A DNA stretch of 64,000 nt, taken from the IMG/VR virus record IMGVR_UViG_3300037067_004608, positions 32,001 through 96,000 of that record, one strand, 5' to 3'. This DNA is from a virus. Taxonomy: Duplodnaviria > Caudoviricetes. This document shows, piece after piece, positions 1-64,000 of the stretch. The notes under the pieces were generated by a model. The model did no database searches. It had not been told where the DNA came from and was given only the letters and a program-made list of their open reading frames with translations. The stretch's first letter is position 1. Each line of letters starts with the position of its first letter. A program made the position numbers and the translations under genes.

Positions 1-204
1 TTTTCTATAGCCAAATGGCGAAAGACCAAGCCTTGTATACTTGGCAACCCAATCAGAGTTTGATACTTCATAAAACTCTGAGTCGTCAGCAGAATCTATA
101 ACCTGGACAATACAAGAGCGAACAAAGTCGTCCATTACACGACCTTGCATTTGCCTCTCTATATTTTCATCAGATGTTATAATCCTGCGATCAATTTCGA
201 CCAT
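1..204 (-). CDS. 5' part of a gene running off the window, probably terminase large subunit
   Basis: Open frame from ATG at 204 (MVEIDRRII...SDWVAKYTRLGLSPFGYRK). Lies two genes downstream of terS; the W..KY..L...PF.Y pattern resembles GpA-type TerL N-termini. Confidence 0.45.
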   Translation of the reverse strand, partial: MVEIDRRIITSDENIERQMQGRVMDDFVRSCIVQVIDSADDSEFYEVSNSDWVAKYTRLGLSPFGYRK

Positions 205-240
205 TAACCTAAATCCATCCGTATTAGAGACTACCTAGAA

Positions 241-284
241 CCCGCCTAGCGATTGAAAGGGGCTGCATTCGCGTGAATTCACGC
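241..284 (-). repeat. Dispersed palindromic element, copy 1
   Basis: Minus strand reads GCGTGAATTCACGCGAATGCA-N13-GCTAGGCGGG. Confidence 0.9.
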
Positions 285-290
285 TCTATT

Positions 291-542
291 TTAAGCCCTT
301 CCCTCGATCTTTAGCCGAGTTCTACGACCGGGGCCGCCAGGTCGCATAGCACTTCCTATTGAGTCAAATCTCCTGGCTCCAGCCCTTCTCTTCATCTCTT
401 CGCAGTCTCGACATAGACCTTCCCTAGCAGCCTGACCAGTGCACTTTCCTGCATGCTGACCATAGCCAATACACTCATTAGGAAGGAAATCCTGCGACAT
501 TCTGTGCATAAAATCATCTCTTGCCATAGTAACACCTCTCAT
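291..542 (-). CDS. Hypothetical Cys-containing protein
   Basis: Overlaps the terS stop by 4 bp; contains a CxxC motif. Confidence 0.5.
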   Translation of the reverse strand: MRGVTMARDDFMHRMSQDFLPNECIGYGQHAGKCTGQAAREGLCRDCEEMKRRAGARRFDSIGSAMRPGGPGRRTRLKIEGRA

Positions 543-1210
543 TCGATTATTGTCTGCTGCCTTTCACCAACAGACTCCAATATCCTCCTGCGACATTCTG
601 GGCACAAGATTCCATTGATAAATGAAAGTTCTCTAGTTACAGATTCTCTCACCTTCTCAAGAATCTCAGACTCATCACCTTGTATAGCCACAACAATTTT
701 ACGATCTCTTAGCTGCTCATATGCAGCAGATACTGTCTTCACAGTCGATTCAAGGAGCATCCTGAAATAATATTCCCGCTCCTTCTTATTCTTCCTTGGC
801 TTTCTACCAACTACTTCAAAGCCAGCAGAGTTCTCATCCTCTTCCAGCTCCTCAGCAGCTTCGCACATCGCATCGGACATCTTACGAACATACTCAGCAA
901 GTTTTACCTTACTGAGGGCAGCTTCGTGGACAAGAGTTAGATCACCAAAAGCCTGGTCATACAAATCCTTTTGATCTTCATTGAGAGCTTGAGAATAAAG
1001 ACCATGCTCAACTGGGCGGCCAGGAGCTTTGCGTATGCCAGTCTCTTCACGAATAGCAGTTCCTGCTCCATGAACAGCGCAGACATCATAACCGTCTCTG
1101 GCCGCCCTTCTACACCTCTCCTGAGTCTCCTTACACATAGCAGTGCACTGGCGAGCACGCCCTTCGTCAATTGCTTTTTGTAAACTATTTCCTGCATCGT
1201 GATTAGCCAT
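539..1210 (-). CDS. terS: Terminase small subunit (HGGxSTG-type Zn-binding N-terminus)
   Basis: CTAMCKETQERCRRAA...CAVHGAGT...HGLYS matches the HGGxSTG domain typical of TerS, followed by a helical region. Confidence 0.7.
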   Translation of the reverse strand: MANHDAGNSLQKAIDEGRARQCTAMCKETQERCRRAARDGYDVCAVHGAGTAIREETGIRKAPGRPVEHGLYSQALNEDQKDLYDQAFGDLTLVHEAALSKVKLAEYVRKMSDAMCEAAEELEEDENSAGFEVVGRKPRKNKKEREYYFRMLLESTVKTVSAAYEQLRDRKIVVAIQGDESEILEKVRESVTRELSFINGILCPECRRRILESVGERQQTIIE

Positions 1211-1239
1211 CTTACTTCCCTATATACCAGTAGATGCAT

Positions 1240-1282
1240 AAAAGCAGAGAAGGGCTGCCGATTGTATTCAGCAACCCTTCTC
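1240..1282 (-). terminator. Hairpin/attenuator between a TATAAT (about 1312-1317, minus) and terS
   Basis: GAGAAGGGTTGC/GCAGCCCTTCTC stem followed by TGCTTTT on the minus strand. Confidence 0.5.
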
Positions 1283-1322
1283 ACAACCCAAGCCCCGCAC
1301 TCTAGCGATAAATTATACTCTG

Positions 1323-1886
1323 CTAGGCTATTGCTCCAGAATCTCTCCTCTTCAACCATTCAGCGAAATCGAGGACATTCTGAAATACAGCATCAGGTTT
1401 CCTTTCCATAGCATCTATCTTCTCATGATCGATGAAGCCTGAGAGGACAGCGATAGAAGGGCAACCAGCATTCTTAGCAGCTTCAATGTCCGACTCGCTA
1501 TCTCCAATAAACCAAGACTGGCTTAGATCAATATCATAGGTCTTAGCAGCTTCAAGAATCATACCTGGCTGTGGCTTCCTACACTTACACATCTTGTCCC
1601 CAATATTATGGACACAAGAATAGAACCTTTTGATATCTCCACCATACTCCTCTACATTTCGAGATAGTTTTATGTGGATATCACAAAGTTCTGCAAGACC
1701 AAAGAAACCTTTGGCTATTCCAGATTGATTAGTAACGACAAATACGAGGTATCCCAGTTTATTAAAGATAGAGATTGCTGGTCCAGAGAATGGGAACACC
1801 TCAAGGTCTTCAGGTTTGTTCACATAAGACCCAAGACGGAATACATTCAGTACACCGTCACGATCGAGAAATATTGCTTTTGCCAT
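1323..1886 (-). CDS. gmhB: D-glycero-D-manno-heptose-1,7-bisphosphate phosphatase (HAD family)
   Basis: FLDRDGVLN, VTNQSG, CxH...CxCRKPxPGM and IGDSESDI motifs. Confidence 0.9.
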   Translation of the reverse strand: MAKAIFLDRDGVLNVFRLGSYVNKPEDLEVFPFSGPAISIFNKLGYLVFVVTNQSGIAKGFFGLAELCDIHIKLSRNVEEYGGDIKRFYSCVHNIGDKMCKCRKPQPGMILEAAKTYDIDLSQSWFIGDSESDIEAAKNAGCPSIAVLSGFIDHEKIDAMERKPDAVFQNVLDFAEWLKRRDSGAIA

Positions 1887-2305
1887 TAATCACTCTTTCT
1901 AAACTCAGGAATAGGAACCACAGCAGTTAGCCAGTCAACTCTAGTATAATCACTTAGAGAGCGACCTAAGCCAAGAGCAGGATCAAGAACTGAACCATCT
2001 GCCTCGACAGCTATATAGTGACGACTATCTCCGACATAAACTATAGCAATATGATTGCAATTGGCAAATGGAGATTTTGGTCGAAGTTCAGCATCTTTAA
2101 CAGAAGAGACTCCTCGACATATTGCGAAACCTTTGCGCATCAGAAATATTTCTACATCATAATCCAATGCGCCATTTGATTCCTCAATATTTCTACCTAG
2201 ATCATTATCAAAATAATCTAGTATAGAATCATAGTCAATCCCAGTAACCATAGCCAAAGTAGCTACAGCACAGTCCCTGCTTCCTCTTTGATTAACCAGA
2301 TTCAT
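1886..2305 (-). CDS. Peptidase C39-like (papain fold) protein
   Basis: Q...DCAVATLAM, later HYIAV and LDP: Cys-His-Asp triad pattern. Confidence 0.65.
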   Translation of the reverse strand: MNLVNQRGSRDCAVATLAMVTGIDYDSILDYFDNDLGRNIEESNGALDYDVEIFLMRKGFAICRGVSSVKDAELRPKSPFANCNHIAIVYVGDSRHYIAVEADGSVLDPALGLGRSLSDYTRVDWLTAVVPIPEFRKSD

Positions 2306-2478
2306 TTAGCACACCAGAGAATAATTCCGTCAACGAGGACAGAGATACCAGCAGCCCTCCACAAAAATATCGCATACGAAGAAATATGAAACAAGTCTAG
2401 CGCTGCGCCTATTACAGAACAGAGAAATGCACACCAGAATAGAACAATGAATATTACACCAAGAAAGTTACTATTCAT
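2302..2478 (-). CDS. Small membrane protein (58 aa, below ORF-track cutoff)
   Basis: MNSNFLGVIFIVLFWCAFLCSVIGAALD...; two hydrophobic segments; ATGA-coupled to its neighbours. Confidence 0.55.
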   Translation of the reverse strand: MNSNFLGVIFIVLFWCAFLCSVIGAALDLFHISSYAIFLWRAAGISVLVDGIILWCAK

Positions 2479-2848
2479 TTCTTCACCTGCTTCTTCTGAT
2501 TATTTGAATACCAGTCAGAAACCTTATCCAGAACACGAGAACTTATTTCTTCAAGAACATCAGAGCTGATAGATGAACCATCTGCTGAAATGCAATCTTT
2601 CACAATATCTTCAATATCATATCTCAGTAGATAATCTGAAGCCAAATTAATCATACAGAATCCACATTATAGTCAGAATATCATCGTCATCAAACTCATC
2701 ATCAAACAAATCCATCACCACACAGACCGTCATCGGGCCTTGTAAGATAACTGAGAGCACCAACCAGAACGGATACCTCAGCCAGCTTTGCTGGTAAATC
2801 CAGTATAATAGGATAGGGCTATACGAGCGTGACTAGGACGGCCCGCAA

Positions 2849-3088
2849 CTAGAATCCTTGAAATTCAGGAAGTTTTTCAACCTTCGCAGGACTAATCCAC
2901 TTCTTTCTAAAGCAGGCAATCGAGCCACCATTGACTACATCTTCATTATATGCAGCTATGGCCGAATCACACTCTTCTTGAGTGAAGACAATGAAGCCAG
3001 GCTGGATATCGCCATTACCCCAGAAGAGACACACCTCAAAGGCGGGTCTTGGTATTCGATTAAGAAAACCTCTAAGCCAGTGTGCCAT
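2849..3088 (-). CDS. Hypothetical protein, first gene of the leftward arm
   Basis: GGAGG RBS at 3096-3100 (minus); promoter just upstream. Confidence 0.6.
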   Translation of the reverse strand: MAHWLRGFLNRIPRPAFEVCLFWGNGDIQPGFIVFTQEECDSAIAAYNEDVVNGGSIACFRKKWISPAKVEKLPEFQGF

Positions 3089-3106
3089 CGGCGTCCCTCC
3101 TAACTA

Positions 3107-3135
3107 ATTATACGCGAACGAGAAACGCTGTTGAA
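3107..3135 (-). promoter_or_regulatory. Leftward promoter
   Basis: TTCAAC-N17-TATAAT, with CG immediately before the -10. Confidence 0.55.
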
Positions 3136-3386
3136 GGTATAACTGTTTAATAAAATTGATGTGCATCGTTGAAGAGAAAATGAAAATGGGCGAGATTGGG
3201 CGGTGATGGAGGGGTGCGTATGTGAGAATAGATATAAAATAGATATTATGAGGAAACTATAGAACTGTTTAATAGAAGTGGTGTGCGCGGGAGGTGAGAG
3301 GAACGGACGTGTGAAATCGCGCTCGTATTCCTATATAGCGCGAAACCAGGGGGCCTTCCTTCCTCAAAAACAGGTAGTTTCACTAG

Positions 3387-3415
3387 TTCCATTCTTCCTT
3401 CCTTCGAGGTATAAT
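3387..3415 (+). promoter_or_regulatory. Sigma70-type promoter P1 of the cassette
   Basis: TTCCAT-N17-TATAAT, preceded by ACTAG as in P2. Confidence 0.65.
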
Positions 3416-3454
3416 GTATATGTAAGCGAACGAAGGAAAGTGAGACAAACTACA

Positions 3455-3553
3455 ATGACGAAGGCGTTAGCAATCTTTACCTTAATCATCTTAGGATGTG
3501 CCGGGTATTATGTGTGGGGAATCCTTCAAGTTCTTGGAAGGTTCGCTCACTAG
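3455..3553 (+). CDS. 32-aa single-pass membrane peptide
   Basis: MTKALAIFTLIILGCAGYYVWGILQVLGRFAH downstream of P1; ACTACAATG start context shared with the 4486 gene. Confidence 0.5.
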   Translation: MTKALAIFTLIILGCAGYYVWGILQVLGRFAH

Positions 3554-3572
3554 AAACCAGTAAGAATACTAG

Positions 3573-3601
3573 TTGTCTTACCCGAAGATTCGTGGTAAGA
3601 T
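3573..3601 (+). promoter_or_regulatory. Sigma70-type promoter P2 with extended -10
   Basis: TTGTCT-N17-TAAGAT with TG-n before the -10, preceded by ACTAG. Confidence 0.65.
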
Positions 3602-3611
3602 TAAGTATAGG

Positions 3612-3628
3612 ACATTGACAAACGAATA
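3612..3628 (+). promoter_or_regulatory. boxA-like antitermination element
   Basis: ACATTGACAAACGAATA just after the predicted +1; resembles rRNA-leader boxA (CTTTGAAAACTGAAYA type). Confidence 0.45.
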
Positions 3629-3693
3629 ACGGTTTCCTTCCTCCAAGCCTTCGCGGGGAACGCACAGAAGAGTAAGCAGAGGAAGGGAAGAAT

Positions 3694-4438
3694 AGGGAAG
3701 GGAATCAAGTTTACTCGAATATCGAAAGGGGTAAACATGAAACCTAAGTATAACCTTAATGTCACTCTAACGAAGGAAGGGAAAACCGCTTATGACGGTA
3801 TAGCATTGATGGATGCTATATTCCCCCTTCTTCCAGCGGAAGGTAAGTTTACAATGGCCTTCCGTCACGAAAACCTTCGCGGGTTTGCTAAGATGGTATG
3901 CCTTCTTGCAACCTTCGGCGCGAAGGTAGGCGTGAAGATTCTAACCCGTGCCGATTGGCACGCTTGCGCTACAACCGGGAAGGATATACCGGAAGATGTC
4001 AAAGTCGAGTTTTCCTCGAAGGCCGCCGCCGTATCCTTCCTTTACGTTTCCCAGATTCCCTGTATTGTTGCCGGGAACTGGAAAACACTTCCTTCTGATT
4101 CCGAAGGCGCGCTCGCTACCTTCTTGAAGCACATTCAGGAAAACGGAATCAATCGACTTTGCACAAGTGGCGAAGGCGGGAAAGTTATTCCTCTCAAGAA
4201 GGCAGGCGCATCGACTCTTAGCGCCGTAGTTGAGACAATTATGGATGCTAAGAAGTCGATAGCCGGTAAAGTTCCTGCTAAGAAGGAAGATACTCCTAAG
4301 CAGTCGCCGGTTGCAAGGGCGAAGGCCGCGAAGTCTACTCCAAAGGCAAGAACGCCTAAGACAAAGAAGGCCGAAGTCAAGCCTGTTGAAGCTACAACCG
4401 AAGTAGCTAACGCCTAACTTAACTTGATTCCCTTCCCT
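3694..4438. repeat. 18-bp perfect inverted repeat bracketing CDS 3737-4417
   Basis: AGGGAAGGGAATCAAGTT (3694-3711) / AACTTGATTCCCTTCCCT (4421-4438). Confidence 0.85.
3737..4417 (+). CDS. Unknown protein with Lys/Ala/Pro/Thr-rich H1-like tail; paralog of 17740-18648
   Basis: AAGGGG RBS; tail ...PVARAKAAKSTPKARTPKTKKAEVK; five colinear blocks align to the 17740 protein. Confidence 0.8.
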   Translation: MKPKYNLNVTLTKEGKTAYDGIALMDAIFPLLPAEGKFTMAFRHENLRGFAKMVCLLATFGAKVGVKILTRADWHACATTGKDIPEDVKVEFSSKAAAVSFLYVSQIPCIVAGNWKTLPSDSEGALATFLKHIQENGINRLCTSGEGGKVIPLKKAGASTLSAVVETIMDAKKSIAGKVPAKKEDTPKQSPVARAKAAKSTPKARTPKTKKAEVKPVEATTEVANA

Positions 4439-4485
4439 TCCTTATCTAGTCCGAAACAACGCTAACACGAAGGGAGAACACTACA

Positions 4486-4665
4486 ATGGAACGATGGGTA
4501 TATACAGGATTAAGAGGAAGTCAAGGTAAGATATACCGAAAGGTATATGACGATGTAGAGTCACCCGACTTCGCCGAAGAATACGACAATGGGAACCTTT
4601 GCGAAGTTACCCCCGAAGGATGGGAAACGATCTACCATCATTATGCAATGAAGAAGGCCGCATAA
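4486..4665 (+). CDS. 59-aa hypothetical protein (not in ORF track)
   Basis: MERWVYTGLRGSQGKIYRKVYDDVESPDFAEEYDNGNLCEVTPEGWETIYHHYAMKKAA; AGGGAG RBS. Confidence 0.65.
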   Translation: MERWVYTGLRGSQGKIYRKVYDDVESPDFAEEYDNGNLCEVTPEGWETIYHHYAMKKAA

Positions 4666-4673
4666 GAAGGAAC

Positions 4674-4720
4674 ATAAGTATAGGAAGGAAGGCTTAATTT
4701 ACCTTCCTTCCTATACTTAT
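4674..4720 (+). terminator. 19-bp hairpin ending the cassette
   Basis: ATAAGTATAGGAAGGAAGG-N9-CCTTCCTTCCTATACTTAT. Confidence 0.7.
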
Positions 4721-5102
4721 CTCACAACTCCCAACCCGCCATCACGCCACCACTCAATCACATCTCCATAATCAACAATCCAGCACCACTATCAATTTCA
4801 TCAAACTGAGAGGCAGCCACAGGACTCACCAGCTCACCATCATATGTCTCTCCACCAGCCAGGTGGTGACTGTATGTTGCTATGATAAGAGCATCATTCA
4901 TCTAATTCGCCAGTGGACTGTGATATGCATGTTCTGCGGCTAATTTGTAATACAACAGGCCACCCACATACCACTAATACAGCCATCGCCTATGATATGA
5001 TGAATGTCTGTATAATTCAACAGTCCAATCATCACACAGCACGATGGCCCACCAGTCCATCCACTATTGGCCATATTCACCCGAGCAGATTGAGGACTAA
5101 AA

Positions 5103-5181
5103 GTGAATTCACGCGATTGTATAGCAGGCCGAATAATCCCCCGATTCCAAACGGTCAAGCGATTGAATAGCGTGAATTCAG
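5103..5181. repeat. Two degenerate, facing copies (2 and 3) of the palindromic element
   Basis: GTGAATTCACGCGATTGTA (+, 5103) and TGAATTCACGCTATTCAA (-, ending about 5163); GAATTC cores 69 bp apart. Confidence 0.7.
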
Positions 5182-5968
5182 CCGCTAAACAAGGGCCCAG
5201 CCGCCCAAGCACTCGATAGAATCCATGCGCTCTTGAATATTATGAGATGGGACAGTTGCTGGCCGCATGGAAACTGATTGCATGAAGAAATGTTGAAAAG
5301 TGCAGCATTGCAATGAAAACTGTTTAATTGAAACAATAGCAAGGAGCCATGAGACCCACTCATTCCCTCGTGATATTCTTTTCTATATTGCTGGAAGGGG
5401 TCAAAAGTCACACTCGGTTCATATATCCACCCTCCCTCGATAGACGACCTTTGCTGGATTTTTCTTTATCCTCAACTGACCACAAGAGCCACTCCAAGCT
5501 GAGAGCAACAGCAATGATATTATACAGTTCTTTCCTTGTCTATGTGGTTAACCATTACAAATACCTTTTTTGATTCTTTCCTTTTATACACATGACCACA
5601 CGACACAGGCACACCAGGGAGCAGACAGACAAAGCAGATGGTCTAACTGTAATGGTGTTTATTATTAGTATTACAACCTATTAGGGTTTTAAGAAGAATT
5701 AGAATGGTTAGGGGATCAGTTCATCTATTCACTCTTGCAGAGGGATAGGTTGCGGGTTAGAAGATTGTAGATCATAATCAGTATTATATGAGCTAGAGAA
5801 GGGTTCTGTGCTGTGGTGTGGTGGTGGTGTGATGTGCTGATTATCACTGTTCGGGATTTTTGGATCCAGGAATTGCGGAGGTGCGATATATCTGACTGGT
5901 AGTTGAAATTGAAAATACCGGCACCATAATTTCGGACGCCACTCATCTGGTTCAGATGTCAAGTCATT

Positions 5969-6771
5969 CTAAGTGGAGAATGAGATTATTGCACCTTCAG
6001 CCGTCAAATACACACTGTCAATTAGTGTTGATAGGAGCTTGCCATCAGAAGACTTGAGAAGGCACGTTCCAGATTCTACTGATACTACCTCATATTTCTC
6101 CGCTCTAACTTCCTGCCTAAGACCAGATGGATAGAGGTGGACAAGTGCGATAAATGGCTTATATACTGTTTGGCCTTCTTTTAACTTGAGCATTGCTTAC
6201 CTCTCAAATAAGCTAGTTCTACAAGACCAGAGGTGTGTGGATCTTGATTATGTATAAGGTCGGAGACAGGGTTACATTTGTGAGTTTTCATATCCTCTTC
6301 TGTCATCATTTCTCGGCAGATTGTACATTTCCAAGTTGTCCCTCTTGCCTTTATTATTGATGCTCTTTCACTAGGTCTCATTAGTCACCTCTGTGCTCTC
6401 ATGCGACTCAGGAGATACAGAAAACCAACGGACAGACCTAAGTGGTATATGCCGATTGTGGCCATCAGATAATCTCATCCAAAGTAGATCACAGCCAAAT
6501 CTTACTTCATCAGCCTCAAAAGACTCGAAGTATCCGTCAAACCAACGAACATTTACTACACGTTTCATACCTTCTTCCTTTCTGGTATAAAGTCTGGAAT
6601 TAGATTCCTGGCTATATAAAACTTGAGAGTTCCAAAGAATGATGAGATAAGCACCTGTAATGGGTTATCTTCCTTGAAATAAGCAATAGCAAAGTAGAAT
6701 GATATAGCAGATGACGTTGCGAAGAAGATAGCAAGAAGTATCCTAATAATTATCATCAAGACCTTCTTCAC
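5969..6771 (-). other. Four tightly coupled small hypothetical genes (5969-6193, 6181-6381, 6371-6568, 6565-about 6771 membrane protein)
   Basis: Overlapping start/stop codons, same strand as neighbours. Confidence 0.6.
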
Positions 6772-7202
6772 CTTATCTCTACCCTCACTTGCATCAGCAT
6801 GTTGCCGAGAACATTGGCTCCAGGTTTCTTCAGACACTGAGGGCACATACAGGTTCCCCAATAGTTGTCGTGCCAATTGTTCCCTTCGATTATAGGTTGA
6901 TACCCGGTTCGACGAAGCATTGATCTTAGTTCAGGAACTGCGAACTTCAGCCTGAGAAGCTCAAGCATTATCTTATACTTGTCCTCATCCCAGAAAGAAA
7001 CTCGAACACATTCCTTTCCTCTCCTCTTGGCTTCCCCTGGAGAGCAGGTAGCCATATACCTCACATCTACAGGATCAGAGCACTTTGCTGCTTGGAAGGC
7101 ATTCTCTGTTGTGAGATAAGTTACACCACGAAAGACTATGCCTCCTGGTATCTCATAGAAGTTGCTCAAGAAGCGATATTCGCCGCTAAACTCAGTTATC
7201 AT
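6768..7202 (-). CDS. NADAR (YbiA-like) family protein
   Basis: FLSNFY, TTENAFQAAK, KFAVPELR..L..TG, IEGNNWHDNYWG, GANVLGNMLMQVR. Confidence 0.9.
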   Translation of the reverse strand: MITEFSGEYRFLSNFYEIPGGIVFRGVTYLTTENAFQAAKCSDPVDVRYMATCSPGEAKRRGKECVRVSFWDEDKYKIMLELLRLKFAVPELRSMLRRTGYQPIIEGNNWHDNYWGTCMCPQCLKKPGANVLGNMLMQVRVEIR

Positions 7203-7400
7203 TCTTCTTCTGGCTCCTTGTGGATAGAGATGTGCTCTCTTTCATTTAGGCACATTCCAAGGCTGTTGAACTCTTCTTTGACTCGGAGAACATCTCCAGT
7301 TTTCAGTGTTACGAGAGCAGTATTGTCAGTCTCACACTCAATGATGCGTATCTCCGATATTGGAACTAAGTATTGCTTGCTAGAAGTCCGATGGTCTGAC

Positions 7401-8129
7401 TTAGTGGTTAACCATAGAAACTTTCTCATAAGGCTTGAATCCTTCCTTCTCCGCGTGTGCTATTAGGAGAGCATTAGCATCCTCTCTTGACTTACAAGGA
7501 GCTTCCTGACCGGTGTAAACAGAGCCGTTATGTATTACCCACCATCCGGGGTTTATACATTGATTGGATACAGTCCAGATATTCCCATCCTTATCAGTAT
7601 ACTTCGGAGAGGGAATGAATCCGTAGTGTGTAGCGAGTAGTGCTTCTACAGTTCCACGAGTTCTTGGGTGGAGATTCATTCTCTGTTGAGGATACCAGGT
7701 GGAAACATCATTCTTTCCTGTCTTACAGATACTAAATCCTGCCCAATCAGCTACCATCTCTCGGACAAAGTTCTCTGGCATTGAGATTGCTCTATCCTCT
7801 ATCAGCCAGTATTGCCAGTGGTGAGGATTATTGTGAATATGGTTGTTCCAAGCAGCGTCGAAGTCAGCTTTGAGTTCTTCGTGTTTAGTGAACTCCCAAG
7901 TGTATCCTCCATTGAATAGAGTTCCTTGAACATCGTGGAACCAGTGTAAGTATCCACCAAACTCCTTTGTGGAGAACTTACTGTTATCATGAGTGAGTGC
8001 CTGTATAATAGGAACCTTCAGTCTGAGGCACTCTCTGAAGACACAGAACTTGTGCTTCCATACGTAAGTGTAGTATTCAAATGTCTTCTTTATGCTACAG
8101 CCTTCGACACCTATTGGTTGTTTGTCCAT
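7401..8129 (-). CDS. HD-type metal-dependent hydrolase (DUF5662-like)
   Basis: HK..V, HDNSKF, HIHNNPHHWQYW, EMVADW; start taken at MDKQP. Confidence 0.75.
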   Translation of the reverse strand: MDKQPIGVEGCSIKKTFEYYTYVWKHKFCVFRECLRLKVPIIQALTHDNSKFSTKEFGGYLHWFHDVQGTLFNGGYTWEFTKHEELKADFDAAWNNHIHNNPHHWQYWLIEDRAISMPENFVREMVADWAGFSICKTGKNDVSTWYPQQRMNLHPRTRGTVEALLATHYGFIPSPKYTDKDGNIWTVSNQCINPGWWVIHNGSVYTGQEAPCKSREDANALLIAHAEKEGFKPYEKVSMVNH

Positions 8130-9704
8130 ACTATTCCTCCTGTCCAGGGTTCTAATATCTGCCTTAGCAATACTCTCTGCCAAGGTGTTCCTTCTGCTAG
8201 AGGTCTTAGTAGTGTATCACAGAGAATGTTTATGAGCATCTCTACACTATAGCATTGAGTATAGCACTCCCCAGTGATGATTGTGTGCTTTTTACCTTGA
8301 ACCCATACTTCAAGAGTATACTCATTTGGGTTTCGGAATATGCCATGACGATCAGCAATATATTTGGGAACAAGAGGGATGTCCTCATACTCAATGTTTA
8401 TCACTGCTGATTACCTTATCGAATGTAACTTTTGTCCCAGGAAAGTTGCGCTCTACAGACTCTGCCCATTTCTCGTTCGCATCATCTAGCACTTCTTTGG
8501 GAACATCTCCTTTAAGAAAAGCAGCAAGTGCTTCTCCTGGGCTTATTTGCTTCTTATCCCCCACAATTTATCCTCTTTCTTGATACTTCGTAGCAACTAT
8601 CAGTCAACTCTCCTGTGAAGACAAATATTGGATGTCCTGATACCCATATCTCTTGTGAGAAAGGATCAGAAGAATCGTGTATAGTTATATCATTGAGAGA
8701 TATACCACTTAATATCATCTCAACTATCGTTTGTTCCATCAACTCACAGCGAGTTCGGATGACTTTCTTGATAAACTCCTCAATCTCTATCATAATATTT
8801 GTAAAAGAAAGAGTTCTGGAGAGCAAGACTCTCTAAATCTTTCTGTATCTGGCCTGCAAGCTTACGAGATACAAGTTTCAGCTGCTCTTTCTCCTTCCAT
8901 ATCTTATAATCCTCTGTAGTAGCAATAAGAAGATAGTGCAATGCCTTATCTAAATGGTATAATGCCTTGTCTGAAGTCTTAAATCCAGCGTTATAATCGC
9001 GTTGAAGGTCGTTCTGGACATTCTCAATGGTCTCTCGATACTTCTTCAGAGGACATTCAGGGAGGATTTCACACTCTTTACAGTAGGTTGGACCACCAAT
9101 AACACTAGATTTTCTTGCGAAACTACGTATATCAGAGCACATAGAGTCAGCATCAGACGACCATTTCAGCTCAACTTCACCATTATGTAGCTCTATTATG
9201 ACGTTCTCGAACATATTCTAGCTGCCTTTGCTCCTGTAGCAAGTCTTATATGAGTCTACTATATGTACAAAACTTCCATCTGGGAGCCTATTTGCGTAGG
9301 AACAGCCTCCACCTTTAACATAATGAGGACATAAACTAGGTATAATACAGCAGTAAAACGCATCTGTTAGCTCTTTCACTGTCGTGTCTCTGTAAGATAT
9401 ATTATTCGACACGTTTCCATTCCTTCTCATTCGCTAGATCAAATAAGCACTTTATAGCAAGATCACGATTAGAAAATGGACCAAAGTGAATGCCAATTAC
9501 ATTACACTGCCCTTTATGAGTTAAAAGAACACCATAAGACCACTGGTCAAATATCCAAAAAGGACCAACAAAATAGCGTCCTTTTTCTTCATCCTCAAAT
9601 ATAGCACTTGCATTGCGCAGACTTTCCATCTTTCTATCTGTAGCATCATCTGCTGCAAATGCTAGGGCAAGACCTTCTGCCGCTGCTTTATCGTTTGCCG
9701 CCAA
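8111..9704 (-). other. Cluster of small hypothetical genes (8111-8404, 8554-about 8793, 8780-9214, 9218-9430, 9402-9704)
   Basis: Dense, coupled minus-strand ORFs. Confidence 0.6.
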
Positions 9705-9747
9705 ATTACATTCCTACCTTTCCTCTACTTATCTATACGACTTACGA

Positions 9748-10020
9748 TAATATCAGTGCCCGGATGGTGAGTCCGAGCACTGATGTCACGCGACTAACAC
9801 TTATTTTTACGCTTTTCTTCAGGGGCGGGGATCTGCTCCTGGCTAGTAGAACTTTACAATGACTAGCCACAGGCGGAATAGCCTTGGGATGATTCCCAAG
9901 GAAATCGACGCACAATATTACATCCCACAAGAATGCTATAAAGTCATAGCCATCGTTATGTGGGATAATAGAAACCGGTGATAAAGACCAGTAACTCGGA
10001 GCGTAGTCCATTGACCTATC
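9748..10020 (-). ncRNA. Candidate structured RNA downstream of the HNH gene
   Basis: Stems ACTGGT/ACCGGT, ATCCCACA/TGTGGGAT, CCTTGGGA/TCCCAAGG, TGGCTAGT/ACTAGCCA, ATCAGTGCTCGGA/TCCGGGCACTGAT. Confidence 0.45.
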
Positions 10021-10027
10021 TTACTAC

Positions 10028-10495
10028 CTAGATATGTGACCAGGTTTTCCGTCGGAGAAGATCAGAAACTGTTGTTTGCCCTACTCCATAATAGAGAGCC
10101 AATTCACTCTGAGTGAACCTCTGAGTAGCATATAGGTCTCTGATCATAAGAACATCGGACTCAGTCAACAGAGAATCAGGGTGCAACTCGCCTCTTACTT
10201 GACTTCCATTAACACCCCTATCAGCCATATTCTCTGTGTGGTCTCCAACTCTCAGATGATCAGGATTAACACAGATAGGATTGTCACCACCAGGACAACG
10301 ATGTAGGATATATAGACCAGTTGGAATAGTCCCTTTGTAGTGCTCATAAGACAGGCGATTAGCTCGGCAGTTCTTTCCATCATACCAAAACTGAGGGTAT
10401 CCAGAACCGCTTATTCCTGCTACCCAAATCCAGCAACCTGTCTCCTCATCCTCCTTGATCTTATCAAGGAATCTTTCCAGGGCCTTACTATCCAT
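10028..10495 (-). CDS. HNH homing endonuclease with C-terminal HTH
   Basis: CWIW.G...GY..F, HRC..DNPICVNPDHL...EN..D, then LTESDV..IR...SELA..YGV. Confidence 0.9.
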   Translation of the reverse strand: MDSKALERFLDKIKEDEETGCWIWVAGISGSGYPQFWYDGKNCRANRLSYEHYKGTIPTGLYILHRCPGGDNPICVNPDHLRVGDHTENMADRGVNGSQVRGELHPDSLLTESDVLMIRDLYATQRFTQSELALYYGVGQTTVSDLLRRKTWSHI

Positions 10496-10631
10496 AGTTC
10501 TTTATACTCCATACGTAACGATCAGCCTAGTAAATCTACTAGGTTTTTCTTGGTATTTAGCGTTTTTCAACCGATTAGTTGACTTATTTATACGGATTAG
10601 GAGGAATTATCCGACCGCTCGTATAAGAAGT

Positions 10632-11352
10632 TAGAGGAAGGCGCGAATAACCCGATAGGGAGTCAGGGAGTCTTAGGAATCCTCCCGCTACCCAGCCTTA
10701 GAGAACCTTTATAATAGAATCGGAACCGATACCAGCCTCCTATAAATAGCGGAACGGACTGGTCTAGGGCGCGTAAGTCGGAGAGAACCCTCTATACTCA
10801 GGAAGAGGCTAGAATCTCCGAGCTAAAGGTTAGTAAGCCCAGGGCGGGCGATAACGAACTATAGCCAAGCGTCGTAAGTCCTTAGTAGCGGCGGAGAGGT
10901 TTAACCCAGGGTTAGGGTAAACGATTAGAATAAAGTAGCGGTCAACTACGGAGTAAGCGTATATCGCGTTCAGGATTAAACTTGATCGGGATAGCCGAAT
11001 CGTAGAACCGAAAGTGCCGGAAGTGAGTATCTAGGGTGAGTACAGTCGGAGTTGAAAACTACGCGATGACCTTGAGATAGAGAGCGATATTAGTGAGTAA
11101 ACAAATGGACAAGCCGAAAGCTAAAGAAAACTGACTTGGAAAGGCTAGAAATGGGCTTCATGAGCGGCTATATAGATTGGAATTGATAAAGATACACTTT
11201 ATCACGTCGGACTGAAGGTCTACAGGAATAGAAGGTGGAGGTAGATTCTGAAGCTGGGTAGAAGGAATGTAGATGGAGGCGACGTTAAGAAGAAAAGAGA
11301 TGAGATCATCAGTGGAGGGTGGCGGTCGAGAAATTGGCTATCCTCCACTTTC
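10632..11352 (+). ncRNA. Candidate large (~720 nt) noncoding RNA or origin in the divergent region
   Basis: No ORF of 60 aa or more in any frame 10583-11371; CGTATA promoter-like motif at 10620; several stems and GAAA loops; terminator at 11311. Confidence 0.4.
11311..11352 (+). terminator. Intrinsic terminator
   Basis: AGTGGAGGGTGGC/GCTATCCTCCACT stem followed by TTT. Confidence 0.65.
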
Positions 11353-12893
11353 CATTATCAAAGAGTGAAATTCAAATATCAATTGAACAGAGGTGACTGA
11401 GGATGGCTAAGATTCCAATTGGAAAAGACGGCGAACCTATGAAGAAGAGAATCCCACCTTCAAAGAAGGTTTGCCCGTTCTCAAAGACACATCCTACAAC
11501 TGGAAGATTATTAGGAATGTGCCATGAAGCAGTTGTTATAGGAGTCCTAAACAAACTCGCAGAAGGCGAAACAGTTATGGATCTTATGAATAGAAAATCA
11601 AGAATAACCCTTGAGCTTGAGGAAAACTGCCCTATATTCCGAGAATGTAAGCTCGCAGCTAGAGTCGAATGCCAGATACGAGTAATCAAAGGAGATGATG
11701 GATCAATCCTTGAAAAGTATCCTATTCCTATTAAAAGGATAAGGACGCAAGATTCAATGACTGAAGAGGAAACTGAGCAGGCAATTAAGGCAAGAAGAAA
11801 TCTCAAGAAGAAGAGTCCTGGATTCATAGGTAAAGCAGCAAAGAGGAATAAGCTGCGAGGAACAAAGAAGCAATCATTTATAAAAGGCCAGGACGGAGAG
11901 AAACTTCTGATCAACTAGGAGGATATAATGGGAAAACCAGTTGGTTCAGTTAATTGTGAAGCAAAAGGTTGTGATCACGATTGGAATGACCTCGACTTCT
12001 GTAATACCTGTGGCGAGATAAGAAGGGATATACAACCAGGTGAGCGGGAGATCGAAGCCAAGTGTGCCAATAAGGATTGTGCTTATTGGGGAGAAAAGTA
12101 TGGAGATTGTGTACTGCTAAACGTAGCGGACAAATGTGGAGACTACAGAAAGAAGGAAGAATAAATGGAGAAATGGAAACTTATAAATCTTGAAAAGAGG
12201 TTTGACAGAGGAGGGCCTGAAGCCTTCAGCGCCTATGAAACTGGTCTTGTATTCCCAGCAGTAGTAGGAATGAGCTTTTCTACTGTGGAGCCAAGGACAA
12301 TAATACTCTTCCCAACAAGAGAAGATTATGAGTCCAACCCTGATCCGCGACACTATATCAATGTCTGCCAATCAGATGAATTTGGTCCAGTGGCTTTGCC
12401 AATAATCAGGCCTGGTAACATAGGAAGCGAACTTGAAATAGTGTTCATTGCTGATGAGCACTTCCCTGGCGGAGAAGGTGAATGGGAAGTAAAGTTCACC
12501 GAACCTAGCTTCAAATCATGGGAGAGCGAAGATGAGGATTGATATAAGCAAACTACCTGTCCAAGCTATAATGGACATTGAGGCATTCTGTGAAAATAAC
12601 AATCGAGAGCACCCAAGAACCACTCAAGAAACTCTTGAGTTCTTCCTCAATTGGAACGGAATATACGGATACACAGAGCGTATTCTTGAGCTAGTTGAGT
12701 GCATCAATAGACAAGAAGGGAAAATTGATGTAATCGGATATATCGATGAAAGCAAGACAAGAGTAAAGCTGCGAATTGATGGTAACAATCCTGGAACAGC
12801 TGAACACAGGATAGCAAAAGCAGAAGAATCTGTGCTCAATAGTATAGTTGAATATATAGAGTTTATGAAATCTCACTAGGAGGAGATATAATC

Positions 12894-13157
12894 ATGGCAA
12901 GAGAGAATAAAATTGTAAAGATAATCAGAGAGAAAGGGCCTATTGATACAATAACTCTTGCGGAAGCTCTAGCGAAAGTAAGCCCAAATAGTAGGCAAGC
13001 TAGAGAGTATCTTGAGTCTCTTAAAAGAGACTTGCCAATAAGTTCCAGATATAACACTTTCTGGTTAGAAAATCTCTATGCTCATCTGTCTCCTCTCAGA
13101 CAAAAAGGAATAATATCAAGGGAGAAGATTGGAAAAAGATGGGTGTATTCAGTATGA
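12894..13157 (+). CDS. Winged-helix DNA-binding protein
   Basis: IVKIIREKGPIDTITLAEAL...LSPLRQKGIISREKIGKRWVYS. Confidence 0.6.
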   Translation: MARENKIVKIIREKGPIDTITLAEALAKVSPNSRQAREYLESLKRDLPISSRYNTFWLENLYAHLSPLRQKGIISREKIGKRWVYSV

Positions 13158-14393
13158 CATACGCTAGATTTGTTATACTGTATGCATCTGGAACAAGATT
13201 CCCTGATACTCCTGCGAAGAGAGCACTTGTCGATGTAATTAAGCGAGAATTTGGGACGACTATTCCTGCCATTGTAGGAGTTAAATTGAAACAGATGAGG
13301 AGGAAAAAGAGGTGAGGAAACCAGAGAACCCTGTGTGTGACTTCTGTAGTTGCCCAACTACAGATGATAACATGACACGAACGCATCTGGCAAAGCCATT
13401 CCAGTTAACAATTATCGCCCAAGGCAAAATTGTTCCTATCAATTTTACAGAGGAATGGTTAGCCTGTCCATCATGCGATAAGATGATAAGGGAAGGCAAC
13501 AAAGAAGGGCTGCTTGAAAGAGCAAAACAGCCTGGTATTGATGTTACATCACTAACTCTAATCCATGGCTTATTCTGGAAGAACAAGAGGTGAGAAATGA
13601 GAGTAAATGTTGAACTGATAATGGAGATAGATGAAGCTCAATTAAGAGAACATCTTCTCATAACAAACGGCTCTGAGTATCCTGAAGGTCCACACGGATT
13701 CTCAGGAGCAGTTAGCGACTATATTTCTGGCTTAATCAAGACAAACTCTGAAGAGGATGGCTTCGGAGCACTTGTTCAAAGACCAGAAGCATTTGTAAGG
13801 GGGAAATGATGAAATTCATAATCGTCGAATATATTGGTGATTATCCGATTGATCATCAACCTTTCTGGAATACTCGATTCGATTCTCTCGATGATGCTAT
13901 ACCAATTGCTGCAAGTCTCTACAAGAGAAGGCTAACAGGAGAATGGGAAGATAAGATAGAAGCAAAACCAAAGAGTATTGCTGAATTCTTCGAGTCTGAA
14001 TACCACATAACTATACAGAGATCAAATCCTGATGATGAGGATGCCTACGATGATCCTCCAGTTTGGGGAATAGGACAAATACCTGAACTAAGTGATGCCT
14101 ATTCTGTCCGTCCTTGTCCTCCAGATGATATGATATCCGACCCTCTTGAGTGGCAAAAGAAGCGCGAAAGCACTAATATGCCATTGAATCTAAATGGCTT
14201 CAAGAGATTCTGGTCAACTGTGGCTGGTATAAGCAATCTTGACATTATCAATATAAATGGCTGCCCAGAGTTCAGTTCAATAACAATAAAGCTAACATCC
14301 AAGGTCGGCCTTGAACTGAAAGCCAAGCCTGTATCAGAGGACTACGCAGAAATATCATACGCATTTGTAGCTATTGAGTAAAGGGGGATACAG

Positions 14394-14654
14394 ATGTCGG
14401 TAAATGTAACAGAGGCAGTACACAAAGGTATTCTTGCTGTTAGAGATACTGGCAAGCACAACATGTTTGACTATCTAAAGGTTGCGAAAAAGGCATCAAG
14501 AATGGGATACCACGAAGCTGCTGTTTGGATAGTTGATAATCGCTCTGCCTACTGTAAAGGAATCCTAGAAGGATTTTCATCAGAAATGAAGGGAGGTGAA
14601 ACAAATGACGAAGACAGATCAGAAGCAGGGTCTTCAGAAGAAGTCTCAAAGTGA
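14394..14654 (+). CDS. DUF5049-like phage protein
   Basis: ILAVRDTGKHNMFD...A..MGYHEAAVWI.DNRSAY..GIL.G. Confidence 0.7.
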   Translation: MSVNVTEAVHKGILAVRDTGKHNMFDYLKVAKKASRMGYHEAAVWIVDNRSAYCKGILEGFSSEMKGGETNDEDRSEAGSSEEVSK

Positions 14655-16097
14655 AGCCAAGGCTCTAGCAGAGAACCTTGAAGTAACAGGAGATATTGCG
14701 GACGGAATCTTAACAGTCCGCATACCTCTCAATCTCTACAAGAACGACAGAGGCTCTGTTATTCTTGCCAGCGCATTCGGCGGATTCAAGAAGGTTGTCG
14801 GTGCTGTCCATGAAGACAAGGATGTCGTCCTCAGCTTTACAGCTGTTCAATCAAATAGATAAAGAGCTGGTTCATGGAAATCCCCTTTCGAGTGAGCCAA
14901 GCAACAGGGGCTGGCCATCACCGGCCCCTGGACTAGATTCATTTGGAGGAATCAAATGGGAGACAAAGTATTATTGGCAATTGGAACTATGTTATCAATA
15001 ATAGTTCTACTTTGCTTAGCAGGATTTGGAATAGTATCACTCATTAAGAAATGGAGCAAACGATGGAAGACATAAATGAATTCATCAAGAATCACTCTGT
15101 TATAAAGGCTATATGGCCAGATTTAACAGGAGTTGAACATTGCCCAGACCTTTATCCACTAGGTCATCTCTATGAGTTCTCACCAGGAAATGGAGTAGTA
15201 TATCGAATAACAGCTATGGCAATAAATGAGCTGGACTTCGGTATTCTTGGGAATATAGAGCCGGGATGGCTTATAGTTAATGGACAGACTGGTCGCGCCC
15301 ATCTTTTCTCAAACAAAGGTTTCCTAACTTCTGGATATGTAACAGAAAAGATGTATGAGAAAAGTAAAGATATTTCCATAGAAGAAATACAGTGTATCAC
15401 CGCGCTGATAGGTTTCGCAACAAAGAGAGAAACAACTGTTAAAGTTCTCCATTTAGGGGAATAGGGTTCATAGGTTTTCCGAAACCGTATGAACCATCGG
15501 GTTTCCGTTTCGTATGATCCGAGGAGGAATAATATGAAGTGCCCTAATTGCGATTCAGATGATGTTAGAGTAGAAGGATCAGGAAGATCGTGTCAAAACT
15601 GTTCTCACATATGGGAGAAAGAAGATGATGGTAAGAGGCCAACTGTGATACAAAGCAGGAGAGTCTTTTGTCCTAGAGGTTGTGGAGAGATGGACCCAAC
15701 AAGGAGAACATGTAGTGATTGCGGAGCGATGCTACAATGATAAGTGACTATTCAAAAGAGGCAGCAATAAATGTCAATGCAATTCTTAGAGATAAACAAG
15801 AAAAAGGAGAGCTTCAGAATCTATTTGACGAATTATTCAATAGATGGCCTGTAGCAGCTTCGTGTTTCACATTATCTCTAAATGATAGACTACACGAACT
15901 ATTTGATTCAAGTATAAATATACCAGAAGGACTTGTTACAGCAATCTCTTGTGAAGCTGCGACTCTATTCCTAATATCTGTGTCTATACTAGAAGATGAA
16001 TCAAAGTTTTCAATACCAGAGTGTATAAAGACAAAGATAACAGAAGCTCAAGTAGAGATTGCCAAAAAGAAAGATAAAACAAGAAAGGAGAAAGACA

Positions 16098-16691
16098 ATG
16101 GGCATACAAGGTGAAATACAAAATATAGAACACTCAATAGCAGAAGCGATGATAGAGCGTATGACAGATGTTCTTAATTGTCGCAGAGAAGAAGGAATAA
16201 TCAAAAGCTACACATTTGCTGGCTCTTATCGCAGAGGTGTCGAGACTGTAAATGATGTAGACATAATTATATTTACAGAGCAACCTGAGAGTGAATGGGA
16301 AGCAATATTAAGCAGCATCTGCTATAGCAAAGATGTTGTAGAAAGAATCCCATCAAAGGGACCAAAGAAGGCAACTGTAATACTAAAAACTGGAATACAA
16401 GTTGACCTTCTAATGGCAAAGCCAAGTGAAGAAGGTGCTATGCTACTATACTTCACCGGTTCTCCCTTCTTTAATATCGCGTTACGCGCGAAAGCAAAAA
16501 GAATGGGAATGAAGCTCAATGAAAGAGAACTCTGCTATGATGACGGAACTCCGATAGCAGTTAGAAATACTGAACGCGAGATTTTGAAATTGCTACATTT
16601 GGAGTATATCCCTGTGGAAGAACGATCCATTGATCACAGCGATTGGTCATCTGCAAATAAGCTATTCAAGAAGTATCGAATAGCAGAATGA
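16098..16691 (+). CDS. polX: Minimal X-family DNA polymerase (palm + thumb)
   Basis: AGSYRRG.ETVNDVDII, GIQVDL, LLYFTGS..FNIALRA.AK..GMKLNE, YIP.EER. Confidence 0.9.
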   Translation: MGIQGEIQNIEHSIAEAMIERMTDVLNCRREEGIIKSYTFAGSYRRGVETVNDVDIIIFTEQPESEWEAILSSICYSKDVVERIPSKGPKKATVILKTGIQVDLLMAKPSEEGAMLLYFTGSPFFNIALRAKAKRMGMKLNERELCYDDGTPIAVRNTEREILKLLHLEYIPVEERSIDHSDWSSANKLFKKYRIAE

Positions 16692-16702
16692 AAGGAGGAC
16701 AC

Positions 16703-16948
16703 ATGGAAGAACAGATTACAGATGTTAAAGGTATCCCTCGCATTTCTGTGGAATCAAGCAATATCAAAGAGATCGGGTATGACCAGGCCTCAAAGATATT
16801 GATGGTTAAGTTCCACAATGGTGGTCTCTATGCCTATGACGCCGTTCCAGCTGAGATGTTCGATGAGTTAAAATCAGCACCAAGCAAAGGCAAATTCTTC
16901 ATAGCAAATGTCAAAGGCAAATATTCTTTCCGAAAGGTTGGAGGATAG
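16703..16948 (+). CDS. KTSC domain protein
   Basis: VESSNIKEIGYD....L.V.F..G..Y.Y..VP.....L..APSKGKFF. Confidence 0.9.
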   Translation: MEEQITDVKGIPRISVESSNIKEIGYDQASKILMVKFHNGGLYAYDAVPAEMFDELKSAPSKGKFFIANVKGKYSFRKVGG

Positions 16949-17606
16949 TGCAAGAAACATTTCCATGTGGAATCCCTAAAGACCACCTTGACCGTCTCTA
17001 CACGAGAGTAGAGGCAGCAATAAAAGGGTCGATGACTGTGCTCTCAGACGAAGAAAAGAGAGCAATTATCAAGGAAGAAATGCTTGCTGATAGACTTCGT
17101 GAGCAGACACATCCGAATGTCTATAACTATCTAGTCTCAGAACTTCTGGACAGGACTTAAGAAAGGAGTGTTACTATGAGGTGAGTTTAGATGAAATCCT
17201 CAGTGAAGTTGAGGAGTCTAGCACAGGGCTTAGGTTGACACCTAAAATCTTCTCTCAGATAGAGCCTCTGTGGCCAAAAGGTAAAAATGGAAAACCAGTA
17301 GTGTCTGATGCTGTAAGATTTTCCATAGTAAGAAATGACCTTTTAGAGAAGATTGACCCTATTGGCTACGTCAATGTTGCCCCTGGCATTGGTAGCATAT
17401 ACTCTTCATGTCCAGGTTACTGGATTGTCTTATCTATGGACGGCCAATATTGGCGTCTAAAGATGGGAATGTCACGAGAAGAGTTCGAGCGAAACAGAAA
17501 AAGGATACCAGGATGGGATGGAATTAGACAACTTTTCCTATAATTCTGGTAAACTTATGTTTGTTTACGAACTATCTGGTGATAGACTTAAGCAGCGTAT
17601 ATAGCT

Positions 17607-17712
17607 TTGAAGCCATAGGGTGGGTCCCAGAGAATGGGACTTGCTGGAGATTAGGTTGTAGTTTCTCCGATAAACAAACTACCAAACATGTGCCTAAAAG
17701 GCACGGCTTCGA
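17607..17712 (+). promoter_or_regulatory. Structured 5' leader with possible pseudoknot
   Basis: Closing stem GAAGCC/GGCTTC; GTCCCA/TGGGAC; GGAGA/TCTCC crossing GTAGTTT/AAACTAC; GTGCCT/AGGCAC. Confidence 0.5.
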
Positions 17713-17739
17713 GAAAAACACACAAGGAGACACAGAACA

Positions 17740-18648
17740 ATGCAAGTAAGAATCGAAAACAACGAAGGGAACGAACTGTACAATGCTGGCTACGATCTTG
17801 TAGCAATGGCAACTGCGGTCGGCGTAACCGTCGATAAGAATGAGAACGTAACAAGTTCTCTCGCAGTTACTGTCGAGCCAAGAGAAGGAGAATCTGTCGC
17901 TGCGGCAAAACTGATCAACTATGGTCACGTTGCCCTCGGCAAGCAGGGAGTTACCTGCGACATCGACTTCGCAGACTTCCGAAAGCAGCTCAATGAGAAG
18001 CCAGGAGAGGTAAAAGGGCCGTGGATGTTCATCTTCCCCGACACCGACTCCGCTCTGTTCTTCATCTCGGTGATCCACCACACAGACCTGCTCAAGCAGC
18101 CGAAATGGCAGAATTGGGCTGTCGAGGGTGAGGCTGCCGAAGGTGTCGAGACGCACGACGCTGATCAGTTCACTCGACACTACTTCAACAAGATCGCTCG
18201 GAACTACCTTGCCCAACTGACAGGGACAAGCCCGGACAGCGAGGCATGCAAGATTCTCGAAGGAATCCGTCAGAGAGTCGGAAAGAACCTTGATATCATC
18301 AAGGCGTCCAGAACCCGCATTTCTGACGAGACAAAGCGAGAGCGCATGCTGTCGAAGGTCAAGGAAGAGGACAAGACTGCAGTGCCAGAGGCATATGCGA
18401 AACTTGAATCTGGAGAGATCGACCTCAAGGAGTTCCGCAACGCAGTCAAGGCCAAGAAGAAGGAGACTGCTGCTCAGGAACGAGCTGCCCGAAAGGCCGC
18501 AACTGGAAAGTCCTCAAAGGGCGCATCTGCTAAGCCAATGACAGAGGCTGATGCGGCTAAGGTCGCCAATGCTCAGGCAGAGATCGCAGCCAAGAAAGCG
18601 AAGGCCCAGGGAGAAGCTGCTCCTGCTGCTCCGGCCAGCGAGGAATAG
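17740..18648 (+). CDS. Unknown, probably abundant protein with Lys/Ala-rich tail; paralog of 3737-4417
   Basis: AAGGAG RBS; C-ending codon bias (TTC, AAC, GAC, ATC); tail ...RAARKAATGKSSKGASAK...AAKKAKA. Confidence 0.85.
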   Translation: MQVRIENNEGNELYNAGYDLVAMATAVGVTVDKNENVTSSLAVTVEPREGESVAAAKLINYGHVALGKQGVTCDIDFADFRKQLNEKPGEVKGPWMFIFPDTDSALFFISVIHHTDLLKQPKWQNWAVEGEAAEGVETHDADQFTRHYFNKIARNYLAQLTGTSPDSEACKILEGIRQRVGKNLDIIKASRTRISDETKRERMLSKVKEEDKTAVPEAYAKLESGEIDLKEFRNAVKAKKKETAAQERAARKAATGKSSKGASAKPMTEADAAKVANAQAEIAAKKAKAQGEAAPAAPASEE

Positions 18649-18677
18649 GCAAGCTCTAAAGCCTATCGGTAGTTTAT

Positions 18678-18718
18678 AAAGCCCTGCAGTCGGTGAATTC
18701 ACGCGAATGCAGGGCTTT
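18678..18718 (+). repeat. Palindromic element copy 4, embedded in a hairpin/terminator
   Basis: AAAGCCCTGCA-GTCG-GTGAATTCACGCGAA-TGCAGGGCTTT. Confidence 0.85.
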
Positions 18719-19103
18719 CATACGTTCGGACTAGTAAGAATACCTCTACTTAGGAAGAAGCTAGAAACAGGATAGCAAAATGGGGAAGCGTGCAGTATTT
18801 GTTGATAAACGAGATATGCCAAAGAAACTCTACCCACATCAATTCAAGGTAAAAGGCTCATTAACACGAGCATCTGATGCTGGTATTGTTCCAATGGATG
18901 TATTTGTGGAATTAACAAAAGCTGAAATAACCCTGGCTAATGCCGAAGCTAGATATGTTTCTCTGCTTCTTGCTAGCACAAGATCGGACGTATTGAATGA
19001 AATAACTGCCCACCTCAAATACACAAAAGAAATGGAAGAAAAGTCTGGTGCTATTATCAGACAACTAACCAAGTAACGAATACTCAGAAAGGAGCATTCA
19101 GAA

Positions 19104-20150
19104 ATGCAAGTTGAAGACATTATCCAGCGAATGCAGCGGGATAAGAGAAACTTCAGAAACCATGTCGTCAACTTCGCTGGTATAGAGTTCCGAAGAAGCA
19201 GCGGAGTTCCGCGAATCGAGTTCACTGAAAGGTTAGATGAGGAGGATATTAAAACAGCATATCTCCTCTCACCTGAAGCGTATGCAGGAATATGTGCTTA
19301 CGCCAATGAGGAGCTTAAAGCAGGACTAGTTTCTGCTATAGATGAGGATAGTATATCCGAACTCCTCGTCAACTCATTCTTAACTGGAGCAGAAGGTCAA
19401 ATCCAGATTATAACTGGAACCGACCCTGGCTCTGGTGGTCAGGTTATAACTTCTCTGGTAAGTCCAGATGTTGCAGTTATTCCTGACCTCGACGTTTACG
19501 ACTCACTTGTGAGCATAAGTGAGATAACAGGAGTTCGGCTCGATGATATGATCGAAGTATCAAATGGTCATATCATGAGATTCGTAACTGACAGCCAGGT
19601 TGATGTTCGACCAAGTGTTGGAGATGTAATCCAGTCAGGATTTGAGGTCTTCAACTCTCCTCGTGGACTATCACCTGGATATGTTGCGAGTTACATCAAG
19701 AGGTTGGCCTGTACAAATGGCATGACCAGGACTGAGACGAAGATCACAGCTAGGATGGTAACGAAAGATAGGAACACCATCCTTAATGCTCTTCGTGACG
19801 GAGCCATGGTAGCAGTAGGAAAGTTCGATGAGGATATTGTAAGAATAAATAATCTCATCGGACAGGAAGTTCCGAACCCAGAGGCCATGATACATAGTCT
19901 TGGTCAGGAGTTTGGGATACCTCAAAGAGATGTAACCGGAGCAATCGGCGCTCTCAACGAGGAGCCAGACATCAGAGAGTCAATGTGGGGAGTGCTAAAT
20001 GCATTCACACGTTGGGCAAACAACTCGGAGCTTCCATGGGATTCCAGATACAAGCTCCAAAGAACAGCGTTCGATATTGTGGAAAGAGACTACGAAAGAT
20101 GTGACAACTGTGGTTCTCTTCACCCTCGTGACGCTGCTCACTCTCACTAG
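19104..20150 (+). CDS. DUF932-family protein
   Basis: VGDVIQSGFEVFNS..G.....V..YIKRLACTNGM; SMWGVLNAFT. Confidence 0.75.
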   Translation: MQVEDIIQRMQRDKRNFRNHVVNFAGIEFRRSSGVPRIEFTERLDEEDIKTAYLLSPEAYAGICAYANEELKAGLVSAIDEDSISELLVNSFLTGAEGQIQIITGTDPGSGGQVITSLVSPDVAVIPDLDVYDSLVSISEITGVRLDDMIEVSNGHIMRFVTDSQVDVRPSVGDVIQSGFEVFNSPRGLSPGYVASYIKRLACTNGMTRTETKITARMVTKDRNTILNALRDGAMVAVGKFDEDIVRINNLIGQEVPNPEAMIHSLGQEFGIPQRDVTGAIGALNEEPDIRESMWGVLNAFTRWANNSELPWDSRYKLQRTAFDIVERDYERCDNCGSLHPRDAAHSH

Positions 20151-20187
20151 ATTTCTGGGCTCATAGAATCATCTGTGGGCCCAGAAA
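20151..20187 (+). terminator. Hairpin after the DUF932 gene
   Basis: TTTCTGGGCTCATAGA/TCTGTGGGCCCAGAAA. Confidence 0.55.
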
Positions 20188-20216
20188 GTTAACATAAATA
20201 CCATACAAAAAGGAGA

Positions 20217-21128
20217 ATGAATATGTGGTTATTGATTCTAGGGATTATCGCTCTGATCATATCTGTCATACTTTCAAATTATCCAGAAGGTGAAGACAGA
20301 TATGAGAAAGCAACTTCCGCTTCAGCAAGAAGAGCTGCCAAAATCATCAAAGGTTTTTCAATTGCTGCTATTGTAATTGGCATAATTATTATGTCAGTAA
20401 TTATAATACCAGCTGGTAACAGAGGAGTCCTTTTGAGATTTAGCGCTGTTCAAGGAACTATGACTGAGGGTATACACTTTGTTGTGCCATATGTTAATAG
20501 AGTTGTTGTTATGGAAGTAAGGACTCAGAAAGAATCAGCAAAAGCATCTGCTGCATCAAAAGATATGCAGATTGTATCTACTTCTGTAGCTCTAAACTTC
20601 CATGTTGATCCTTCAGCAGTTCAAAAGTTATACAGAGAAGTTGGCACAGAATACAAAGACAGAGTTATCGACCCTGCTGTACAAGAGTCAATGAAAATGG
20701 TAACTGCACAGTTCACAGCAGAGGAGTTGATAAAGCAAAGAGCAGCTGTTAAGACTGCCGTTGAAAACGATATCACAAAGCGTCTCAGAGCCTATCATCT
20801 CGTAGTTGAACCAGCAGGTCTGTCGATAACAGACTTTAACTTCTCTAATGAGTTCAACACTGCGATAGAATCAAAGCAAGTCGCACAGCAGGAGTCTGAG
20901 AAACAGAGGTATGTGCTATCAAAGGCAGAACTTGAAAGACAGACTGCAATAACAAAAGCAAGAGGAGCATCAGAGGCAGCTCGACTTAATGCCCAGGCTC
21001 TACAAGCAAATGGAGGCTCCAAAGTTCTTGCAAGGGAATGGATAGAGAAATGGGATGGTCACCTCCCGCAAGTCGCAGGAAGTGGTAACTATATCATTGA
21101 CTTAAAGTCAGTGATGAAAGACGAATAA
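20217..21128 (+). CDS. SPFH/prohibitin family membrane protein
   Basis: Two N-terminal TM helices; IPAGNRGVLLRF, EGIHFVVP, SKDMQ, FTAEELI..R, AIESKQVAQQ, WIEKWDG.LP. Confidence 0.9.
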   Translation: MNMWLLILGIIALIISVILSNYPEGEDRYEKATSASARRAAKIIKGFSIAAIVIGIIIMSVIIIPAGNRGVLLRFSAVQGTMTEGIHFVVPYVNRVVVMEVRTQKESAKASAASKDMQIVSTSVALNFHVDPSAVQKLYREVGTEYKDRVIDPAVQESMKMVTAQFTAEELIKQRAAVKTAVENDITKRLRAYHLVVEPAGLSITDFNFSNEFNTAIESKQVAQQESEKQRYVLSKAELERQTAITKARGASEAARLNAQALQANGGSKVLAREWIEKWDGHLPQVAGSGNYIIDLKSVMKDE

Positions 21129-21202
21129 CCAGAGATACCTGTAAACTTAGCCCAGTTAGGTCTGTCTAACTGGGCTTACATCATGCTTGAAAGGAGAACA
21201 AT

Positions 21203-23792
21203 GTGAAGTGCCCATTTTGTAAAGGTCACGATATGGATTATGTTGAAAAACATAAATGGCACCAGTGTGACTATTGTAAGACAATAGTTATGAATGACGG
21301 AATAATATACATTATGCCAGATGATTCGCAATTATCACTACGTGAAATCATAGGTAGACTACAGAATCTAATACAAGAATGTGGCATAAGGGTGACAGAA
21401 GAAGGAATAATAGTCAATATTCCATAAGGATGATAAATGAAAAAAGATAATCCAACATGCGAAGATTGTGGGAGATTAGACTGTGAAGGTCTAACAGCAG
21501 AAGATCCATCCCCTATGTGTGTAGATTGGGTTCCAATAAATACAGAAAGAAAGGAGAAGAAATGTCAACAGGAACAGAAGATGTAGAATTTGGTCAATGG
21601 ATGAAGAAAGTAGATGATGTACTAGAGACAGAAATTGGTCTTTCTCATTCAGATCTTCCTGACATAAACTATCGAATAATGTTTGAGTGTGGAGACAGCC
21701 CTTCACAAGCAGCTAGAGAAGCACTCGATGAAGCAGGATTCTAATGGTCAAAGTCAGAGATAGAACTCAAGATAGAAAATCATACTCTGGATCAGAGGCA
21801 GATGCCAAAGACAGAGAGTGCCCGTGTAGATCGTGTTTTAGAATCCATGACTACGGAAGCACAGATTATTCTGGTAAATGGGTAACAAACTATAGATGCT
21901 GGAGAAGAGAGCAAGATGGTTGCCCAGATAATATACCAGAACCAGAACATATCTTTGTATCAGATAGAGCATATGTCTGTAAAAGATGTGGATACAGGAG
22001 AAAGAAACAATGAGAATATTTTCAAAACTTTTCCCTTTCCGTAAACAAAAGAAAAAGGAGGTGGTGAAAGAACCAGTAGAAGAAATTTGTCTAAACTGCC
22101 ACTGGTGGAGAGATAGAAATGACACATCTAAATATCCACCAATAGGAATTGGAATTGGCAGATGTTTCAAAGAGCATGGGTGCCCACTTGATGGATACAA
22201 AGCGCATTTTGCGCACTCTTGCTTTGATGACTGGAAAGAAAAGAAGGTGGCAAATGCTTAAGCCAGATGTTAAAGTATTTGAACTAAGAGATAGGATGAC
22301 TACAATATCTATCATGTGTATTAGGATAGATTTGTCAGAAGTAACAGAACCAGATAGATTTATCATCAGAAGAGCAGGTTGGGGTTCTAATGCCAAGGCT
22401 ATTTATATGATAAATCTATCGACTTGCCAATGTATATTCGAGCCTGGAAGATGGAACTCACATACATATGATACAGCACATCAATATGTAGAGGAGCACT
22501 GGGACGAATTACAAGGAGGGGAGGTGATTGATGCAGAATATATTCGTGGCGAATCAGAAAAGCCAAAAGAAAGTGAAAGACATTTAGAAGGAAAGTAATC
22601 AACTTGAAAGGACTCTCATATGAGATTACATATAGAAGAAACTGATTCGCCAATGCTAACTGATGATGCTCTAGCAAATGCTTCAAGACCTCTAAATCAA
22701 TATAATCCTCCATCTGGAGATGAAATACTGAGAACATGGGAACAGGAAGATATGCCTCTGCCATTTAGAGATGAGGACAATCTTCCATATATGTGCTTCA
22801 TCAAAGATAAGATGCACGCAATAATACACAGACCTCTTGATGGTATAGAATATCATTGTGCGGTAGTGTATCACGAAGAAAAAGGCTGTATCTATATCTG
22901 TAACTGCTATAACGACATAGATGCAAATAGAATATACATCATATTCGGAATGGCAGCCTTTTGGCATCTTATCCTTCCCGAAGAAGGAATAACCGCTAAT
23001 TAGAGCGTGAATTCACGCGAATGCAGTCGGTTTGCAGCTTCCCTCGACTTCTAACCCGTCTAATATCTAGGAGGAATAGATGAAAGACTTCAACGCCTAT
23101 TCAGTTGGTCCACTATCAGCTTCTGTGTGTAGTTCTCTTGGACCAGAAGAGACTGTTAAAAGAATGAATGAAGAACATCCAACTGGAATAGATTCACCTT
23201 GGTCAATCTCCAAAGAAACACACTTCAGAACTGGCCAGCCAAATCCTTGCTTCTGTGAAGAGAGTCCTACAACTCACATGCACTATTTGCTTATAACATT
23301 GCCAGATCTCGAAGACACTCTAACACAGATAGCAAAGACAATAGAGGAAAAGTTATGAGAGAACACAAAGATATTGAAATGACTCCAGAACTACATTTGA
23401 AATCTCTCAAACTCATAAGAGAGATAATTGCAAATAGTTCCAAGATAATGTATTATGATGATACTACTCCTGGAAATAAGCACACAGAATGTAGCTGGGG
23501 ACTTTGTACAGATGCAAAAGAAGCATGGCCAGATAGTGAAATGCATCTGTGGCCAGATCAGTTTGAAGAAAAAGGAAGAGTTGCTCCAAAATATCACAAG
23601 AAAGATCAAGTGTGTCCTCTTGATACTAGATCAATAGAAGCAGATCATTCAAACGGATGTTTCTATACATGCCAAGCTTTCAAAAGAAAGAAAAGAAAGC
23701 AGCCTCTGACTAAAGAATATGTTCTTCAACTCTTTGATACAGAGATACAGAGATACGAAGGACTATTAGCAAATGACAAAGTCATACGATAA
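21203..23792 (+). other. Cluster of small hypothetical genes (21203-21427, 21562-21744, 21744-22013, about 22010-22261, 22254-22598, 22620-23003, 23080-23358, 23355-23792)
   Basis: Coupled plus-strand ORFs, several Cys/His-rich. Confidence 0.65.
23005..23025 (+). repeat. Palindromic element copy 5
   Basis: GCGTGAATTCACGCGAATGCA; the satellite box appears inverted further downstream (CCCGTCTAA, about 23055). Confidence 0.9.
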
Positions 23793-23848
23793 GTATGCCC
23801 TGGCAAAAGGGCTAGACTAGCGTATTATAGAAAGGGTAAAGAGAAAGC

Positions 23849-24934
23849 ATGGAAATGTTACAAACAGCAGATGGACTAGACCTTATAATACCTATGAAGG
23901 CAGTCGGAACAACAAAAGACAAACTCAAAGAGATCATAGCGTCCCCGCTGTGGACATGTGACTTTAAGCTAGATGGTCACTTCTTTGTAGCTTATATCAA
24001 CTACGACAATATTCAAGATACCCCAATAAGATTCTTCAGCAGAAATATATCAGTAGAAACTGGAGTTTTCTCTGAACGTACAGACCACCTAAAAGACCTA
24101 GCAATATCAAAATGTCTTCAATTCAGAGATTATGGCAAGATGATAATAACTGGAGAATTATGCCATTATCTTGGTAAAGATACAGTCACAAGTGTCTGTG
24201 GTGGTTACGCCATTAGTGCTTGGAAAAGACAGGAAGAACTTGGTAGGCCAGTTTTCTGCCCATTTGACCTAATAGCTTATGATGGTGAGTGGTTAGGAAA
24301 TTGTCCTCTTAAAGATAGAAAAGCACTTCTAGCTGCTATATGTGATGAAGTAGATATAGGAGTTATCATAGACAAAGAAAATCTAAAAGACCCTGTAGAC
24401 AAAGACCTTTGGATGATAACACCTACTCTTGATCTAATACAGCAAAAGATAGGTGATGAAAGATTCGGAAAAGATGAAATGTGGAACTACGCTCTTGAAC
24501 ATGGTTTTGAAGGGCTTGTACACAAACGTCTTTCATCTGTATATAATCCTGGATATATATCAAATGATATAGTCAGGATACGAGGATCAAAAGACTGGAT
24601 CAAACAGAAAAAGAAAAGAGAGTTTGATGTAATAATTCTTAGATTCACAGATGCCAAGGAAGGAAAGACAGGACAATTTCTTGGTATGGTTGGAGCAGTT
24701 GTCTTTGGACAATACAAAGATGGAGAGCTTGTAGAGATAGGTCAAGCCTCTGGATTTGATGTTGCCACTAGACAAGACATGACTGACCACCCAGATAGAT
24801 ATATCGGCAAAGTCGCAGTAGTTGAAGCTCAGGAACGAAGTTCAGCAAGAGATAGATTGAGGCACGCACAATTCAAAGGACTTCGTGATGACAAAAATCC
24901 TGCGGAGTGTATATATGACGAAACAGAAGCTTGA
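23849..24934 (+). CDS. lig: ATP-dependent DNA ligase
   Basis: KLDG adenylation motif, TGEL, PFDL, EGLVHK, WIKQK, OB domain with LRHAQFKGLRDDK. Confidence 0.9.
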   Translation: MEMLQTADGLDLIIPMKAVGTTKDKLKEIIASPLWTCDFKLDGHFFVAYINYDNIQDTPIRFFSRNISVETGVFSERTDHLKDLAISKCLQFRDYGKMIITGELCHYLGKDTVTSVCGGYAISAWKRQEELGRPVFCPFDLIAYDGEWLGNCPLKDRKALLAAICDEVDIGVIIDKENLKDPVDKDLWMITPTLDLIQQKIGDERFGKDEMWNYALEHGFEGLVHKRLSSVYNPGYISNDIVRIRGSKDWIKQKKKREFDVIILRFTDAKEGKTGQFLGMVGAVVFGQYKDGELVEIGQASGFDVATRQDMTDHPDRYIGKVAVVEAQERSSARDRLRHAQFKGLRDDKNPAECIYDETEA

Positions 24935-27148
24935 TGCTGATGCAGAAGCAGAAGCAGAAGCAAAAGATATAATTGGAGATGCATACATATCTCAAAATGG
25001 ATGGCCTTTCAGTATCTCTATACCAATAGAGATAATAGAAAGAGTAGCAGATAGAATCAAAAGAGCTGGAGAATCTGCTGTAGCAGAAGGTCCACTTGAG
25101 ATTATAGTAATGCTATATTTCAAACATAGAAAGCAAGCCCTAGCACCTCTTGATATACCAGATAGTATAGATGTTTCTATTCACGAAGAACGCCAAGATA
25201 TTATTGGCGGTTGTTTAGAACTTGGACTACCAATCTGGAGTTCGCCGAGACAAATGGTTTCTATTGAAACTAATCAAGAGACAATAGTCCTTGATATAGA
25301 AAGACTTGAACCATTAAGATTGTCTCCGTCAGACTATATAATTCGGGAGGTTCAATGTGTCAGTACTACTTGATGACGTTGGTAAGGTATTATGTGAACA
25401 AGGAGAAAATCTTGAATGTCTACACCCAAAGACAATAAAGTACATCGAGCTGTGTGATGAAACAGCAAGAGTAAACTACCACAGGAGCAATCCTGAATAC
25501 AGTAGGCAAGTCAAAGCTATGGTTGTGGCATCTGCTAGAACATTTGATCTTATAGTCAAAGAACTTGATCAAATAAAAAGCGAAGTCCACAGCATAAGAG
25601 ACTCGACAAGAAAGGAGCCAGAAAATGGCACAGAAAGAACTAACAACTGATCAGATCCAAAAGATTGAGCAGTTCATGGAAGGAAGAACAACTCTAGTTG
25701 AAGCAGAAGTTACTGAGTTTATAACAAGCAATTCTCTTCCATGGGAATCTGCCGCAGCCTTCAGAATGTGGGTGAAAGCGAATGGATACTGGAACTCTGA
25801 AGGCACTACTATCAAGGCATCTACCAAAGGACCATCTGTAAAGGGAATACAGAGCTTTGGAGAGAACACAGATGCAATGTCTACTGCAGATATTCTTCTA
25901 CAAGACCCAGAGAAAGCAATCTCTGGAGCAATTTCTCAACTTGAAGAAGAGATCGGTAAGATTCAGCTAGAAGCTGAGCAACAGATCTCAATAATCAAGT
26001 CTGCAGCAGAAGAGAAAGTTGCTGCTAGGAAAGACAAGATAGAGCAGCTAAGAAAGGTTATTCAGAATAGATGATAACCAAGGCCCTTGATCTGGAGAAT
26101 CTTTCTCCAGAAATAAAAGACAAGATACGAACACTCTGTAACCAAAACCCAACCGATGACAAGCTCGAATCTCTAGCATCTGAACTGGAGATAGGCCATC
26201 TATTTCCAGAAGGGAAGATCGCAGATGGGTTTAGAATCTGGCTAAAGGTTCTAGGTTATATCAAGCCAAAAGACTCACAGTCTGGCGAGATACCAATTGT
26301 AGCATGGATAGATATGCAGGCAGAAAGCTATCTTGAAGACAACCCAAACCAAGCTGGAAAGGGTGAAGAGATAGCAAACACACTTGAGCTTAGACTATCA
26401 ATTGTGTCTGATGTCTTTCTAAAGTCTAACGATCTTCTTAAAAGAGTGAAAGAGAAAATAGAGAGTGAGAAAACTTCAGATTGATGGAATAACTCTCACT
26501 CTTGAAGGGGTAGAGGCTTGTGAAGTTGTACAGAGCCTCTACCCTGAACTAGATGATGAGGGATTGCTTGGAATCCTGTTCAGCCTAGTAAAAGCTGATC
26601 CATCCCTAGATTATATAAGACTATCAAAGGGAGGGCCACAAGCCTTTGTTACCTGTTTATGTAAAGAGTGTAACAATGATACAATTATGTCTCTAGGCTG
26701 GAAAGGTCATATTGGTTGGATAGAGACTGGTCTATGTGCTCTGTGTAGAATGAAGAGGGATTTCAGATGCAAGTCTACGGATACCAATGCACAAAATGCT
26801 TTATGCAATCAGGATATGGATTCAGCAAAAGAGACATAGACAAAACTCCTGATCCGCCAACTTGCTGCCATGGTGAACCGATGGAAGCATTTAGAATAAT
26901 AGAACATGGAGACAAAGTAAGTGACAATAGTTCTAGCACTTAGTATAATTGCTCTTTTTGTTTCAATATTGCTGAATATAAGAGCAATATTCTTGCTTAA
27001 GAGAACAAGAAAATGTATAAATGGCATCATCGCAGTGCAGATAGAGATGGCTACACTAATACCAAAAACAATAGCATCATCACTATCAATACTTTTATCT
27101 GAAGATGAAGATGCAAAGTCTGCACTAAAGGAGATGATAAGTAAATGA
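24915..27148 (+). other. Hypothetical genes (24915-25373, 25357-25650, 25625-26074, 26071-26484, 26465-26839, 26921-27148)
   Basis: Coupled ORFs; 25625 and 26071 share an FR(M/I)W(V/L)K..GY motif. Confidence 0.65.
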
Positions 27149-28941
27149 TTAGGTTTGATCTAGCAGCAACTGGAGTTGGATCACTAGAGGTAAAAGGAAG
27201 ACACTTCTATCGTGTCCAAAGAGAACTTGGCTGTAAGATAACCTATTATGGAGCATTCTTTGGAGAGAAAAGCCAGAAGTGGTTCTTCTCATTTCATAAC
27301 TACAGAAGAATAAGAGACTATGTATCTGGACTCGACGATCAGGAAAAAGTTATGAGTCAAGAGTTCAGCACAGTAATAATTCCTTATCTACAAAATCAAG
27401 ATGTAATCAGAAGAATAAAAGACGGAGAGCCAACTCCAGAAATAATGTGCCAGAATCTTAACTATGAGTTAAGACCCTATCAAGTGATTGGATCAGCATT
27501 TCTCCGATTAGTTGAGAGAGCCTTACTTGCTGATGATATGGGATTAGGCAAAACTCCTCAGACAATATCAGCAGCACTTTCTTTGGTAGAATCAAACTCA
27601 ATACAAAGAGTTCTTATTGTTTGTCCTTCATCTCTAAAATGGCAATGGGAATCAGAAATAAGAAAGTTTGCACCAGAGCCATATAGCAATGAGTCTGTTG
27701 TAATAGAAGGACAAGCTGTATCACGACGACAATTGTATGGAAGCAAATTATTCTCTATTGCCAATTATGAGCTTATAAGAAATGACCTAGAGAGATTATT
27801 GGAAATTGACTGGGACTTGATAGTTCTTGATGAGGCACAGAGAATAAAGTCACGAGGAAGATATAAGACAGATACAAAGACAGGAACAAGAGTTGCTACA
27901 GGATGTAAGACTACAGCTGCAATAAAAGAACTTAGTTCAAGATATAGATGGGCAATAACAGGAACTCCTATTGAGAATAGCATAATTGATATGTTCTCTA
28001 TTCTTGAGTTCTTAGACCCGATGATATTTGGTTCTATTGCAGCATTCAAAAAGAGATATATGAAACAGACTCCATGGGGTTCCCAAACTGGAACCTCACA
28101 GAGTGAAGAACTGAAGCGGAAACTTGCGCCCATAGTTCTAAGACGTGAAAAGGCACTTGTCCTTCCATGGCTTCCACCATGTACAGAAAATGAAGAACCT
28201 TGCGAACTTGTTGGAGATCAAAGGCGTCTATATCAGGAATTTGAAGATGAGACACTAGAAGCTCTAAATGCTATATCAAATAAGCAAGGGAAAGAAAGAC
28301 AGCAGGCTCAGTTTGAAATAGTAGCAAAGATGGTTTATCTCAGAGAGATTTGTGATTCACCAGAGCTAATAGATCCAAACATAAAAGAATCAGGAAAACT
28401 ATCTTCACTACTTGCAATACTAGAAGATTTGCCAATAGGCAAAGTATTGATATTCTCTCAATTTGAGAGAATGACAGCAATTATTGAAAGAGAGATTGAA
28501 GCAAGATTTGGAATGGCTCTACAGCCATTTAGAATACATGGTGGAGTAGATTCACACACAAGAAATAACATAAAAGACATATTCAATCTAATTGATAGAC
28601 CTGTTGCTCTAGTAACTACAGACTGTTCAAAATATGGAGTTAATATGCAGGCAGCAAGGTGGGTATTTAATTATGATCTCCCTTATAATCCTGCTATAAT
28701 CTCACAGAGAATAGGCCGTGCACACAGAGATGGTATGGATGAAGTAGAAAGGCTTGGTGATGATAACAATGTAACAGTAATAAACCTAACTGTAGCAAAC
28801 ACAATTGAAGATAGAGTCAAAAAGATAATTAACACAAAAAGACTAATCTTCAATGATATAATGACTGACAACCAGATACTTCACAAGTTCTCTCTTGATG
28901 AACTAAGATACATTCTAACGGGGCGCGAAGTCGCCGCGTAA
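27145..28941 (+). CDS. SNF2-family helicase/ATPase
   Basis: LRPYQ, LADDMGLGKT, LIVCPSSL, VLDEAQRIK, ITGTPIEN, KVLIFSQF, QRIGRAHR. Confidence 0.95.
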   Translation: MIRFDLAATGVGSLEVKGRHFYRVQRELGCKITYYGAFFGEKSQKWFFSFHNYRRIRDYVSGLDDQEKVMSQEFSTVIIPYLQNQDVIRRIKDGEPTPEIMCQNLNYELRPYQVIGSAFLRLVERALLADDMGLGKTPQTISAALSLVESNSIQRVLIVCPSSLKWQWESEIRKFAPEPYSNESVVIEGQAVSRRQLYGSKLFSIANYELIRNDLERLLEIDWDLIVLDEAQRIKSRGRYKTDTKTGTRVATGCKTTAAIKELSSRYRWAITGTPIENSIIDMFSILEFLDPMIFGSIAAFKKRYMKQTPWGSQTGTSQSEELKRKLAPIVLRREKALVLPWLPPCTENEEPCELVGDQRRLYQEFEDETLEALNAISNKQGKERQQAQFEIVAKMVYLREICDSPELIDPNIKESGKLSSLLAILEDLPIGKVLIFSQFERMTAIIEREIEARFGMALQPFRIHGGVDSHTRNNIKDIFNLIDRPVALVTTDCSKYGVNMQAARWVFNYDLPYNPAIISQRIGRAHRDGMDEVERLGDDNNVTVINLTVANTIEDRVKKIINTKRLIFNDIMTDNQILHKFSLDELRYILTGREVAA

Positions 28942-28973
28942 GACGGAATCGAGGGTTTGCGACCTACTTTTAA

Positions 28974-29017
28974 GCGTGAATTCACGCGAATGCACCGCCT
29001 CTCGGATACTAGACGGG
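28974..29017 (+). repeat. Palindromic element copy 6
   Basis: GCGTGAATTCACGCGAATGCA-N13-ACTAGACGGG. Confidence 0.9.
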
Positions 29018-29758
29018 TTTTAATACTCGTTTCCTAAGTAAAGAGGGTGCAATGACATAATAACAGGAGAAGATAATGGTAGTGGACAGTAAACAATATG
29101 CCGTTGGTTTAACTAGGATATATTTCTATTGTTTCGAGTGTGGACCAGATATAGATGATCCTAGTGCACCAGGCAAGAAAAAGAAAGACACTCCTGGCCA
29201 GAGAGTTATGAAAGCTGAATGGAGAAAAGATTCCAGAGTATATTGTCCACGCTGTAAAAGACTTATGATCTTTGATGGTGATGCATTATATGACAATGTA
29301 ACAGGAAATGCTCATTTTTGGATAGAGAGACCAGATGGACTCATAGTCCCAAGAGGTCACCTATTCAGATACGACCTAAAAGGTGAAGGATATGTTTCAC
29401 CAAGATACATTTCACCAAAACCAGGAGATGGTGTAAACATAGACTTTGTAAAAGAATATGATAGGCTGAATGGAGGAAACAGTGCAGTGCAACAGATGCC
29501 CTAATACTTTCCCAAAAGATGCAGTCCACGATCTTCATCTTGATATAGAAGAAGGAGTCATGATACATGTTTCCTTCCCTATAAATCAAGTTGATGGAGA
29601 AGTAATTTCTCTGTGTAAAGATTGTCTACAGTCAACTTTCCAAGAGTTCATGGACAATCTTAATCCAGCACAAAAGCAATTCATGAGAGACCAAGCAAGA
29701 AAACAAGCGATTGATGTATCAATATTATCGCTTGTAGCAGATATGGAAGAATAAAAGG

Positions 29759-29828
29759 GTGGGTAGGGTCAACTGACCATCGAGCGGATATTTGTCCCTC
29801 TAGGTTTATCAGTCAAGACCCTACCCAC
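29759..29828 (+). promoter_or_regulatory. Long stem-loop upstream of the nucleotidyltransferase gene
   Basis: GTGGGTAGGGTC/GACCCTACCCAC 12-bp stem with inner ACTGA/TCAGT and GGATA/TGTCC. Confidence 0.55.
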
Positions 29829-29859
29829 ATATACCACCGACCACACAAGGAGCAAATAA

Positions 29860-30582
29860 ATGTCTTTTGTAGAAGTCCCAATACTAAGAGGTTTCACAGA
29901 AGTTGAACCTCTATTCAACCTTTCTTCTAACATAGCATACATTTGTGGAGGCTATGCTAGATATTGCTGTTCTCAAAACAAGAAAGTAACTCCTGCCCAA
30001 GATTGTGATGTTTTCCCAACAACTGAAACCTCATATGAAACTCTCAAAGCTGCTCTTGTAGAAAAGATAGGCTTTGAGGTATCTTATGAAAATGGAGTCT
30101 GTCTCACTTTAAGAGTTCCAAAGAAAGTTCCTGACTCCATGAGCCTCAGATGGAAACACTGCCCACAAATACAGCTTATCAAACCTGTTGTAGAAGGCAG
30201 GGTTGTCACAGTCGGTTCTATAGAAGATATACTAGGGAACTTTGACTTCACGATAACAAGGGCTGCAATCATTCGACCTGACGCTTGTCTAGTAGATGAA
30301 AACTTCATTAAAGATGAAAGTAATCACCTTCTTAGACTTGAAACAATCCACTGTCCGATCTCATCTTTGCTTAGGTGTATAAAGTATGGTAGAAAAGGTT
30401 ATTGGATGAGACCTTCAGAAGCTCTCAATTTATTCCTTGATTGGGATAATAGAGGTCAGAAGTATAAAGATGAAATCATAGAGTTGTTCAAAACATCTAT
30501 GATGAAAGACGATCAAGGAAAACAAATAAAGATGGAGCAGCAAGAAATTGATCGTCTTGAAACTATGCTTAGGAGAGACTAA
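29860..30582 (+). CDS. Pol-beta superfamily nucleotidyltransferase (CCA/poly(A) polymerase head-like)
   Basis: YICGGYAR, DCDVF, IQLI, ILGNFDFTI. Confidence 0.75.
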   Translation: MSFVEVPILRGFTEVEPLFNLSSNIAYICGGYARYCCSQNKKVTPAQDCDVFPTTETSYETLKAALVEKIGFEVSYENGVCLTLRVPKKVPDSMSLRWKHCPQIQLIKPVVEGRVVTVGSIEDILGNFDFTITRAAIIRPDACLVDENFIKDESNHLLRLETIHCPISSLLRCIKYGRKGYWMRPSEALNLFLDWDNRGQKYKDEIIELFKTSMMKDDQGKQIKMEQQEIDRLETMLRRD

Positions 30583-33345
30583 TGAATCACGAAGATCAAG
30601 GATCAGGATATGATCCTAAAGCATGTGGTTACGAACTTCAAGGAAGAAAATCCAAACCTAATTTTCAGATTAGACATTCTGAACTTGGTATCTTTCAAGG
30701 TCAATGTATGGGAATGGGATTCTGGCACCCAACCTCTGATATGCCTGAGCAGGGTCTTGCTAGATACTTAACAATAGAAGATGCTCAAAGAGATATAGAC
30801 TTCATGTGTTCAGATGCTTGTTCTGACCCGGGCACATATAGAGGTAAGCTATCAATAGAACCATATGATGAGTGCCTCAACGACCTATGTGCAGAGCATA
30901 TGAAAAAGCTAAAAGAAGCTGGACTTACAGAATGCGAGGTTATCAATGAAACTCACTAAAAAAATAGAAGCACACACTTGGAGAGAGATTCTAGCAGCAG
31001 CAGATATAGGAGATTCAGAAATAATCTGCGACAAATGCCACGAACCAATTCTCTGTGAGAAAGGTGAATTTCCTGGCGTCATTATACTAGGGAATATTTA
31101 TGCTGCAAATAAAGATTTTGCTCATAATTTATGTGGGATAATTGGCAACAACTTCCCACACTGGTCTGATGATGGGCAGCCAGAAGTGACTGTTGAAACA
31201 CTTGGCACTGAATTTAAGTTATCTTGGCTAGAAGTAAAAGCCAATGCTTATCATGTCACATGTCTAACAGAACTTCTTATGGAACCATTCAATGAAGAAT
31301 ATCCACCTTGTCCACAAAATTGTGGAGGAAGAATGATAATGTCTGGTGACCATATTCATCACCACTGCAATAAGTGTGGATATGACAAAAGAATGGAGGA
31401 TTAACATGGGAGTAACATTTAACTTTAGCACAGCATTCAAAAATTTTGATTTCAAGAAGTGTATAGAAATGTATGGACTCAAAATACGAGTTGCTGTGCC
31501 AATAATGAATCCAGGTCTAATGGAAGTCCTTAGCCGTTCACATCTAACACAACTAGATGTTATAGATATATTTCACGAGAACCATCCTAAACTTGGTCCA
31601 AACATGGGATTTATATTCCCAGAAAGATTCCTTACTCCGCCACAGAGAAGAAGATTCATACAAGCTATTGTTTCTCACCCACAGACAAAAATAGGTAATC
31701 TAAAATCAGTCGATATAATAACTCACGACGATTTTATTCTTGTAGATTGTATACCTCAAATAGTTAGAATAATAAGATTCACAGAAGATGGATTCTACAA
31801 GAATGCTGAGAGGATGCCTATATCACCTTTTGCAGCAAATAGAGATCAAATATATAGTGCTATATGGCAATCGTGACTGAGAGTCAGCGGTTCTTTCGTC
31901 TGCTCTCGTGTGACATCTTCCTTTTTGCTTTGTCCTTGCTATAGTTCCTTTGTTTCTTTGATCCTGTGTGCTTTGTTCCACGAGAAAAGATATTGAACAT
32001 TCCAGCCATTATTTGCTCCTTTGTTCTGTTGAATCTGCGTTAATGTGTCTCAGTCGCCTCCCTCGATTACACACTACGTGTGTAATTCGCGCGCGCGAAT
32101 GTGACGGCCCTAAGATACAATCAAGGAAATATGTAAAGAGGAATAAGATAGGATTTACTATAGGGAACACCCCAGCACCTCACCCCCTACCCCCTATCCT
32201 CTCCCCTTTATACTCGATTCGATACCGTGCAGACGGTCGGAAAGGATGGATCATTATGGAAAAGAGTTATCTGATTACTCTCAGCATATGTGCGCTCTTT
32301 ATTATAGCATTATCAATTGTGATTGCTATATCAAGGAACCGTATGCTATTTAGACGAGAAGTTGATATATACTTCAATTACATATATGACCTATGGAGCA
32401 ATGGTGTTCCACAATCTCAGTGGAGAAAACCTCTGCCAACTTGCTTAGGTCTTGGATATGGAGAAAAGCAAATAAGAGAAGCTGCAATCAAAAGATTGAG
32501 AGAGGTGACAAATGAGAACATTAGATGACACTAAAGATGAGACTATAAACGGAGTTGAAGTCTCAGTATCACTTATCCCAGTCAAAGGGAATAGAACAGA
32601 AGTGAGGCTATCAGGATATAAGTTTGGCGAACATAGAGGATACATCTGCCGAAAGATTATGAAAGAAGAATCAATTGGCTCTATACTTGCTGGCTTCAAA
32701 AAGAAGTTGGAAGTTGATGTTCAGACTTGTCAGGCTATGATAGAATATATTGAGAGGAAAGAGAAAGATGGATAAGAGACTGCTTGCAAAACAATTGTTT
32801 CAAAAAGCAAGAGAGATTCACTATCTAAATACAGATATATCTAACATGCTTGATGAAGTGGTAACACCAGGATCAGAGCTTCACCTACTTTTGATAGAGG
32901 TAGCTCAGCATAAGATCGGAGATTCACAAAAGATAAAGACAGCTGGTATGAATAACCTACCAGATGATGATGATACTAGCATGACTCTTCTTAAGAAACT
33001 GGAAGAGTTTGGCTTTGTAGTAGAGTTCTACGATGATGGAGACCACCGTATAGACCTTCTCAGATTTAGGATTCCAGAGAAGGAAGAAGCTACAACTCTA
33101 TGCCAATTAGAACTGGAGAATATGTAATGGGATTCACAACTACATTTAGAGATCAGAGAGAAAGCAAGTCTGTCATCCTAGATATTCGTGATAACGGAAT
33201 ACTTGTAAAAACTGCATTTGGTGATAGCAGAGAAATTGCTCTTGCCAGAGCGATTGGAGAACTAGAAGAACAAGTCGAGCGTGGAAAGAAAGCAGCAGAA
33301 ACAGTTAGGTTTCTTAAAACTGTAGATCCAAACTCTGATAAGTAA
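30582..33345 (+). other. Hypothetical genes (30582-30959, 30946-31404, 31406-31876, about 32256-32528, 32512-32775, about 32768-33127, about 33127-33345) with a noncoding gap at 31877-32255
   Basis: Coupled plus-strand ORFs. Confidence 0.6.
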
Positions 33346-33381
33346 ATAGACATAGCAACCAAGCAATCCTCCTTACCCCGT

Positions 33382-33520
33382 TTGCCAGAGTAGCCGGAAG
33401 GCGTATAGATAAGCGGGAACGACGTTCGGAAGTGATTTTGGTTTCAAGTATCCTGCCTGAAAGTGCTCTCCGCTGCCATCAACTTCGGACGCTTTCCCAG
33501 CTTTCAGGCAGGATTTTCTT
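33382..33520 (+). promoter_or_regulatory. Promoter plus stem-loop leader of the replication operon
   Basis: TTGCCA-N14-CGTATAGATA, then ATCCTGCCTGAAAG/CTTTCAGGCAGGAT 14-bp stem and a T-run. Confidence 0.55.
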
Positions 33521-33536
33521 TATCTTGGAGACAACC

Positions 33537-33998
33537 ATGACTGCGCACTCATTTGAAGAAGATATTTTTGGAGAAGGATATGTCTCTCCAAGGACTCAGC
33601 AAAAGAAGCCAAAAAATGATCTTATAAATACATGGAAACATATCTACCTTAAAGTTTATGAGGTAGAGTTTGATAGGATGAGCGACCCTAGCCTTTTTGT
33701 TGCCTGCACCGACCTAGCCCGCTTCTGTAAAACACACAACCTCGATATAGAAGAATACGTAACTTGGGCAATGTCATCATTTGACGTATTCAGTCCCCGA
33801 AGAATAACAACTGAGAAGTTCCTCTCTGCGTTCCTGAGCAGCCGAGTCCCTGTTGATGCATCAGGAGGCTACTTCATCATAGAAACAGGAGAAGTAGTCC
33901 CTATGGTTTTCCAGGAAAACGGTCAAGTAGCTCTTGAACTACCTTCAGACGGCCAGGTCTTTGTAGATGGTAAGCTTGTCCATGCCAAAAGGGTGTGA
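33537..33998 (+). CDS. Hypothetical replication-initiation-associated protein
   Basis: GGAG RBS, start MTAHSFEED; directly upstream of the DnaC-like and DnaB genes. Confidence 0.6.
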   Translation: MTAHSFEEDIFGEGYVSPRTQQKKPKNDLINTWKHIYLKVYEVEFDRMSDPSLFVACTDLARFCKTHNLDIEEYVTWAMSSFDVFSPRRITTEKFLSAFLSSRVPVDASGGYFIIETGEVVPMVFQENGQVALELPSDGQVFVDGKLVHAKRV

Positions 33999-34615
33999 CG
34001 AGCATGGGAAGTCTTGAATACGATTTAGTAGAAGAACTAAAGGCCAAAAACGCTCCTCCAAGGGATAGAGCTTACGCAGCTGCTAACATCCCTCAAGAGT
34101 TTTGGGATATAACCCGAAACGATATAGAAGTAACTCAAAAGAACAAACCTGTATATGATTTTGTCACAAGCTATGTTGACAACTTGCATACCAGGATTAA
34201 AGAGGGAAAAGGTTTAACACTAATTGACGTAGCAAAGTCTGGAAAGACATTATTTGGCTGCGCAATAATAAAGTCAGCTGCTATAGACCCAGCAACTCTG
34301 AGACGCGAATATAGAATACATAGAGTCAACTATGATACTATCATAGAAGATTTCTCTCATATTCGCAATGAGCAAGATACTTATATGCAATTGAGGAATA
34401 GTTTAGCCAGAGATGATATTCTATTTATAGATAGTATATCATACACTAGCCCTCCAGGTATTTTGCTATCAATAGCAAGAACAAGAAGAGACTTTAGAAA
34501 GTCAACAATACTGGCTACTTCTCTTGCTCCAATTCAATTAGAGCAAGCAAGATCAAGAGAGTTGATAGATATATTCAAAGATGTAAATGATCAATATTCG
34601 GTGAGCAGGAAGTGA
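33995..34615 (+). CDS. DnaC/IstB-like AAA+ helicase loader (degenerate motifs)
   Basis: AANIP..F, GKGLTLIDVAKSGKT, DILFID, R....KSTILATSL. Confidence 0.7.
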   Translation: MTSMGSLEYDLVEELKAKNAPPRDRAYAAANIPQEFWDITRNDIEVTQKNKPVYDFVTSYVDNLHTRIKEGKGLTLIDVAKSGKTLFGCAIIKSAAIDPATLRREYRIHRVNYDTIIEDFSHIRNEQDTYMQLRNSLARDDILFIDSISYTSPPGILLSIARTRRDFRKSTILATSLAPIQLEQARSRELIDIFKDVNDQYSVSRK

Positions 34616-36051
34616 TCGAACTATCAGATGTTCAGCTTGAGAGACAATTAGTTAGTTCTATGTTCCATGATGAACGAGTTCTAACTGATCTCATAGTGCC
34701 TTGGGAATCTAAAAGAGGGAAAGACTGGTTCACTCAGACAGAGCTTAGATGGATAGCTGTAAAGGTAATGAGAAATTACAGGACTTACGGTTGTATTCCA
34801 TCTAAACAACTGCTGCTATCAGCTTTGCGAGATGAGACTGCTAAAGCAGGAAGAGAAGAAGAAGCAAGAGAAGCTATACATGAACAATATGACATTCTTA
34901 TAGATAGACTTATTCAAGGAGAATCGTCATCAAGAGAAGTATGTTCAGCAATCTCTGATCGTCTCATAAAGCTGCTAACAAATAGAGAAATTGCAAACTC
35001 TGGAGAAAAGTTTGCATCTTTGCTTGAATCAGGAGATATTGAAGCAGGATATAATGATCTAAAATCTCACATTCTAGCTATTGATGAACTTAAAGCTCCA
35101 AGCTCTATAATAACTGGAGATATATTCGATCTTGAAGAAGAGATTGAATATATCAGAAGGCGACGAGAAAATCCTGAATTATTCAAGGGTATACCAACTG
35201 GCATTTCAGTTTTTGATAATGAAACTCAAGGTATACACAATGGAGAAACAGGATTTATTGTTGGACCATCTGGTAGAGGAAAGACAACTCTCGCATGCGA
35301 GATAGGATATAATGGACTTAGAGCAGGTTTTAATGTATTACAGTTTACAATAGAATCTGCTCTTCAGCTAATAAAGTTCAAATACTATGCTCGCATATCA
35401 CAGATACCATATAACTATTTCAAATTTGCAGCACCTGGAGAACCAGACAATGATTGGATGGAAGAATGGCTTGCATCCATGGGTCGTCTTGGAGAAAAGA
35501 TTGATTCAAGACTAAAGATTGTTGATATACCAGAAGGCTGCACTCCTTCTCTCATAGAAGATATATGTATGCACAGATTCGGGAGTTGGAGACCTGATTT
35601 AGTTATAATAGATCATCAAGGTTTGCTTAATCCCGATGCTGGTCAGATGGGGAAAGGCAAATTAGGATGGGATACACAGGGAGAGATTTCTCAAACACTT
35701 ATGGGCAAAGCCCGTATGATGAGAAACTCAAAAGGTGAAAGAGGAATTGGATTATGGGTTCTTGCCCAAGGTCATCCTTCTCTGCTGAAACGCAAAGCTG
35801 AAGACATATCAGTAGCAGATGTTGGACTTAGTTATCTAATTGCTCAACCTGCTCATTATATTATACATATAATACGTGATGATATAATGGCTGCAAATGA
35901 CGAGGCAATTTTGAAACTAACAAAAGTTAGAGATGGTAGAGATGGTCTAATAGCTTATGTCAAGACTAACTTTGCTACTTCTACATTTATAGCACGAGAA
36001 GAAGCATCAGGAACTATGGCAGAAGTCCAAGAAAGTAGAGTTCTGTTCTAG
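34612..36051 (+). CDS. dnaB: DnaB-like replicative helicase
   Basis: GIPTG...FD....G, GPSGRGKT, FTIE, LVIIDH, KVRDG. Confidence 0.9.
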   Translation: MIELSDVQLERQLVSSMFHDERVLTDLIVPWESKRGKDWFTQTELRWIAVKVMRNYRTYGCIPSKQLLLSALRDETAKAGREEEAREAIHEQYDILIDRLIQGESSSREVCSAISDRLIKLLTNREIANSGEKFASLLESGDIEAGYNDLKSHILAIDELKAPSSIITGDIFDLEEEIEYIRRRRENPELFKGIPTGISVFDNETQGIHNGETGFIVGPSGRGKTTLACEIGYNGLRAGFNVLQFTIESALQLIKFKYYARISQIPYNYFKFAAPGEPDNDWMEEWLASMGRLGEKIDSRLKIVDIPEGCTPSLIEDICMHRFGSWRPDLVIIDHQGLLNPDAGQMGKGKLGWDTQGEISQTLMGKARMMRNSKGERGIGLWVLAQGHPSLLKRKAEDISVADVGLSYLIAQPAHYIIHIIRDDIMAANDEAILKLTKVRDGRDGLIAYVKTNFATSTFIAREEASGTMAEVQESRVLF

Positions 36052-36273
36052 GAGATAGCAATGAACTTTAATTTTACACCAAATAACACAATGGATGTTG
36101 TTAGATACCTTATGTCTGAATATGATGTAACAGAAGCTGAAGGCGCTAGACTTGTTGAGACATATAACTACATCTATTCAGAAGGTGTTGATTGCGGTAG
36201 TTTTGTATACTACATAGGTGATGAGATAGCAAAGGCAGATATGATCAAGAAAAAGTCGTAGTGAGGTGATAAT

Positions 36274-36926
36274 GTGGAGCACTCATTTGAGGATTTTAAC
36301 ATAATAACTCCTGATCCTCATCTCTTGCTCCATAGTAATATACCAAAGCCATTACACGAGGTAAATCCAAGAACTATTAAAGGAAGGAATTGGTGGGACG
36401 AGCAGAGAAGGAGAATATATAGCGAGCAGGGTGACCGTTGTGCAGCTTGTGGAGTTCATAAGAGTCAAGCCAAAGGCAAGAAGAAATGGCTTGAGTGCCA
36501 TGAAATCTATGAGATAGATTGGAAACGTGGAACAGCAAAGTTCATAAAGTTAATTGCTCTGTGTCCATATTGTCATATGTTTATTCACAATGGCAGAATG
36601 CAGGCACTTTATGATCAAGGAGAAATAAGCACTAGACAAACTTTGCTGTTATCAAACATGGAACAGAACTTCTCGATAAAGCTGGTATTAGAAGTCAGTG
36701 GGAGCATAGGCATGATGCTTGTAATTATTCTCCAAATTGGAATAAATGGAGACTAATATTTGAAGGAAAGAAATATAAACCAAAGTTCAAATCATATGAT
36801 GAATGGCTTAAACACTTTGGATATAAAATAGATATGACACCAAAGGCAAGTCCATTCTTCAATAATGCAAGAATATCTGATGTTCTTGATGAATATGATA
36901 CATACGAAGAACTTTTTGGAAACTAG
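36274..36926 (+). pseudogene. HNH endonuclease broken by a frameshift near 36636-36642
   Basis: RCAACG...LECHE...LCPYCH...H in frame 0; the -1 frame continues about 95 codons (FAVIKHG...WNKWRLIFEGKKYKPKFKSYDEW...) to TAG at 36926. Confidence 0.7.
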
Positions 36927-36934
36927 GAGATAAG

Positions 36935-37162
36935 ATGCCGATATACGAGTTCTATTGTGTAAATTCAGGATGTCCTGGATTCAATTCTATTATAGAAGAA
37001 ACCCAGAGAATGAATGATGAGCACAAAGCACAATGCCAATTCTGTGGTGGAGATATGAAAAGGAAGTTTGGGAACTTCATAGATCAATATAAAGGTGAAG
37101 GATTTACCAGATCAGCAGATGCGAAAGAGGAAGTTGATGTGTGGAAATCAAAAGGAGAATGA
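36935..37162 (+). CDS. FmdB-family zinc ribbon protein
   Basis: MPIYEFYC...C...CQFCGG.MKR.F....YKGEGF. Confidence 0.85.
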   Translation: MPIYEFYCVNSGCPGFNSIIEETQRMNDEHKAQCQFCGGDMKRKFGNFIDQYKGEGFTRSADAKEEVDVWKSKGE

Positions 37163-37402
37163 GTGCGAACAAGAAGTTTGTGAGTTCTGTCTTTATTATA
37201 CTATTGAAGAAAAGAAATGTGATAATAGAGATGAGTCACCAATAGACCCTGATGACAGCTGTGAGATGATCATCAGTATGAGATGTACAACATGTAAACA
37301 GAAACGTGGCGAGCCTAGAATAGACAATGGTATAAAAGCAGGAGTTCATTGTGATGAGTGTTGGAATAAAATGTTAATAGACTGTAGAAAGAGAAGCTGG
37401 TA

Positions 37403-38455
37403 ATGGCAAGAATAAAGGTTAAAGATCAGCATATTGATATTGATCTTATGCAGTTGATGACTGATTATGGCATCAAAGGCAAGAAGATCGGTAATGAGTA
37501 TGTTGCTTTTTGCCCTTTCCATGATGATAATTCTCCAAGTTGGTCTCTAAAGCTCGAAGGAGATAGAGCTGGTCTATGGCATTGTATGTCCTCTAGTTGT
37601 GAGTTAAAAGGAAATATAATAACACTCATAACTATGATGGAAAATTGCGGTTATAAAGAAGCAATTGCATCACTAACTGCTATAGAATCAGAAATAAATG
37701 TATACCAAAAAGATTTAGATTCACTAGTTAATAGACTGCTATCAATAGGAATAGACACTAGGCAGTCTAGCCTCAGATACAAAGTTCCACCAGACTGTAG
37801 TAAATCATACGTTCAAACCTTCTTCACAAATCCAAAAGAAAAAGGAGGTAGAGGATATTCAAAAGAAGAGTTTGAACAATTGATTGTTGATGATGTAGTA
37901 TATTGTGAATCAGGTTTCTTCAGGAATAAGATCATAGTTCCAATCTACAATGAATCGGGCGAGCAAATCTCGTTTGTAGCAAGAACTCTTGATCCAAATG
38001 TCATGGAGAAATACAGATACCCAAAGGGCTGGATGAAGAATCTCTTTGTTTACAGAATGGAAGCTAATCCATCTGAGCCTCCGGTTATATGTGAAGGAAT
38101 ATTTGATGGCAAGCATATACAAGGTATCTGGAATAGAACTGCATTAGTAGTCTTTGGCAGTTCTCTTACTACAGCGCAAATAGCGTGGATAGCAAAAAGA
38201 TACGACAAAGTAACATTTAGCCTTGACGGAGATAAGGCAGGAAGGAAGGGAACCTATCACGGTATAAAAAGCATGCAACAATTTGGAACTGATATCACTG
38301 TTATGGAGCTACCCGATGGCTTCGACCCTCCTGGAGTTTCAAGGACGGAAATGACTAATCTAGTATTGATGGCAGCAAAGGACTATGGAGAGAAATGGGA
38401 GAGAAGTCATATGTTGAGCAGATTCTCGATGACTGGCATCCGAGGATCAAAATGA
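37403..38455 (+). CDS. dnaG: DNA primase (CHC2 zinc finger + TOPRIM)
   Basis: CPFHDDNSPS, WHC...C, ICEGIFDG, SLDGDKAG, DP. Confidence 0.9.
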   Translation: MARIKVKDQHIDIDLMQLMTDYGIKGKKIGNEYVAFCPFHDDNSPSWSLKLEGDRAGLWHCMSSSCELKGNIITLITMMENCGYKEAIASLTAIESEINVYQKDLDSLVNRLLSIGIDTRQSSLRYKVPPDCSKSYVQTFFTNPKEKGGRGYSKEEFEQLIVDDVVYCESGFFRNKIIVPIYNESGEQISFVARTLDPNVMEKYRYPKGWMKNLFVYRMEANPSEPPVICEGIFDGKHIQGIWNRTALVVFGSSLTTAQIAWIAKRYDKVTFSLDGDKAGRKGTYHGIKSMQQFGTDITVMELPDGFDPPGVSRTEMTNLVLMAAKDYGEKWERSHMLSRFSMTGIRGSK

Positions 38456-38949
38456 TGATTGCCCGCTGCGGCTTTGGCGCAGAGGACAAAGAATTGTTAG
38501 AGAATGAGCTACTTGAGAAAGTAGTAACGTGTATCGAAGAATACGACACATCATACGATGCAAAGTTCGATACATTCACCAATAGATGTTTAATGAATCA
38601 TATTCAGGTTCATCTAAGAGGTGAGAAAAGAAAGAAGCACTCATTTATATCGAACTCAATGTCCTTGGATTACACAATTGATGAGGGAGATACAATCTCA
38701 GAACTTATCGCTGATCCAAAGGCAATATCTGCAGATACCATTATTTTCAACATAACTTTGAGTGAAATAATGAATCTGCTTCCTGATGTTTGCAAAGAGA
38801 TAGTAAGCCTTCTTTGCGCAGGTTTGAGTGAGTCAGAAATAGCAAGAATTATTGGAGAAGAATCTCGACTAGTAAGAGGATATATCGAGGAATGTATACA
38901 GCCTTTAGTGGTAGAACTACTTCTTTGTGAGGAAAGAAATGACGGATAA
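38395..38949 (+). CDS. Sigma-70 family RNA polymerase sigma factor (compact, regions 2 and 4)
   Basis: YD.SYDAKFDTF..RC..N, SLD, LP...EIV.L...GLSESEIARIIG. Confidence 0.8.
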   Translation: MGEKSYVEQILDDWHPRIKMMIARCGFGAEDKELLENELLEKVVTCIEEYDTSYDAKFDTFTNRCLMNHIQVHLRGEKRKKHSFISNSMSLDYTIDEGDTISELIADPKAISADTIIFNITLSEIMNLLPDVCKEIVSLLCAGLSESEIARIIGEESRLVRGYIEECIQPLVVELLLCEERNDG

Positions 38950-39209
38950 GCAGGAAACCAAAATTGTACCAGAGAAGCCATGCAAAATGGATTATCCAGC
39001 AAAGGAAGAGTTCGTAGCTCTTGGTATCAAAGAAGTTGCAGCAATAATTGCAGCAGCTCTTGAAATAAAAGCAGGAAATAGCATAGCTATAATTGAAGGT
39101 GCAAAGTTTGATTCTCTGAGACCCAAGCAGGCGATCTTTGTTCCAGGAAAACATGTTCCTGCAGTTCCTTGTGTTGTCCTCAAACTTAAATGGGAAGAGG
39201 AGAAGAAAA

Positions 39210-39827
39210 ATGAGATTACAGTATCCTAATAATGTTTGTGACTGCGCTCTCTGTGAAACTAGAAGTGTAGCAAAGCAGGTAGTTCCTGGATTTGGAAATC
39301 CTAATGCAGATATAATGATAATTGGACAGAATCCAGGTAGAGAAGAAGATGCTCAAGGAAAGCCATTTGTTGGTAAATCAGGAGATTGGCTTGATAGAAT
39401 CCTCAAGTCAATCTGTCACAAAAGAGAAGAGGTATTTATCACAAATACTGTTAAATGCCTAACTCCTAACAATAGACTTCCAGAGCCACAAGAAATAGAG
39501 AAGTGTGCTTATTGGTTGATACAGGATGTTAAAGCTGTAAACCCGTCACTAATAATCCCTCTCGGAGCTTGTGCTCTTCAAGCAGTTACCTGTGCTCCTC
39601 CTGATACTAGGATAACAGAGTATGCAGGAAGGACTATCAATAGTCCTGTGGAAGTTTTCAAGGACAAACTGATCTTTCCATTGATGCATCCTGCAACATT
39701 AGCATACAATTTCAGTAGGAATTATCCTCCATATTGTACACATGTTGCAAATCTTTTTGCTCTTCTCATAGAGCTTGGTATATTAGAGCCGAGTTCAGAA
39801 AACTGGAGAGATGACTTCAAGTTTTAA
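39210..39827 (+). CDS. Uracil-DNA glycosylase family 4 (Fe-S)
   Basis: CxxC, IGQNPG.EED.QGKPFVGKSG, ITNTVKC, E...C, LGA.A, HPA. Confidence 0.92.
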   Translation: MRLQYPNNVCDCALCETRSVAKQVVPGFGNPNADIMIIGQNPGREEDAQGKPFVGKSGDWLDRILKSICHKREEVFITNTVKCLTPNNRLPEPQEIEKCAYWLIQDVKAVNPSLIIPLGACALQAVTCAPPDTRITEYAGRTINSPVEVFKDKLIFPLMHPATLAYNFSRNYPPYCTHVANLFALLIELGILEPSSENWRDDFKF

Positions 39828-39887
39828 GTGCTGATAACTATAAGAAGTCGTATAAAGAACTATACGACTACTAGAAAAGGCGTATGT

Positions 39888-40586
39888 ATGGAGCATAGTT
39901 TTGATGATGAGTTAGAGGAACATGGAGGAAGTGTTGTTGGAACATTAGAATCCAACAATTTTCCTATTGGACCAGAAGAACTCTTACAGATAGAAGTAGT
40001 TTTGCCTAACCTTGGTAAAAAGGTAAAGCACGACATATTCAATACTCTTCATAATAAAGCTCTTGAAGACCCTTGGAGCTTATCAGAAGAAATGGATAAA
40101 GCTCCTGTCTGGTATGCATACTATGGAAACCTAAGCGCCGAAGCTGATGCTGCAGTCTCTGAAGCTGAGCAGGAGTATGATGAATGGTATGCTCTTGCGT
40201 ATGAGGTAGCAAAAGACTATCTTGATGGCAAATATGACAAAGTTACAGAGACTATGATTAAGACAACAATACCAGGGATGTTTAGAGAACCTGGTAATTG
40301 GAAAATCGCTACTGGTGAATTTGACGGTAAAGAGTATCTCAGTGAAGAGGTTCACTTAATGTCATTTTCAGAAATACGTAGCAAAAAGAGGGAGGCAGAG
40401 AAGAAAGCAAATCTAATGAGGGTATATGCTAATTCTTTGAGATATAAGATACAGCTTCTACCATCTCAGATGAGTCTTGCACGCTCGTTACTTGAGAATC
40501 CAGAAATGCGAAGTCTCAAACGGACAAACACAGGAGTGATAAGCTCCAGCGAATCAAAACTAAGTAAGGAGACAGCGGAAAAATGA
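39888..40586 (+). CDS. UvsY-like recombination mediator (helical)
   Basis: LSEEM...P..YAYY, K.TE..IK pattern; directly upstream of SSB; start MEHSFDD. Confidence 0.5.
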   Translation: MEHSFDDELEEHGGSVVGTLESNNFPIGPEELLQIEVVLPNLGKKVKHDIFNTLHNKALEDPWSLSEEMDKAPVWYAYYGNLSAEADAAVSEAEQEYDEWYALAYEVAKDYLDGKYDKVTETMIKTTIPGMFREPGNWKIATGEFDGKEYLSEEVHLMSFSEIRSKKREAEKKANLMRVYANSLRYKIQLLPSQMSLARSLLENPEMRSLKRTNTGVISSSESKLSKETAEK

Positions 40587-41485
40587 CAGACAAAGATTCA
40601 GACACCATCGTAAAAGGAGAGGAAGTTGACGAATCTCAAGGCATAGGCTTTGATGATGAGTATGAAGACTTTCAATCTGAGTGGGAACGCGACCACCAAT
40701 CTATCGGGCGTGCAGGTAATATTCTGCGCCAGCAGGATTTGAAGCTCGGCGAAACAAGAGTCAGAATCGTTGACCCTTGTAAGTATTTCTCGTGTTTTGT
40801 CCACAGTATGCAAGACACACATGGTAAATGGAAGAGACTCGTTTGCCATGGAGAGAAAGAGATCATGCTCGACAAGAGCAGAAAACCTCCGATGGACCCT
40901 GAACACTGCCCAATATGCGAGCACATACTCGCAAACAACTTGAAGCAGGGATTCCCAAAAAGGAACTTCTACTTCAGAGTTATAAGCAGACAGAGGCAAG
41001 CTGAATGCACAGAGCAGGGAATCCCAAATGAGATTCTCATTCTTCAATGTGGTCCGCAGCTGTTCGATTCGATGTATGATATTGCGACAACTGCAGACTA
41101 CAAGGAGGATCTGTTTGAGGATGATGGAACAACTCCAAAGATGGATCCAAGAAAGCCAGGAGTGCAGGCATCGAGAATCAATCTAACCCTCTTTGACTTC
41201 ATCATAAAGAAGGAAAAGACAGGCAATGCTGATGTCGATGTTCAATATTCTGCCCAGGCTGCATGGAAAGGTAGAGGCCCTCTTACTGATGAGGAAGCGA
41301 AGCTCATTGCGGAAGGACTACCATCTGTCGACAATCTGATCAAGCCTTCTTCTGAAGAGAAGATCAAGGCTGTTCTCTTTGGAGAAAGTGATGGTAGCGA
41401 ATCAGAGCCAGATGAGCCTCGTGGTAGAAGGACAGCAAAATCTCCTAGTTCTGATTCTGGCGATGTTCCTTTCGATAAAGAATGA
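40583..41485 (+). CDS. Single-stranded DNA-binding protein (gp32-like)
   Basis: VRI...H....C...CPIC Zn motif, DFIIKK..G..V.Y, acidic tail ending DVPFDKE. Confidence 0.75.
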   Translation: MTDKDSDTIVKGEEVDESQGIGFDDEYEDFQSEWERDHQSIGRAGNILRQQDLKLGETRVRIVDPCKYFSCFVHSMQDTHGKWKRLVCHGEKEIMLDKSRKPPMDPEHCPICEHILANNLKQGFPKRNFYFRVISRQRQAECTEQGIPNEILILQCGPQLFDSMYDIATTADYKEDLFEDDGTTPKMDPRKPGVQASRINLTLFDFIIKKEKTGNADVDVQYSAQAAWKGRGPLTDEEAKLIAEGLPSVDNLIKPSSEEKIKAVLFGESDGSESEPDEPRGRRTAKSPSSDSGDVPFDKE

Positions 41486-41512
41486 CAGTCGGTCTAGCCG
41501 TCGTATAGATAG

Positions 41513-41768
41513 TTAGCCGAACGGTTCGAGAGAACCGTGTAGTTTGGTTAGCAGGAGAAGGAGTAAGCGAACTGCCGAAGGCCAAGGTTCTGGTTGCTAG
41601 GATGCCAGACTCCTGCGGGGAATGCTTGTAGGAAAGATCAAAGGCTTGACCAGAGATCGTAAGCACAGAGGCCCATGATAACCTTGTGTTATGTAGACTG
41701 GAGTTGTGCCCAGAGCGGTATTCCCTAGAGCCTAAGTTGTTGAAGTAAAAGCAGTAAGCAGCTTAGGT
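41513..41768 (+). ncRNA. Candidate structured ncRNA upstream of tmRNA
   Basis: Promoter ATGACA-N14-CGTATAGAT; stems ACGGTTC-GAGA-GAACCGT, GCAGGAG/CTCCTGC, GGGAATGCT/GGTATTCCC, CCTAAGTTG/CAGCTTAGG; CAAGGT complementary to loop ACCTTG. Confidence 0.55.
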
Positions 41769-41769
41769 A

Positions 41770-41803
41770 GAAGGGGATTCTTTGGAAGCAAGGAATCCCC
41801 TTC
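41770..41803 (+). terminator. Hairpin (terminator or processing site) before tmRNA
   Basis: GAAGGGGATTCTTTG-GAAG-CAAGGAATCCCCTTC. Confidence 0.6.
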
Positions 41804-41826
41804 ATTGTTCTTTGATATTTTAATAT

Positions 41827-42175
41827 GGGGCCGAAATGGTTTCGACAGAGGGCAGACGAAGCATACTGCGAGCCGAGATGACTGTAGGACTCGTGAATCA
41901 GTCAAACAATAAAAGCGAATACAGACACACTCTCTTCCATCGCTGGCAGAAATGCCGACATGGAAGTAATGGCTGCCTAGCGTAGCCTGTCTCTCATTCT
42001 GACTCCGATATGATGAGAGGCTCAAATTATCGGACTGGCAAGCTGAACCACAATATGACGATAGTGGGAGGGGTCACCTCCAGCTCTAATCGTGGAAGAA
42101 AAGATGGTGACTACGCTCGTAGACGTTTGTTAGAAAACCTTTTGGACAGGGGTTCGATTCCCCTCGGCTCCACCA
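41827..42175 (+). ncRNA. ssrA: tmRNA
   Basis: 5' GGGGCCGAAATGGTTTCGAC; 3' CAGGGGTTCGATTCCCCTCGGCTCCACCA with G3:U Ala determinant and encoded CCA; tag frame 41915-41980 ANTDTLSSIAGRNADMEVMAA*. Confidence 0.97.
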
Positions 42176-42494
42176 TTAGGCTGTTAGGTAGCGGTTCCGT
42201 GAGTTCACCGCCATCCTAGGTATCAGCGAGAAATATCAATATCGGTTCATAATGCTTCTAACAGCCTAACCTTTTCAACAATTTAGCAATCGAACACTAC
42301 ATGCTGCACTTCGGTCGGGAGAGCATTGTTCCTGTAAGGCCCAGGTAATACTGATTGTAAAGGAACTGTCGTAGAAGATTGCTATTCTATGGCTTTTAAT
42401 AGTCATAGAAAACCAGGGACATTGGGTTACCCTGTGGGACGCCACAAGGGGCCTGGGGCCATAAGCAAACTTCTCATTGGCAATGTTCCTGGTT
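42176..42494 (+). ncRNA. Structured RNA(s) downstream of tmRNA
   Basis: TTAGGCTGTTAG/CTAACAGCCTAA (42176-42269), TAGCAATC/GATTGCTA, TTCTATGGCT/AGTCATAGAA, AACCAGGGACATTG/CAATGTTCCTGGTT. Confidence 0.5.
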
Positions 42495-42516
42495 ATTTCA
42501 CAAAGAAGGAAATGAA

Positions 42517-43497
42517 GTGATTATTAGTCAAACTCCTCTAAGAATCAGTTTTGCTGGAGGTGGAACTGATTTCAAGAGATACTATACAATTGGTGGCGGT
42601 AAAGTTGTATCTACTGCTATTGATAAGTTTGTCAAAGTTATTATACAAGAACGCTTTGATGATCTTATTGTTGTATCATACTCTAAGACAGAAGTAGTAC
42701 ACTCTGTAGAAGATATAAAGCATGATCTTGTAAGAGAAGCTCTTTTGATGACAGGAATCAAAAAGGGAATCGAAATCAAGACAATGTCTGATGTGTCTTC
42801 TGAAGGTTCTGGTCTTGGATCATCAAGTGCAATAACAGTTGGTCTACTAAATGCCTTCTTCACCTATCAGAACAAGAATGTCTCTTCAGATGATCTAGCA
42901 AGATTAGCTTGTATCATTGAGATAGACTATCTTGAAAACCCAATTGGGAAGCAAGATCAATATATAGCTGCTCATGGTGGAATAGCTGCAATTGATTTTG
43001 CTAGAAGTGGAGAAGTTTCTGTAGAGCAGATTCCTCTATCTGAATCAGACAGGTCTCTTCTTTCTGAGAACCTAATGCTGTTTTATACAGGTATGACCAG
43101 AAAGTCATCAGAGGTTCTATCTGACCAGTCGGCAAAGATAGTTGATAATATAGATGTGCTAAATCAGATGAAAGATCAAGCACAACTTCTTCACAGTAGT
43201 CTCAACAATGGAAATATAAATGCTGTTGGAGAGGCTTTACGAGACGGATGGGAACTCAAGAAGAAATTATCTGATAAAATATCAGTGAATATACTAGAAA
43301 GTCTAATTGGCGAAGCTATGAATGGCGGAGCTACAGGCGCTAAAATAGCAGGCGCTGGAGGTGGAGGTTTTCTACTTTTATATGTTCCACCAGAGAACAG
43401 AAGATCAGTTAGGGAAGCTCTAAAAGAATTGAAAGAACTTCCAATAACAATTGGTCAAGATGGAAGCAAGATAATTTTCAACTCTAGGAGAAGATGA
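42517..43497 (+). CDS. hddA: GHMP kinase, D-glycero-alpha-D-manno-heptose-7-phosphate kinase-like
   Basis: PLRISFAGGGTD, GSGLGSSSA, GKQDQY..A.GG, GAKIAGAGGGGF. Confidence 0.85.
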   Translation: MIISQTPLRISFAGGGTDFKRYYTIGGGKVVSTAIDKFVKVIIQERFDDLIVVSYSKTEVVHSVEDIKHDLVREALLMTGIKKGIEIKTMSDVSSEGSGLGSSSAITVGLLNAFFTYQNKNVSSDDLARLACIIEIDYLENPIGKQDQYIAAHGGIAAIDFARSGEVSVEQIPLSESDRSLLSENLMLFYTGMTRKSSEVLSDQSAKIVDNIDVLNQMKDQAQLLHSSLNNGNINAVGEALRDGWELKKKLSDKISVNILESLIGEAMNGGATGAKIAGAGGGGFLLLYVPPENRRSVREALKELKELPITIGQDGSKIIFNSRRR

Positions 43498-43750
43498 TGA
43501 CAAAAGTAAAACTTACTTACTTCAAAGAAAGTGGTAAGTATTATAGTGATGGAGAATATGAAACTGACCTCCAGGAATGGCATGATGTTATAAAGGACAT
43601 CAAGATAAAGCAAGAAGAAGGAAATCTACCAGGACTTGTTGAAGGTGGCGGTCAGGAGTTTATGATTCTGGTAAATACAGAGGGAATCGGGACTGCAGAT
43701 GTTCCTCATATTATACACCCTATTCCTCCCGAAAACCGGAGATACTAAAC

Positions 43751-43792
43751 CCCGTCTAACGATTGGAAGGCCCTGCAATCGCGTGAATTCAC
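43751..43792 (-). repeat. Palindromic element copy 7 (opposite to local transcription)
   Basis: Minus strand reads GTGAATTCACGCGATTGCA-N13-GTTAGACGGG. Confidence 0.9.
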
Positions 43793-43842
43793 TCGCCTTT
43801 TCCGCCCCGAAACGACCGAAACGACCGAAGGAGGAAAGGAAT

Positions 43843-44427
43843 GTGAAACTATCTATAATAGTAGTGCTATCACTAGTATTAGCATCAGATTGCTATGGGG
43901 AGAAGTTCAGAGTAACAAACTATGATGGCCCAACAACAAAAACTGCTAGTGGGCACAGAGCCAGATATGGAATCTGTGCAGCAGATTGGAAGCATCATCC
44001 TCCAGGGACAATAATCAAGTTAGATACTGGAGAAAGACTTGTAGTAGCAGATGTAGGCCCTGCAGTAAAAGGAAGACATCATATAGATAGATTCAACCCT
44101 TCTCACAAAATATTCCCAACAGTATCAAGGGGATATGTAGTGAGTAGAGGTGGACCTCACAGGAATAGAAAAGAGATTTATCAGTCTGTTCTTAAAGGTC
44201 TTGAGAAGAAAAAGCAATTAGACAAAGAGGCAAAGAAGAGATATTATGAACAGCTCAGAGAAAAAAGTTGTGATTCTCGGAGGGGGAATAGCAGGATTAC
44301 TAGCTGCCCTAGAAATGAGCGAAAGGATAAACCCAAGCCAAATAACAGTATTAGCAGCAAAGATAATGCTAGAAAAGCAGGGTCTACATTATCTACACGA
44401 AACACAAGAAACAAAAAGCCTAATTGA
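43843..44427 (+). CDS. Secreted 3D-domain protein (lytic transglycosylase-like)
   Basis: GTG start after GGAGGAAAGG; signal peptide; VTNY, TASG, AADW...PPGT, DVG.AVKG.HID. Confidence 0.8.
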   Translation: MKLSIIVVLSLVLASDCYGEKFRVTNYDGPTTKTASGHRARYGICAADWKHHPPGTIIKLDTGERLVVADVGPAVKGRHHIDRFNPSHKIFPTVSRGYVVSRGGPHRNRKEIYQSVLKGLEKKKQLDKEAKKRYYEQLREKSCDSRRGNSRITSCPRNERKDKPKPNNSISSKDNARKAGSTLSTRNTRNKKPN

Positions 44428-45295
44428 AAGATTGGGAATAAACTATAACAAGATAAAAGTAAAAGGAGCATTAGTAGACAGTGTTGGTATAATTAGGCCA
44501 TTCTCAGAGAATAGTCTTTCCATACAAGAACTCATAGATGCTGTCAAATCACACAATCTGAAGACAACTGGCATCCCTTGGTCTGGATCAGCAAGGTCTA
44601 TGAATAGTATCATAGATATAAACTTCAGCAAGAAGCAGCAGTATATGCTAGATCATAGCATTGAAGAAATAACAGAAGAACTCCTAAAAGTCATAGAAGC
44701 AAATGGAGTTAAAGTAATAATTGGGATGTCAGAGTTAATTCTACCAGGTAATAAGCGCATTCAATATGAGGCAAAGAGCCTATTAGAGTCTCTACCTTAT
44801 GATTATTTAATAAGCACTATTCCTCTTATAAAGCTGGTAGAACAAATTGTGTGGTCAAGTGAAGAACTCCCGTGTGTAGATCGTGGTTATTCAAATCTAA
44901 AGTCAGCTCCGATCTATACTAGACTTGTTGAGGGTGATAAAGTTCAGCCTGATCTACTAGAATATGACTTTGTATATAACCCATATGGATCAGGCTGGTA
45001 TAGAGCATCAAGAATAACTATGAACAAAAGTAGATATGTTCAATTTGAATTCTCTAGTAAATTATATGCTAATGATTTCAGAAGGATACCTGCTGAGTCA
45101 GAATTCAATTCATATGGACATATATACGCTCCAGACCCTAAGCCCGTTCTTACTATATTAGATCAGCTTGAGCGAAAGAGTATATATTGTATTGGAAGAG
45201 CGGGTAGATGGAATACTGGAGCTTTGGTGCAGCAAACATCAAAAGAAGCAAAAAGGACAGCAGAATGTATAGCGAATCAAATCAAGGATGAATAA
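44246..45295 (+). CDS. FAD/NAD(P)-binding oxidoreductase (UDP-galactopyranose mutase/protoporphyrinogen oxidase-like fold)
   Basis: VVILGGGIAGL, G.HYLH, YDYLISTIPL, C-terminal IGRAGRW. Confidence 0.7.
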   Translation: MNSSEKKVVILGGGIAGLLAALEMSERINPSQITVLAAKIMLEKQGLHYLHETQETKSLIERLGINYNKIKVKGALVDSVGIIRPFSENSLSIQELIDAVKSHNLKTTGIPWSGSARSMNSIIDINFSKKQQYMLDHSIEEITEELLKVIEANGVKVIIGMSELILPGNKRIQYEAKSLLESLPYDYLISTIPLIKLVEQIVWSSEELPCVDRGYSNLKSAPIYTRLVEGDKVQPDLLEYDFVYNPYGSGWYRASRITMNKSRYVQFEFSSKLYANDFRRIPAESEFNSYGHIYAPDPKPVLTILDQLERKSIYCIGRAGRWNTGALVQQTSKEAKRTAECIANQIKDE

Positions 45296-45298
45296 GAA

Positions 45299-46264
45299 TT
45301 GGATCAAGATAGACTAGATGAAATCTTTACTAGACAATCAGAGAACCAAGAATTATTCTCTGACTTTGATACACTTTCGGAAACAGAGAAGCAACTTTTA
45401 ACAGAGAGACTTCTTCACCACCTATATTCCGAAGGTTATTCTCTGCTTGAAAACCTTAATTGGAAACTCAACGTCTTAAAGAGGAAACCCCCTATTCTTT
45501 CTAATGTCCACATAGAGATAATAGACATGGCTAAATACATCATAGCTTTGGCTATTCTATGGGGATTAACCCCTGAAGAGTTCTTTGAGCAATTTATGCT
45601 CAAATCCGATGTTGTAGAAGAGAGATTCGAGAATGAGAAAACAAGACTCAAAGGAGAACTTATCCTCGCAGTCGACATTGATGGAGTCATCGCAGATTGG
45701 TTTGGAGGACTTCTTCTCTACGCAGAACAGCACTTTGAGAGAGAGTTTCATAGAGAGATGCTTGACAATCACCACATATCCGCTGTCAAGGCTTTTGACC
45801 TCACAAAAGCAGATGAAGAAGAACTTAAATCAGGATTTATTGAATCTGGAGGATATAGAAGTTTATTGTCCCTTGGAGGGCAAGAATCATTATGTAAGGC
45901 CAAAAGTCACGGTTACAAAATACTTCTTCTTACTTCCAGACCTGAGCGCCGACACAGAAGAATCCACGGAGACACAATAGATTGGCTACATTCTAGTGGA
46001 TACCAATATGATTTAATTTTCTTTGGTTTCAATAAGACAGATGTTATAGCAGAAGAAATTGAACCAGGGAAAATAACATACCTTGTTGAAGATAGAATTG
46101 ATAATGCTATCGCAGTTGCTAAGCATTATCCAGAAACCACCGTTCTTCTCATAAATCGCCCATACAATACTAACGTAACAGGTGATGAAAGATACACCAA
46201 TATCAAAAGAGTCGATAATTGGGAAGACATCGATCACATTATATTGGAGGAACACAAATGCTAA
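45299..46264 (+). CDS. Fusion of MazG/dimeric dUTPase-like domain and HAD 5'(3')-nucleotidase
   Basis: E...LL..L.WK......E.ID..KY, then AVDIDGVIAD, LTSRP, K, VEDR..N, RV.NW. Confidence 0.75.
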   Translation: MDQDRLDEIFTRQSENQELFSDFDTLSETEKQLLTERLLHHLYSEGYSLLENLNWKLNVLKRKPPILSNVHIEIIDMAKYIIALAILWGLTPEEFFEQFMLKSDVVEERFENEKTRLKGELILAVDIDGVIADWFGGLLLYAEQHFEREFHREMLDNHHISAVKAFDLTKADEEELKSGFIESGGYRSLLSLGGQESLCKAKSHGYKILLLTSRPERRHRRIHGDTIDWLHSSGYQYDLIFFGFNKTDVIAEEIEPGKITYLVEDRIDNAIAVAKHYPETTVLLINRPYNTNVTGDERYTNIKRVDNWEDIDHIILEEHKC

Positions 46265-47127
46265 TAAGTGGTAACGATGGTAGAGAAGAAGTTGTTCTAA
46301 CTCCTAAACAAGAGAAGCTTGTTGTTTACATTCGTCGCTTATATGACACACTTGGTGCACAAGCTACAGATGCAATCTTTAGCAGATGTGGAATAAGAGC
46401 TTTGCTAAAGGAGAAGTCTCAGGTTGATACGCACGAAGAGAAAATGAAAAAAAGAAGAGAAAGGAAGAAAGCAAAAGAAGATGATGATCCAATAGCTGCT
46501 CTACTTGGAAGATTAACAGAAAGTGATCAAGAAGATGAATGCAGCTGTATAGGGTGCAGAGCAAGGAGAAGTAGCACACACAATTATCTTTGGGTAACAG
46601 ATTCTATCCAAGATTCGATAAGGCACGATATGGGAGATCTGTTTCTAAAGACTCCTCCTGCTCTTGGAAGAGAAGTCCTAGTTGGCATATTTACAAAGGC
46701 AATGGCACTTGGATATGTTCTAGGTAGAGATGAAAAGAAGATAACATCTGGAAAGTATGATGCAGAACTTGACCAGATAGATCGTCTGAATGCAGTAAAT
46801 AACCTAGACAAAATGCTTGAGTCAACTGAAGGGATGATGAATATAGAAGGAGACTCTCCAATAGCACAAATGGTGTCGATGGCTTCTGAAGAGGCAAGAG
46901 AAGTCATAAAGATAATGAAGAAGTTTATCTTGAATGCAATAATACCTCCTGGTGAGGTTCACCACATAGCTTCTTCTATCCAGCAAGACCATATGGCTAG
47001 TAAACTTCCCTCATTCTTAGGTGGAACAGGAGAACCATTCAGCATCACTGAGAGACTCGAAGAGTGCCTATCAGAAAGAGAGCAAAGCATAAAGCGTCTA
47101 AGGGATGCATTGGAGCAAAAACAATAA
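46258..47127 (+). CDS. Hypothetical protein
   Basis: GGAGG RBS before MLISG; long ORF coupled to dnaE-N. Confidence 0.65.
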   Translation: MLISGNDGREEVVLTPKQEKLVVYIRRLYDTLGAQATDAIFSRCGIRALLKEKSQVDTHEEKMKKRRERKKAKEDDDPIAALLGRLTESDQEDECSCIGCRARRSSTHNYLWVTDSIQDSIRHDMGDLFLKTPPALGREVLVGIFTKAMALGYVLGRDEKKITSGKYDAELDQIDRLNAVNNLDKMLESTEGMMNIEGDSPIAQMVSMASEEAREVIKIMKKFILNAIIPPGEVHHIASSIQQDHMASKLPSFLGGTGEPFSITERLEECLSEREQSIKRLRDALEQKQ

Positions 47128-48287
47128 TGGAGAACTTCGTCCACCTTCACGCTCACACAGAGTTTTCTGTTCTTGATGGGTTTGGTCTATTGACTAAGAT
47201 TGTACAAGCAGCAAAGGAAAAGGGATTCCCTGCTCAGGCAATAACAGATCATGGAACAGCATCAGGAGTATTACAATTTCACAATCTATGTAGAAAGGCA
47301 GATATAAAACCTATTCTTGGTTGTGAGATGTATTTTGTTGATGACTGTAAAGTAAAACCAAGAACAAAAGATGAGATACAAGCCCTAACTTTGCCTTATG
47401 ACAAAGAAACACAAAAAGTTATAAAGGCAAAGATCAAAGAAGAAGACAAGATAAAGAAAAAGAGAGACCATATAACAGTTCTTGTTAAGAATGAAATTGG
47501 ATATAAGAACTTGATGAGTTTAGTCTCAGACTCTTTTTTGATAGGTTCAATAGAAGGTGGATTTGGAAGAATGATAGGCAGGGCAGATTGGAGCCTTCTG
47601 GATAAATATAGAGAAGGTCTTATACTAATGACTGCCTGCACAAGTGGAATACTCGCTAGACCTCTTATTGATGTAAAAGAGGAAAATAGTAAAGAGTTCA
47701 AAGAAGCATGCTGTAGAGCAATGAGACTCAAAGATATGTTTGGCGATGACTTATACATAGAGATAATGCCATTAGATATGCCAGACCAAAAGAAGGCAAA
47801 TGTTGGTCTTGTAGGCATAGCAGATCAGATGGGCATAAAAATGGTAGCAACAAATGATTGCCATTATATCTCTAAAGAAGATTATGGTTCTCACGATGTT
47901 CTTCTGTGTATACAGCAAAATAAAGCTCTTGATGATCCAGATAGATGGTCTTTTGATGTTAAAGACTTATATATGAAAACAAGAGAAGAAATGCGGAAGT
48001 CTTTCTTAGAGAGGCATCAAGATATACCAGAAAGAACTATTGAGATAAGTCTCGACACAACTCTTGAAGTTGCAGAAAAATGCGATTTCACTTTTCCGCG
48101 ATGCGAACCAAGACTACCAAACATAGAGATAAGTGAATATCAAGATTATCCAGAGTTTAGAAATTGGCAGAATGATGGTGGAGTTCTAGGTCTAAAGGAT
48201 AATCTGGATGAATTTGCTAGGAAAGTTATAGAGGAGAAGGAGCTTGAGAAGGTAGAAGAACTGTCCAAAACATCGAAAGGGGTATAA
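47127..48287 (+). CDS. dnaE: DNA polymerase III alpha, N-terminal PHP domain (split gene, part 1)
   Basis: FVHLHAHTEFSVLDG, AITDHG, KPILGCE, GYKNL, TAC..G, ATNDCHY. Confidence 0.92.
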   Translation: MENFVHLHAHTEFSVLDGFGLLTKIVQAAKEKGFPAQAITDHGTASGVLQFHNLCRKADIKPILGCEMYFVDDCKVKPRTKDEIQALTLPYDKETQKVIKAKIKEEDKIKKKRDHITVLVKNEIGYKNLMSLVSDSFLIGSIEGGFGRMIGRADWSLLDKYREGLILMTACTSGILARPLIDVKEENSKEFKEACCRAMRLKDMFGDDLYIEIMPLDMPDQKKANVGLVGIADQMGIKMVATNDCHYISKEDYGSHDVLLCIQQNKALDDPDRWSFDVKDLYMKTREEMRKSFLERHQDIPERTIEISLDTTLEVAEKCDFTFPRCEPRLPNIEISEYQDYPEFRNWQNDGGVLGLKDNLDEFARKVIEEKELEKVEELSKTSKGV

Positions 48288-48289
48288 TT

Positions 48290-48760
48290 ATGACAAAACA
48301 GAATTTGGGAATTGTCGGTGTGCTTCTTCTCGTAGCAGTAACAGGAACATATCTTGTTACTACAGGAATAACAAGAGCTTCTGCAGCACCAATCCAGCTT
48401 ATGGAAGGGCTTACTGCTGAATGGCAAGACGGTGGCTGGAAAATAGTAAGCACCCTCATTGATCCTGGAACAAAAGAAGGAACACAGATAACTCTAACTG
48501 CAGAAGCAGTGTACTATCGTGATGGAAGCGAAGTCCCAGAGTTATCAGTATCAGAGCCAGTTATTCTTACTGTTGGCAAAAGCGAATATAAGAAAGTATG
48601 GATGACAAAAGAAGCCATACCATCAACACTAAAAATAGCTGCTGAAACAGAAGGCTCTGGTGGTGCAGAAATAACAACTGACGGTAAACTCAAATGGTGG
48701 GTTACAACTAACAATGATGGAACAGAAAGAAGTTTCACATTTAAGTTAGTTTTGAAATAG
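48290..48760 (+). CDS. Secreted or membrane-anchored beta-rich hypothetical protein
   Basis: N-terminal hydrophobic segment and ASA cleavage-like site. Confidence 0.65.
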   Translation: MTKQNLGIVGVLLLVAVTGTYLVTTGITRASAAPIQLMEGLTAEWQDGGWKIVSTLIDPGTKEGTQITLTAEAVYYRDGSEVPELSVSEPVILTVGKSEYKKVWMTKEAIPSTLKIAAETEGSGGAEITTDGKLKWWVTTNNDGTERSFTFKLVLK

Positions 48761-48769
48761 GAGAAACAA

Positions 48770-49075
48770 ATGGGATTGATAATCTTCTGCCTTCTCGCTT
48801 CTGCATCAATGGGTCTTATGGCCAAGCAGAGAGACACAATCCTTTGTGGAGACCTTCGTGATGCATTCCACAAACAAGGTGAATTAGTAGCAGATATGAG
48901 ATCAATACTAATTCAGCTTCAAGCTGCGAAAAACGAAAAATCAGAACTTGTCAGGAAACTCAAAGTTATAGCAGCATTCGATGAACTAGAAAAGTTTTCA
49001 AAGAAACATCCAGAAGAGGTAATCCTTTGGCCAGAACAGATGTCTACGACAACAAAAGAGTTGACGCAAGAGTAA
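48770..49075 (+). CDS. Small membrane-anchored coiled-coil protein
   Basis: AGGAG RBS, hydrophobic N-terminus. Confidence 0.6.
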   Translation: MGLIIFCLLASASMGLMAKQRDTILCGDLRDAFHKQGELVADMRSILIQLQAAKNEKSELVRKLKVIAAFDELEKFSKKHPEEVILWPEQMSTTTKELTQE

Positions 49076-52000
49076 CAAAAGAACAGTTAGCTGGAACTGA
49101 ACGACTAAGTGTCAAACTTGGAGATGACCATTTAATTGGCGCTGGTAACTTTCTGGCAGAATTACCAGAAGATCAGAAAATAGCATATGATGACATGTTT
49201 GAATTTATGCTTTTTCATATAGAAAAAGGATGGTTCAGAAAACTAGAAGGGAGAGTCCCAGAGGATAGGCGAGAAGATTATATGAAAAGGCTCAAATTTG
49301 AGAGCTTTGAAATATATCGCCTTGGTTTCGTTAAATATGTTCTAATAGTCTGGGACATATGCCAATATGCCAGGAAAATGGAAATACCGTTCAATGCTAG
49401 AGGATCAGCTAACGCATCTCTAGCATTATATTGTCTTGATATCATTAGCTTGGACCCTATGGTATCTGGTCCAGGTGGTGAGTCTCTTATATTCACGAGG
49501 TTTATATCTCCAGATAGGATTGACTATCCTGATATTGATCTTGACTTTGCAGATATCAGGAGGCCAGAAATCAAGGAATACTTGAATATCAAGTATGGAG
49601 AAGAATGTGTAGCAGAGATAGGAACTTTCATAACAATGAAGGGTAAGCAATGTCTACAAGATATTGCTAGAGTAAGGAAGATTTCAAAAAGAGAAACATC
49701 TCAGGTTTCAGCACTTATTGTACAAAGATCAGGTGGAGATGCAAGAGCGGACTTTACAATTATGGATGCTTTTACAGCATTCCCTGCCTGTATATCATAC
49801 CGAGAACGATACCCAGAAGCAATAGAGGATGCTGTTAAATTAGAAGGACAGATACGAGGGCAGGGAGTTCACGCTTCAGGAGTTGTTGTAAGCAATAGAC
49901 CATTAAGAGAAGATATACCACTTGGTGTAAAGAAAGATGGAACAAAGGTAGCAGGATTCGAGATGAAAGACACAGACTCTATGGGTCTGTTAAAACTCGA
50001 TATTCTTGGCCTGAGAACACTAAGGGTTATAGCAGAAACAGTTAAGTTAGTCAAGAATAGACACGACTTCACAATTTGTACATGCCAAGGGTGCAAAAAG
50101 GTAAATGAGATAGCAGAAAAGAAGAAACTTAGGATACAGAGTTTGCTTTCTCATATGTCTACTACAGATCCAATGCGAGCATATTGGGAAGAAGAACTCA
50201 AAAATGTCAAGCCTAATCTCGATGTCTGGTTTGAGGATATAGACTACGATGATCAGGAAGTATTCAAACTCTTCCAGGAAGGATATACTCTTGGGATATT
50301 CCAATTTGAATCTAAAGGTTTCCAAAAGCTCTCAAGACGAGCTAAACCGAGGTCGGTCATTGACCTCGCAGACCTTAATGCGCTCCATCGCCCTGGCCCA
50401 ATTCGGTCAGGAATTATGCATGAGTGGTTACTTAGACGATCAGGGAAAAGCGATAATGTCCCAGTACATCCCTTCTACGATAAAGCCACCTTGGGAACCC
50501 AAGGTCTTATGCTCTACCAAGAACAAATAATGGGAATTGTCCACGATGTAGGTGGATTTGTCTGGTCAAAGACAGATATTATGCGCAAAGCTATATCAAA
50601 GTCTGTTGGCGAAGAGTTCATGAGAAGATTCAAAGTAGACTTTGTAGCAGGTGCTGTAGAGAGAGGTATGGCAGAAGCAGACGCTGGTAAAGTATTTGAC
50701 CAGATAATATCATTTGGATCATACTCATTCAACATGGCCCACGCTTCAGCTTATGCATACTTAGCATATCGCTGTGCTTTCCTAAAAACGTATTATACAA
50801 CAGAGTTTCTACTTTGCGAAATCAATTCCCTTGGCTCCACTGATGACAAGATTCACAATCTAATACAGGAAGCAAGGCGTGTTGGAGTTCCTGTACATCT
50901 TCCTGATATAAATAGAAGCAATGTTACATACTCTCTTGGGCAAAAAAGCATGAGAGCAGGATTCAGCTCTATAAAAGGAGTTGGACCAAAAGCAGCACAA
51001 AATCTTATAGACAATCAGCCATACAAAGACTGGAATGACTTCAGAGAAAGAATAAACAGAAGACAAGTAAATAGCGGAACAATTTCAGCTTTAGTATCTT
51101 CTGGAGCATTCAAGAGTATGTATCCAAATACAAGAGTCCTTCTTGAGAACCTCCCTGTTCTACTTGGAGGAAAGCAAGAGATGATAGATTCAATACTTGA
51201 GATAGCTCAGCACACTGATCTTGAAGCATATCCACCTTACACTGAAAGGGAAGAAACAGAACTTCAAATGGGAGTTCTTACTCTTCCAACAGAAGTAAAT
51301 CCTCTTGACTTCTATAAAGATGTCTACGAAGCTATTGATGACAGCCTTACTATAACTCCAATATCAGAATTGGATACAGAAACAAAAGGCTCTGTAATTC
51401 TGAAGGCAGTTATGAACAGTGTTAGTTATGGCTATCGGCAAGCAGGCAAAAAGGGAGATAATGAGGATGATGTTGATGAAGAATATAAAGGTGGCGCCTA
51501 TGTAAATCTTGATGATGGAACAGACTTCATAATGGGAGTATTCAATCCTGCTGTTTATGAGAGATACAAAGTATTTCTTGAAACAGCAGAAGGGTCGGCA
51601 GTTCTTGTAAAAGCTCGGAAAGGAAAGAATTCAGACAAAATAGACATAGATGATGTAACTGTCCTTTCAGAGTTTCAAGAGAATTTGAAAGCAGGAAAGC
51701 ACTCGAAGTTTGAACAATACTTATTGAATCCTCCTCTAAAGAAATACAAAGACTTAATTGAGTCTATGAAACTTTCTTCTATTGGAGATGTTGTAGACTC
51801 TCTTCCAAATGCTAAGAAAAGTGAACAAATGCGATTTGTCGGAGTCATCTCAAATCTTAGAGAACATAGAACTAAACATGGCGGACTAATGGCATTTGTT
51901 GCACTTGATGACAATCAAGATAGTGTTGAGCTTCTCGTTTGGCCAGAGGGATATGCAAAGTTCAAAAAGCACATAGTTCTAGGAGAACCCGTAGCAATAA

Positions 52001-52131
52001 AAGCTCACAAACTCGATCCAATGCCAGGAGGAAAAGACTACAAGCTGCAACTATCTGCAGACCAAGAAGATAAGGTGTATTCTTTATCTGCTATACAAGA
52101 ATACAATGAGAGAAAGGCAAGTGGACAATAA
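49027..52131 (+). CDS. dnaE: DNA polymerase III alpha, catalytic/HhH/OB domains (split gene, part 2)
   Basis: RGSA..SL..YCL.I, F.RF.SP.R..YPDIDLD, HASGVV, LLKLDILGL, GIFQFES, YQEQ, YSFNMAH, IKGVG. Confidence 0.95.
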   Translation: MARTDVYDNKRVDARVTKEQLAGTERLSVKLGDDHLIGAGNFLAELPEDQKIAYDDMFEFMLFHIEKGWFRKLEGRVPEDRREDYMKRLKFESFEIYRLGFVKYVLIVWDICQYARKMEIPFNARGSANASLALYCLDIISLDPMVSGPGGESLIFTRFISPDRIDYPDIDLDFADIRRPEIKEYLNIKYGEECVAEIGTFITMKGKQCLQDIARVRKISKRETSQVSALIVQRSGGDARADFTIMDAFTAFPACISYRERYPEAIEDAVKLEGQIRGQGVHASGVVVSNRPLREDIPLGVKKDGTKVAGFEMKDTDSMGLLKLDILGLRTLRVIAETVKLVKNRHDFTICTCQGCKKVNEIAEKKKLRIQSLLSHMSTTDPMRAYWEEELKNVKPNLDVWFEDIDYDDQEVFKLFQEGYTLGIFQFESKGFQKLSRRAKPRSVIDLADLNALHRPGPIRSGIMHEWLLRRSGKSDNVPVHPFYDKATLGTQGLMLYQEQIMGIVHDVGGFVWSKTDIMRKAISKSVGEEFMRRFKVDFVAGAVERGMAEADAGKVFDQIISFGSYSFNMAHASAYAYLAYRCAFLKTYYTTEFLLCEINSLGSTDDKIHNLIQEARRVGVPVHLPDINRSNVTYSLGQKSMRAGFSSIKGVGPKAAQNLIDNQPYKDWNDFRERINRRQVNSGTISALVSSGAFKSMYPNTRVLLENLPVLLGGKQEMIDSILEIAQHTDLEAYPPYTEREETELQMGVLTLPTEVNPLDFYKDVYEAIDDSLTITPISELDTETKGSVILKAVMNSVSYGYRQAGKKGDNEDDVDEEYKGGAYVNLDDGTDFIMGVFNPAVYERYKVFLETAEGSAVLVKARKGKNSDKIDIDDVTVLSEFQENLKAGKHSKFEQYLLNPPLKKYKDLIESMKLSSIGDVVDSLPNAKKSEQMRFVGVISNLREHRTKHGGLMAFVALDDNQDSVELLVWPEGYAKFKKHIVLGEPVAIKAHKLDPMPGGKDYKLQLSADQEDKVYSLSAIQEYNERKASGQ

Positions 52132-52353
52132 TGAGTTCAGAGACTCCTAAACCAAGAGAGTTTCCATTACCAAATGGTTGTACTTTATTTGTTGTAGATA
52201 ACAAAGAAGTTGGAGGTAGACAATATATCTCTGATGAGATTGGAGGAGGAGTCCCTGTCTGGAATACAGCACTTGTAGATTCATCCACTTTGATAGCTGC
52301 ACTAAACGTAGAGAACACAATTGAAATAGAGGAGTTACATGAAAAAAGAAAAA

Positions 52354-53409
52354 ATGAAGCTAGAACCGACCCTAGCTAATATGATGTGCCATGAAGTTCC
52401 ATCTGGAGAGACTTGGGACAATAAAGTCAGAATAGATGTTGGCTGTGGACTCAAAAAAAGACCTGGATATATAGGTCTTGATAAGGATGAAATCTGCAAA
52501 CCAGATATAATTCATAATATCGAATATGGAGCAATTCCAATAGAAGATAGTGTTGTAGATATTATATATACTTCGCACACTCTTGAACATCTTGAACCAG
52601 CAGGATATATCAATGCTATGAATCAGTTCTGGAGAATACTTAGAACTGGTGGAACAATAGAGATCGTTGTACCATATTTCAGGACAAAAGTTGCAGTTCA
52701 AGACCCTGGACACAGAATGCAATTCTGTGAGGATTCATTCAAATATCTCGATCTAACCTCAAATCCACATCAGCATTATACTATTGAAGGATTTAAGTGC
52801 AACTTTGGCATAGTAGAAAATGAAATAAGAGGCAAAGATTTTGAACATCTTATGCTACATGTAACTCTTGTAAAGAAAGAGATGCCACTTACAGAAGTTG
52901 ATGGATTTGGAATGCACACAGATAAAGATCATACAAGAGGACATTTCCATGTAGGAGAACAAGAAGAATTCATGAATACTTCTCTTGGAATACAACACGA
53001 GTTTATTGAACTTATAGAGAAATATCCTGAGTTATTCAATGTTGCAGCTGAATGTGCACAGCTAAGGGATGTACATGCAAAAGTAGCATTTAATGTCTTA
53101 GGAGAAGATGGCTTCATACAAGAAGTCCTTAATGTTCAACGAAAGATGATACGAGTATATGGTATGGCTCTCAGTGGAGAAGGAACTGTTGAAATATGGA
53201 AACTAAGAAAGAACATGTTCGACCTTGTGAACTATTCTATTGCAGCTCTTGAGACTCTTGATAAAGAGATAGAGAAAGGAAAGGTAGCTTTGACAAATAT
53301 GGTTCCTGTAAATGGGAATCTAAACCATATGATAGAAGCTGCTATAAGGGACTCAGGAGGGTATCCCGAAGGCACTGTCATCAACCCCAAACTACTTTCG
53401 ACTAGATGA
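52354..53409 (+). CDS. Class I SAM methyltransferase fused to a MazG-like nucleotide-modification-associated (DUF1599-like) domain
   Basis: IDVGCG, SHTLEH, RILRTGG, DPGH; C-terminal K..R...NMFDLVNYS. Confidence 0.7.
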   Translation: MKLEPTLANMMCHEVPSGETWDNKVRIDVGCGLKKRPGYIGLDKDEICKPDIIHNIEYGAIPIEDSVVDIIYTSHTLEHLEPAGYINAMNQFWRILRTGGTIEIVVPYFRTKVAVQDPGHRMQFCEDSFKYLDLTSNPHQHYTIEGFKCNFGIVENEIRGKDFEHLMLHVTLVKKEMPLTEVDGFGMHTDKDHTRGHFHVGEQEEFMNTSLGIQHEFIELIEKYPELFNVAAECAQLRDVHAKVAFNVLGEDGFIQEVLNVQRKMIRVYGMALSGEGTVEIWKLRKNMFDLVNYSIAALETLDKEIEKGKVALTNMVPVNGNLNHMIEAAIRDSGGYPEGTVINPKLLSTR

Positions 53410-53753
53410 TAAATAACGAGGGTAGTATAAATATCTAGTCGAAAGAGAATCTTCCCCTAAAATGGAAATACTCAGTTTCACACATTGGGCATCAGAATAT
53501 ATATCTGAGAAGGGATGGCGTGTCCCAGTGCTGATCTGCCAAGGTGGGTATATCAGGATTGGTATAGAAGTTTCATCCTTTTCAAGAATGAAGACATATG
53601 ATGATTACCCTGTGGATTCTATAATAAAAGCTGATACGCCAGAGAAAGAGGCTAAACTCAAGATGCTAGTAAAAGTAAATCTTGATAGATTATACACTAG
53701 TCTCAAAGCTCTACATAGGCAAGAAGAAATGAAAGACGAGGTAAGAAAACAGC

Positions 53754-54521
53754 TTGGATACTGATACTCCTAAAGTTCACCTAATTTCTGCAACTCCTAA
53801 TCCCCGATCAATTCTTTCATTTTGTTGGTCGATAATCAATGAACCAGGATTCCCAATAAATACTGATATCATTGATATGACAGAACTTGGAGAAGCAATA
53901 ACATTTATTGACCCTGTTTCTGGTGCTGCTGGAGAGAATATAGAGACCATAGTTAGAGAGTTTCTCAAATCTGGTCTTGGCGGTCCACTAGAGATGATCA
54001 ACTTTGTCTTTGGCTTTGAGGGAGTAACAAGAGCTTTTACTCACCAAATGGTAAGAACAAGACTTGCAAGTTATATGCAGCAAAGCCAGAGATTCACAGA
54101 CTTCGACGGAAATCTACCTGTTAAAATGCCTGATTCCATCAAGAGTGATAACTGTGACGACAGTAGAGCTGAAGTTCTCTGGGAATCTGCTATAGGTAAA
54201 ATAGAGTTTGTTTGCAAGGAGCTAAAGGCTCTTGGAATACCAACACAAGATATTCGTGGATTATATCCTACAAATATAAAAACGAATATCATACAATGTA
54301 TTGATTACAACGCTCTGAGACGGATGATGTCTCATAGACTTTGTACACAAGCCCAGCAAGGTGAGTGGGCACCTGTAGCAGCACAGATAAAGCAAATAGT
54401 TACAAATTATGATCCTATTCTTGGGGAAGGTCTTGTAGCTGCGTGTCAGCTAACTGGCAAATGCGCATTTGATACTGTGCTAGATAGGGAATGCCCAAAT
54501 AGAGAAGCCCTCAAAAAGTAA
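53754..54521 (+). CDS. thyX: FAD-dependent thymidylate synthase-like
   Basis: F.FEGVTRAFTHQMVRTRLASYMQQSQRF, QDIR..YP, RLC.QAQ..W. Confidence 0.85.
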   Translation: MDTDTPKVHLISATPNPRSILSFCWSIINEPGFPINTDIIDMTELGEAITFIDPVSGAAGENIETIVREFLKSGLGGPLEMINFVFGFEGVTRAFTHQMVRTRLASYMQQSQRFTDFDGNLPVKMPDSIKSDNCDDSRAEVLWESAIGKIEFVCKELKALGIPTQDIRGLYPTNIKTNIIQCIDYNALRRMMSHRLCTQAQQGEWAPVAAQIKQIVTNYDPILGEGLVAACQLTGKCAFDTVLDRECPNREALKK

Positions 54522-54600
54522 AGTTTCCCTTGGCTGCCTCTGTGGCCGGAAGGTAGTCAAGGGAAATAACGCAGTAAATATATTGAAAGGTGGAAAACAG

Positions 54601-56406
54601 ATGAAGTTTGCAAACAGACTCGTTCTTGTGTTAGCACTAATTTTGTGCTGCACAGTGGCATTCTCTGCCACTTACTATGTGAAATGGGATTCTCCCATTA
54701 ATGGTCCTGGTAATGATCTTGACCATGCATACCATACTATTGCTGCTGCAATAACTGCTTCAAGCAACGGGGATACAATATATGTATATGGTCCTCACTC
54801 ATATGCAGAATCCCTAGACTTGAATAAGCAACTGACGGTTACAGGAGTAAATGGGCCGACTATAGATGCTTCTTCCACTGGTTACGGAATTATAATCAGT
54901 GCGGCATCTAACTTACAATACTTCACTGTTCTTGGAGGACATTTTAATGCAATAAGCATAAAGAATGCTGCAACAGGAACAATGGTAAAAGGCTGTACAG
55001 TAAATGTATACCAGTATGGTAAAGGTATCTATATTGGATATGACAGTGCATCAGCATCAGCATCTGCTAGAATTGACAATAACATAATCTCCGGTGGTTC
55101 CTGGAAATCAGAGGGAATATTTGGCTGTATAATTTCTTGGGGAGGTAACTCGATTATAACAAGTAACCTCATCAAGAATGGTGCTCTTGGAATATTCTTA
55201 TATGGAAGTGGATCACCGTCTATTTACAATAACACAATTGTTGGATGCAACAATGTAGCAACTGGTTCAAATCCTCCTGCAACAAAAGGTGGAGGAATAT
55301 ACATAACTCACTATAGTTGGCCACTTATTGAAAATAACATAATTGCCAACAATAACGCTGATTATGGTGGAGCCTATTACATAGACCTAACAGGTGGTGG
55401 CTCTGTTCAGGATATGGGGTGGAACACATTCTATGGAAATACTTCAAATATTTCTGGATATGTTTACTACCCAACACAAGCCAATTTTGGAACAATTGGT
55501 GTAGATGGAAATAACGAAGATAATCCAGTATTTGTTGGAAGTTCTGATTACAGACTACAATATAACTCAACATGTATAGGAACTGGAAACAATAACTATG
55601 CTGGCGGAGAATGCTGCTGGAAAGATATAACAGGACTTCCTCGTGTATTGCCAGCAGCGGGAACTGTTGACAGAGGATGTTATGAAGGTGCATCTGTACT
55701 AACAAATACAAGAACTGTGGGCGACTGGGTAGAGCTAAGATCAAAACCTGTAACTGGTAACTTTACAGATATGTTCTATGTTGAAGAGCCAAGTAGAGTT
55801 AATGGAGTAAAGATACTATCTACAAGTTCTGCAGTTGCTGGAGATTTAGCAACAATAGATGGACAGTATGTTACAAATGAAAATGAGTTATCTATTCAGC
55901 CAACAAGTGTTTCTATAACTTCTGGAAGCTCTTCAAATATACCAGGGACTCTTGGAATGCCAAACCGATCTCTTGGAGGAATAAACATAGGACTCCTTGT
56001 TAGAGTTTGGGGAAAGATAACTTCAGCAGCAGCTGGCGTATACCTAATAGATGATGGTTCTGGTATAAACAGCACTGTTCTCTGGTATGGAACTCCCTAC
56101 AACGTTAATGACTACATAGCTGTAACAGGGGTAAGTTGTTATGGTTGTGTAAGAGCAACTTCTGTTGACTATATAACAACAATAGAAGGTCAGCAGATGA
56201 TGTCTATGGGAATGTCCTCAAGTTCTCTATCTATTGATAAGAGTTCATCTAAATATGAATCCATTCTCAGATGGCAGCAGTTCTTACAGGACAACTTAGA
56301 TGAGCTTGCAAAGCACGAGAAATTAACCGCTTCACAGATAAGCTGGAAGAATCTTATTGAGATACTTATGAAGCAGGCCCAAGAGCAACTATCCAGCTAT
56401 AAGTAA
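54601..56406 (+). CDS. Secreted right-handed beta-helix protein with C-terminal OB-like repeats
   Basis: Signal peptide, TYYV, TI.AAI...GDTI.V, I.NNTI/I.NNII rungs, VDRGCYE, NIGLLVRVWGKIT...IDDGSG. Confidence 0.85.
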   Translation: MKFANRLVLVLALILCCTVAFSATYYVKWDSPINGPGNDLDHAYHTIAAAITASSNGDTIYVYGPHSYAESLDLNKQLTVTGVNGPTIDASSTGYGIIISAASNLQYFTVLGGHFNAISIKNAATGTMVKGCTVNVYQYGKGIYIGYDSASASASARIDNNIISGGSWKSEGIFGCIISWGGNSIITSNLIKNGALGIFLYGSGSPSIYNNTIVGCNNVATGSNPPATKGGGIYITHYSWPLIENNIIANNNADYGGAYYIDLTGGGSVQDMGWNTFYGNTSNISGYVYYPTQANFGTIGVDGNNEDNPVFVGSSDYRLQYNSTCIGTGNNNYAGGECCWKDITGLPRVLPAAGTVDRGCYEGASVLTNTRTVGDWVELRSKPVTGNFTDMFYVEEPSRVNGVKILSTSSAVAGDLATIDGQYVTNENELSIQPTSVSITSGSSSNIPGTLGMPNRSLGGINIGLLVRVWGKITSAAAGVYLIDDGSGINSTVLWYGTPYNVNDYIAVTGVSCYGCVRATSVDYITTIEGQQMMSMGMSSSSLSIDKSSSKYESILRWQQFLQDNLDELAKHEKLTASQISWKNLIEILMKQAQEQLSSYK

Positions 56407-56447
56407 AGCGTATATACGATAGCGGAGGAGTTCCGATAGCGTTTTAA

Positions 56448-56491
56448 GCGTGAATTCACGCGAATGCAATCGGTTCACGCGGTTAGACGGG
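56448..56491 (+). repeat. Palindromic element copy 8
   Basis: GCGTGAATTCACGCGAATGCA-N13-GTTAGACGGG. Confidence 0.9.
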
Positions 56492-56547
56492 TAAAAGAGT
56501 CGATACCGCTTTATTCCGAATATATACAGGGAGGAGGTGATAACAGA

Positions 56548-56718
56548 ATGTCTGGTGATGAAGAGAAGAAGGTAGAGACCACTGAGGAGGAGCCTGAGAC
56601 TGAAGAGACTGAAGAGGTTGAGGAAGCAGAGGAAACCGAAGAAGTCGAAGAGTCTGAGGAAACCGAGGAGGGGTCGGAAACTGAAGAGGATGATCATGAA
56701 GAGGAACCTGAAGAGTAG
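56548..56718 (+). CDS. 56-aa hyper-acidic microprotein
   Basis: GGAGGAGGTGAT RBS; 34 of 56 residues D/E, arranged in xEE repeats; own terminator. Confidence 0.75.
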   Translation: MSGDEEKKVETTEEEPETEETEEVEEAEETEEVEESEETEEGSETEEDDHEEEPEE

Positions 56719-56741
56719 TTGACGACCACCTGTATGAAGTT

Positions 56742-56770
56742 CTGGGAGGGATACTCTCCCTCCCAGTTTA
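56742..56770 (+). terminator. Intrinsic terminator
   Basis: CTGGGAGGGG/TCCCTCCCAG followed by TTT. Confidence 0.7.
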
Positions 56771-56774
56771 TAAT

Positions 56775-57029
56775 ATGATAATAATTAGTGAATCAATATT
56801 TCAATATAAAGGAAGAAAGACATTTCATTTAAGCTCTACAGAGAGTTTAGATGAGCTGTTTGAATTTGCTAATAAGATAGGTCTGAGGCGCGAATGGTTT
56901 CAGGACAAAAGATTTCCTCACTTTGATATTTTTGGAAACAAGATTGACATTGCAAGAGTATCAGGAGCAAAGGAAATATCTTCAAAGGAATTCATTGAAA
57001 CAGCAATAAACAAAGGGAGAATACAATGA
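56775..57029 (+). CDS. DUF4031-family protein
   Basis: HL....LDEL.EFA..IGL.REWFQ....HFD. Confidence 0.8.
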   Translation: MIIISESIFQYKGRKTFHLSSTESLDELFEFANKIGLRREWFQDKRFPHFDIFGNKIDIARVSGAKEISSKEFIETAINKGRIQ

Positions 57030-57610
57030 CTGTAACAAGAGAAGAAATACTTTCTATCCTTACTCCAGGAGATATGGTTGGTCTGTTAAGAAATTACAGA
57101 CCAAAGATCAAATGGGTCCCTGTACACCCAGATGCTGTAGAGCCTAAGTATGCGCACATAAACGACTCTGGAGCAGACCTGATCTCAGTTATGGAAGGAG
57201 ATGTATTTCCTGGAGAGACAGTCCTTTTCGACACAGGGCTTGTCATAGCTCTCGAAGAAGGATGGGAACTACAAGTAAGATCAAAAGGAGGTCTTGCTGC
57301 TAAGTCTATCTGGATAGCAAATAGTCCTGGAACTGTAGATGAGGGCTATCGGGGAAGAATCTTCGCAGAAGTTCACAACGGTAAAACTTCTGAAACCATA
57401 CACATAAGCAAAGGACAGAAAGTAGCTCAAGCTGTAGTAGCTATGTTCTGGCAAGCTGACTATGAGATGGAAACAGATTATCAACTTCTGACTGAAGGTA
57501 TATCGGAAGGTGATAATCTTGAAGAGGTAGTGATGAATAGAGCAATTGATATCCTACCAAAGTCCAGATCAAGTAGAGGAGTTGGTGCTCTTGGAAGTAC
57601 AGGAGTGTAA
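57026..57610 (+). CDS. dut: Trimeric dUTPase
   Basis: DSGADL, VRSKGGL, NSPGTVDEGYRG, KVAQ, RGVGALGSTG. Confidence 0.92.
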   Translation: MTVTREEILSILTPGDMVGLLRNYRPKIKWVPVHPDAVEPKYAHINDSGADLISVMEGDVFPGETVLFDTGLVIALEEGWELQVRSKGGLAAKSIWIANSPGTVDEGYRGRIFAEVHNGKTSETIHISKGQKVAQAVVAMFWQADYEMETDYQLLTEGISEGDNLEEVVMNRAIDILPKSRSSRGVGALGSTGV

Positions 57611-58085
57611 AGTAGCTGCTGAATATAAGTTTGTCTGTAGTTCTTGTAACAGAGTAATTGAAGTCTGGTTGCAATATAGCAAAAGTAAGCCAGGGACATT
57701 TGACAAATACGTCAAATGTAAAGAATGCGGACAAACTTATATGATACGATTTGAGCCAAATCGCTTCGGATGGGCTGCGTTCAAATCTGAGAATATAGAA
57801 GGCTCATATCTCTGTATAGATAACACTGAAAGTGGAGAAGAGATTCTAGTAAGACATATGCTAACTACAGAGAAAAGAGCTACACCAAAATACCCTAATG
57901 AGGATGATTGGTGGGAGATAGCATGAAGTGCCCATACTGTAACAGAGTAATAAGAGATATGCCAGATCATTTAAGAGCAAGCTCGAAGTGTTCAGAGAAA
58001 CACAAAGCAAAGCTACGCAATGATATGAGAATCTCAAAAGAAATGTCACAGAGAGGTCTAAGCGGATATAGAGGTCAATAGCTAG

Positions 58086-59195
58086 ATGTCAAAACTACGA
58101 GTAGCATTGTGTAATGGACTATATATTTTGGGAGGACCAATTTCTTACACAAGATGTGTAAACGAGACTCTAAAGGATTCAGAGATTATATCTCCAGATA
58201 TGTTCGTTTGGAAATCAAAATACAAACTGATCAATGGGGCAAATAATATAGCAAAGCTGAATCCAAGAGAGATTGCTGACTTTCTAAACTCTAGTTATGA
58301 CTTAGTGTGGTTTACCTTCGCTAGTCAAGAGAAAAGACATACATTCAAGAGTGAACCTCCTCCTGTAATGCAAGTAATGTCCCTCCTCGACATACCATTC
58401 ATTATGACTATCCATAGAGATGATGAGATAACAAATCTCAAAAACCGTGGATGGAGTCCATGGGAATGGCAGCAGGCAGGATTAAAGAATCTATCAGGAA
58501 TAATAGTAATAAGTCAGCAACTTGAAAGGAAAGTGAAAGACCTTCATATAGTTGATGATAATAAGGTATTCAGGACTCCTCTTGTTTACCCAGACCCTAT
58601 ACGAACTTCTGATCACAGATCAAAAAGAATAACTTCACTTTCAAGACTGGCATCAGACAAAAGGCAGGAAAAAGTCGCTGAATTAGCAGACTATATTTCC
58701 AAGGATATAGAAGTGTATATACATGGTAGGACTAATCTGTTCAATCATAGCTTCTATCAGCCTTGGATTGATAAGGGTAGAACTGTCTGGCCCGGAGAGT
58801 TCTACCCTTCAGATGTTTGGAATATTCTATCAGATACAGAGATAGGAGCTGATTTTGATGCTCAAGAGATAGGAGATAAACTTCAAGGCGTAACTCTTGA
58901 GTTTATGCTTTCTGGAGCAGTTCCTTTGCTTATAGAAACTACTGGAATAAGCGAATTGAGATGGCCAACTCTTATACACGAAAAGAACTGTATTAAGATT
59001 TGGGAAGATGAGCTTGTATCAGAAGTAGGTCTAAAAAGGGCAGCAGGAAGAGTCGATGGATTTTTTGAAAATCCAGATAGACTAGAAGAGATTAGACAAA
59101 ATAACTACAAACTTGTCGAACAGTTTAGACCTCCTGTGGTTCGACCAATTCTTGAAGATGTGCTAATGAGGATAGTCAATGGAAATAACAGATAA
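58086..59195 (+). CDS. GT-B fold glycosyltransferase (GT4-like)
   Basis: GG at the N-terminus, TIH, IS, LSRLASDKRQE, LEFMLSGAVP. Confidence 0.75.
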   Translation: MSKLRVALCNGLYILGGPISYTRCVNETLKDSEIISPDMFVWKSKYKLINGANNIAKLNPREIADFLNSSYDLVWFTFASQEKRHTFKSEPPPVMQVMSLLDIPFIMTIHRDDEITNLKNRGWSPWEWQQAGLKNLSGIIVISQQLERKVKDLHIVDDNKVFRTPLVYPDPIRTSDHRSKRITSLSRLASDKRQEKVAELADYISKDIEVYIHGRTNLFNHSFYQPWIDKGRTVWPGEFYPSDVWNILSDTEIGADFDAQEIGDKLQGVTLEFMLSGAVPLLIETTGISELRWPTLIHEKNCIKIWEDELVSEVGLKRAAGRVDGFFENPDRLEEIRQNNYKLVEQFRPPVVRPILEDVLMRIVNGNNR

Positions 59196-60654
59196 ATCTA
59201 AACAGTTGCTTAAAGCAATTGGAGCCAAAGAGATAACATTTTCTGGATTACAAAAGAAAATGGGAGAGGATACTCAAATTGGTGCCAATGTAAGCCTATT
59301 AACTCAAATTGGAGCAATAGAAGATGTAGATGGCTATCTTAGTCTAACTGACTTTGGTTTACAAATAGCAGTTCTCGAAGGTTCGGAGATACCAGAAGAA
59401 CTTGAAACTGCGCTTTCAGAAGCTAACAAAATTGCTTCAGAAATAAAGATAGACAAAAAAGGAGAAGCTGCTAGAGCCTTCAACAAAGGAAAAGGGAAAA
59501 CAGACAAACCTCTGTCTATAGCCAAAGAGAAATATCAACAAGGACTTAGCCGAAGGTCTGAAACTGCTAAGTCTAAGCAACCTATTGCTAATCATGGCGA
59601 AGAAGATGAAACTGTTCTTGAGGGTGCCGAGGAAGGAAAAGAACCAGAAGATACTGGAATCATAGAAGTGAAGTCAGCTGGTAGCAATCATTGCCCAGTT
59701 TTTGGTAACTGTAGTCTCAATTTCTGTATAACTATGTGCGCAGGATGGGATAATGGTTGCAGCATTACAGATAAAATGGCAGAGAGGCTTAGACCATAAT
59801 GTTCTATCTTTCGCTCTCAAAGATAAGACCATTTGCTATGTGCTCAAAGGGGCCAGAGATAATCAGATACTTTGAGGCAAGATTTGACGAAGAAGCAGTT
59901 CTACCATTGCAAATAGTCCTTGATGTTTGGGGAGAGACTCACGCAGTATTTTGCCTTAGAGCTGTAGAAGGAGGCCCTGAATTTGCTCTAACCTATGCTA
60001 CAGACTGTGTAGATAGAGTTAGAGATATATTCAATACAGAGTTTGTAGATAATCCTCTATTTGATGAGTGTCTACAAACTGTTCTTGAAAGAGAATCTGG
60101 TAGTTCTATGAAGGAAGCAGGACATAATATAGAATCGTTCTGCTTATCAAATACCAGCGCTGAAAGGGATAAAGCAATAAAGGCAGGATTATCTGCCTCA
60201 AAGCTATCCTATGCAGCATATACTCTAAGCCAGCCTCACGCTTCAGTAGATTTTTCACTAGGAGCAGTAGAAGATGCTTGCCAAGCAGCTAAGAATCCAG
60301 TATTAGAAAACTGTTGGCAAGAGATTCATTTCAAGGAACTTCTATTATCACACAGAGATGAATAGAAAACTAATAATTCCAGTAAAGAAAACTGAAAATG
60401 GAATGAGATGCTTAAAGCTAATCATGTCAAAAGAAGATTATGATGTAGCAGTAGCATGCGACCTAGACTGGCTGCATAGAGCAGCAGTAAGCAATACTGA
60501 TGAGAATGCAAATGTTAACCTAGTTTGGGATAACAGATTGCAGACATACAAGCTCAGACTAATCTTAAAAGAACTCATAGAGGAGACACTAGATGGTATC
60601 AACGGATGCAAAAAGGAAGGCGATAGATGCCGCAGTAAAAAACCTAAACAATAG
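59179..60654 (+). other. Hypothetical genes 59179-59799 (wHTH-like N-terminus), 59799-60365, 60358-60654
   Basis: Coupled plus-strand ORFs. Confidence 0.6.
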
Positions 60655-61648
60655 GTTTGGTGCTAATACTGTAATACATCTAAACGATAAGATGCCAGTA
60701 AGGGGAGAGGTCATCCCAAGTAGTGTAATGCTATTCAATGTTGCCCTTGGCATCGGAGGAATACCAAGAAAGAGAATAACAGAGATATATGGACCAGAAT
60801 CAGGAGGGAAAACAACACTAGCTCTTGATTTTGTTGCAAATTGTCAAAGACTCGGAGGAGTTGCTGCATTTGTAGATGCTGAACACGCACTAGACAAAGA
60901 ATACTCTGCAAATCTTGGAGTTAATATAGAAGATCTGTTGTTGTCACAGCCAGACACTGCTGAAGATTGCCTAGAGGTTGTCGAAGCATTAGTCAGGGCT
61001 GGGACTGATCTTGTAGTTCTTGACTCTGTTGCAGGAATGGTTCCTAAAGCAGAAATTGAAGGAGATATGGGAGCTTCTCACATGGGTCTAATGGCGAGAC
61101 TTATGTCACAAGGACTCCGAAAGATTGGCGGTGCTGTAGACACAAGCAATTCCTGTGTTATCTTCATAAATCAGATTCGAGAGAAAATTGGAATTGCTTT
61201 TGGTAATCCAGAGACAACACCTGGAGGTCGAGCACTAAAGTTCTGGTCGTCAGTTAGAATAGAAGTAAGATCAAGCACTCTTGATTCTGGAGCATATGCA
61301 AAGAATGGCTCCAGACAAAAGATAACTATCAAGAAGAATAAAGTTGCACCGCCATTCAGAAAAGCAGAAGCAGATTTGATATGGGGAGAAGGATATGATT
61401 CCTTCGCAAACCTTATGGAAGCAGGAGTTCTATATGGACTAATAACAAAGGGTGGTGGAGGATACTATAACTTTGGAGAGACAAAGTTCAGAAGAGATAC
61501 TTTTGATTCTGATATGGAAGAAGTCATAGCCCCTCTTATCCTTGATATAATAAATAACGACATAGGAGTTACAGTAGCAGCTGGAGCAGATGTTGATACA
61601 GACAAAGAATCTGCTGGTGAAAGTTTTGATCCTGAGGAGCACGTATGA
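60593..61648 (+). CDS. recA: Recombinase RecA
   Basis: EIYGPESGGKTT, DAEHALD, DSVA, ARLMSQ.LRK, INQIREKIG..FGNPETTPGGRALKF, KNKVAPPF. Confidence 0.97.
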   Translation: MVSTDAKRKAIDAAVKNLNNRFGANTVIHLNDKMPVRGEVIPSSVMLFNVALGIGGIPRKRITEIYGPESGGKTTLALDFVANCQRLGGVAAFVDAEHALDKEYSANLGVNIEDLLLSQPDTAEDCLEVVEALVRAGTDLVVLDSVAGMVPKAEIEGDMGASHMGLMARLMSQGLRKIGGAVDTSNSCVIFINQIREKIGIAFGNPETTPGGRALKFWSSVRIEVRSSTLDSGAYAKNGSRQKITIKKNKVAPPFRKAEADLIWGEGYDSFANLMEAGVLYGLITKGGGGYYNFGETKFRRDTFDSDMEEVIAPLILDIINNDIGVTVAAGADVDTDKESAGESFDPEEHV

Positions 61649-62076
61649 TACAATATGTAGTTTGTCTACCATTCAACGAATCTAAAAGCCACGTAGTTCT
61701 AATTGAGAAAACACATCCTAAGTGGCAAGCAGGGAAGTGGAATGGTCCAGGAGGTCACATAGAACCTGGAGAGGAAATAAATCAAGCTGCTCAGAGAGAA
61801 TGTGCTGAAGAGGTAGGACTAACTACATCGCCTGAAGACTGGAGACATTTCCTAACTTTATTCAACTTCAAAAATGATTGGGAAGTGTACTTTCTTTCTA
61901 CTTTTATGGATATAGAAGTAGCAAAGACACTAACAGATGAGAGAGCTGTGATAACCCCTGTCAGAGCTTTATGGTTTAAGCCAATAATACCAAATCTACG
62001 CTGGATAATACCATTAGCTCTTGATGAAACAGGACTTTCACTTCCTATAGAGATTGAAGATAGAGGAGAGATATAA
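61645..62076 (+). CDS. NUDIX hydrolase
   Basis: GGHIEPGE....AAQRECAEEVGL Nudix box. Confidence 0.9.
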   Translation: MIQYVVCLPFNESKSHVVLIEKTHPKWQAGKWNGPGGHIEPGEEINQAAQRECAEEVGLTTSPEDWRHFLTLFNFKNDWEVYFLSTFMDIEVAKTLTDERAVITPVRALWFKPIIPNLRWIIPLALDETGLSLPIEIEDRGEI

Positions 62077-62564
62077 TGTCAGACTCAATAGAAGTTTACA
62101 CTGATGGCAGTGCACACAATCTAGGAGATGGAGAATATGCCAAAGCTGCATCTGCTATACATTCTATTGATCTTGGTATAACCAAAGGTTACTACCTTGG
62201 TGATGGAGTATCAAGCAATATGGCAGAGTATGAAGCCATAATTGCAGCTATGAAAATAGCAATAAATAAAGATGTCAAGAATCTAACTATTGTAAGCGAT
62301 TCAGAACTTTGTGTTAGACAAATCCTAAAGAATTGCTTAGGTAGACCTGGATATGCCTGTTCAGATCATAAGCTAATTCCAAGATTAGCTATAGTCAAAG
62401 AACTCATTGGATACTTTGCTTTCTTTGACATAGTACATAAGAAAAGAGAATTCAACTCTGAAGCTGATAAGGCCGCAGAGATAGCTGTAAAGGGTAGAAA
62501 TATTGTTCCTTTGCCTAGCACCTGGTCACAGGATGATGTTTCTACTAAGATAGAGAAGGAATAA
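62076..62564 (+). CDS. rnhA: Ribonuclease HI
   Basis: YTDGS, SNMAEYEA, SDSELCV.Q, REFNSEADK.A. Confidence 0.9.
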   Translation: MSDSIEVYTDGSAHNLGDGEYAKAASAIHSIDLGITKGYYLGDGVSSNMAEYEAIIAAMKIAINKDVKNLTIVSDSELCVRQILKNCLGRPGYACSDHKLIPRLAIVKELIGYFAFFDIVHKKREFNSEADKAAEIAVKGRNIVPLPSTWSQDDVSTKIEKE

Positions 62565-62569
62565 CTACA

Positions 62570-63727
62570 ATGATTATGAACTTCCTGCACACAGCAGATT
62601 TCCATTTTGGAGGTATTCCTGCTATCGGTAGAATAACTCCAATGGGAATCCGAGAAAGAGAATATGATCTAATTCGCTCTCTTGAAAATATCAAAGAAAT
62701 AGCCAGAAGCGAAACGACTGATGTGCTATTTGTTGCAGGAGATATATTTGACATAAGCAATCCTGACTCGACAACAAGAGTGTGCTGGTCACAATTCCTC
62801 ATATCTCTAATAAAGGGAGATGTCCCATCTCTCAAAAAAGTGTACATTGTTCTCGGAAACCATGATAAGCCAAATAACGATATAAAGGCAGTATCTCTAG
62901 GGGTTGATGGAGAATATATAGCAGGACTAAACTCTACACACGTTGATATAAAGATATCATCAGAAATAGAGTTTGAAATGTATAATGGCCACGGAATAAT
63001 ACTTGTTCCTTACAAAGATGATCCAGATCTTGTAAGGAGTTGTGTATCAGAGATATATAAAGAACATGAAAATGAATGCAACAACTTTGTTCTTGTTGGA
63101 CATATAGAGATAAAGGAAGCTGAACTTGGAGCAAATGATAGAAAACTCAAGTGTGGATTCTCATATAAAGATGAGATATTCTCCCTTCCAAAGCTAAAAT
63201 ATGCTGCCTTAGGTCATATACATAAGCCACAGTCCTTCATAAATCCAAATAGTAATGCAATCATAGCTTACTCTGGTTCTCCAATAAGCAAAGATTTCAA
63301 TGAAGCCTCAGATTGGAGAAGAGTAATAATTGGTTCAATAAGTGACTTAGGAGAACTTCAATATGATGAAGTTCAGGTACAAGATCGAGACTTCATAACA
63401 ATAGAAAATGGGAAAGGTCTTGATGATTTAACTTCAGATGTTGTAAATGGAAGTATAATAAAACTGAAGTTCAAAGGAACTCTTGAGTATCTACAGACCT
63501 TTAATACAACAGCAATAATAAGTAGACTCGAAGGAATGGGAGCTTTACAAGTAAAGGTAGATAGAGTCATCATAAAAGAAATCAAGACTGACGAGCGTAA
63601 TGATTTCAGAGAATCTACAAGTATAAGAACTGCATGTAGAACCTACATAGAAAGATTTGCGCCAAAGAGTCTTGATAAAGAGCTTCTCCTTACAATGGCA
63701 GATGCTAGAGTGAAAGGAATTAACTAA
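62570..63727 (+). CDS. sbcD: SbcD/Mre11 nuclease
   Basis: HTADFH, AGDIFD, GNHD, GH, ALGHIH, YSGSP. Confidence 0.92.
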   Translation: MIMNFLHTADFHFGGIPAIGRITPMGIREREYDLIRSLENIKEIARSETTDVLFVAGDIFDISNPDSTTRVCWSQFLISLIKGDVPSLKKVYIVLGNHDKPNNDIKAVSLGVDGEYIAGLNSTHVDIKISSEIEFEMYNGHGIILVPYKDDPDLVRSCVSEIYKEHENECNNFVLVGHIEIKEAELGANDRKLKCGFSYKDEIFSLPKLKYAALGHIHKPQSFINPNSNAIIAYSGSPISKDFNEASDWRRVIIGSISDLGELQYDEVQVQDRDFITIENGKGLDDLTSDVVNGSIIKLKFKGTLEYLQTFNTTAIISRLEGMGALQVKVDRVIIKEIKTDERNDFRESTSIRTACRTYIERFAPKSLDKELLLTMADARVKGIN

Positions 63728-64000
63728 TGCAATTAATGAAACTCAGCATAGAAGGTCTATTCTCTTATCAAGAGAAGAGTTCATTATGGCTAGATAAGCC
63801 AGGGCTTATCCTAGTAGATGGAGAAGTAGATAATGATAATGATAGCTCCAATGGAGCCGGAAAGACATCTATTATAGATGCAATATGCCTATGCTTATTC
63901 AAATGTACAACAAGAGGGACTGAGAATGACGATGTTGTCAATGATGAAATGGATTCTGGCTGGGCAGCATTGACATTCATAGCTGGTCAGGAATCTTATC
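63727..64000 (+). CDS. sbcC: SbcC/Rad50 ATPase, 5' part (runs off window)
   Basis: MQLMKLSIEGLFSY...SNGAGKTSIIDAI Walker A, directly after sbcD. Confidence 0.85.
   Translation, partial: MQLMKLSIEGLFSYQEKSSLWLDKPGLILVDGEVDNDNDSSNGAGKTSIIDAICLCLFKCTTRGTENDDVVNDEMDSGWAALTFIAGQESY

Follow-up and report, generated by a model that had tools for sequence, protein, structure and literature searches.

A clade-specific, directional cassette with a probable role in transcription control, repeated between the genes of an uncultured 113-kb phage

Cassette copies and their genomic setting

The window analysed here is a 64,000-nt stretch of an uncultured-phage contig of 123.8 kb (G0). Bases 1-10,945 and 112,937-123,839 of the full record are diverged duplicates (82.9% identical), and the true genome unit is ~113 kb; because both record ends are duplicates, the 13 good copies of the element in the whole record correspond to 12 unique sites. 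Searching the window with GCGTGAATTCACGC at up to two mismatches recovered matches at 271, 5101, 5170, 18691, 23005, 28974, 43781 and 56448 (0.10 expected). All eight copies listed in a preliminary description of this DNA are therefore present, but not as eight separate elements, since 5101(+) and 5170(-) form a single minus-oriented cassette. Throughout, p denotes nucleotides counted after the 14-bp palindrome.

The first cassette (230..292, minus strand; palindrome 271-284, 18-mer 264-281, D box 241-250) lies directly upstream of terL (L065:481-2136:-; phrog_675, E 1.8e-88), with portal, protease and capsid genes next, the classical position for control of a late operon. The second (5101..5190, minus strand) combines a degenerate core at 5170-5183 (GGCTGAATTCACGC TATTCAA) with an auxiliary palindrome at 5101-5114, which places TTCAC at p62. 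It occupies a 1.3-kb ORF-poor stretch that ends at a 20-bp hairpin (4674-4720), and Rfam models gave no hit above threshold in the ORF-poor interval 4400-6200. The same face-to-face pair, with 69-78 bp between its members, is found in the relative G001 and in L035.

On the plus strand, cassette 18678..18745 follows a 302-aa gene (17740-18648) and precedes a co-oriented ORF starting at p76, while cassette 22997..23059 is followed by a co-oriented ORF with AGGAGG from p62 (23080). Cassettes 28966..29028, after a 598-aa helicase gene, and 56440..56502, after a 607-aa gene, both carry the full D box and lead into ORFs starting at p89 (29076) and p87, respectively. The remaining copy (43740..43802, minus strand) opposes the flanking plus-strand genes and has no co-oriented ORF within 400 nt, a reversed arrangement shared by G001, L001, L038, L039, L046 and L054. 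Although the copies are generally intergenic, as had been proposed, the distal boxes of this one overlap the 3′ end of an 84-aa ORF (43494-43748).

Anatomy of the element

The invariant part of the element is the asymmetric 18-mer TGAATTCACGCGAWTGCA, which matches seven times in the window against 0.01 expected. The palindromic part of the element has the 14-bp consensus GCGTGAA|TTCACGC, of which the left arm is often degenerate (outer triplets AAG, CCG, ACG, GAG, CGG and ATA across G0 and G001), whereas the right arm and the adjoining GAWTGCA are invariant. A position table places an A-rich stretch immediately upstream, followed by C at p11, T at p13, AGMCG at p24-28 and a TTCTAATACCT-like sequence at p31-41. 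Beyond the 18-mer, two boxes keep a constant register, TAGACGGG/TAAGACGAC (p23-30) and TTCTAATACC (p31-41), and the conservation reaches 41 nt beyond the palindrome to give a whole cassette of ~60 bp. The bipartite form GAWTGCA-N13-RYTAGRCGGG matches four times in the window (0 expected), in exactly the four copies for which a second box 13 nt on had been described. The polarity ascribed to the element is likewise borne out, both by the asymmetry of the 18-mer and by the one-sided extension of 40 bp.

A second TTCAC half-site occurs at p61/62 in 9 of 37 non-redundant copies as well as in the 5101/5170 pair, in surroundings that are otherwise CA-free; in long-leader copies it lies 68 bp downstream. 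This recurrence points to an operator pair. Together with the 14-bp palindromic consensus, the fixed position of the second half-site in long-leader copies makes protein binding to the element plausible. An upstream TTGCG motif is present in just 6-7 of the 37 copies, and GAATTC shows no avoidance elsewhere in the genome.

Folding analysis bears on whether the element acts in RNA, serving read-through transcripts as a site of processing, a terminator or a leader fold. The 18691 core lies within an extended 40-nt hairpin (18678-18718; -26.8 kcal/mol, z -4.9), and this site and its G001 ortholog both form a 19-20-bp hairpin, maintained by a compensatory GCCC/GGGC swap. Short variable hairpins also stand ahead of many copies, and the palindrome followed by an opposite-strand T-run yields a weak terminator score. 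Ordinary copies, however, fold no better than shuffled controls (z between -1.5 and +0.2). They have a stem of just 5 bp, which the left-arm variants disrupt, and the most conserved bases, CGCGAWTGCA, remain unpaired; nor does the long hairpin at 18678-18718 carry the U-run of an intrinsic terminator. An RNA-level role is accordingly very improbable, and the lack of structure in ordinary copies, together with the left-arm variants that break the hairpin, points to recognition as DNA sequence. A further candidate, a downstream RNA hairpin ACCTCC...GGAGG, was rejected, being lost across seven orthologs of the 43781 copy (by inspection) with a fold z of +0.24.

Conservation and distribution across relatives

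Scanning the genome and its relative for copy number revealed 12 sites in G001 as well, 11 of them at positions orthologous to G0 sites, although the two genomes share only ~70% nucleotide identity and differ in GC content (40% against 47.5%). Identity between orthologous copies is 90-100% in the core, averages 61% over p23-41 and is at chance level in the flanks. Such orthology at this divergence, with no common repeat in the flanks, speaks against the mobile-repeat (MITE) origin that had been entertained.

The 18-mer word is present in 26 metagenome contigs and absent from 185,579 prokaryote genomes, and an INPHARED megablast with 24 kb gave no match. The DnaE-type polymerase of the phage is <33% identical to that of every phage among the matches listed. 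The core word, searched for in the literature, turned up in cloning primers only. Tracing a broader set of relatives by the capsid protein showed that L061 carries the word and the more distant L062 (13.7 kb) lacks it, with no co-varying variant of the word among these relatives. The element is best read as a clade-specific, directional transcription-control cassette.

Comparison of the two full genomes also bears on recombination. Five of the 11 orthologous pairs lose homology at the cassette on one or both sides in this one genome pair; among the cassettes at such breaks, both flanks are unalignable at 88448/1119 and 99364/13546 (G0/G001), the upstream flank at 32271/53584 and the downstream flank at 102925/17693. 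The same cassette can also precede different genes (a 56-aa versus a 216-aa ORF). These features recall the PeSLs, composite promoter/terminator motifs that act as points of exchange (PMC4122927) and in T4-type phages carry sigma-70 early promoters (PMC2839356, PMC4122927): both are composite conserved intergenic cassettes repeated genome-wide, and the phage cassette, like the PeSLs, may lie at joints of conserved and replaced genes, although, unlike them, it misfits sigma-A. An identical word might in this way allow unrelated modules to be swapped, a role compatible with promoter function. Yet 18-21 bp of identity is short for homologous exchange, and the mosaic joints of most phages fall at intergenic regulatory DNA anyway, so that we regard exchange as the primary function as decidedly unlikely.

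Orientation and placement relative to genes

The orientation of the cassettes follows the strand blocks of the genome, with 10 of the 12 sites pointing along the direction of the genes. In G0 as in G001, 9 or 10 of 12 sites are followed by a co-oriented ORF that has a ribosome-binding site and starts between p47 and p143; the cassettes stand in untranslatable spacers ahead of gene blocks. The leaders between core and start codon hold 0-1 TG over 40-110 nt in ~10 of 16 cases and almost no NTG, and downstream depletion is stronger for TG than for CA (observed/expected 0.21 versus 0.39), as expected for a sense-strand 5′ leader. In one ortholog family (G001 1119, L042, L044, L052 and L057), a Shine-Dalgarno sequence at p34-37 precedes a conserved ATG at p47. 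Transcription would therefore start there at or before ~p33, or the mRNA would be nearly leaderless, and the p31-41 box cannot be a universal -10 element.

This gene-directed polarity argues against the chromosome-organising role suggested in the preliminary description, namely a parS/matS-like partition site, a loop anchor or a packaging signal. The half-site does resemble those of parS and matS, being of GTGAA type within a palindromic consensus, and the spacing is roughly regular at 4-15 kb. Unlike those systems, however, the sites are polar, intergenic, co-oriented with genes and dispersed genome-wide, whereas partition sites occur in clusters and packaging sites singly; the left arm is moreover dispensable, and beyond the core the register continues in promoter-like fashion. 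No ParB_N domain (PF02195) was matched at E<=1 in a search whose controls were detected in 11 of 14 genomes. Of the earlier proposal, protein binding thus survives, and an organising function is highly improbable; the element would have no bearing on chromosome partition or packaging.

Two arguments raised earlier against a promoter proved weak. The 43781 copy does oppose local transcription, as reported, but it may be an antisense promoter. Functionally unrelated neighbours are likewise poor evidence, as phage promoter classes normally serve such genes.

The same placement is also consistent with a stoperator-like site, at which a phage protein bound to the 18-mer would stop or modulate polymerase arriving from one direction, with no initiation. 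In cluster A mycobacteriophages, stoperators are numerous asymmetric sites in short intergenic spaces whose orientation correlates with transcription (PMC9283540), and the dispersed, intergenic, asymmetric cassettes track transcription as the L5-type 13-mers do (PMC9283540). Two copies oppose incoming genes, the convergent-junction copy adjoins a bidirectional terminator, and the second half-site at p61/62 and the face-to-face pairs would fit such binding. Stoperators, however, are 13-mers without conserved flanks, tied to a lysogenic immunity repressor (PMC9283540), whereas the phage module spans ~60 bp and conserves in register, towards the gene, 40 bp past the binding word that a pure roadblock would not need. 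Nor was an HTH regulator recognised in Pfam scans of 133 ORFs (best 25 of 52 families; 86 ORFs in two full subsets). The phage encodes no tyrosine integrase, the type to which the integrase search was limited, and the word is absent from prokaryote genomes; together these make a repressor of lysogenic immunity unlikely. The roadblock option raised earlier therefore stays a live rival, albeit an unlikely one.

A phage sigma factor and the promoter-operator reading

Immediately after the DnaG-type primase gene, the phage encodes a 184-aa sigma-70-family factor (38395..38949, plus strand), identified by PHROG 351/1740 (E 4e-8) and TIGR02937 (E 3.8e-9), with regions 2 and 4 matched weakly; homologs are present in relatives. 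Upstream of the DnaB-primase-sigma block lies a sigma-A-like promoter, TTGCCA-N16-TATAGA (33382..33409, plus strand), one of a separate class in this genome (TTGnnA-N16-TATAGA); ATGACA-N16-TATAGA is another sigma-A-like site of the genome.

The cassette itself departs from sigma-A geometry. The position table contains no conserved TTGACA-like/TATAAT-like pair 17±1 bp apart, and neither TTCACG (p-6..-1) nor TTGCA (p3-7) has a -10 partner. ECF-type geometries (GTGAAT-N17-sCTT; AAAC-N15-CGAAT; GAWTGCA-N16-AGACG) each match part of the positions, and all leave the invariant spacer unexplained. A sigma-54 reading was discarded by inspection: TTCACG-CGAW-TGCA resembles TGGCAC-N5-TTGC, but the GG is missing and the spacing is one base short.

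On these grounds we lean towards reading the element as a set of phage-specific promoters with a built-in operator for a putative dimeric regulator. The cassettes would be the phage's own non-early promoters, transcribed by the RNA polymerase of the host in complex with the phage sigma factor, whose own gene stands behind the sigma-A-like promoter at 33382..33409, through which the cascade would receive its early input. By parsimony, this sigma factor is a candidate for recognising the cassette. The palindrome GCGTGAA|TTCACGC would be the operator, supplemented in long-leader copies by the extra half-site, and the two conserved gene-opposing copies would yield antisense RNA or block incoming polymerase. 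Several features weigh against this promoter-operator reading. The invariant 18-mer is longer than the sequences that sigma factors normally require, and -35 and -10 hexamers cannot be placed at the standard distance. Downstream of two of the 12 conserved sites no gene runs in the same orientation, and in the one ortholog family described above a Shine-Dalgarno sequence falls within the cassette at p34-37.

Known phage promoter classes offer partial parallels. Those read by phage sigma factors or sigma-like late activators include the SPO1 gp28/gp34, T4 gp55 and RinA/ArpU classes, the last upstream of terS. As in those classes, the phage carries a sigma-70-family gene, a repeated non-sigma-A motif before gene blocks that include the packaging/head operon, and a separate sigma-A-like class available for early genes. 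Unlike them, its motif is an invariant, partly palindromic 18-mer with no placeable -35/-10 pair, the genes served by the cassette include those for replication alongside structural ones, and two copies are antisense. T7-type arrays consist of a 23-bp conserved word in co-oriented intergenic copies; the cassette resembles them in its long, near-invariant asymmetric word followed by G/C-rich bases, its dozen co-oriented intergenic copies and the hairpins nearby. A PF00940 search for a single-subunit RNA polymerase gave nothing at E<=1, with its control genomes silent as well. By crude gene calls, ORFs of at least 550 aa outside the terminal duplicate were all annotated or examined as something other than such a polymerase, those of 742 and 1261 aa being guessed from context only. 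An unannotated 607-aa ORF looks beta-helix-like.

The proteins encoded at 3737 and 17740, which the preliminary description had named as possible binding partners, have no Pfam, PHROG or NCBIfam match. Modelled with AlphaFold (pLDDT 84), the 17740 protein gave a best VIA-align Z of 6.2, within background, and no Foldseek match at E<=0.001.

If the promoter-operator reading is correct, a transcription map of an uncultured 113-kb lineage follows from sequence alone, with sigma-A-like promoters acting early, followed by sigma-linked promoters coupled to an operator. The 18-bp word and its reader would form a compact, highly specific pair, possibly useful as an orthogonal expression part.

Composition of the surrounding islands

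Each copy is surrounded by an island that is poor in CA/TG and rich in CpG and TAG, a bias that is only partly explained. The cassettes and other regulatory spacers of the clade might represent ~130-bp "insulated islands", enriched in CpG and TAG/CTAG and purged of TG:CA except where a protein reads the DNA, namely in the 18-mer, in the auxiliary TTCAC and in the -35 boxes of sigma-A-like promoters. If this purge exceeds start-codon avoidance, it would amount to a new design rule for the regulatory DNA of phages, a proposal that we regard as speculative and quite unlikely. Such a purge could, for example, keep a context-specific DNA modification out of protein-binding DNA, or reflect a recognition code that marks sites by TG:CA steps alone. 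No C5 DNA methyltransferase is encoded by the phage. Under the same proposal, a new system of sigma factor plus cofactor would recognise the 18-mer and would also activate the antisense copies, thereby silencing operons expressed earlier. Islands that are dinucleotide-purged, stop-rich and start-free are an unusual trait of regulatory DNA, and one that could be sought in other phages.

Copy number and anatomy of the cassette

Every copy listed in the preliminary description is present in the window, far above chance expectation, and the whole record carries 13 good copies of the cassette, a directional element of about 60 bp, representing 12 unique sites. With polarity set by the side on which GAWTGCA lies, the minus-oriented sites are, in genome coordinates, 11632-, 23145-, 32271-, 37170-, 75781-, 102925- and 114954-, the last being identical to the site 2060-, and the plus-oriented sites are 50691+, 55005+, 60974+, 88448+ and 99364+. 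The core of 37170- is degenerate, and an auxiliary palindrome lies at 37101.

Comparison of this phage (G0) with its complete relative G001 revealed that TGAATTCACGCGAWTGCA is invariant in good copies. Many copies have a substituted outer left arm of the palindrome, with left GCG still the majority state; the constancy of TGAATTCACGCGAWTGCA beside so variable an arm therefore indicates asymmetric recognition. Tabulated by position without gaps, 37 non-redundant copies revealed conserved bases in fixed register, namely A at -6 and -5, G at -2 and, counting nucleotides after the palindrome as p, C at p11 and T at p13, together with conserved AGMCG at p24-28 and a TTCTAATACCT-like stretch at p31-41. 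The second box originally described, 13 nt beyond the GAWTGCA extension, is thus present as AGMCG, in a looser form than proposed (TAGACGGG, TAAGACGAC or TAAGCCGAC).

Genomic placement and proposed function

Cassette polarity matches the three strand blocks of the genome, and at 9 or 10 of the 12 sites, in G0 and G001 each, a co-oriented ORF with a ribosome-binding site starts 47-143 nt past the palindrome. The copy at window 271-284 immediately precedes terL, after which come the portal, protease and capsid genes; this is the classical late-promoter position. On balance, we lean towards reading the cassette as a phage-specific promoter-operator element, with an invariant 18-mer, an auxiliary half-site, two conserved antisense copies and dinucleotide-purged islands as its unusual features. 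The partition, packaging or loop-anchor role initially favoured for it found no support.

The main rival holds that the cassette is a stoperator-like regulator site without promoter activity (PMC9283540), which we judge rather unlikely. Two sites lack a co-oriented gene, and both are kept in relatives: the reversed copy at window 43781 (-) is directed into the 3′ end of a plus-strand gene of 84 aa, and the copy at genome 102925 (-) occupies a convergent plus/minus block junction, with a bidirectional terminator hairpin about 80 nt away. The gene that follows the reversed cassette (window 43840-44427, +) starts at GTG 43840, the point at which its ortholog at locus L001 also starts, rather than at the longest-ORF ATG 43699; its product has a signal peptide and a weak 3D-domain match.

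Conservation in relatives

The 21-mer was found in 4 IMG/VR contigs and 26 metagenome contigs, whereas 185,579 prokaryote genomes contained no copy of it. The genome of G001 (113,031 bp, 47.5% GC, about 65-75% nucleotide identity to G0 in alignable genes) likewise bears 12 copies, 11 of them at positions orthologous to those of G0, and this orthologous placement excludes a mobile repeat. Between orthologous pairs, core identity is 90-100%, while p23-41 averages 61% (several pairs reach 74-95%) and the flanks outside match no better than chance.

Homology between the two genomes is lost right at the cassette, on one or both sides, in 5 of the 11 orthologous pairs, and the genes following the orthologous cassette 88448/1119 differ (56 aa versus 216 aa). 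Homology loss and gene replacement are alike seen at the PeSL cassettes of T4-type phages (PMC4122927), a likeness which, from one genome pair, is only suggestive that these elements may act as PeSL-like module joints.

Composition islands and leader sequences

In G0 and in G001, each copy is surrounded, from about -50 to +80, by an island of a composition sharply unlike the rest of the genome. Within these islands CA and TG are depleted 3-5 fold (o/e 0.2-0.4, versus 1.15 for CA and 1.13 for TG genome-wide), CG reaches o/e 1.2-1.3 in a genome where CpG is strongly depleted (0.44), TAG is the most over-represented trinucleotide (o/e 2.0), and CTAG stands at 2.4 against about 0.8 genome-wide.

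Leaders between core and start codon contain 0-1 TG over 40-110 nt in about 10 of 16 cases, so that the first NTG there is essentially the start codon. Downstream of the core, TG is scarcer than CA (o/e 0.21 versus 0.39). The islands fit start-free, stop-rich, untranslatable spacers, and the TG-poor leaders support sense transcription through them. This spacer reading leaves the CA depletion and the upstream flank unaccounted for, and so explains the islands only in part.

One ortholog family has a conserved Shine-Dalgarno sequence at p34-37 and ATG at p47. Unless its mRNA is nearly leaderless, transcription would therefore start no later than about p33. The family also shows the p31-41 box to be non-essential.

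Auxiliary half-site and putative operator

In four long-leader ortholog groups, TTCA[CT] occurs at exactly p61/62 as the only CA downstream of the core in the island, with GTGGAA 12-14 nt further on. One instance of this half-site region lies at positions 3437-3470 of locus L031 (genome 99437-99470, +); the half-site occupies the same position at 2060-, 23145- and 114954- of G0 and at 13546+ and 17693- of G001. The window pair 5101/5170 is built in the same way, its second palindrome being complete, and recurs in G001 and at the further locus L035. Half-sites repeated at a fixed spacing of 68-69 bp suggest a putative DNA-binding protein reading GTGAA half-sites, and this regularity argues for an operator function.

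The pair lies within 1.3 kb without convincing ORFs (window 4666-5968), C/A-rich on the left and G/T-rich on the right, edged by a perfect 20-bp hairpin (4674-4720) and unalignable to G001 save at the cassette pair. The 5170(-) cassette may produce a non-coding transcript here, or the stretch may hold fast-evolving small genes.

RNA folding

For ordinary copies, folding is no stronger than for shuffled sequences (z -1.5, +0.24 and -0.57), and the 5-bp palindrome stem is disrupted by left-arm variants. The exception is the copy at window 18691 and its ortholog, where the core lies within a 19-20-bp hairpin (-27 kcal/mol, z about -4.9) whose outer arms show a compensatory GCCC/GGGC swap between the two; this hairpin lies after a gene and has no U-run.

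Transcription machinery and a possible two-class cascade

A search for a T7-type polymerase gave no match, with control genomes equally without signal, and no ParB, tyrosine integrase or C5 methyltransferase was found encoded in the phage. Regulator families of HTH type were absent from the best 25 of 52 Pfam families for 133 ORFs, and from the full family lists for two ORF subsets that together comprise 86 ORFs. Only one transcription factor is recognisable, a sigma-70-family protein of 184 aa (window 38395-38949, +), with homologs only within the same small clade. Its gene immediately follows that of a DnaG-type primase (37403-38455), a gene order echoing the bacterial dnaG-rpoD arrangement.

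The cassette position table (37 copies) does not fit sigma-A geometry. A separate sigma-A-like class, ATGACA/TTGCCA-N16-TATAGA, mostly as CGTATAGATAAG, occurs in the genome and likewise sits in CA/TG-poor islands, whose composition matches that around the cassette copies. It includes ATGACA-N16-TATAGA at window 41482-41509 (+), just before the structured-RNA/tmRNA region, and TTGCCA-N16-TATAGA at 33382-33409 (+), upstream of the DnaB-primase-sigma block; further -10 copies, whose -35 is not assignable, lie at about 10589-10594 (-), 10620-10625 (+) and 9734-9739 (-). Between divergent minus and plus blocks, window 10581-10907 comprises CA/TG-free, CpG-rich segments in series, without the 18-mer, and bears outward-facing CGTATAA motifs.

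The simplest scheme would be a two-class cascade, in which host sigma-A promoters would express the phage sigma among other genes and the cassette class would then serve the structural genes and much of the replication block.

The products of window 17740-18648 (+) and 3737-4417 (+) are paralogous, carry Lys/Ala-rich tails and have homologs confined to this phage clade; the model of the former is confident (pLDDT 84), with no solved fold matched above background. A 607-aa ORF at 54583-56406 (+) has no Pfam or PHROG match, and its language-model neighbours, all right-handed beta-helix proteins (score 0.86), provide a lead only.

Organization of the record and phage genome

The window covers bases 32,001-96,000 of one virus record of 123,839 bp, which has a GC content of 40%. 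Outside the window, its bases 1-10945 and 112937-123839 (G000:C1; loci L029 and L032) are one region at 82.9% identity, so that the first 10,945 and last 10,903 bases form a duplicated terminal region of about 11 kb containing tail genes and the tape measure. Because the ends are duplicated and the sigma protein is also found on a 113,017-bp contig, the genome unit is really about 113 kb; the record probably joins two strain variants of such a genome, concatemer-like.

An INPHARED search returned no close relative. A relative contig with a sigma homolog (L002 / P0004) is deposited within a Candidatus Izemoplasmatales MAG, which is weak evidence for that group as host: phage contigs frequently end up in the wrong bin, and a phage GC of 40-47% seems high for it. 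The gene set is that of a tailed phage, with tape measure, capsid, prohead protease, portal and terminase genes on the minus strand of the first 32 kb, a long plus-strand block encoding ligase, helicases, DnaB, primase, a split DnaE-type polymerase, SbcD and RecA, and a tmRNA gene.

Follow-up and report, generated by a model that had tools for sequence, protein, structure and literature searches.

Between the two divergent arms of an uncultured phage genome lies a gene-free gap in which, over several hundred nucleotides, the dinucleotide TG is almost absent, which raises the question of what such a gap encodes and what keeps its sequence so constrained. The window studied here is a stretch of 64,000 nucleotides from a virus of the Caudoviricetes (IMG/VR record IMGVR_UViG_3300037067_004608, positions 32,001 to 96,000), for which an earlier note had proposed a large non-coding RNA, a replication origin obliged to stay free of modification, or both. 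The gap almost certainly holds a previously undescribed large folded non-coding RNA that is kept in a small group of uncultured phages. It is free of open reading frames, as had been described, being overlapped only by a 59-aa frame starting with TTG (10455-10634) and by two frames of 31 and 42 aa (11220-11368), the 31-aa frame not being conserved and meeting a stop after four codons in the homologous locus L084. On its left, a free-standing HNH homing-endonuclease gene on the minus strand (10028-10495, 155 aa; PHROG endonuclease and HNH families at E 3e-27 to 1e-18, Pfam HNH_3) abuts the conserved block from outside the RNA. This gene occupies the same boundary only in the present phage and L084/L085, 2 of 12 lineages, the other relatives having different leftward genes. 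On its right, a gene for a conserved 171-aa protein (11403-11918, plus strand) lies next to the RNA, always downstream, in 12 of 12 lineages. The phages carrying the RNA form an uncharacterised group of roughly 113-124 kb; the DnaE-type polymerase of this phage is less than 33% identical to that of any deposited phage, and it therefore has no close cultured relative.

Twelve distinct homologues were found in landfill, groundwater and similar metagenomes, each a large ORF-free region upstream of the same 171-aa protein gene. With nhmmer, every locus yields a single copy (E 1e-16 to 1e-275), as does this genome, in which no paralogue was found. The 3' domain of the RNA (10984-11353, plus strand), its most conserved part, retains about 80% nucleotide identity where the flanking protein is about 57-60% identical, and core motifs persist at 41-47% protein identity, the RNA core thus being far better conserved than the neighbouring protein. 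Exact-pattern scans gave one true match in IMG/VR, four in JGI metagenomes and none in 185,579 GTDB representative genomes, 50,697 phage records searched by blastn contained no match to the region, and a search of IMG/VR that used the 171-aa protein singly or in profile form reached one contig only. A screen of IMG/VR for structured RNAs required three IMG/VR regions per family (PMC10690425) and could therefore not have caught this one. The sequence occurs in DNA contigs from landfill and groundwater metagenomes, and no RNA run is listed as containing it. Eighty phage loci reached through a DUF5662 neighbour are unrelated and carry no RNA homologue by nhmmer, and five loci (L092-L096) that match the 18-mer CGGTNAACNACGGAGTAA do so by chance, having been rejected by nhmmer.

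The RNA would constitute a new large structured family, about 720 nt long here and about 800 nt in relatives with an extra hairpin domain, positioned at the head of the rightward replication-gene arm. Its probable boundaries are set by promoter-like and terminator-like elements, which place it at about 10635-11353 (719 nt). Upstream, between the divergent arms, a control region (10496-10634, assigned to neither strand) forms a block conserved in alignments A1 and A2; it contains the conserved TCAACCGATT, a hairpin with a T-run on the plus strand (10524-10552), a leftward promoter-like pattern match, TAGGCT-17-TATAAA, on the minus strand (10529 to 10502), and an inverted repeat TATACG/CGTATA (10589/10620), both halves of which had been pointed out before. 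The putative promoter of the RNA is the element TAGGAG, 18 nt, TATAAG (10598-10627, plus strand; alignment A2 columns 114-146), and at the corresponding alignment position six relatives carry TAGAC[T/G]-17-TATA[C/A]T. A sigma-70 scan found no rightward promoter, and TAGRC-17-TATA does not appear to be a general promoter type of the phage, not being enriched genome-wide (6 found versus 8.3 expected). Rightward transcription is most likely, from the sigma-A-like promoter at 10598-10627 to a hairpin and U-run at 11312-11353. The latter is the terminator that had been noted at 11311: a terminal GC-rich hairpin, GTGGAGG...CCTCCAC, followed by TTTCC on the plus strand, which resembles an intrinsic terminator at the 3' end. 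The hairpin covaries (helix 41 of the nine-sequence alignment, 13 pairs, 4 of them compensatory), and in L101, L098 and L099 its stem has a different sequence with the pairing kept. The 5' domain (10635-10983, plus strand) is predicted to be multi-branched, nearly pure Watson-Crick and UG-free, with A-rich loops. The 3' domain has a normal TG content and contains the plus-strand cores ACCGAAAGTGCCGG, GGTGAGTACAG and, at 11162-11182, GAGCGGCTA.ATAGA.TGGAA, followed by a plus-strand hairpin with an invariant AUACA loop (GATACAC; 11184-11204), in which 7 of 8 stem pairs covary among 13 sequences (helix 25 of that alignment).

Alignment of homologues with a search for covariation, suggested beforehand as a check, gave a strong compensatory signal in both 9 and 13 sequences. 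The nine-sequence alignment has 222 predicted pairs, with 90.6% of cells paired versus 31-41% when the partners are slid, and double changes occur in 87 of these pairs, against a shuffle mean of 44 (0 of 500 as high) and 12-20 in slid controls. In the 13-sequence alignment, 125 pairs have 90.9% of cells paired (slid controls across both alignments, 31-44%), and 75 are compensatory, the shuffle mean being 39, again with 0 of 500 as high, and the slid controls giving 14-29. Compensatory base-pair changes exceed the controls, as expected of a large structured non-coding RNA, and together with conservation in the 12 homologues they strongly support the structured RNA of about 720 nt that had been proposed from the sequence. 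Among 5'-domain helices of the nine-sequence alignment, helices 6, 10, 13, 16, 17, 21 and 25 have three to five covarying pairs each; the stem CGGAGA/TCTCCG around CCTCT/AGAGG is present as had been described, and the helices picked out at that time (16, 17 and 41) covary in relatives. A CGGT/ACCG helix connects the 3' domain with the end of the 5' domain and has a compensatory change in L099 (helix 12, 13 sequences). A predicted long-range helix between the two domains (A2 columns 227-236 paired with 823-834) was discarded, as it never covaries and contains mismatches in the present phage and in divergent members.

The same substitutions bear on whether the gap could instead be an element of DNA alone (an origin, an operator array or a packaging site), an intron-like mobile element associated with the HNH gene, or a protein gene written in another genetic code. 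These readings, which together are hardly credible, can draw on the adjoining homing endonuclease and on a tract without TGA, which would stay open in a code that uses TAA and TAG as sense codons. However, substitutions that preserve G-U pairs and covariation nested over multiple branches indicate RNA; the HNH gene is confined to its two lineages, none of the group I or group II intron models fits and the element splits no host gene; indels are not multiples of three, start codons are lacking and the sole short frame is not conserved; and each genome has a single copy, with no paralogue.

Known families of structured RNA do not account for the element. With Rfam 15, permissive filters and E values up to 10, cmscan of window positions 9500-12500 and of L084, L088 and L090 gave only noise outside the element. 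The suggested size class of GOLLD and ROOL RNAs is appropriate as regards length, but membership of either family is not supported, neither covariance model matching in these scans of the window and the three homologues. OLE RNA gave no Rfam match, and the neighbours here are the HNH and 171-aa protein genes, not oapA/B/C. HEARO/IscB omega-RNA likewise gave no Rfam match, the adjacent gene being a homing-type HNH_3 gene on the opposite strand that is absent in most relatives, and group I and group II introns, also without Rfam match, are at variance with an element that lies between divergent operons and splits no gene.

Pair statistics indicate a strand for the RNA in one domain. For the 3' domain, the plus strand is favoured, with an alifold energy of -104 versus -75 on the minus strand and, among strand-specific pairs, 67 G-U versus 6 A-C cells. 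The 5' domain folds about equally on both strands (energy -124 on plus versus -116 on minus; compensatory pairs 32 versus 35), and the 60 pairs common to both strands there include 12 G-U versus 17 A-C cells. Pair statistics by themselves thus leave the strand of the 5' domain undecided, and its assignment to the plus strand draws on other features: read on that strand, the unpaired positions of both domains are rich in A, which amounts to 45% in the 5' domain. The near-equality of the two folds would also suit two divergent RNAs, the 5' domain being read leftward from the minus strand as a CA-free transcript and only the 3' domain from the plus strand, an arrangement in which one rule, transcripts without CA, would fit both this locus and L099. 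This is very improbable, given that 5'-domain loops would then be 45% U and pyrimidine-rich, unlike those of the A-rich 3' domain, that the conserved promoter-like motif faces rightward, that the CGGT/ACCG helix with its compensatory change crosses the proposed boundary, and that no minus-strand terminator was found.

A single rightward RNA might be either an independent molecule or the untranslated beginning of a longer message. In the latter case, it would be a giant cis-acting 5' leader of the replication-gene operon. Its fold, perhaps with the protein encoded downstream bound to it, would decide whether transcription passes the terminator at 11312-11353, and so whether the gene for that 171-aa protein and later genes are expressed. 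The constant position upstream of the same gene in the same orientation is what such a leader would produce, as is the spacing here, with only about 50 nt from terminator hairpin to ribosome-binding site and no obvious separate promoter, and the gene call in L082 (P0002) is in frame with the 3' end of the RNA, which continues into it. Against this stand its dimensions, 720-800 nt with more than 75 covarying pairs being far above known leaders in size, the better conservation of the RNA core than of the gene supposedly regulated, and the variable distance to that gene, which is preceded by extra ORFs and a spacer of 300-700 nt in L083, L088/L103 and L091. The extra ORFs between RNA and protein gene in L083 and L103 imply that the RNA need not abut the ribosome-binding site of the protein gene. 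A leader of this kind is unlikely, and the RNA is probably free-standing.

The free-standing RNA would act as a stable fold rather than as DNA or a simple mRNA leader, probably together with the protein encoded downstream, which is a candidate partner. Homologues of this protein are 41-88% identical in amino acid sequence, and share a basic C-terminal tail and the invariant residues Cys24, Cys40-His41, Cys76 and Cys82 (alignment A3). Neither Pfam nor PHROG has a family for the protein, and its AF2 model (pLDDT 69.5) gave no Foldseek or VIA-align match above noise, the Atlas likewise providing no lead; family, fold and Atlas searches thus yielded no evidence of RNA binding. The JGI label 'YlqC-like RNA-binding' on the homologue P0007 was not reproduced.

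The second part of the question concerns the sequence of the 5' half. Counts reported for 10621-10980 (TG 1, CA 9, CG 25) were exactly reproduced, as was the YCAR context of all nine CA (7 CAG, 2 CAA); TA occurs 40 times, and observed/expected ratios are 0.05 for TG, 0.39 for CA, 1.19 for CG and 1.79 for TA. The TG-depleted tract is real and slightly larger than had been noted, extending over about 10460-10983 on the plus strand, that is, over the control region and the 5' domain, with 3 TG in 524 nt, an excess of TA and normal CG. Three is the lowest TG count of any 524-nt window (window 10457; genome mean 32.8, sd 6.0), the next lowest elsewhere being 13, and the two longest TG-free gaps of the 123.8-kb genome lie here side by side (10580-10760, 180 nt; 10760-10983, 223 nt), whereas the longest gap in 40 first-order Markov simulations had a mean of 134 nt and was at no time above 175. 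The depletion occurs in every lineage at -700 to -200 nt relative to the GAGCGGCTA core, the 5' half having 1-8 TG across all lineages versus about 20 expected, and the tmRNA of the same genome has normal TG. The tract had also been called CG-rich, which is true in relative terms (CG observed/expected about 1.2 versus about 0.35 genome-wide) and not in absolute ones; CG may only look rich because the fold, being under selection, retains CpG where the genome at large is depleted of it. The TG-free, CG-rich tract would then correspond to the RNA 5' domain and its promoter region.

Within the 5' domain, TG makes up about 1% of dinucleotides whether in stacks, at helix edges or in loops, whereas CA makes up 0.8% in stacks versus 5.8% at edges. 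The loss of CA only inside helices points to a rule acting on the sense strand, CA being missing there probably as a base-pairing echo of the loss of UG. The supposed identity of this pattern with that at palindrome flanks elsewhere is therefore partial, the rule here being strand-specific, with TG lost everywhere and CA only inside helices. UG, above all in the start codons AUG, GUG and UUG, may be selected against on the sense strand: ATG is absent from the 5' half in 11 of 12 lineages, and the 5' domain summed over nine sequences has ATG 0, GTG 4, TTG 5 and CTG 24. As an overall explanation, a new large RNA family, transcribed rightward and avoiding UG on its sense strand, is held with modest confidence. 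Start-codon avoidance as the cause of the UG loss is more tentative, a possibility that we would not rank as probable. The 3' domain has 5-9 AUG per sequence, so that start-codon avoidance cannot be a general need of the RNA, and the depletion starts about 170 nt upstream of the predicted RNA start, which a cause confined to the RNA fails to explain.

Other observations suggest a rule that is indifferent to RNA. In the L099/L100 lineage, of which the 5' part is missing, the plus strand is free of CA for about 1.1 kb, comprising the 3' half of the RNA and the downstream gene in full, the protein of which contains no glutamine; a strand-specific dinucleotide rule thus exists at the locus independently of RNA folding. 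TG|CA-free islands of at least 50 nt number 16 in the genome, versus 2.7 expected from Markov simulation. It is conceivable, if doubtful, that a strand-specific exclusion rule prevails here over both RNA and protein sequence, keeping TG from the sense strand left of about 10983 in every lineage and CA from it on the right. Such a zone would be the footprint of an agent specific for CA/TG, perhaps a nuclease, a deaminase or a base modification tied to sequence context, that meets whichever strand is made or exposed first at an origin or immediate-early unit of the phage. The locus would in that case represent a novel type of 'target-free' zone, with the large RNA belonging to this origin or early unit.

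A related view makes the locus the replication origin of the phage, with the RNA an origin transcript like ColE1 RNA II or the T4 and T7 origin primers; we consider this improbable. The global cumulative GC-skew minimum does fall at window position 10539, inside the conserved block, though gene orientation flips at the same point, which would by itself account for the minimum. No convincing iterons, DnaA-box arrays or direct repeats were found in the region, and the 3' domain past the switch at about 10983 combines a conserved fold with a terminator of its own; primer RNAs, to our knowledge, neither have conserved folds downstream of the initiation point nor end in such a terminator. An equally improbable corollary is that the exclusion of TG and CA acts on DNA, the strands running outward from about 10983 being without the CA/TG target of a nuclease, deaminase or base-modifying enzyme. 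The polarity is consistent with this, the left zone lacking plus-strand TG in all lineages and the right zone showing a loss of plus-strand CA that is strong in L099/L100 and about two-fold in the others. The depletion also reaches upstream non-transcribed DNA and, in L099, coding DNA at the cost of every glutamine codon, and the surplus of TG|CA-free islands suggests a DNA-level rule elsewhere too. However, the skew switches at 10539 and the TG/CA polarity at a different point, about 10983, and the loss of CA in the 5' domain depends on RNA structure.

A free-standing RNA of this kind would join a short list, as very few large intricate bacterial or phage RNA classes are known to us (GOLLD, ROOL, OLE, HEARO and raiA), each of which opened new biology, such as RNA-only cages or guide RNAs. 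GOLLD and ROOL, ornate RNAs of large size, come from Lactobacillales and rumen bacteria and from the phages of both, and resemble the present RNA in being about 600-800 nt long, often phage-borne, non-coding, intricately folded and rich in covarying helices, with function unknown. Both form RNA-only multimers by cryo-EM (PMC12286853). The present RNA differs from them in its fixed protein-gene neighbour, where theirs are tRNAs, and in its UG-free 5' half. OLE RNA, a conserved bacterial RNA of about 600 nt, forms a ribonucleoprotein with small dedicated proteins encoded nearby (PMC9723947), a similar arrangement, although the candidate partner here is a 171-aa Cys/His basic protein of no known family, unrelated to OapA/B/C, and OLE belongs to cellular chromosomes whereas this RNA is phage-borne, without a match in representative genomes. 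ColE1 RNA II and phage origin primers are likewise structured transcripts of several hundred nucleotides made where replication may start; the present RNA lies at the GC-skew minimum of its genome. The 174-nt pRNA of phi29 is a phage-encoded structural RNA that works with phage proteins, but it is unrelated in sequence and position, and nothing links this RNA to packaging genes.

A family without a match in Rfam 15 that always accompanies a Cys/His basic protein is a tangible new target, whether RNA or ribonucleoprotein, for expression and structure determination. The almost complete lack of UG from the 5' half and the CA-free RNA-plus-gene unit of one lineage are, as far as we have seen, sequence constraints not met before, and explaining them could reveal a new dinucleotide-specific activity of host or phage, or a new means of shielding nascent RNAs from ribosomes. 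Three conserved loops of the 5' domain read (U/C)AGGRA, which invites comparison with CsrB/RsmZ-type sponges and their many GGA motifs in hairpin loops; such sponges are without a conserved long-range architecture, whereas this RNA has one.

Between the minus-strand gene of an HNH homing endonuclease and a plus-strand ORF of 171 amino acids lies a gap of 907 bp (10496-11402) that, judged from conservation and compensatory change across homologous loci, encodes a hitherto undescribed family of large, structured RNAs in phages. The source is a single contig of 123,839 bp, of which the window covers bases 32001-96000; small minus-strand genes lie to the left of the gap, and from 11.4 kb on the plus strand carries a DnaB-type helicase, primase, ligase, DnaE-type polymerase and further phage replication proteins, the polymerase being less than 33% identical to all entries in 50,697 deposited phage records. 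Homologues of the 171-aa ORF in metagenome assemblies form 15 clusters of 41-88% identity, each homologue on every contig fetched being immediately preceded by a large ORF-free region. With additional loci from DNA-pattern scans, 12 distinct sequences were obtained: the studied genome (W), L082, L086, L083, L084, L091, L088/L103, L087/L097, L090, L101/L102, L098 and the partial L099/L100. A search with a profile of the alignment gives a single hit at every locus (E 1e-16 to 1e-275) and a single one in the studied genome (10526-11365). The family is rare, with one contig in IMG/VR and no matches among 185,579 representative prokaryote genomes, and the sequencing data listed as containing it are DNA from landfill and groundwater metagenomes, with no RNA-seq run among them.

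The nucleotides of the gap, above all in its right half, are far more conserved than the adjacent protein. The 3' domain of the predicted RNA (10984-11353) retains about 80% nucleotide identity at loci whose proteins share only about 57-60%, and the most distant members still keep the invariant cores ACCG.AA.TGCCG, GGTGAGTACAG, GAGCGGCTA..TA.A.TG.AA and GATACAC. In a 222-pair consensus of nine sequences 90.6% of cells pair (31-41% with partners slid by 1-3 columns), and 87 pairs show two-sided changes, where shuffles average 44 (0/500 as high) and slid controls give 12-20; a conservative 125-pair consensus of 13 sequences (90.9% of cells paired) contains 75 compensatory pairs, while its shuffles average 39 (0/500 as high) and its slid controls give 14-29. 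In several helices all positions covary, and a plus-strand hairpin with an invariant AUACA loop (11184-11204) does so in 7 of its 8 pairs. Between the RNA halves, L083, L084, L091, L088, L087 and L090 carry an additional hairpin domain of some 75 nt (alignment columns 566-646), itself covarying, which W, L082 and L086 lack; such an insertion is typical of modular RNA evolution. A predicted long-range helix joining the halves was unsupported in both covariation analyses (n=9 and n=13). Rfam 15 returned no family match for the window region and three homologues, even at E = 10; the RNA resembles GOLLD, ROOL and OLE in kind without being related to any of them.

The alifold energy of the 3' half (-104 kcal/mol on the plus strand, -75 on the minus) and the excess of G-U over A-C cells among its strand-specific pairs (67 vs 6) favour the plus strand, to which this half is therefore clearly assigned on comparative grounds. 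The 60 pairs of the 5' half (10635-10983) common to both strands are nearly pure Watson-Crick (12 G-U and 17 A-C cells), and the same test is ambiguous there. The plus strand is nonetheless favoured for the 5' half by its loop composition (unpaired bases 45% A and 24% G, resembling the 3' half), by a helix CGGT/ACCG that connects its end with the 3' half and shows a compensatory change in L099, and by a rightward promoter-like motif preceding it (TAGGAG-18-TATAAG, 10598-10627, plus), which in six lineages reads TAGAC[T/G]-17-TATA[C/A]T. A leftward promoter-like motif (TAGGCT-17-TATAAA, 10502-10529, minus) has its -35-like box within a conserved hairpin (10524-10545); this box and the TAGAC box of the RNA are both TG-free, CA-free variants of TTGACA. 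The predicted 3' end is a covarying GC-rich hairpin followed by TTTCC (11312-11353, plus). These putative boundaries imply a length of about 719 nt, and the structured RNA of about 720 nt proposed in the earlier note is strongly supported by conservation and compensatory changes; the stems, CGTATA motifs and terminal hairpin it described were all located.

On the strength of its strict synteny with the RNA, the 171-aa protein is a candidate partner and no more than that. Its alignment shows invariant Cys24, Cys40-His41, Cys76 and Cys82 and a Lys/Arg-rich tail; it matched no Pfam or PHROG family, its AF2 model (moderate, pLDDT 69.5) had no structural match and an Atlas search gave no lead. A short ORF in the 3' part of the RNA (11273-11368) is not conserved in relatives. 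In L082, the gene call P0002 (6001-6615, 204 aa) joins this frame (MEATLRRKEM...) to the 171-aa protein, probably an annotation artefact. The HNH gene (10028-10495, minus in the window; L084:714-1202; L085:350-838) lies precisely at the left edge of the conserved block of RNA and control region in 2 of 12 lineages, a placement that fits homing beside a highly conserved target.

Positions 10621-10980 contain 1 TG (observed/expected 0.05), 9 CA, all in YCAR context, 25 CG and 40 TA, and the earlier note's counts and context rule were reproduced exactly. The longest TG-free gaps of the whole genome (180 and 223 nt) lie side by side here, whereas the longest gap in Markov simulations is 134 nt on average and 175 nt at most. 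Since the 524 nt from 10457 hold 3 TG, where such stretches average 32.8 across the genome (sd 6.0; next-lowest value 13), the true tract extends over about 10460-10983. It is CG-rich, as it had been called, only relative to a CpG-poor genome (CpG o/e about 0.2-0.5 per kb; TG and CA about 1.1-1.3): its CG o/e of about 1.2 compares with values near 1 in the RNA 3' domain and in the phage-encoded tmRNA (41827-42175, tag ANTDTLSSIAGRNADMEVMAA), whose TG and CA contents are normal.

TG depletion is conserved across the family; it is no quirk of the studied genome. The 5' domain has 1-8 TG in every lineage, against about 20 expected (1 vs 18 in the distant L101), while the 3' domain is normal (19-24 in nine closer lineages). 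Nine 5' domains together hold no ATG, 4 GTG, 5 TTG and 24 CTG, ATG occurring only in the distant L098 (2). TG makes up about 1% of dinucleotides at stacked, helix-edge and unpaired positions alike, and CA 0.8% of stacks, 5.8% of helix edges and 2.9% of loops; helical CA forces UG on the opposite strand, so that the shortage of CA is what a ban on UG in the sense strand would be expected to leave behind, which also explains the asymmetry of 1 TG to 9 CA. This exclusion is unusual, conserved and strand-specific. Selection against ribosome loading on a long-exposed nascent 5' domain would remove UG, and is the leading idea because the avoided triplets coincide with bacterial start codons and Shine-Dalgarno-like GGAGG/AGGA motifs abound in the RNA. 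It is a weak one, since many AUG are tolerated in the 3' domain and depletion already sets in some 170 nt before the predicted start.

In L099/L100 the plus strand is nearly CA-free over about 1.1 kb (1-2 CA, o/e 0.04, in two independent assemblies; L099:1-1100, L100:1-880), a zone spanning the RNA 3' half and the whole downstream 180-aa gene, whose product P0013 has no Gln and a single His, the one invariant histidine. CG is undepleted there (0.9-1.3) and drops to 0.28 just downstream. A strand-specific dinucleotide rule can thus operate here whether or not the RNA folds, at a cost to protein sequence. TG is missing from the sense strand of the left part in every lineage, and CA from that of the right part, markedly in L099 and about two-fold in most of the rest. 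Such polarity would be consistent with a process linked to strands that are made or exposed from a central point outwards, or with evasion of a nuclease, deaminase or modification specific for CA/TG. About 1 kb before the RNA, the distant L098 has a CA-rich tract (1801-2300) with 10-20 CA in every 100 nt and no CG.

A replication origin at this locus is compatible with the global minimum of cumulative GC skew, which falls within the conserved control region (genome 42,539, window 10,539), though gene orientation flips at the same points as the skew extremes (maximum at genome 103,134), no iterons were found, and the skew switch at 10539 stands apart from the TG/CA polarity switch near 10983.

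The genome has 16 islands of at least 50 nt free of TG and CA, against 2.7 expected from Markov simulations (examples at 280-338, 28993-29048, 43790-43842, 56394-56451 and 70850-70918), and several flank the dispersed palindrome GCGTGAATTCACGC, one of them about 0.2 kb from the skew maximum. A second region of odd composition, at 3000-4800 (CG o/e about 1), is free of CA for 183 nt (3164-3347) and of TG over 3616-3738 and 4649-4807, and encloses a plus-strand gene (3737-4417) inside the leftward arm.

What the first reader, a model, noticed from the sequence alone, without database searches (positions are those of the whole stretch)
28915..29047. The single-copy palindrome loci sit in ~50 bp flanks nearly free of CA/TG steps and rich in CG, even inside coding sequence
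Seen by hand count: flanks 285-338, 22966-23004, 28995-29047, 43793-43840 and 56395-56447 contain no CA or TG; the opposite flanks contain 1-2. Ordinary coding DNA here has about 13 per 120 bp (27181-27300). The flanks share no sequence, only this dinucleotide rule. It overrides codon habit: the SNF2 gene ends ACG GGG CGC GAA GTC GCC GCG, unlike its usual AGA/GCA/ACA. The paired copies near 5.1 kb show the effect only weakly. Inference: the functional unit is ~120 bp. Either CA/TG hinge steps are excluded for DNA mechanics (wrapping or stiffness), or CA/TG is the context of a phage base modification and these windows must stay unmodified, or bound protein protects CG from modification-driven decay to TG.
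Basis: partly seen in the sequence, partly recalled or inferred. Interest (0 to 1): 0.85.

Follow-up and report, generated by a model that had tools for sequence, protein, structure and literature searches.

The report
CA/TG-free windows around phage control sites
An uncultured 113-124 kb phage keeps about 120 bp around each copy of a dispersed control element almost free of the DNA steps CA and TG, while the rest of its genome looks as if CA/TG steps protect it from restriction enzymes; this suggests, but does not show, that the phage chemically marks T in TG and leaves its control DNA bare.

Summary
All five stated CA/TG-free stretches are exact. Across 34-35 distinct copies in this phage, a 113-kb relative and fragments, CA/TG falls to about a tenth of expectation at +28..+70 from the core and to about half at -55..-3. 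The flanks are otherwise unrelated in sequence (27-33% identity). They evolve faster than neighbouring genes yet keep the rule (P about 3e-4).

- CpG and TpA richness is a passive by-product, because pyrimidine-purine step density is unchanged.
- The unit is an oriented intergenic cassette: helically phased A/T patches, a 21-bp core, an AGACGGG box, an A/T block, then a gene start at +72..+153.
- The SNF2 "codon override" is an unconserved tail reading into the cassette.

Best explanation (about 0.42): these are control sites kept free of a TG-specific DNA modification. Published phages hypermodify T in TG. Here, 6-bp palindromes lacking CA/TG are purged while those containing it are not. Surviving sites are preferentially abutted by TG/CA. 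Genes almost never go 38 nt without CA/TG. A ThyX variant resembles that of the TG-modified phage F8.

No modification has been shown, and F8 itself lacks these genome signatures. The scan earlier found CA/TG-free blocks in other phages.

The parts
28922..28973 (+). Upstream flank of the copy in the finding (-55..-4). It is CA/TG-poor and CG-rich, and overlaps the last codons of the SNF2 ORF (stop at 28939-28941).
   Evidence: CA/TG-free run at window 28912-28958. The SNF2 tail REVAA is not conserved in orthologs. Phased W-rich patches with a period of about 10 bp across copies.
28974..28994 (+). Oriented 21-bp core GCGTGAATTCACGCGAATGCA: a 14-bp palindrome plus a one-sided GAWTGCA extension. 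It holds four invariant CA/TG steps. T(T/G)CA blocks recur at a 10-bp period (positions 5-8, 15-18, about 24-27).
   Evidence: Invariant in 12 strong copies of this genome and 12 of G001.
28995..29047 (+). Downstream CA/TG-free zone. It holds box 2 TAGACGGG (29010-29017) and the A/T block TTTTAAT (29018-29024).
   Evidence: sequence. Run 28994-29048. Positional consensus and W/S profile.
29064..29078 (+). Shine-Dalgarno sequence (CAGGAG) and ATG (29076) of the downstream gene 29076-29504. This is where normal CA/TG density resumes.
   Evidence: SD plus start at +99.
211..336 (-). Copy at TGAATTCA 274 (reverse orientation), taken as -55..+70.
18639..18764 (+). Copy at 18694 (forward). Here the core is extended to a 28-bp palindrome with TGCA on both sides.
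22953..23078 (+). Copy at 23008 (forward). The gene start is at +72.
43721..43846 (-). Copy at 43784. It is in reverse orientation inside a plus-strand gene region. Box 2 overlaps the stop codon of ORF 43494-43748.
   Evidence: The G001 copy at 17696R, also reversed against its gene context, may be its ortholog, but orthology was not tested.
56396..56521 (+). Copy at 56451 (forward). It lies upstream of a very acidic small ORF (56464-56718).
5104..5180 (.). Paired degenerate copies (TGAATTCA at 5104 and 5173) with ordinary CA/TG density in their flanks.
38395..38949 (+). Candidate phage sigma factor (184 aa). It is a possible reader of a phage-specific promoter class.
   Evidence: phrog_351 and phrog_1740 'RNA polymerase sigma factor', E 4e-8 and 5e-8. 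Weak Pfam Sigma70_r2 and r4_2 hits in the right order.
53754..54521 (+). Divergent ThyX-like protein with RTR where the canonical ThyX motif has RHR. It is a candidate first enzyme of a thymidine modification pathway.
   Evidence: Pfam Thy1, 2.5e-28. 28% identity, E 3e-26, to F8 gp059, which has the same RTR. No PDB match by phmmer. Phage relatives are mostly Pbunavirus.

Best explanation
Each locus is an oriented intergenic control cassette of about 120 bp. The parts, in order:
- About 55 bp of helically phased A/T patches.
- A 21-bp protein-binding core, GCGTGAATTCACGCGAWTGCA.
- An AGACGGG box and an A/T-rich -10-like block.
- The 5' leader of the next gene.

The cassette most likely acts as an operator/promoter, possibly for the phage-encoded sigma factor.

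The CA/TG ban is a selected property of this control DNA. The most likely reason is that this phage clade carries a bulky modification on T in the TG context, as shown chemically for other phages. Control DNA that must be read by RNA polymerase and regulators is kept free of modifiable TG on both strands. The exception is the four invariant CA/TG steps inside the core.

CpG and TpA richness follows passively, because pyrimidine-purine steps that cannot be CA/TG must be CG or TA.

Shown: the anatomy, the rule, its maintenance under divergence, and the genome-wide link between CA/TG and exemption from palindrome purging.
Inferred: promoter function, the existence and chemistry of the modification, and that the modification is what the windows avoid.
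For: The rule and its maintenance:
- The position-specific depletion is anchored on the core, not on gene starts.
- CA and TG are equally depleted (8 versus 11 in +28..+70), so the effect is at the DNA level.
- All TG contexts are depleted, including CTG (6 versus 42), so this is not start-codon avoidance.
- The flanks are unrelated in sequence.
- In two diverged copies the island is 59% identical against 83% in adjacent genes, yet holds only 2-3 CA/TG. Random substitutions give about 11 (P about 3e-4).
- YR-step density is unchanged, at about 20 versus 23 per 100 nt.

Cassette function:
- 10 of 12 copies here and 8 of 11 in G001 (9 if 83035F, which has an SD plus start at +96, is counted) are co-oriented with a downstream SD plus start at +72..+153.
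- The upstream flank has a 10-bp W periodicity: P<0.001 pooled, 0.001 in this genome and 0.0065 in G001.
- There is an A/T block at +41..+47.
- A sigma factor candidate is present.
- A second island class without the core looks like TTGnnn-N16-17-(CG)TATAG promoters.

Modification:
- Published TG-specific thymidine hypermodification exists in Pbunavirus F8 and 14-1 (PMC12191111) and in Acinetobacter phage SH-Ab 15599 (PMC13458397). A TG/TC preference is reported for M6, ViI and PhiW-14 (PMC6449724).
- 6-bp palindromes without CA/TG have median Markov o/e 0.49 here and 0.41 in G001. Those with CA/TG have 0.94 and 0.79 (p 1e-4 and 5e-4). Non-palindromic hexamers sit at 1.00. An unrelated pool gives 0.77 versus 0.81.
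- Surviving CA/TG-less palindromes are preferentially abutted by TG/CA: GTAC 64/66, AGATCT 22/23, non-core GAATTC 15/16, and 4-mers overall p 3e-14. This is replicated in G001 and absent from controls.
- Coding DNA has only 3 CA/TG-free runs of >=38 nt against 53 expected geometrically. The ratio is 0.06, against 0.47 for the control pool, and codon-shuffled genes give 16.
- 34 of 40 such runs lie in the roughly 8% of the genome that is non-coding.
- The ThyX variant is shared with F8.
Against: - No modified base has been observed. There are only metagenomic contigs, no RNA runs and no raw-signal data.
- The positive control fails. Phage F8, whose TG modification is published, shows only a weak palindrome partition (0.95 versus 0.77, p 0.1), no flank rescue and no intergenic CA/TG-free windows.
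- No 5hmdU DNA kinase or aGPT-Pplase was recognised by PHROGs among 20 ORFs.
- The FAD protein and the HAD fusion have no tblastn link to Pbunavirus.
- ThyX-like proteins can be plain thymidylate synthases.
- The core-less promoter-like islands keep a TTG at -35, which would be modified.
- The islands contain unprotected 4-bp palindromes (CTAG, TCGA).
- Two copies per genome point against the local genes, so a simple promoter role does not fit all copies.
- No canonical -35/-10 pair fits the core.
- The two genomes are related, so replication between them is not independent.
Confidence: 0.42

Rival explanations
1. Promoter insulation without any DNA modification. The cassette is a promoter that must fire only with a phage factor (activator or phage sigma). 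TG on either strand is purged because TTG (-35) and TGn (extended -10) next to the many TA-rich hexamers would create host sigma-A promoters in sense or antisense.
For: - The zone +28..+70 would span the spacer, -10, start site and early transcribed DNA if the A/T block at +41..+47 is the -10 element.
- TA is enriched 1.5-fold, so -10-like hexamers are dense.
- TG is depleted in every context, as expected for extended -10 avoidance.
- A sigma factor candidate is present.
- Most copies are oriented with their genes.
Against: - It does not explain the genome-wide palindrome partition, flank rescue or even CA/TG spacing in genes.
- The core-less promoter-like islands, which look sigma-A type, obey the same rule in their spacer and leader.
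- About 400 nt of the non-coding tract at window 10590-10985 is also TG-free.
- Complete removal over 40 bp on both strands is more than insulation needs.
Confidence: 0.2
2. DNA mechanics. The flanks are wrapped or bent around a protein complex nucleated at the core, and CA/TG steps are excluded because their bistable geometry would spoil the path.
For: - Significant 10-bp phasing of A/T-rich patches in the upstream flank, anchored on the core, in both genomes.
- T(T/G)CA blocks at a 10-bp period in and after the core.
Against: - The strongest exclusion (+28..+70) shows no periodicity (P 0.56).
- TA, the most deformable step, and CG are both enriched 1.5-fold.
- The hypothesis does not account for the genome-wide palindrome signals.
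Confidence: 0.1
3. Self-immunity to a tethered or single-strand-specific nuclease. A protein that docks at the core, or an enzyme that attacks transiently melted DNA, cuts at CA/TG within reach, so the phage's own sites are purged of cleavable steps. The analogy is the I-TevI operator that lacks the CNNNG cleavage motif.
For: - The depletion is sharply bounded and anchored on the core, and is strand-symmetric.
- An HNH endonuclease gene is present at window 36274-36756.
- The I-TevI and T4 endonuclease IV (TCA) precedents come from my own knowledge and were not checked here.
Against: - Islands without the core obey the same rule.
- No nuclease is linked to the core.
- The idea does not predict palindrome purging partitioned by CA/TG.
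Confidence: 0.05
4. CpG-island analogy. The bulk genome loses CG to TG/CA through methylation-driven decay, and bound protein shields the windows.
For: - Bulk CpG o/e is 0.44, with a CA/TG excess of similar size.
- CpG is depleted in all three codon phases.
Against: - CA/TG in the windows is 0.1-0.5 of random expectation. It is not about 1, as mere absence of decay would give.
- No C5, N4/N6 or Dam-type methyltransferase was found.
- The rule holds equally in G001, where CpG o/e is 0.64.
- The islands diverge fast but never pass through CA/TG.
Confidence: 0.03

Closest known systems
TG-specific thymidine hypermodification of phage DNA: Pbunavirus F8 and 14-1 (Yee et al. 2025, PMC12191111); alpha-dapT of Acinetobacter phage SH-Ab 15599 (NAR 2026, PMC13458397); TG/TC preference in M6, ViI and PhiW-14 (Flodman et al. 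2019, PMC6449724)
   Same: - The dinucleotide TG/CA is the unit that matters.
- TG-containing restriction sites are the protected class. TG-free sites (AATT, TTAA, DraI, XbaI, EcoRI and similar) are the exposed class, matching which palindromes are purged here.
- A divergent ThyX-like gene resembles that of F8.
   Different: - No chemistry is available for this phage.
- The known kinase and transferase genes were not recognised.
- F8 itself lacks the genome signatures seen here.
- None of the passages I read in those papers (section 8 of one, targeted term searches in the other two) mentions modification-free windows at control sites.
CA/TG-free early-gene blocks noted earlier in this scan in Wifcevirus, Myosmarvirus and a soil phage (AI notes e1-183535, e1-179886, e1-5874065; unpublished, not verified by me)
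   Same: - The same dinucleotide ban.
- It is actively maintained.
- It is associated with promoter-rich DNA, in phages whose ThyX-like genes are relatives of the one here.
   Different: - Those are single 1-2 kb blocks that include whole genes, at a genome end or terminal repeat.
- Here the ban covers about 120-bp non-coding windows dispersed every 4-15 kb and anchored on a conserved core, plus short promoter-like gaps.
Restriction-site (palindrome) avoidance in phage genomes
   Same: Strong under-representation of 4- and 6-bp palindromes relative to Markov expectation.
   Different: The purge is split by whether the site contains CA/TG, and survivors tend to abut CA/TG. This was not seen in 615 kb of unrelated viral DNA.
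Vertebrate CpG islands at promoters
   Same: Short CpG-rich patches at control DNA in a CpG-poor genome, plausibly marking DNA that stays free of a modification.
   Different: - The primary rule here is the absence of CA/TG, not retention of CG.
- No cytosine methyltransferase was found.
- The windows are only about 120 bp long.
- The likely modified base is T, not C.
Dispersed phage promoter cassettes, such as T7-type 23-bp promoters and promoter-stem-loop (PeSL) cassettes of T4-type phages (from my own knowledge, not checked here)
   Same: A long invariant oriented motif repeated at gene boundaries, mostly co-oriented with genes.
   Different: - No single-subunit RNA polymerase was found.
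- The core contains a true palindrome.
- Two copies per genome are reversed.
- The flanks obey a dinucleotide rule that is unknown for those cassettes.

Membership tests
Phage with TG-specific thymidine hypermodification | A non-canonical thymidine derivative in virion DNA, replacing T in the TG context | not testable with these tools
   Only assembled contigs are held. No RNA or raw-signal runs are available.
Phage with TG-specific thymidine hypermodification | TG-containing restriction sites are protected and TG-free sites are exposed | tested here: inconclusive
   The genomic proxy is met: the palindrome purge is partitioned by CA/TG and survivors are flank-rescued. But the proxy is weak or absent in the known member F8.
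Phage with TG-specific thymidine hypermodification | 5hmdU pathway genes: a dUMP hydroxymethylase, 5hmdU DNA kinase, and transferase or lyase | tested here: inconclusive
   Present: a divergent ThyX-like gene (RTR motif, related to F8 gp059), dUTPase, NT5C/HAD fusion, GHMP kinase and a GT4-like protein. No kinase or Pplase family was recognised among 20 ORFs.
Sigma-70-type promoter | TTGACA-like and TATAAT-like hexamers 16-18 bp apart | tested here: not met
   For the core cassettes, an A/T block lies at +41..+47 but there is no TTG-type -35 element 17 bp upstream; that region is GC-rich. The core-less islands do fit TTGnnn-N16-17-TATAG.
Single-subunit (T7-type) RNA polymerase promoter | A phage-encoded single-subunit RNA polymerase | tested here: inconclusive
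   PF00940 gave no match, but the control genomes did not ring either. No DFDGD-type motif was found in any frame.
CpG island caused by escape from 5mC decay | A cytosine-5 methyltransferase acting on CpG, with TpG/CpA near expectation inside the island | tested here: not met
   No PF00145 match. CA/TG o/e is 0.09-0.12 in the core zone.
Known structured RNA (Rfam) | A match to a covariance model, or a conserved fold | tested here: not met
   Only the tmRNA is found in the window. Folding z-scores for the cassettes average -1.1 on both strands, with no shared structure.

The most novel reading that the evidence does not exclude
The phage runs a two-state DNA code. The bulk genome is saturated with modified T at TG, roughly one CA/TG every 7 bp and almost never a gap above 38 bp, as armour against restriction. 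Every promoter or operator sits in a bare window, a phage counterpart of a CpG island. The four invariant TG/CA steps of the core are read in their modified or unmodified state by the core-binding protein, which would couple transcription of each operon to whether that DNA has just been replicated or is fully modified.
Probability: 0.12. Interest if true: 0.9.

Novelty: new variant of a known kind. Interest (0 to 1): 0.72.

Why it matters
If the windows are modification-free control DNA, this would be the first case where a phage's own regulatory architecture is visibly shaped by its DNA hypermodification.

It would also give sequence-only signatures for predicting context-specific modification in uncultured phages:
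- palindrome purge partitioned by one dinucleotide;
- flank rescue of surviving sites;
- gap-free spacing of that dinucleotide in genes;
- bare windows at promoters.

These signatures would point directly to where RNA polymerase and regulators touch DNA. That matters for phage therapy (restriction escape, sequencing bias) and for finding new modification enzymes.

Even without the modification, a 10-fold, position-anchored ban on one dinucleotide step in fast-evolving DNA is an unusually clean selective signal that still needs an explanation.

Tried and rejected
- Start-codon avoidance is rejected. CTG is as depleted as ATG, GTG and TTG.
- An RNA-level cause (nuclease or structure) is not supported. 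CA and TG are equally depleted in +28..+70, there is no shared fold, and z-scores are equal on both strands.
- Common ancestry of the flanks is rejected (identity 0.27-0.33).
- A general property of non-coding DNA is rejected. Terminator-type gaps have normal CA/TG.
- An effect of the palindrome alone is rejected by 70 control sites.
- Sigma-54 and ECF spacing were checked by eye against the core and do not fit.
- Avoidance of extra core half-sites is rejected, because all CA/TG contexts are depleted, not only TTCA, TGAA and TGCA.
- Rfam gives nothing for the cassettes or for the 10.5-11.4 kb tract.
- The promoter/terminator consensus scan was uninformative.
- The search for related loci with SNF2 gave one distant locus only.
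- tblastn of the FAD protein found nothing, and the HAD fusion matched only Gordonia and Nocardia phages.
- phmmer of the ThyX-like protein against the PDB found nothing.
- Host identity was not determined.
- Structure and complex prediction were not used.
Full report
**Setting**

The window is bases 32001-96000 of a 123,839-bp IMG/VR phage record from landfill and groundwater metagenomes. Its last 10.9 kb is an 83-87% identical copy of its first 10.9 kb. This is therefore not a true terminal repeat, and the real genome is probably about 113 kb, like its relative G001 (IMGVR_UViG_3300033889_000069, 113,031 bp).

Gene content:
- Structural genes lie on the minus strand on the left (tape measure, portal, protease).
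- Replication genes lie on the plus strand: a split DNA polymerase III alpha, DnaB, DnaG-type primase, RecA, ligase and SNF2 helicase.
- There is a tmRNA gene.
- There is a 184-aa candidate sigma factor.

Genome GC is 0.40. CpG o/e is 0.44 in all three codon phases, and CA/TG is 1.15.

**The observation**

The palindrome GCGTGAATTCACGC is part of an oriented 21-bp core, GCGTGAATTCACGCGAWTGCA. There are 12 strong copies in this genome, 6 of them in the window, and 12 in G001.

The loci rank at the top of the genome for CG minus CA+TG in 120-bp windows, in both genomes.

Aligning 34-35 distinct copies on the core gives a sharp positional profile:
- Ordinary CA+TG density (about 1.4 per 10 nt) beyond -60.
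- About half of that from -55 to -3.
- Four fixed steps in the core.
- One T(T/G)CA block at about +24..+27.
- Essentially none from +28 to +70 (CA o/e 0.09, TG 0.12).
- Ordinary density again from +70.

The unit is therefore about 120 bp and asymmetric.

**What the rule is not**

- It is not inherited sequence. Flanks of different copies are 27-33% identical, close to random.
- It is not neutral. Between the two diverged copies at the genome ends, the island is 59% identical against 83% for adjacent genes, yet holds only 2-3 CA/TG. The same number of random substitutions gives about 11 (P about 3e-4).
- It is not start-codon avoidance. CTG is as depleted as the start codons.
- It is not an RNA-level effect. 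CA and TG are equally depleted, and there is no shared fold.
- It is not a property of all non-coding DNA. Terminator-type gaps are normal.
- It is not caused by the palindrome itself. Seventy chance copies in unrelated viral contigs have normal flanks.

CpG richness is not an independent feature. Pyrimidine-purine steps are as frequent inside the windows as outside (about 20 versus 23 per 100 nt), but they are all CG or TA, each at 1.5 times expectation.

**The coding-sequence claim**

SNF2 orthologs in G001 and a fragment are 79-80% identical up to ...LRYILTG. They then carry unrelated tails of 18 residues, against 5 here. The ORF reads into the cassette until it meets a stop codon, so no codon habit is being overridden in a conserved protein segment. 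The same happens at 43784, where box 2 supplies the stop codon of ORF 43494-43748.

**Anatomy and likely role**

- The upstream flank has A/T-rich patches near -9, -20, -30, -39 and -50. This 10-bp phasing is significant pooled (P<0.001) and in each genome separately (0.001 and 0.0065). The downstream flank has none.
- After the core come GC-rich bases, a T(T/G)CA block, AGACGGG at +35, an A/T block at +41..+47 (TAGAAT, TTTAAT, TAGTAT), and often ACCTCC.
- A Shine-Dalgarno sequence and start codon follow at +72..+153. This holds in 10 of 12 copies here. In G001 the crude open-frame test of 11 co-oriented, or 9 if 83035F is counted, since it has an SD plus start at +96.
- Two copies per genome are reversed relative to the local genes.
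- A second set of CA/TG-free gaps lacks the core and looks like TTGnnn-N16-17-(CG)TATAG(A) promoters.
- About 400 nt of a conserved 800-nt non-coding tract (window 10560-11400, 74% identical to G001) is also nearly TG-free.

I read the cassette as an operator/promoter plus leader, possibly served by the phage sigma factor. This is inference. There are no RNA data, and no canonical -35 element fits.

**Why CA/TG**

Earlier notes of this scan pointed to published work, which I read:
- Pbunavirus F8 and 14-1 carry hypermodified thymidine in a TG motif (PMC12191111).
- Alpha-dapT of Acinetobacter phage SH-Ab 15599 sits almost fully on TG. It blocks TG-containing sites, while AATT and TTAA sites are cut (PMC13458397).
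- M6, ViI and PhiW-14 show a TG/TC preference, and the M6 5hmdU DNA kinase modifies TG (PMC6449724).

I then tested what such a modification would predict for genome sequence.

1. Six-base palindromes lacking CA/TG are heavily purged. Median Markov o/e is 0.49 here and 0.41 in G001. Examples are TTTAAA 0 of 81 expected, TCTAGA 0 of 36 and AAATTT 7 of 81. Those containing CA/TG are not purged (0.94 and 0.79; CTGCAG 41 versus 16 expected), with p 1e-4 and 5e-4. Non-palindromic hexamers sit at 1.00. An unrelated 615-kb viral pool shows no split, at 0.81 versus 0.77.
2. Surviving CA/TG-less palindromes are preferentially abutted by a TG or CA step: GTAC 64 of 66, AGATCT 22 of 23, non-core GAATTC 15 of 16, and 4-mers overall 71% versus 55% (p 3e-14). 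This is replicated in G001 and absent from the control pool.
3. Genes almost never run 38 nt without CA/TG. There are 3 such runs against 53 expected geometrically, a ratio of 0.06. The control pool gives 0.47, and the same genes with codon order shuffled give 16. Meanwhile 34 of the 40 such runs in the genome lie in the roughly 8% that is non-coding.
4. The ThyX-like protein has RTR where ThyX has RHR. It shares this with F8 gp059 (28% identity, E 3e-26). It has no PDB match by phmmer, and its phage relatives are mainly Pbunavirus, E. coli phages of about 68 kb and Serratia phages.

Together these results suggest that CA/TG steps protect this clade's DNA from palindrome-reading enzymes, and that the control windows are the places left bare.

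**Caveats**

- Nothing chemical has been shown.
- F8, the known TG-modified phage, shows only a weak palindrome split (p 0.1), no flank rescue and no bare intergenic windows. The signatures are therefore not a validated test.
- The canonical kinase and transferase genes were not recognised.
- No DNA methyltransferases were found.
- The core-less promoter-like islands keep a TTG.
- The islands contain unprotected 4-bp palindromes.
- The two genomes are related, so agreement between them is not independent.

**Verdict**

The mechanical idea holds only for upstream bending. The CpG-protection idea fails.

The finding is a new variant of known kinds (context-specific phage DNA modification, restriction-site avoidance). 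Its distinctive feature, which I did not find in the passages of the three papers I read, is short modification-free windows anchored on a dispersed control element. The scan has noted related CA/TG-free blocks in other phages before.

Noticed in passing
window 41827-42175 (+): Phage-encoded tmRNA (Rfam RF00023, 141.8 bits; ARAGORN tag ANTDTLSSIAGRNADMEVMAA). It is preceded by an ORF-free stretch of about 340 nt that starts at a CGTATAGATAG promoter-like motif (41502).
   Followed up: partly
window 10560-11400; G001:60873-61534: An ORF-free tract of about 800 nt at the divergence point of leftward and rightward genes. It is conserved at 72-83% identity in the relative, in a block pattern. The first 400 nt or so have 1 TG and 9 CA, all as YCAG. 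No Rfam match. It could be a large non-coding RNA or an origin.
   Followed up: partly
G000 1-10945 versus 112937-123839: The two ends of the record are only 83-87% identical. This is not a true terminal repeat and is probably two strains joined in assembly. The real genome is about 113 kb, like G001.
   Followed up: partly
whole genome and G001: There is an extreme purge of 4- and 6-bp palindromes that lack CA/TG. Examples are TTTAAA 0 of 81 expected, and GTAC o/e 0.16 here and 0.02 in G001. CA/TG-containing palindromes are at expectation.
   Followed up: yes
window 38395-38949 (+): A 184-aa candidate sigma factor directly after the primase gene (PHROG sigma families at E 4e-8 and 5e-8; weak Pfam region 2 and region 4 hits).
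   Followed up: partly
window 9734(-), 10589(-), 10620(+), 33402(+), 39849(+), 41502(+); genome 30471(-): A second class of CA/TG-free intergenic gaps without the core. They are built as TTGnnn-N16-17-(CG)TATAG(A)TAAG and look like host-type promoters.
   Followed up: partly
window 47064-48287 and 49027-52131 (+): The DNA polymerase III alpha is split into a separate PHP-domain protein and a 1034-aa polymerase core. Small ORFs lie between them.
   Followed up: no
window 56464-56718 (+): A very acidic small protein (runs of E, T and D) lies immediately downstream of the cassette at 56451. It might be a DNA mimic or a scaffold.
   Followed up: no
window 42517-46264, 52339-54521, 57026-59195: A scattered nucleotide and sugar enzyme set: GHMP kinase, FAD-binding protein, NT5C/HAD fusion, methyltransferase-like protein, ThyX-like protein, dUTPase and a GT4-like glycosyltransferase. 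It could make a modified base, but no member is assigned.
   Followed up: partly
window 18655-18735: At the copy at 18694 the core is symmetric, with TGCA on both sides. It forms a 40-nt inverted repeat right after gene 17740-18648.
   Followed up: no
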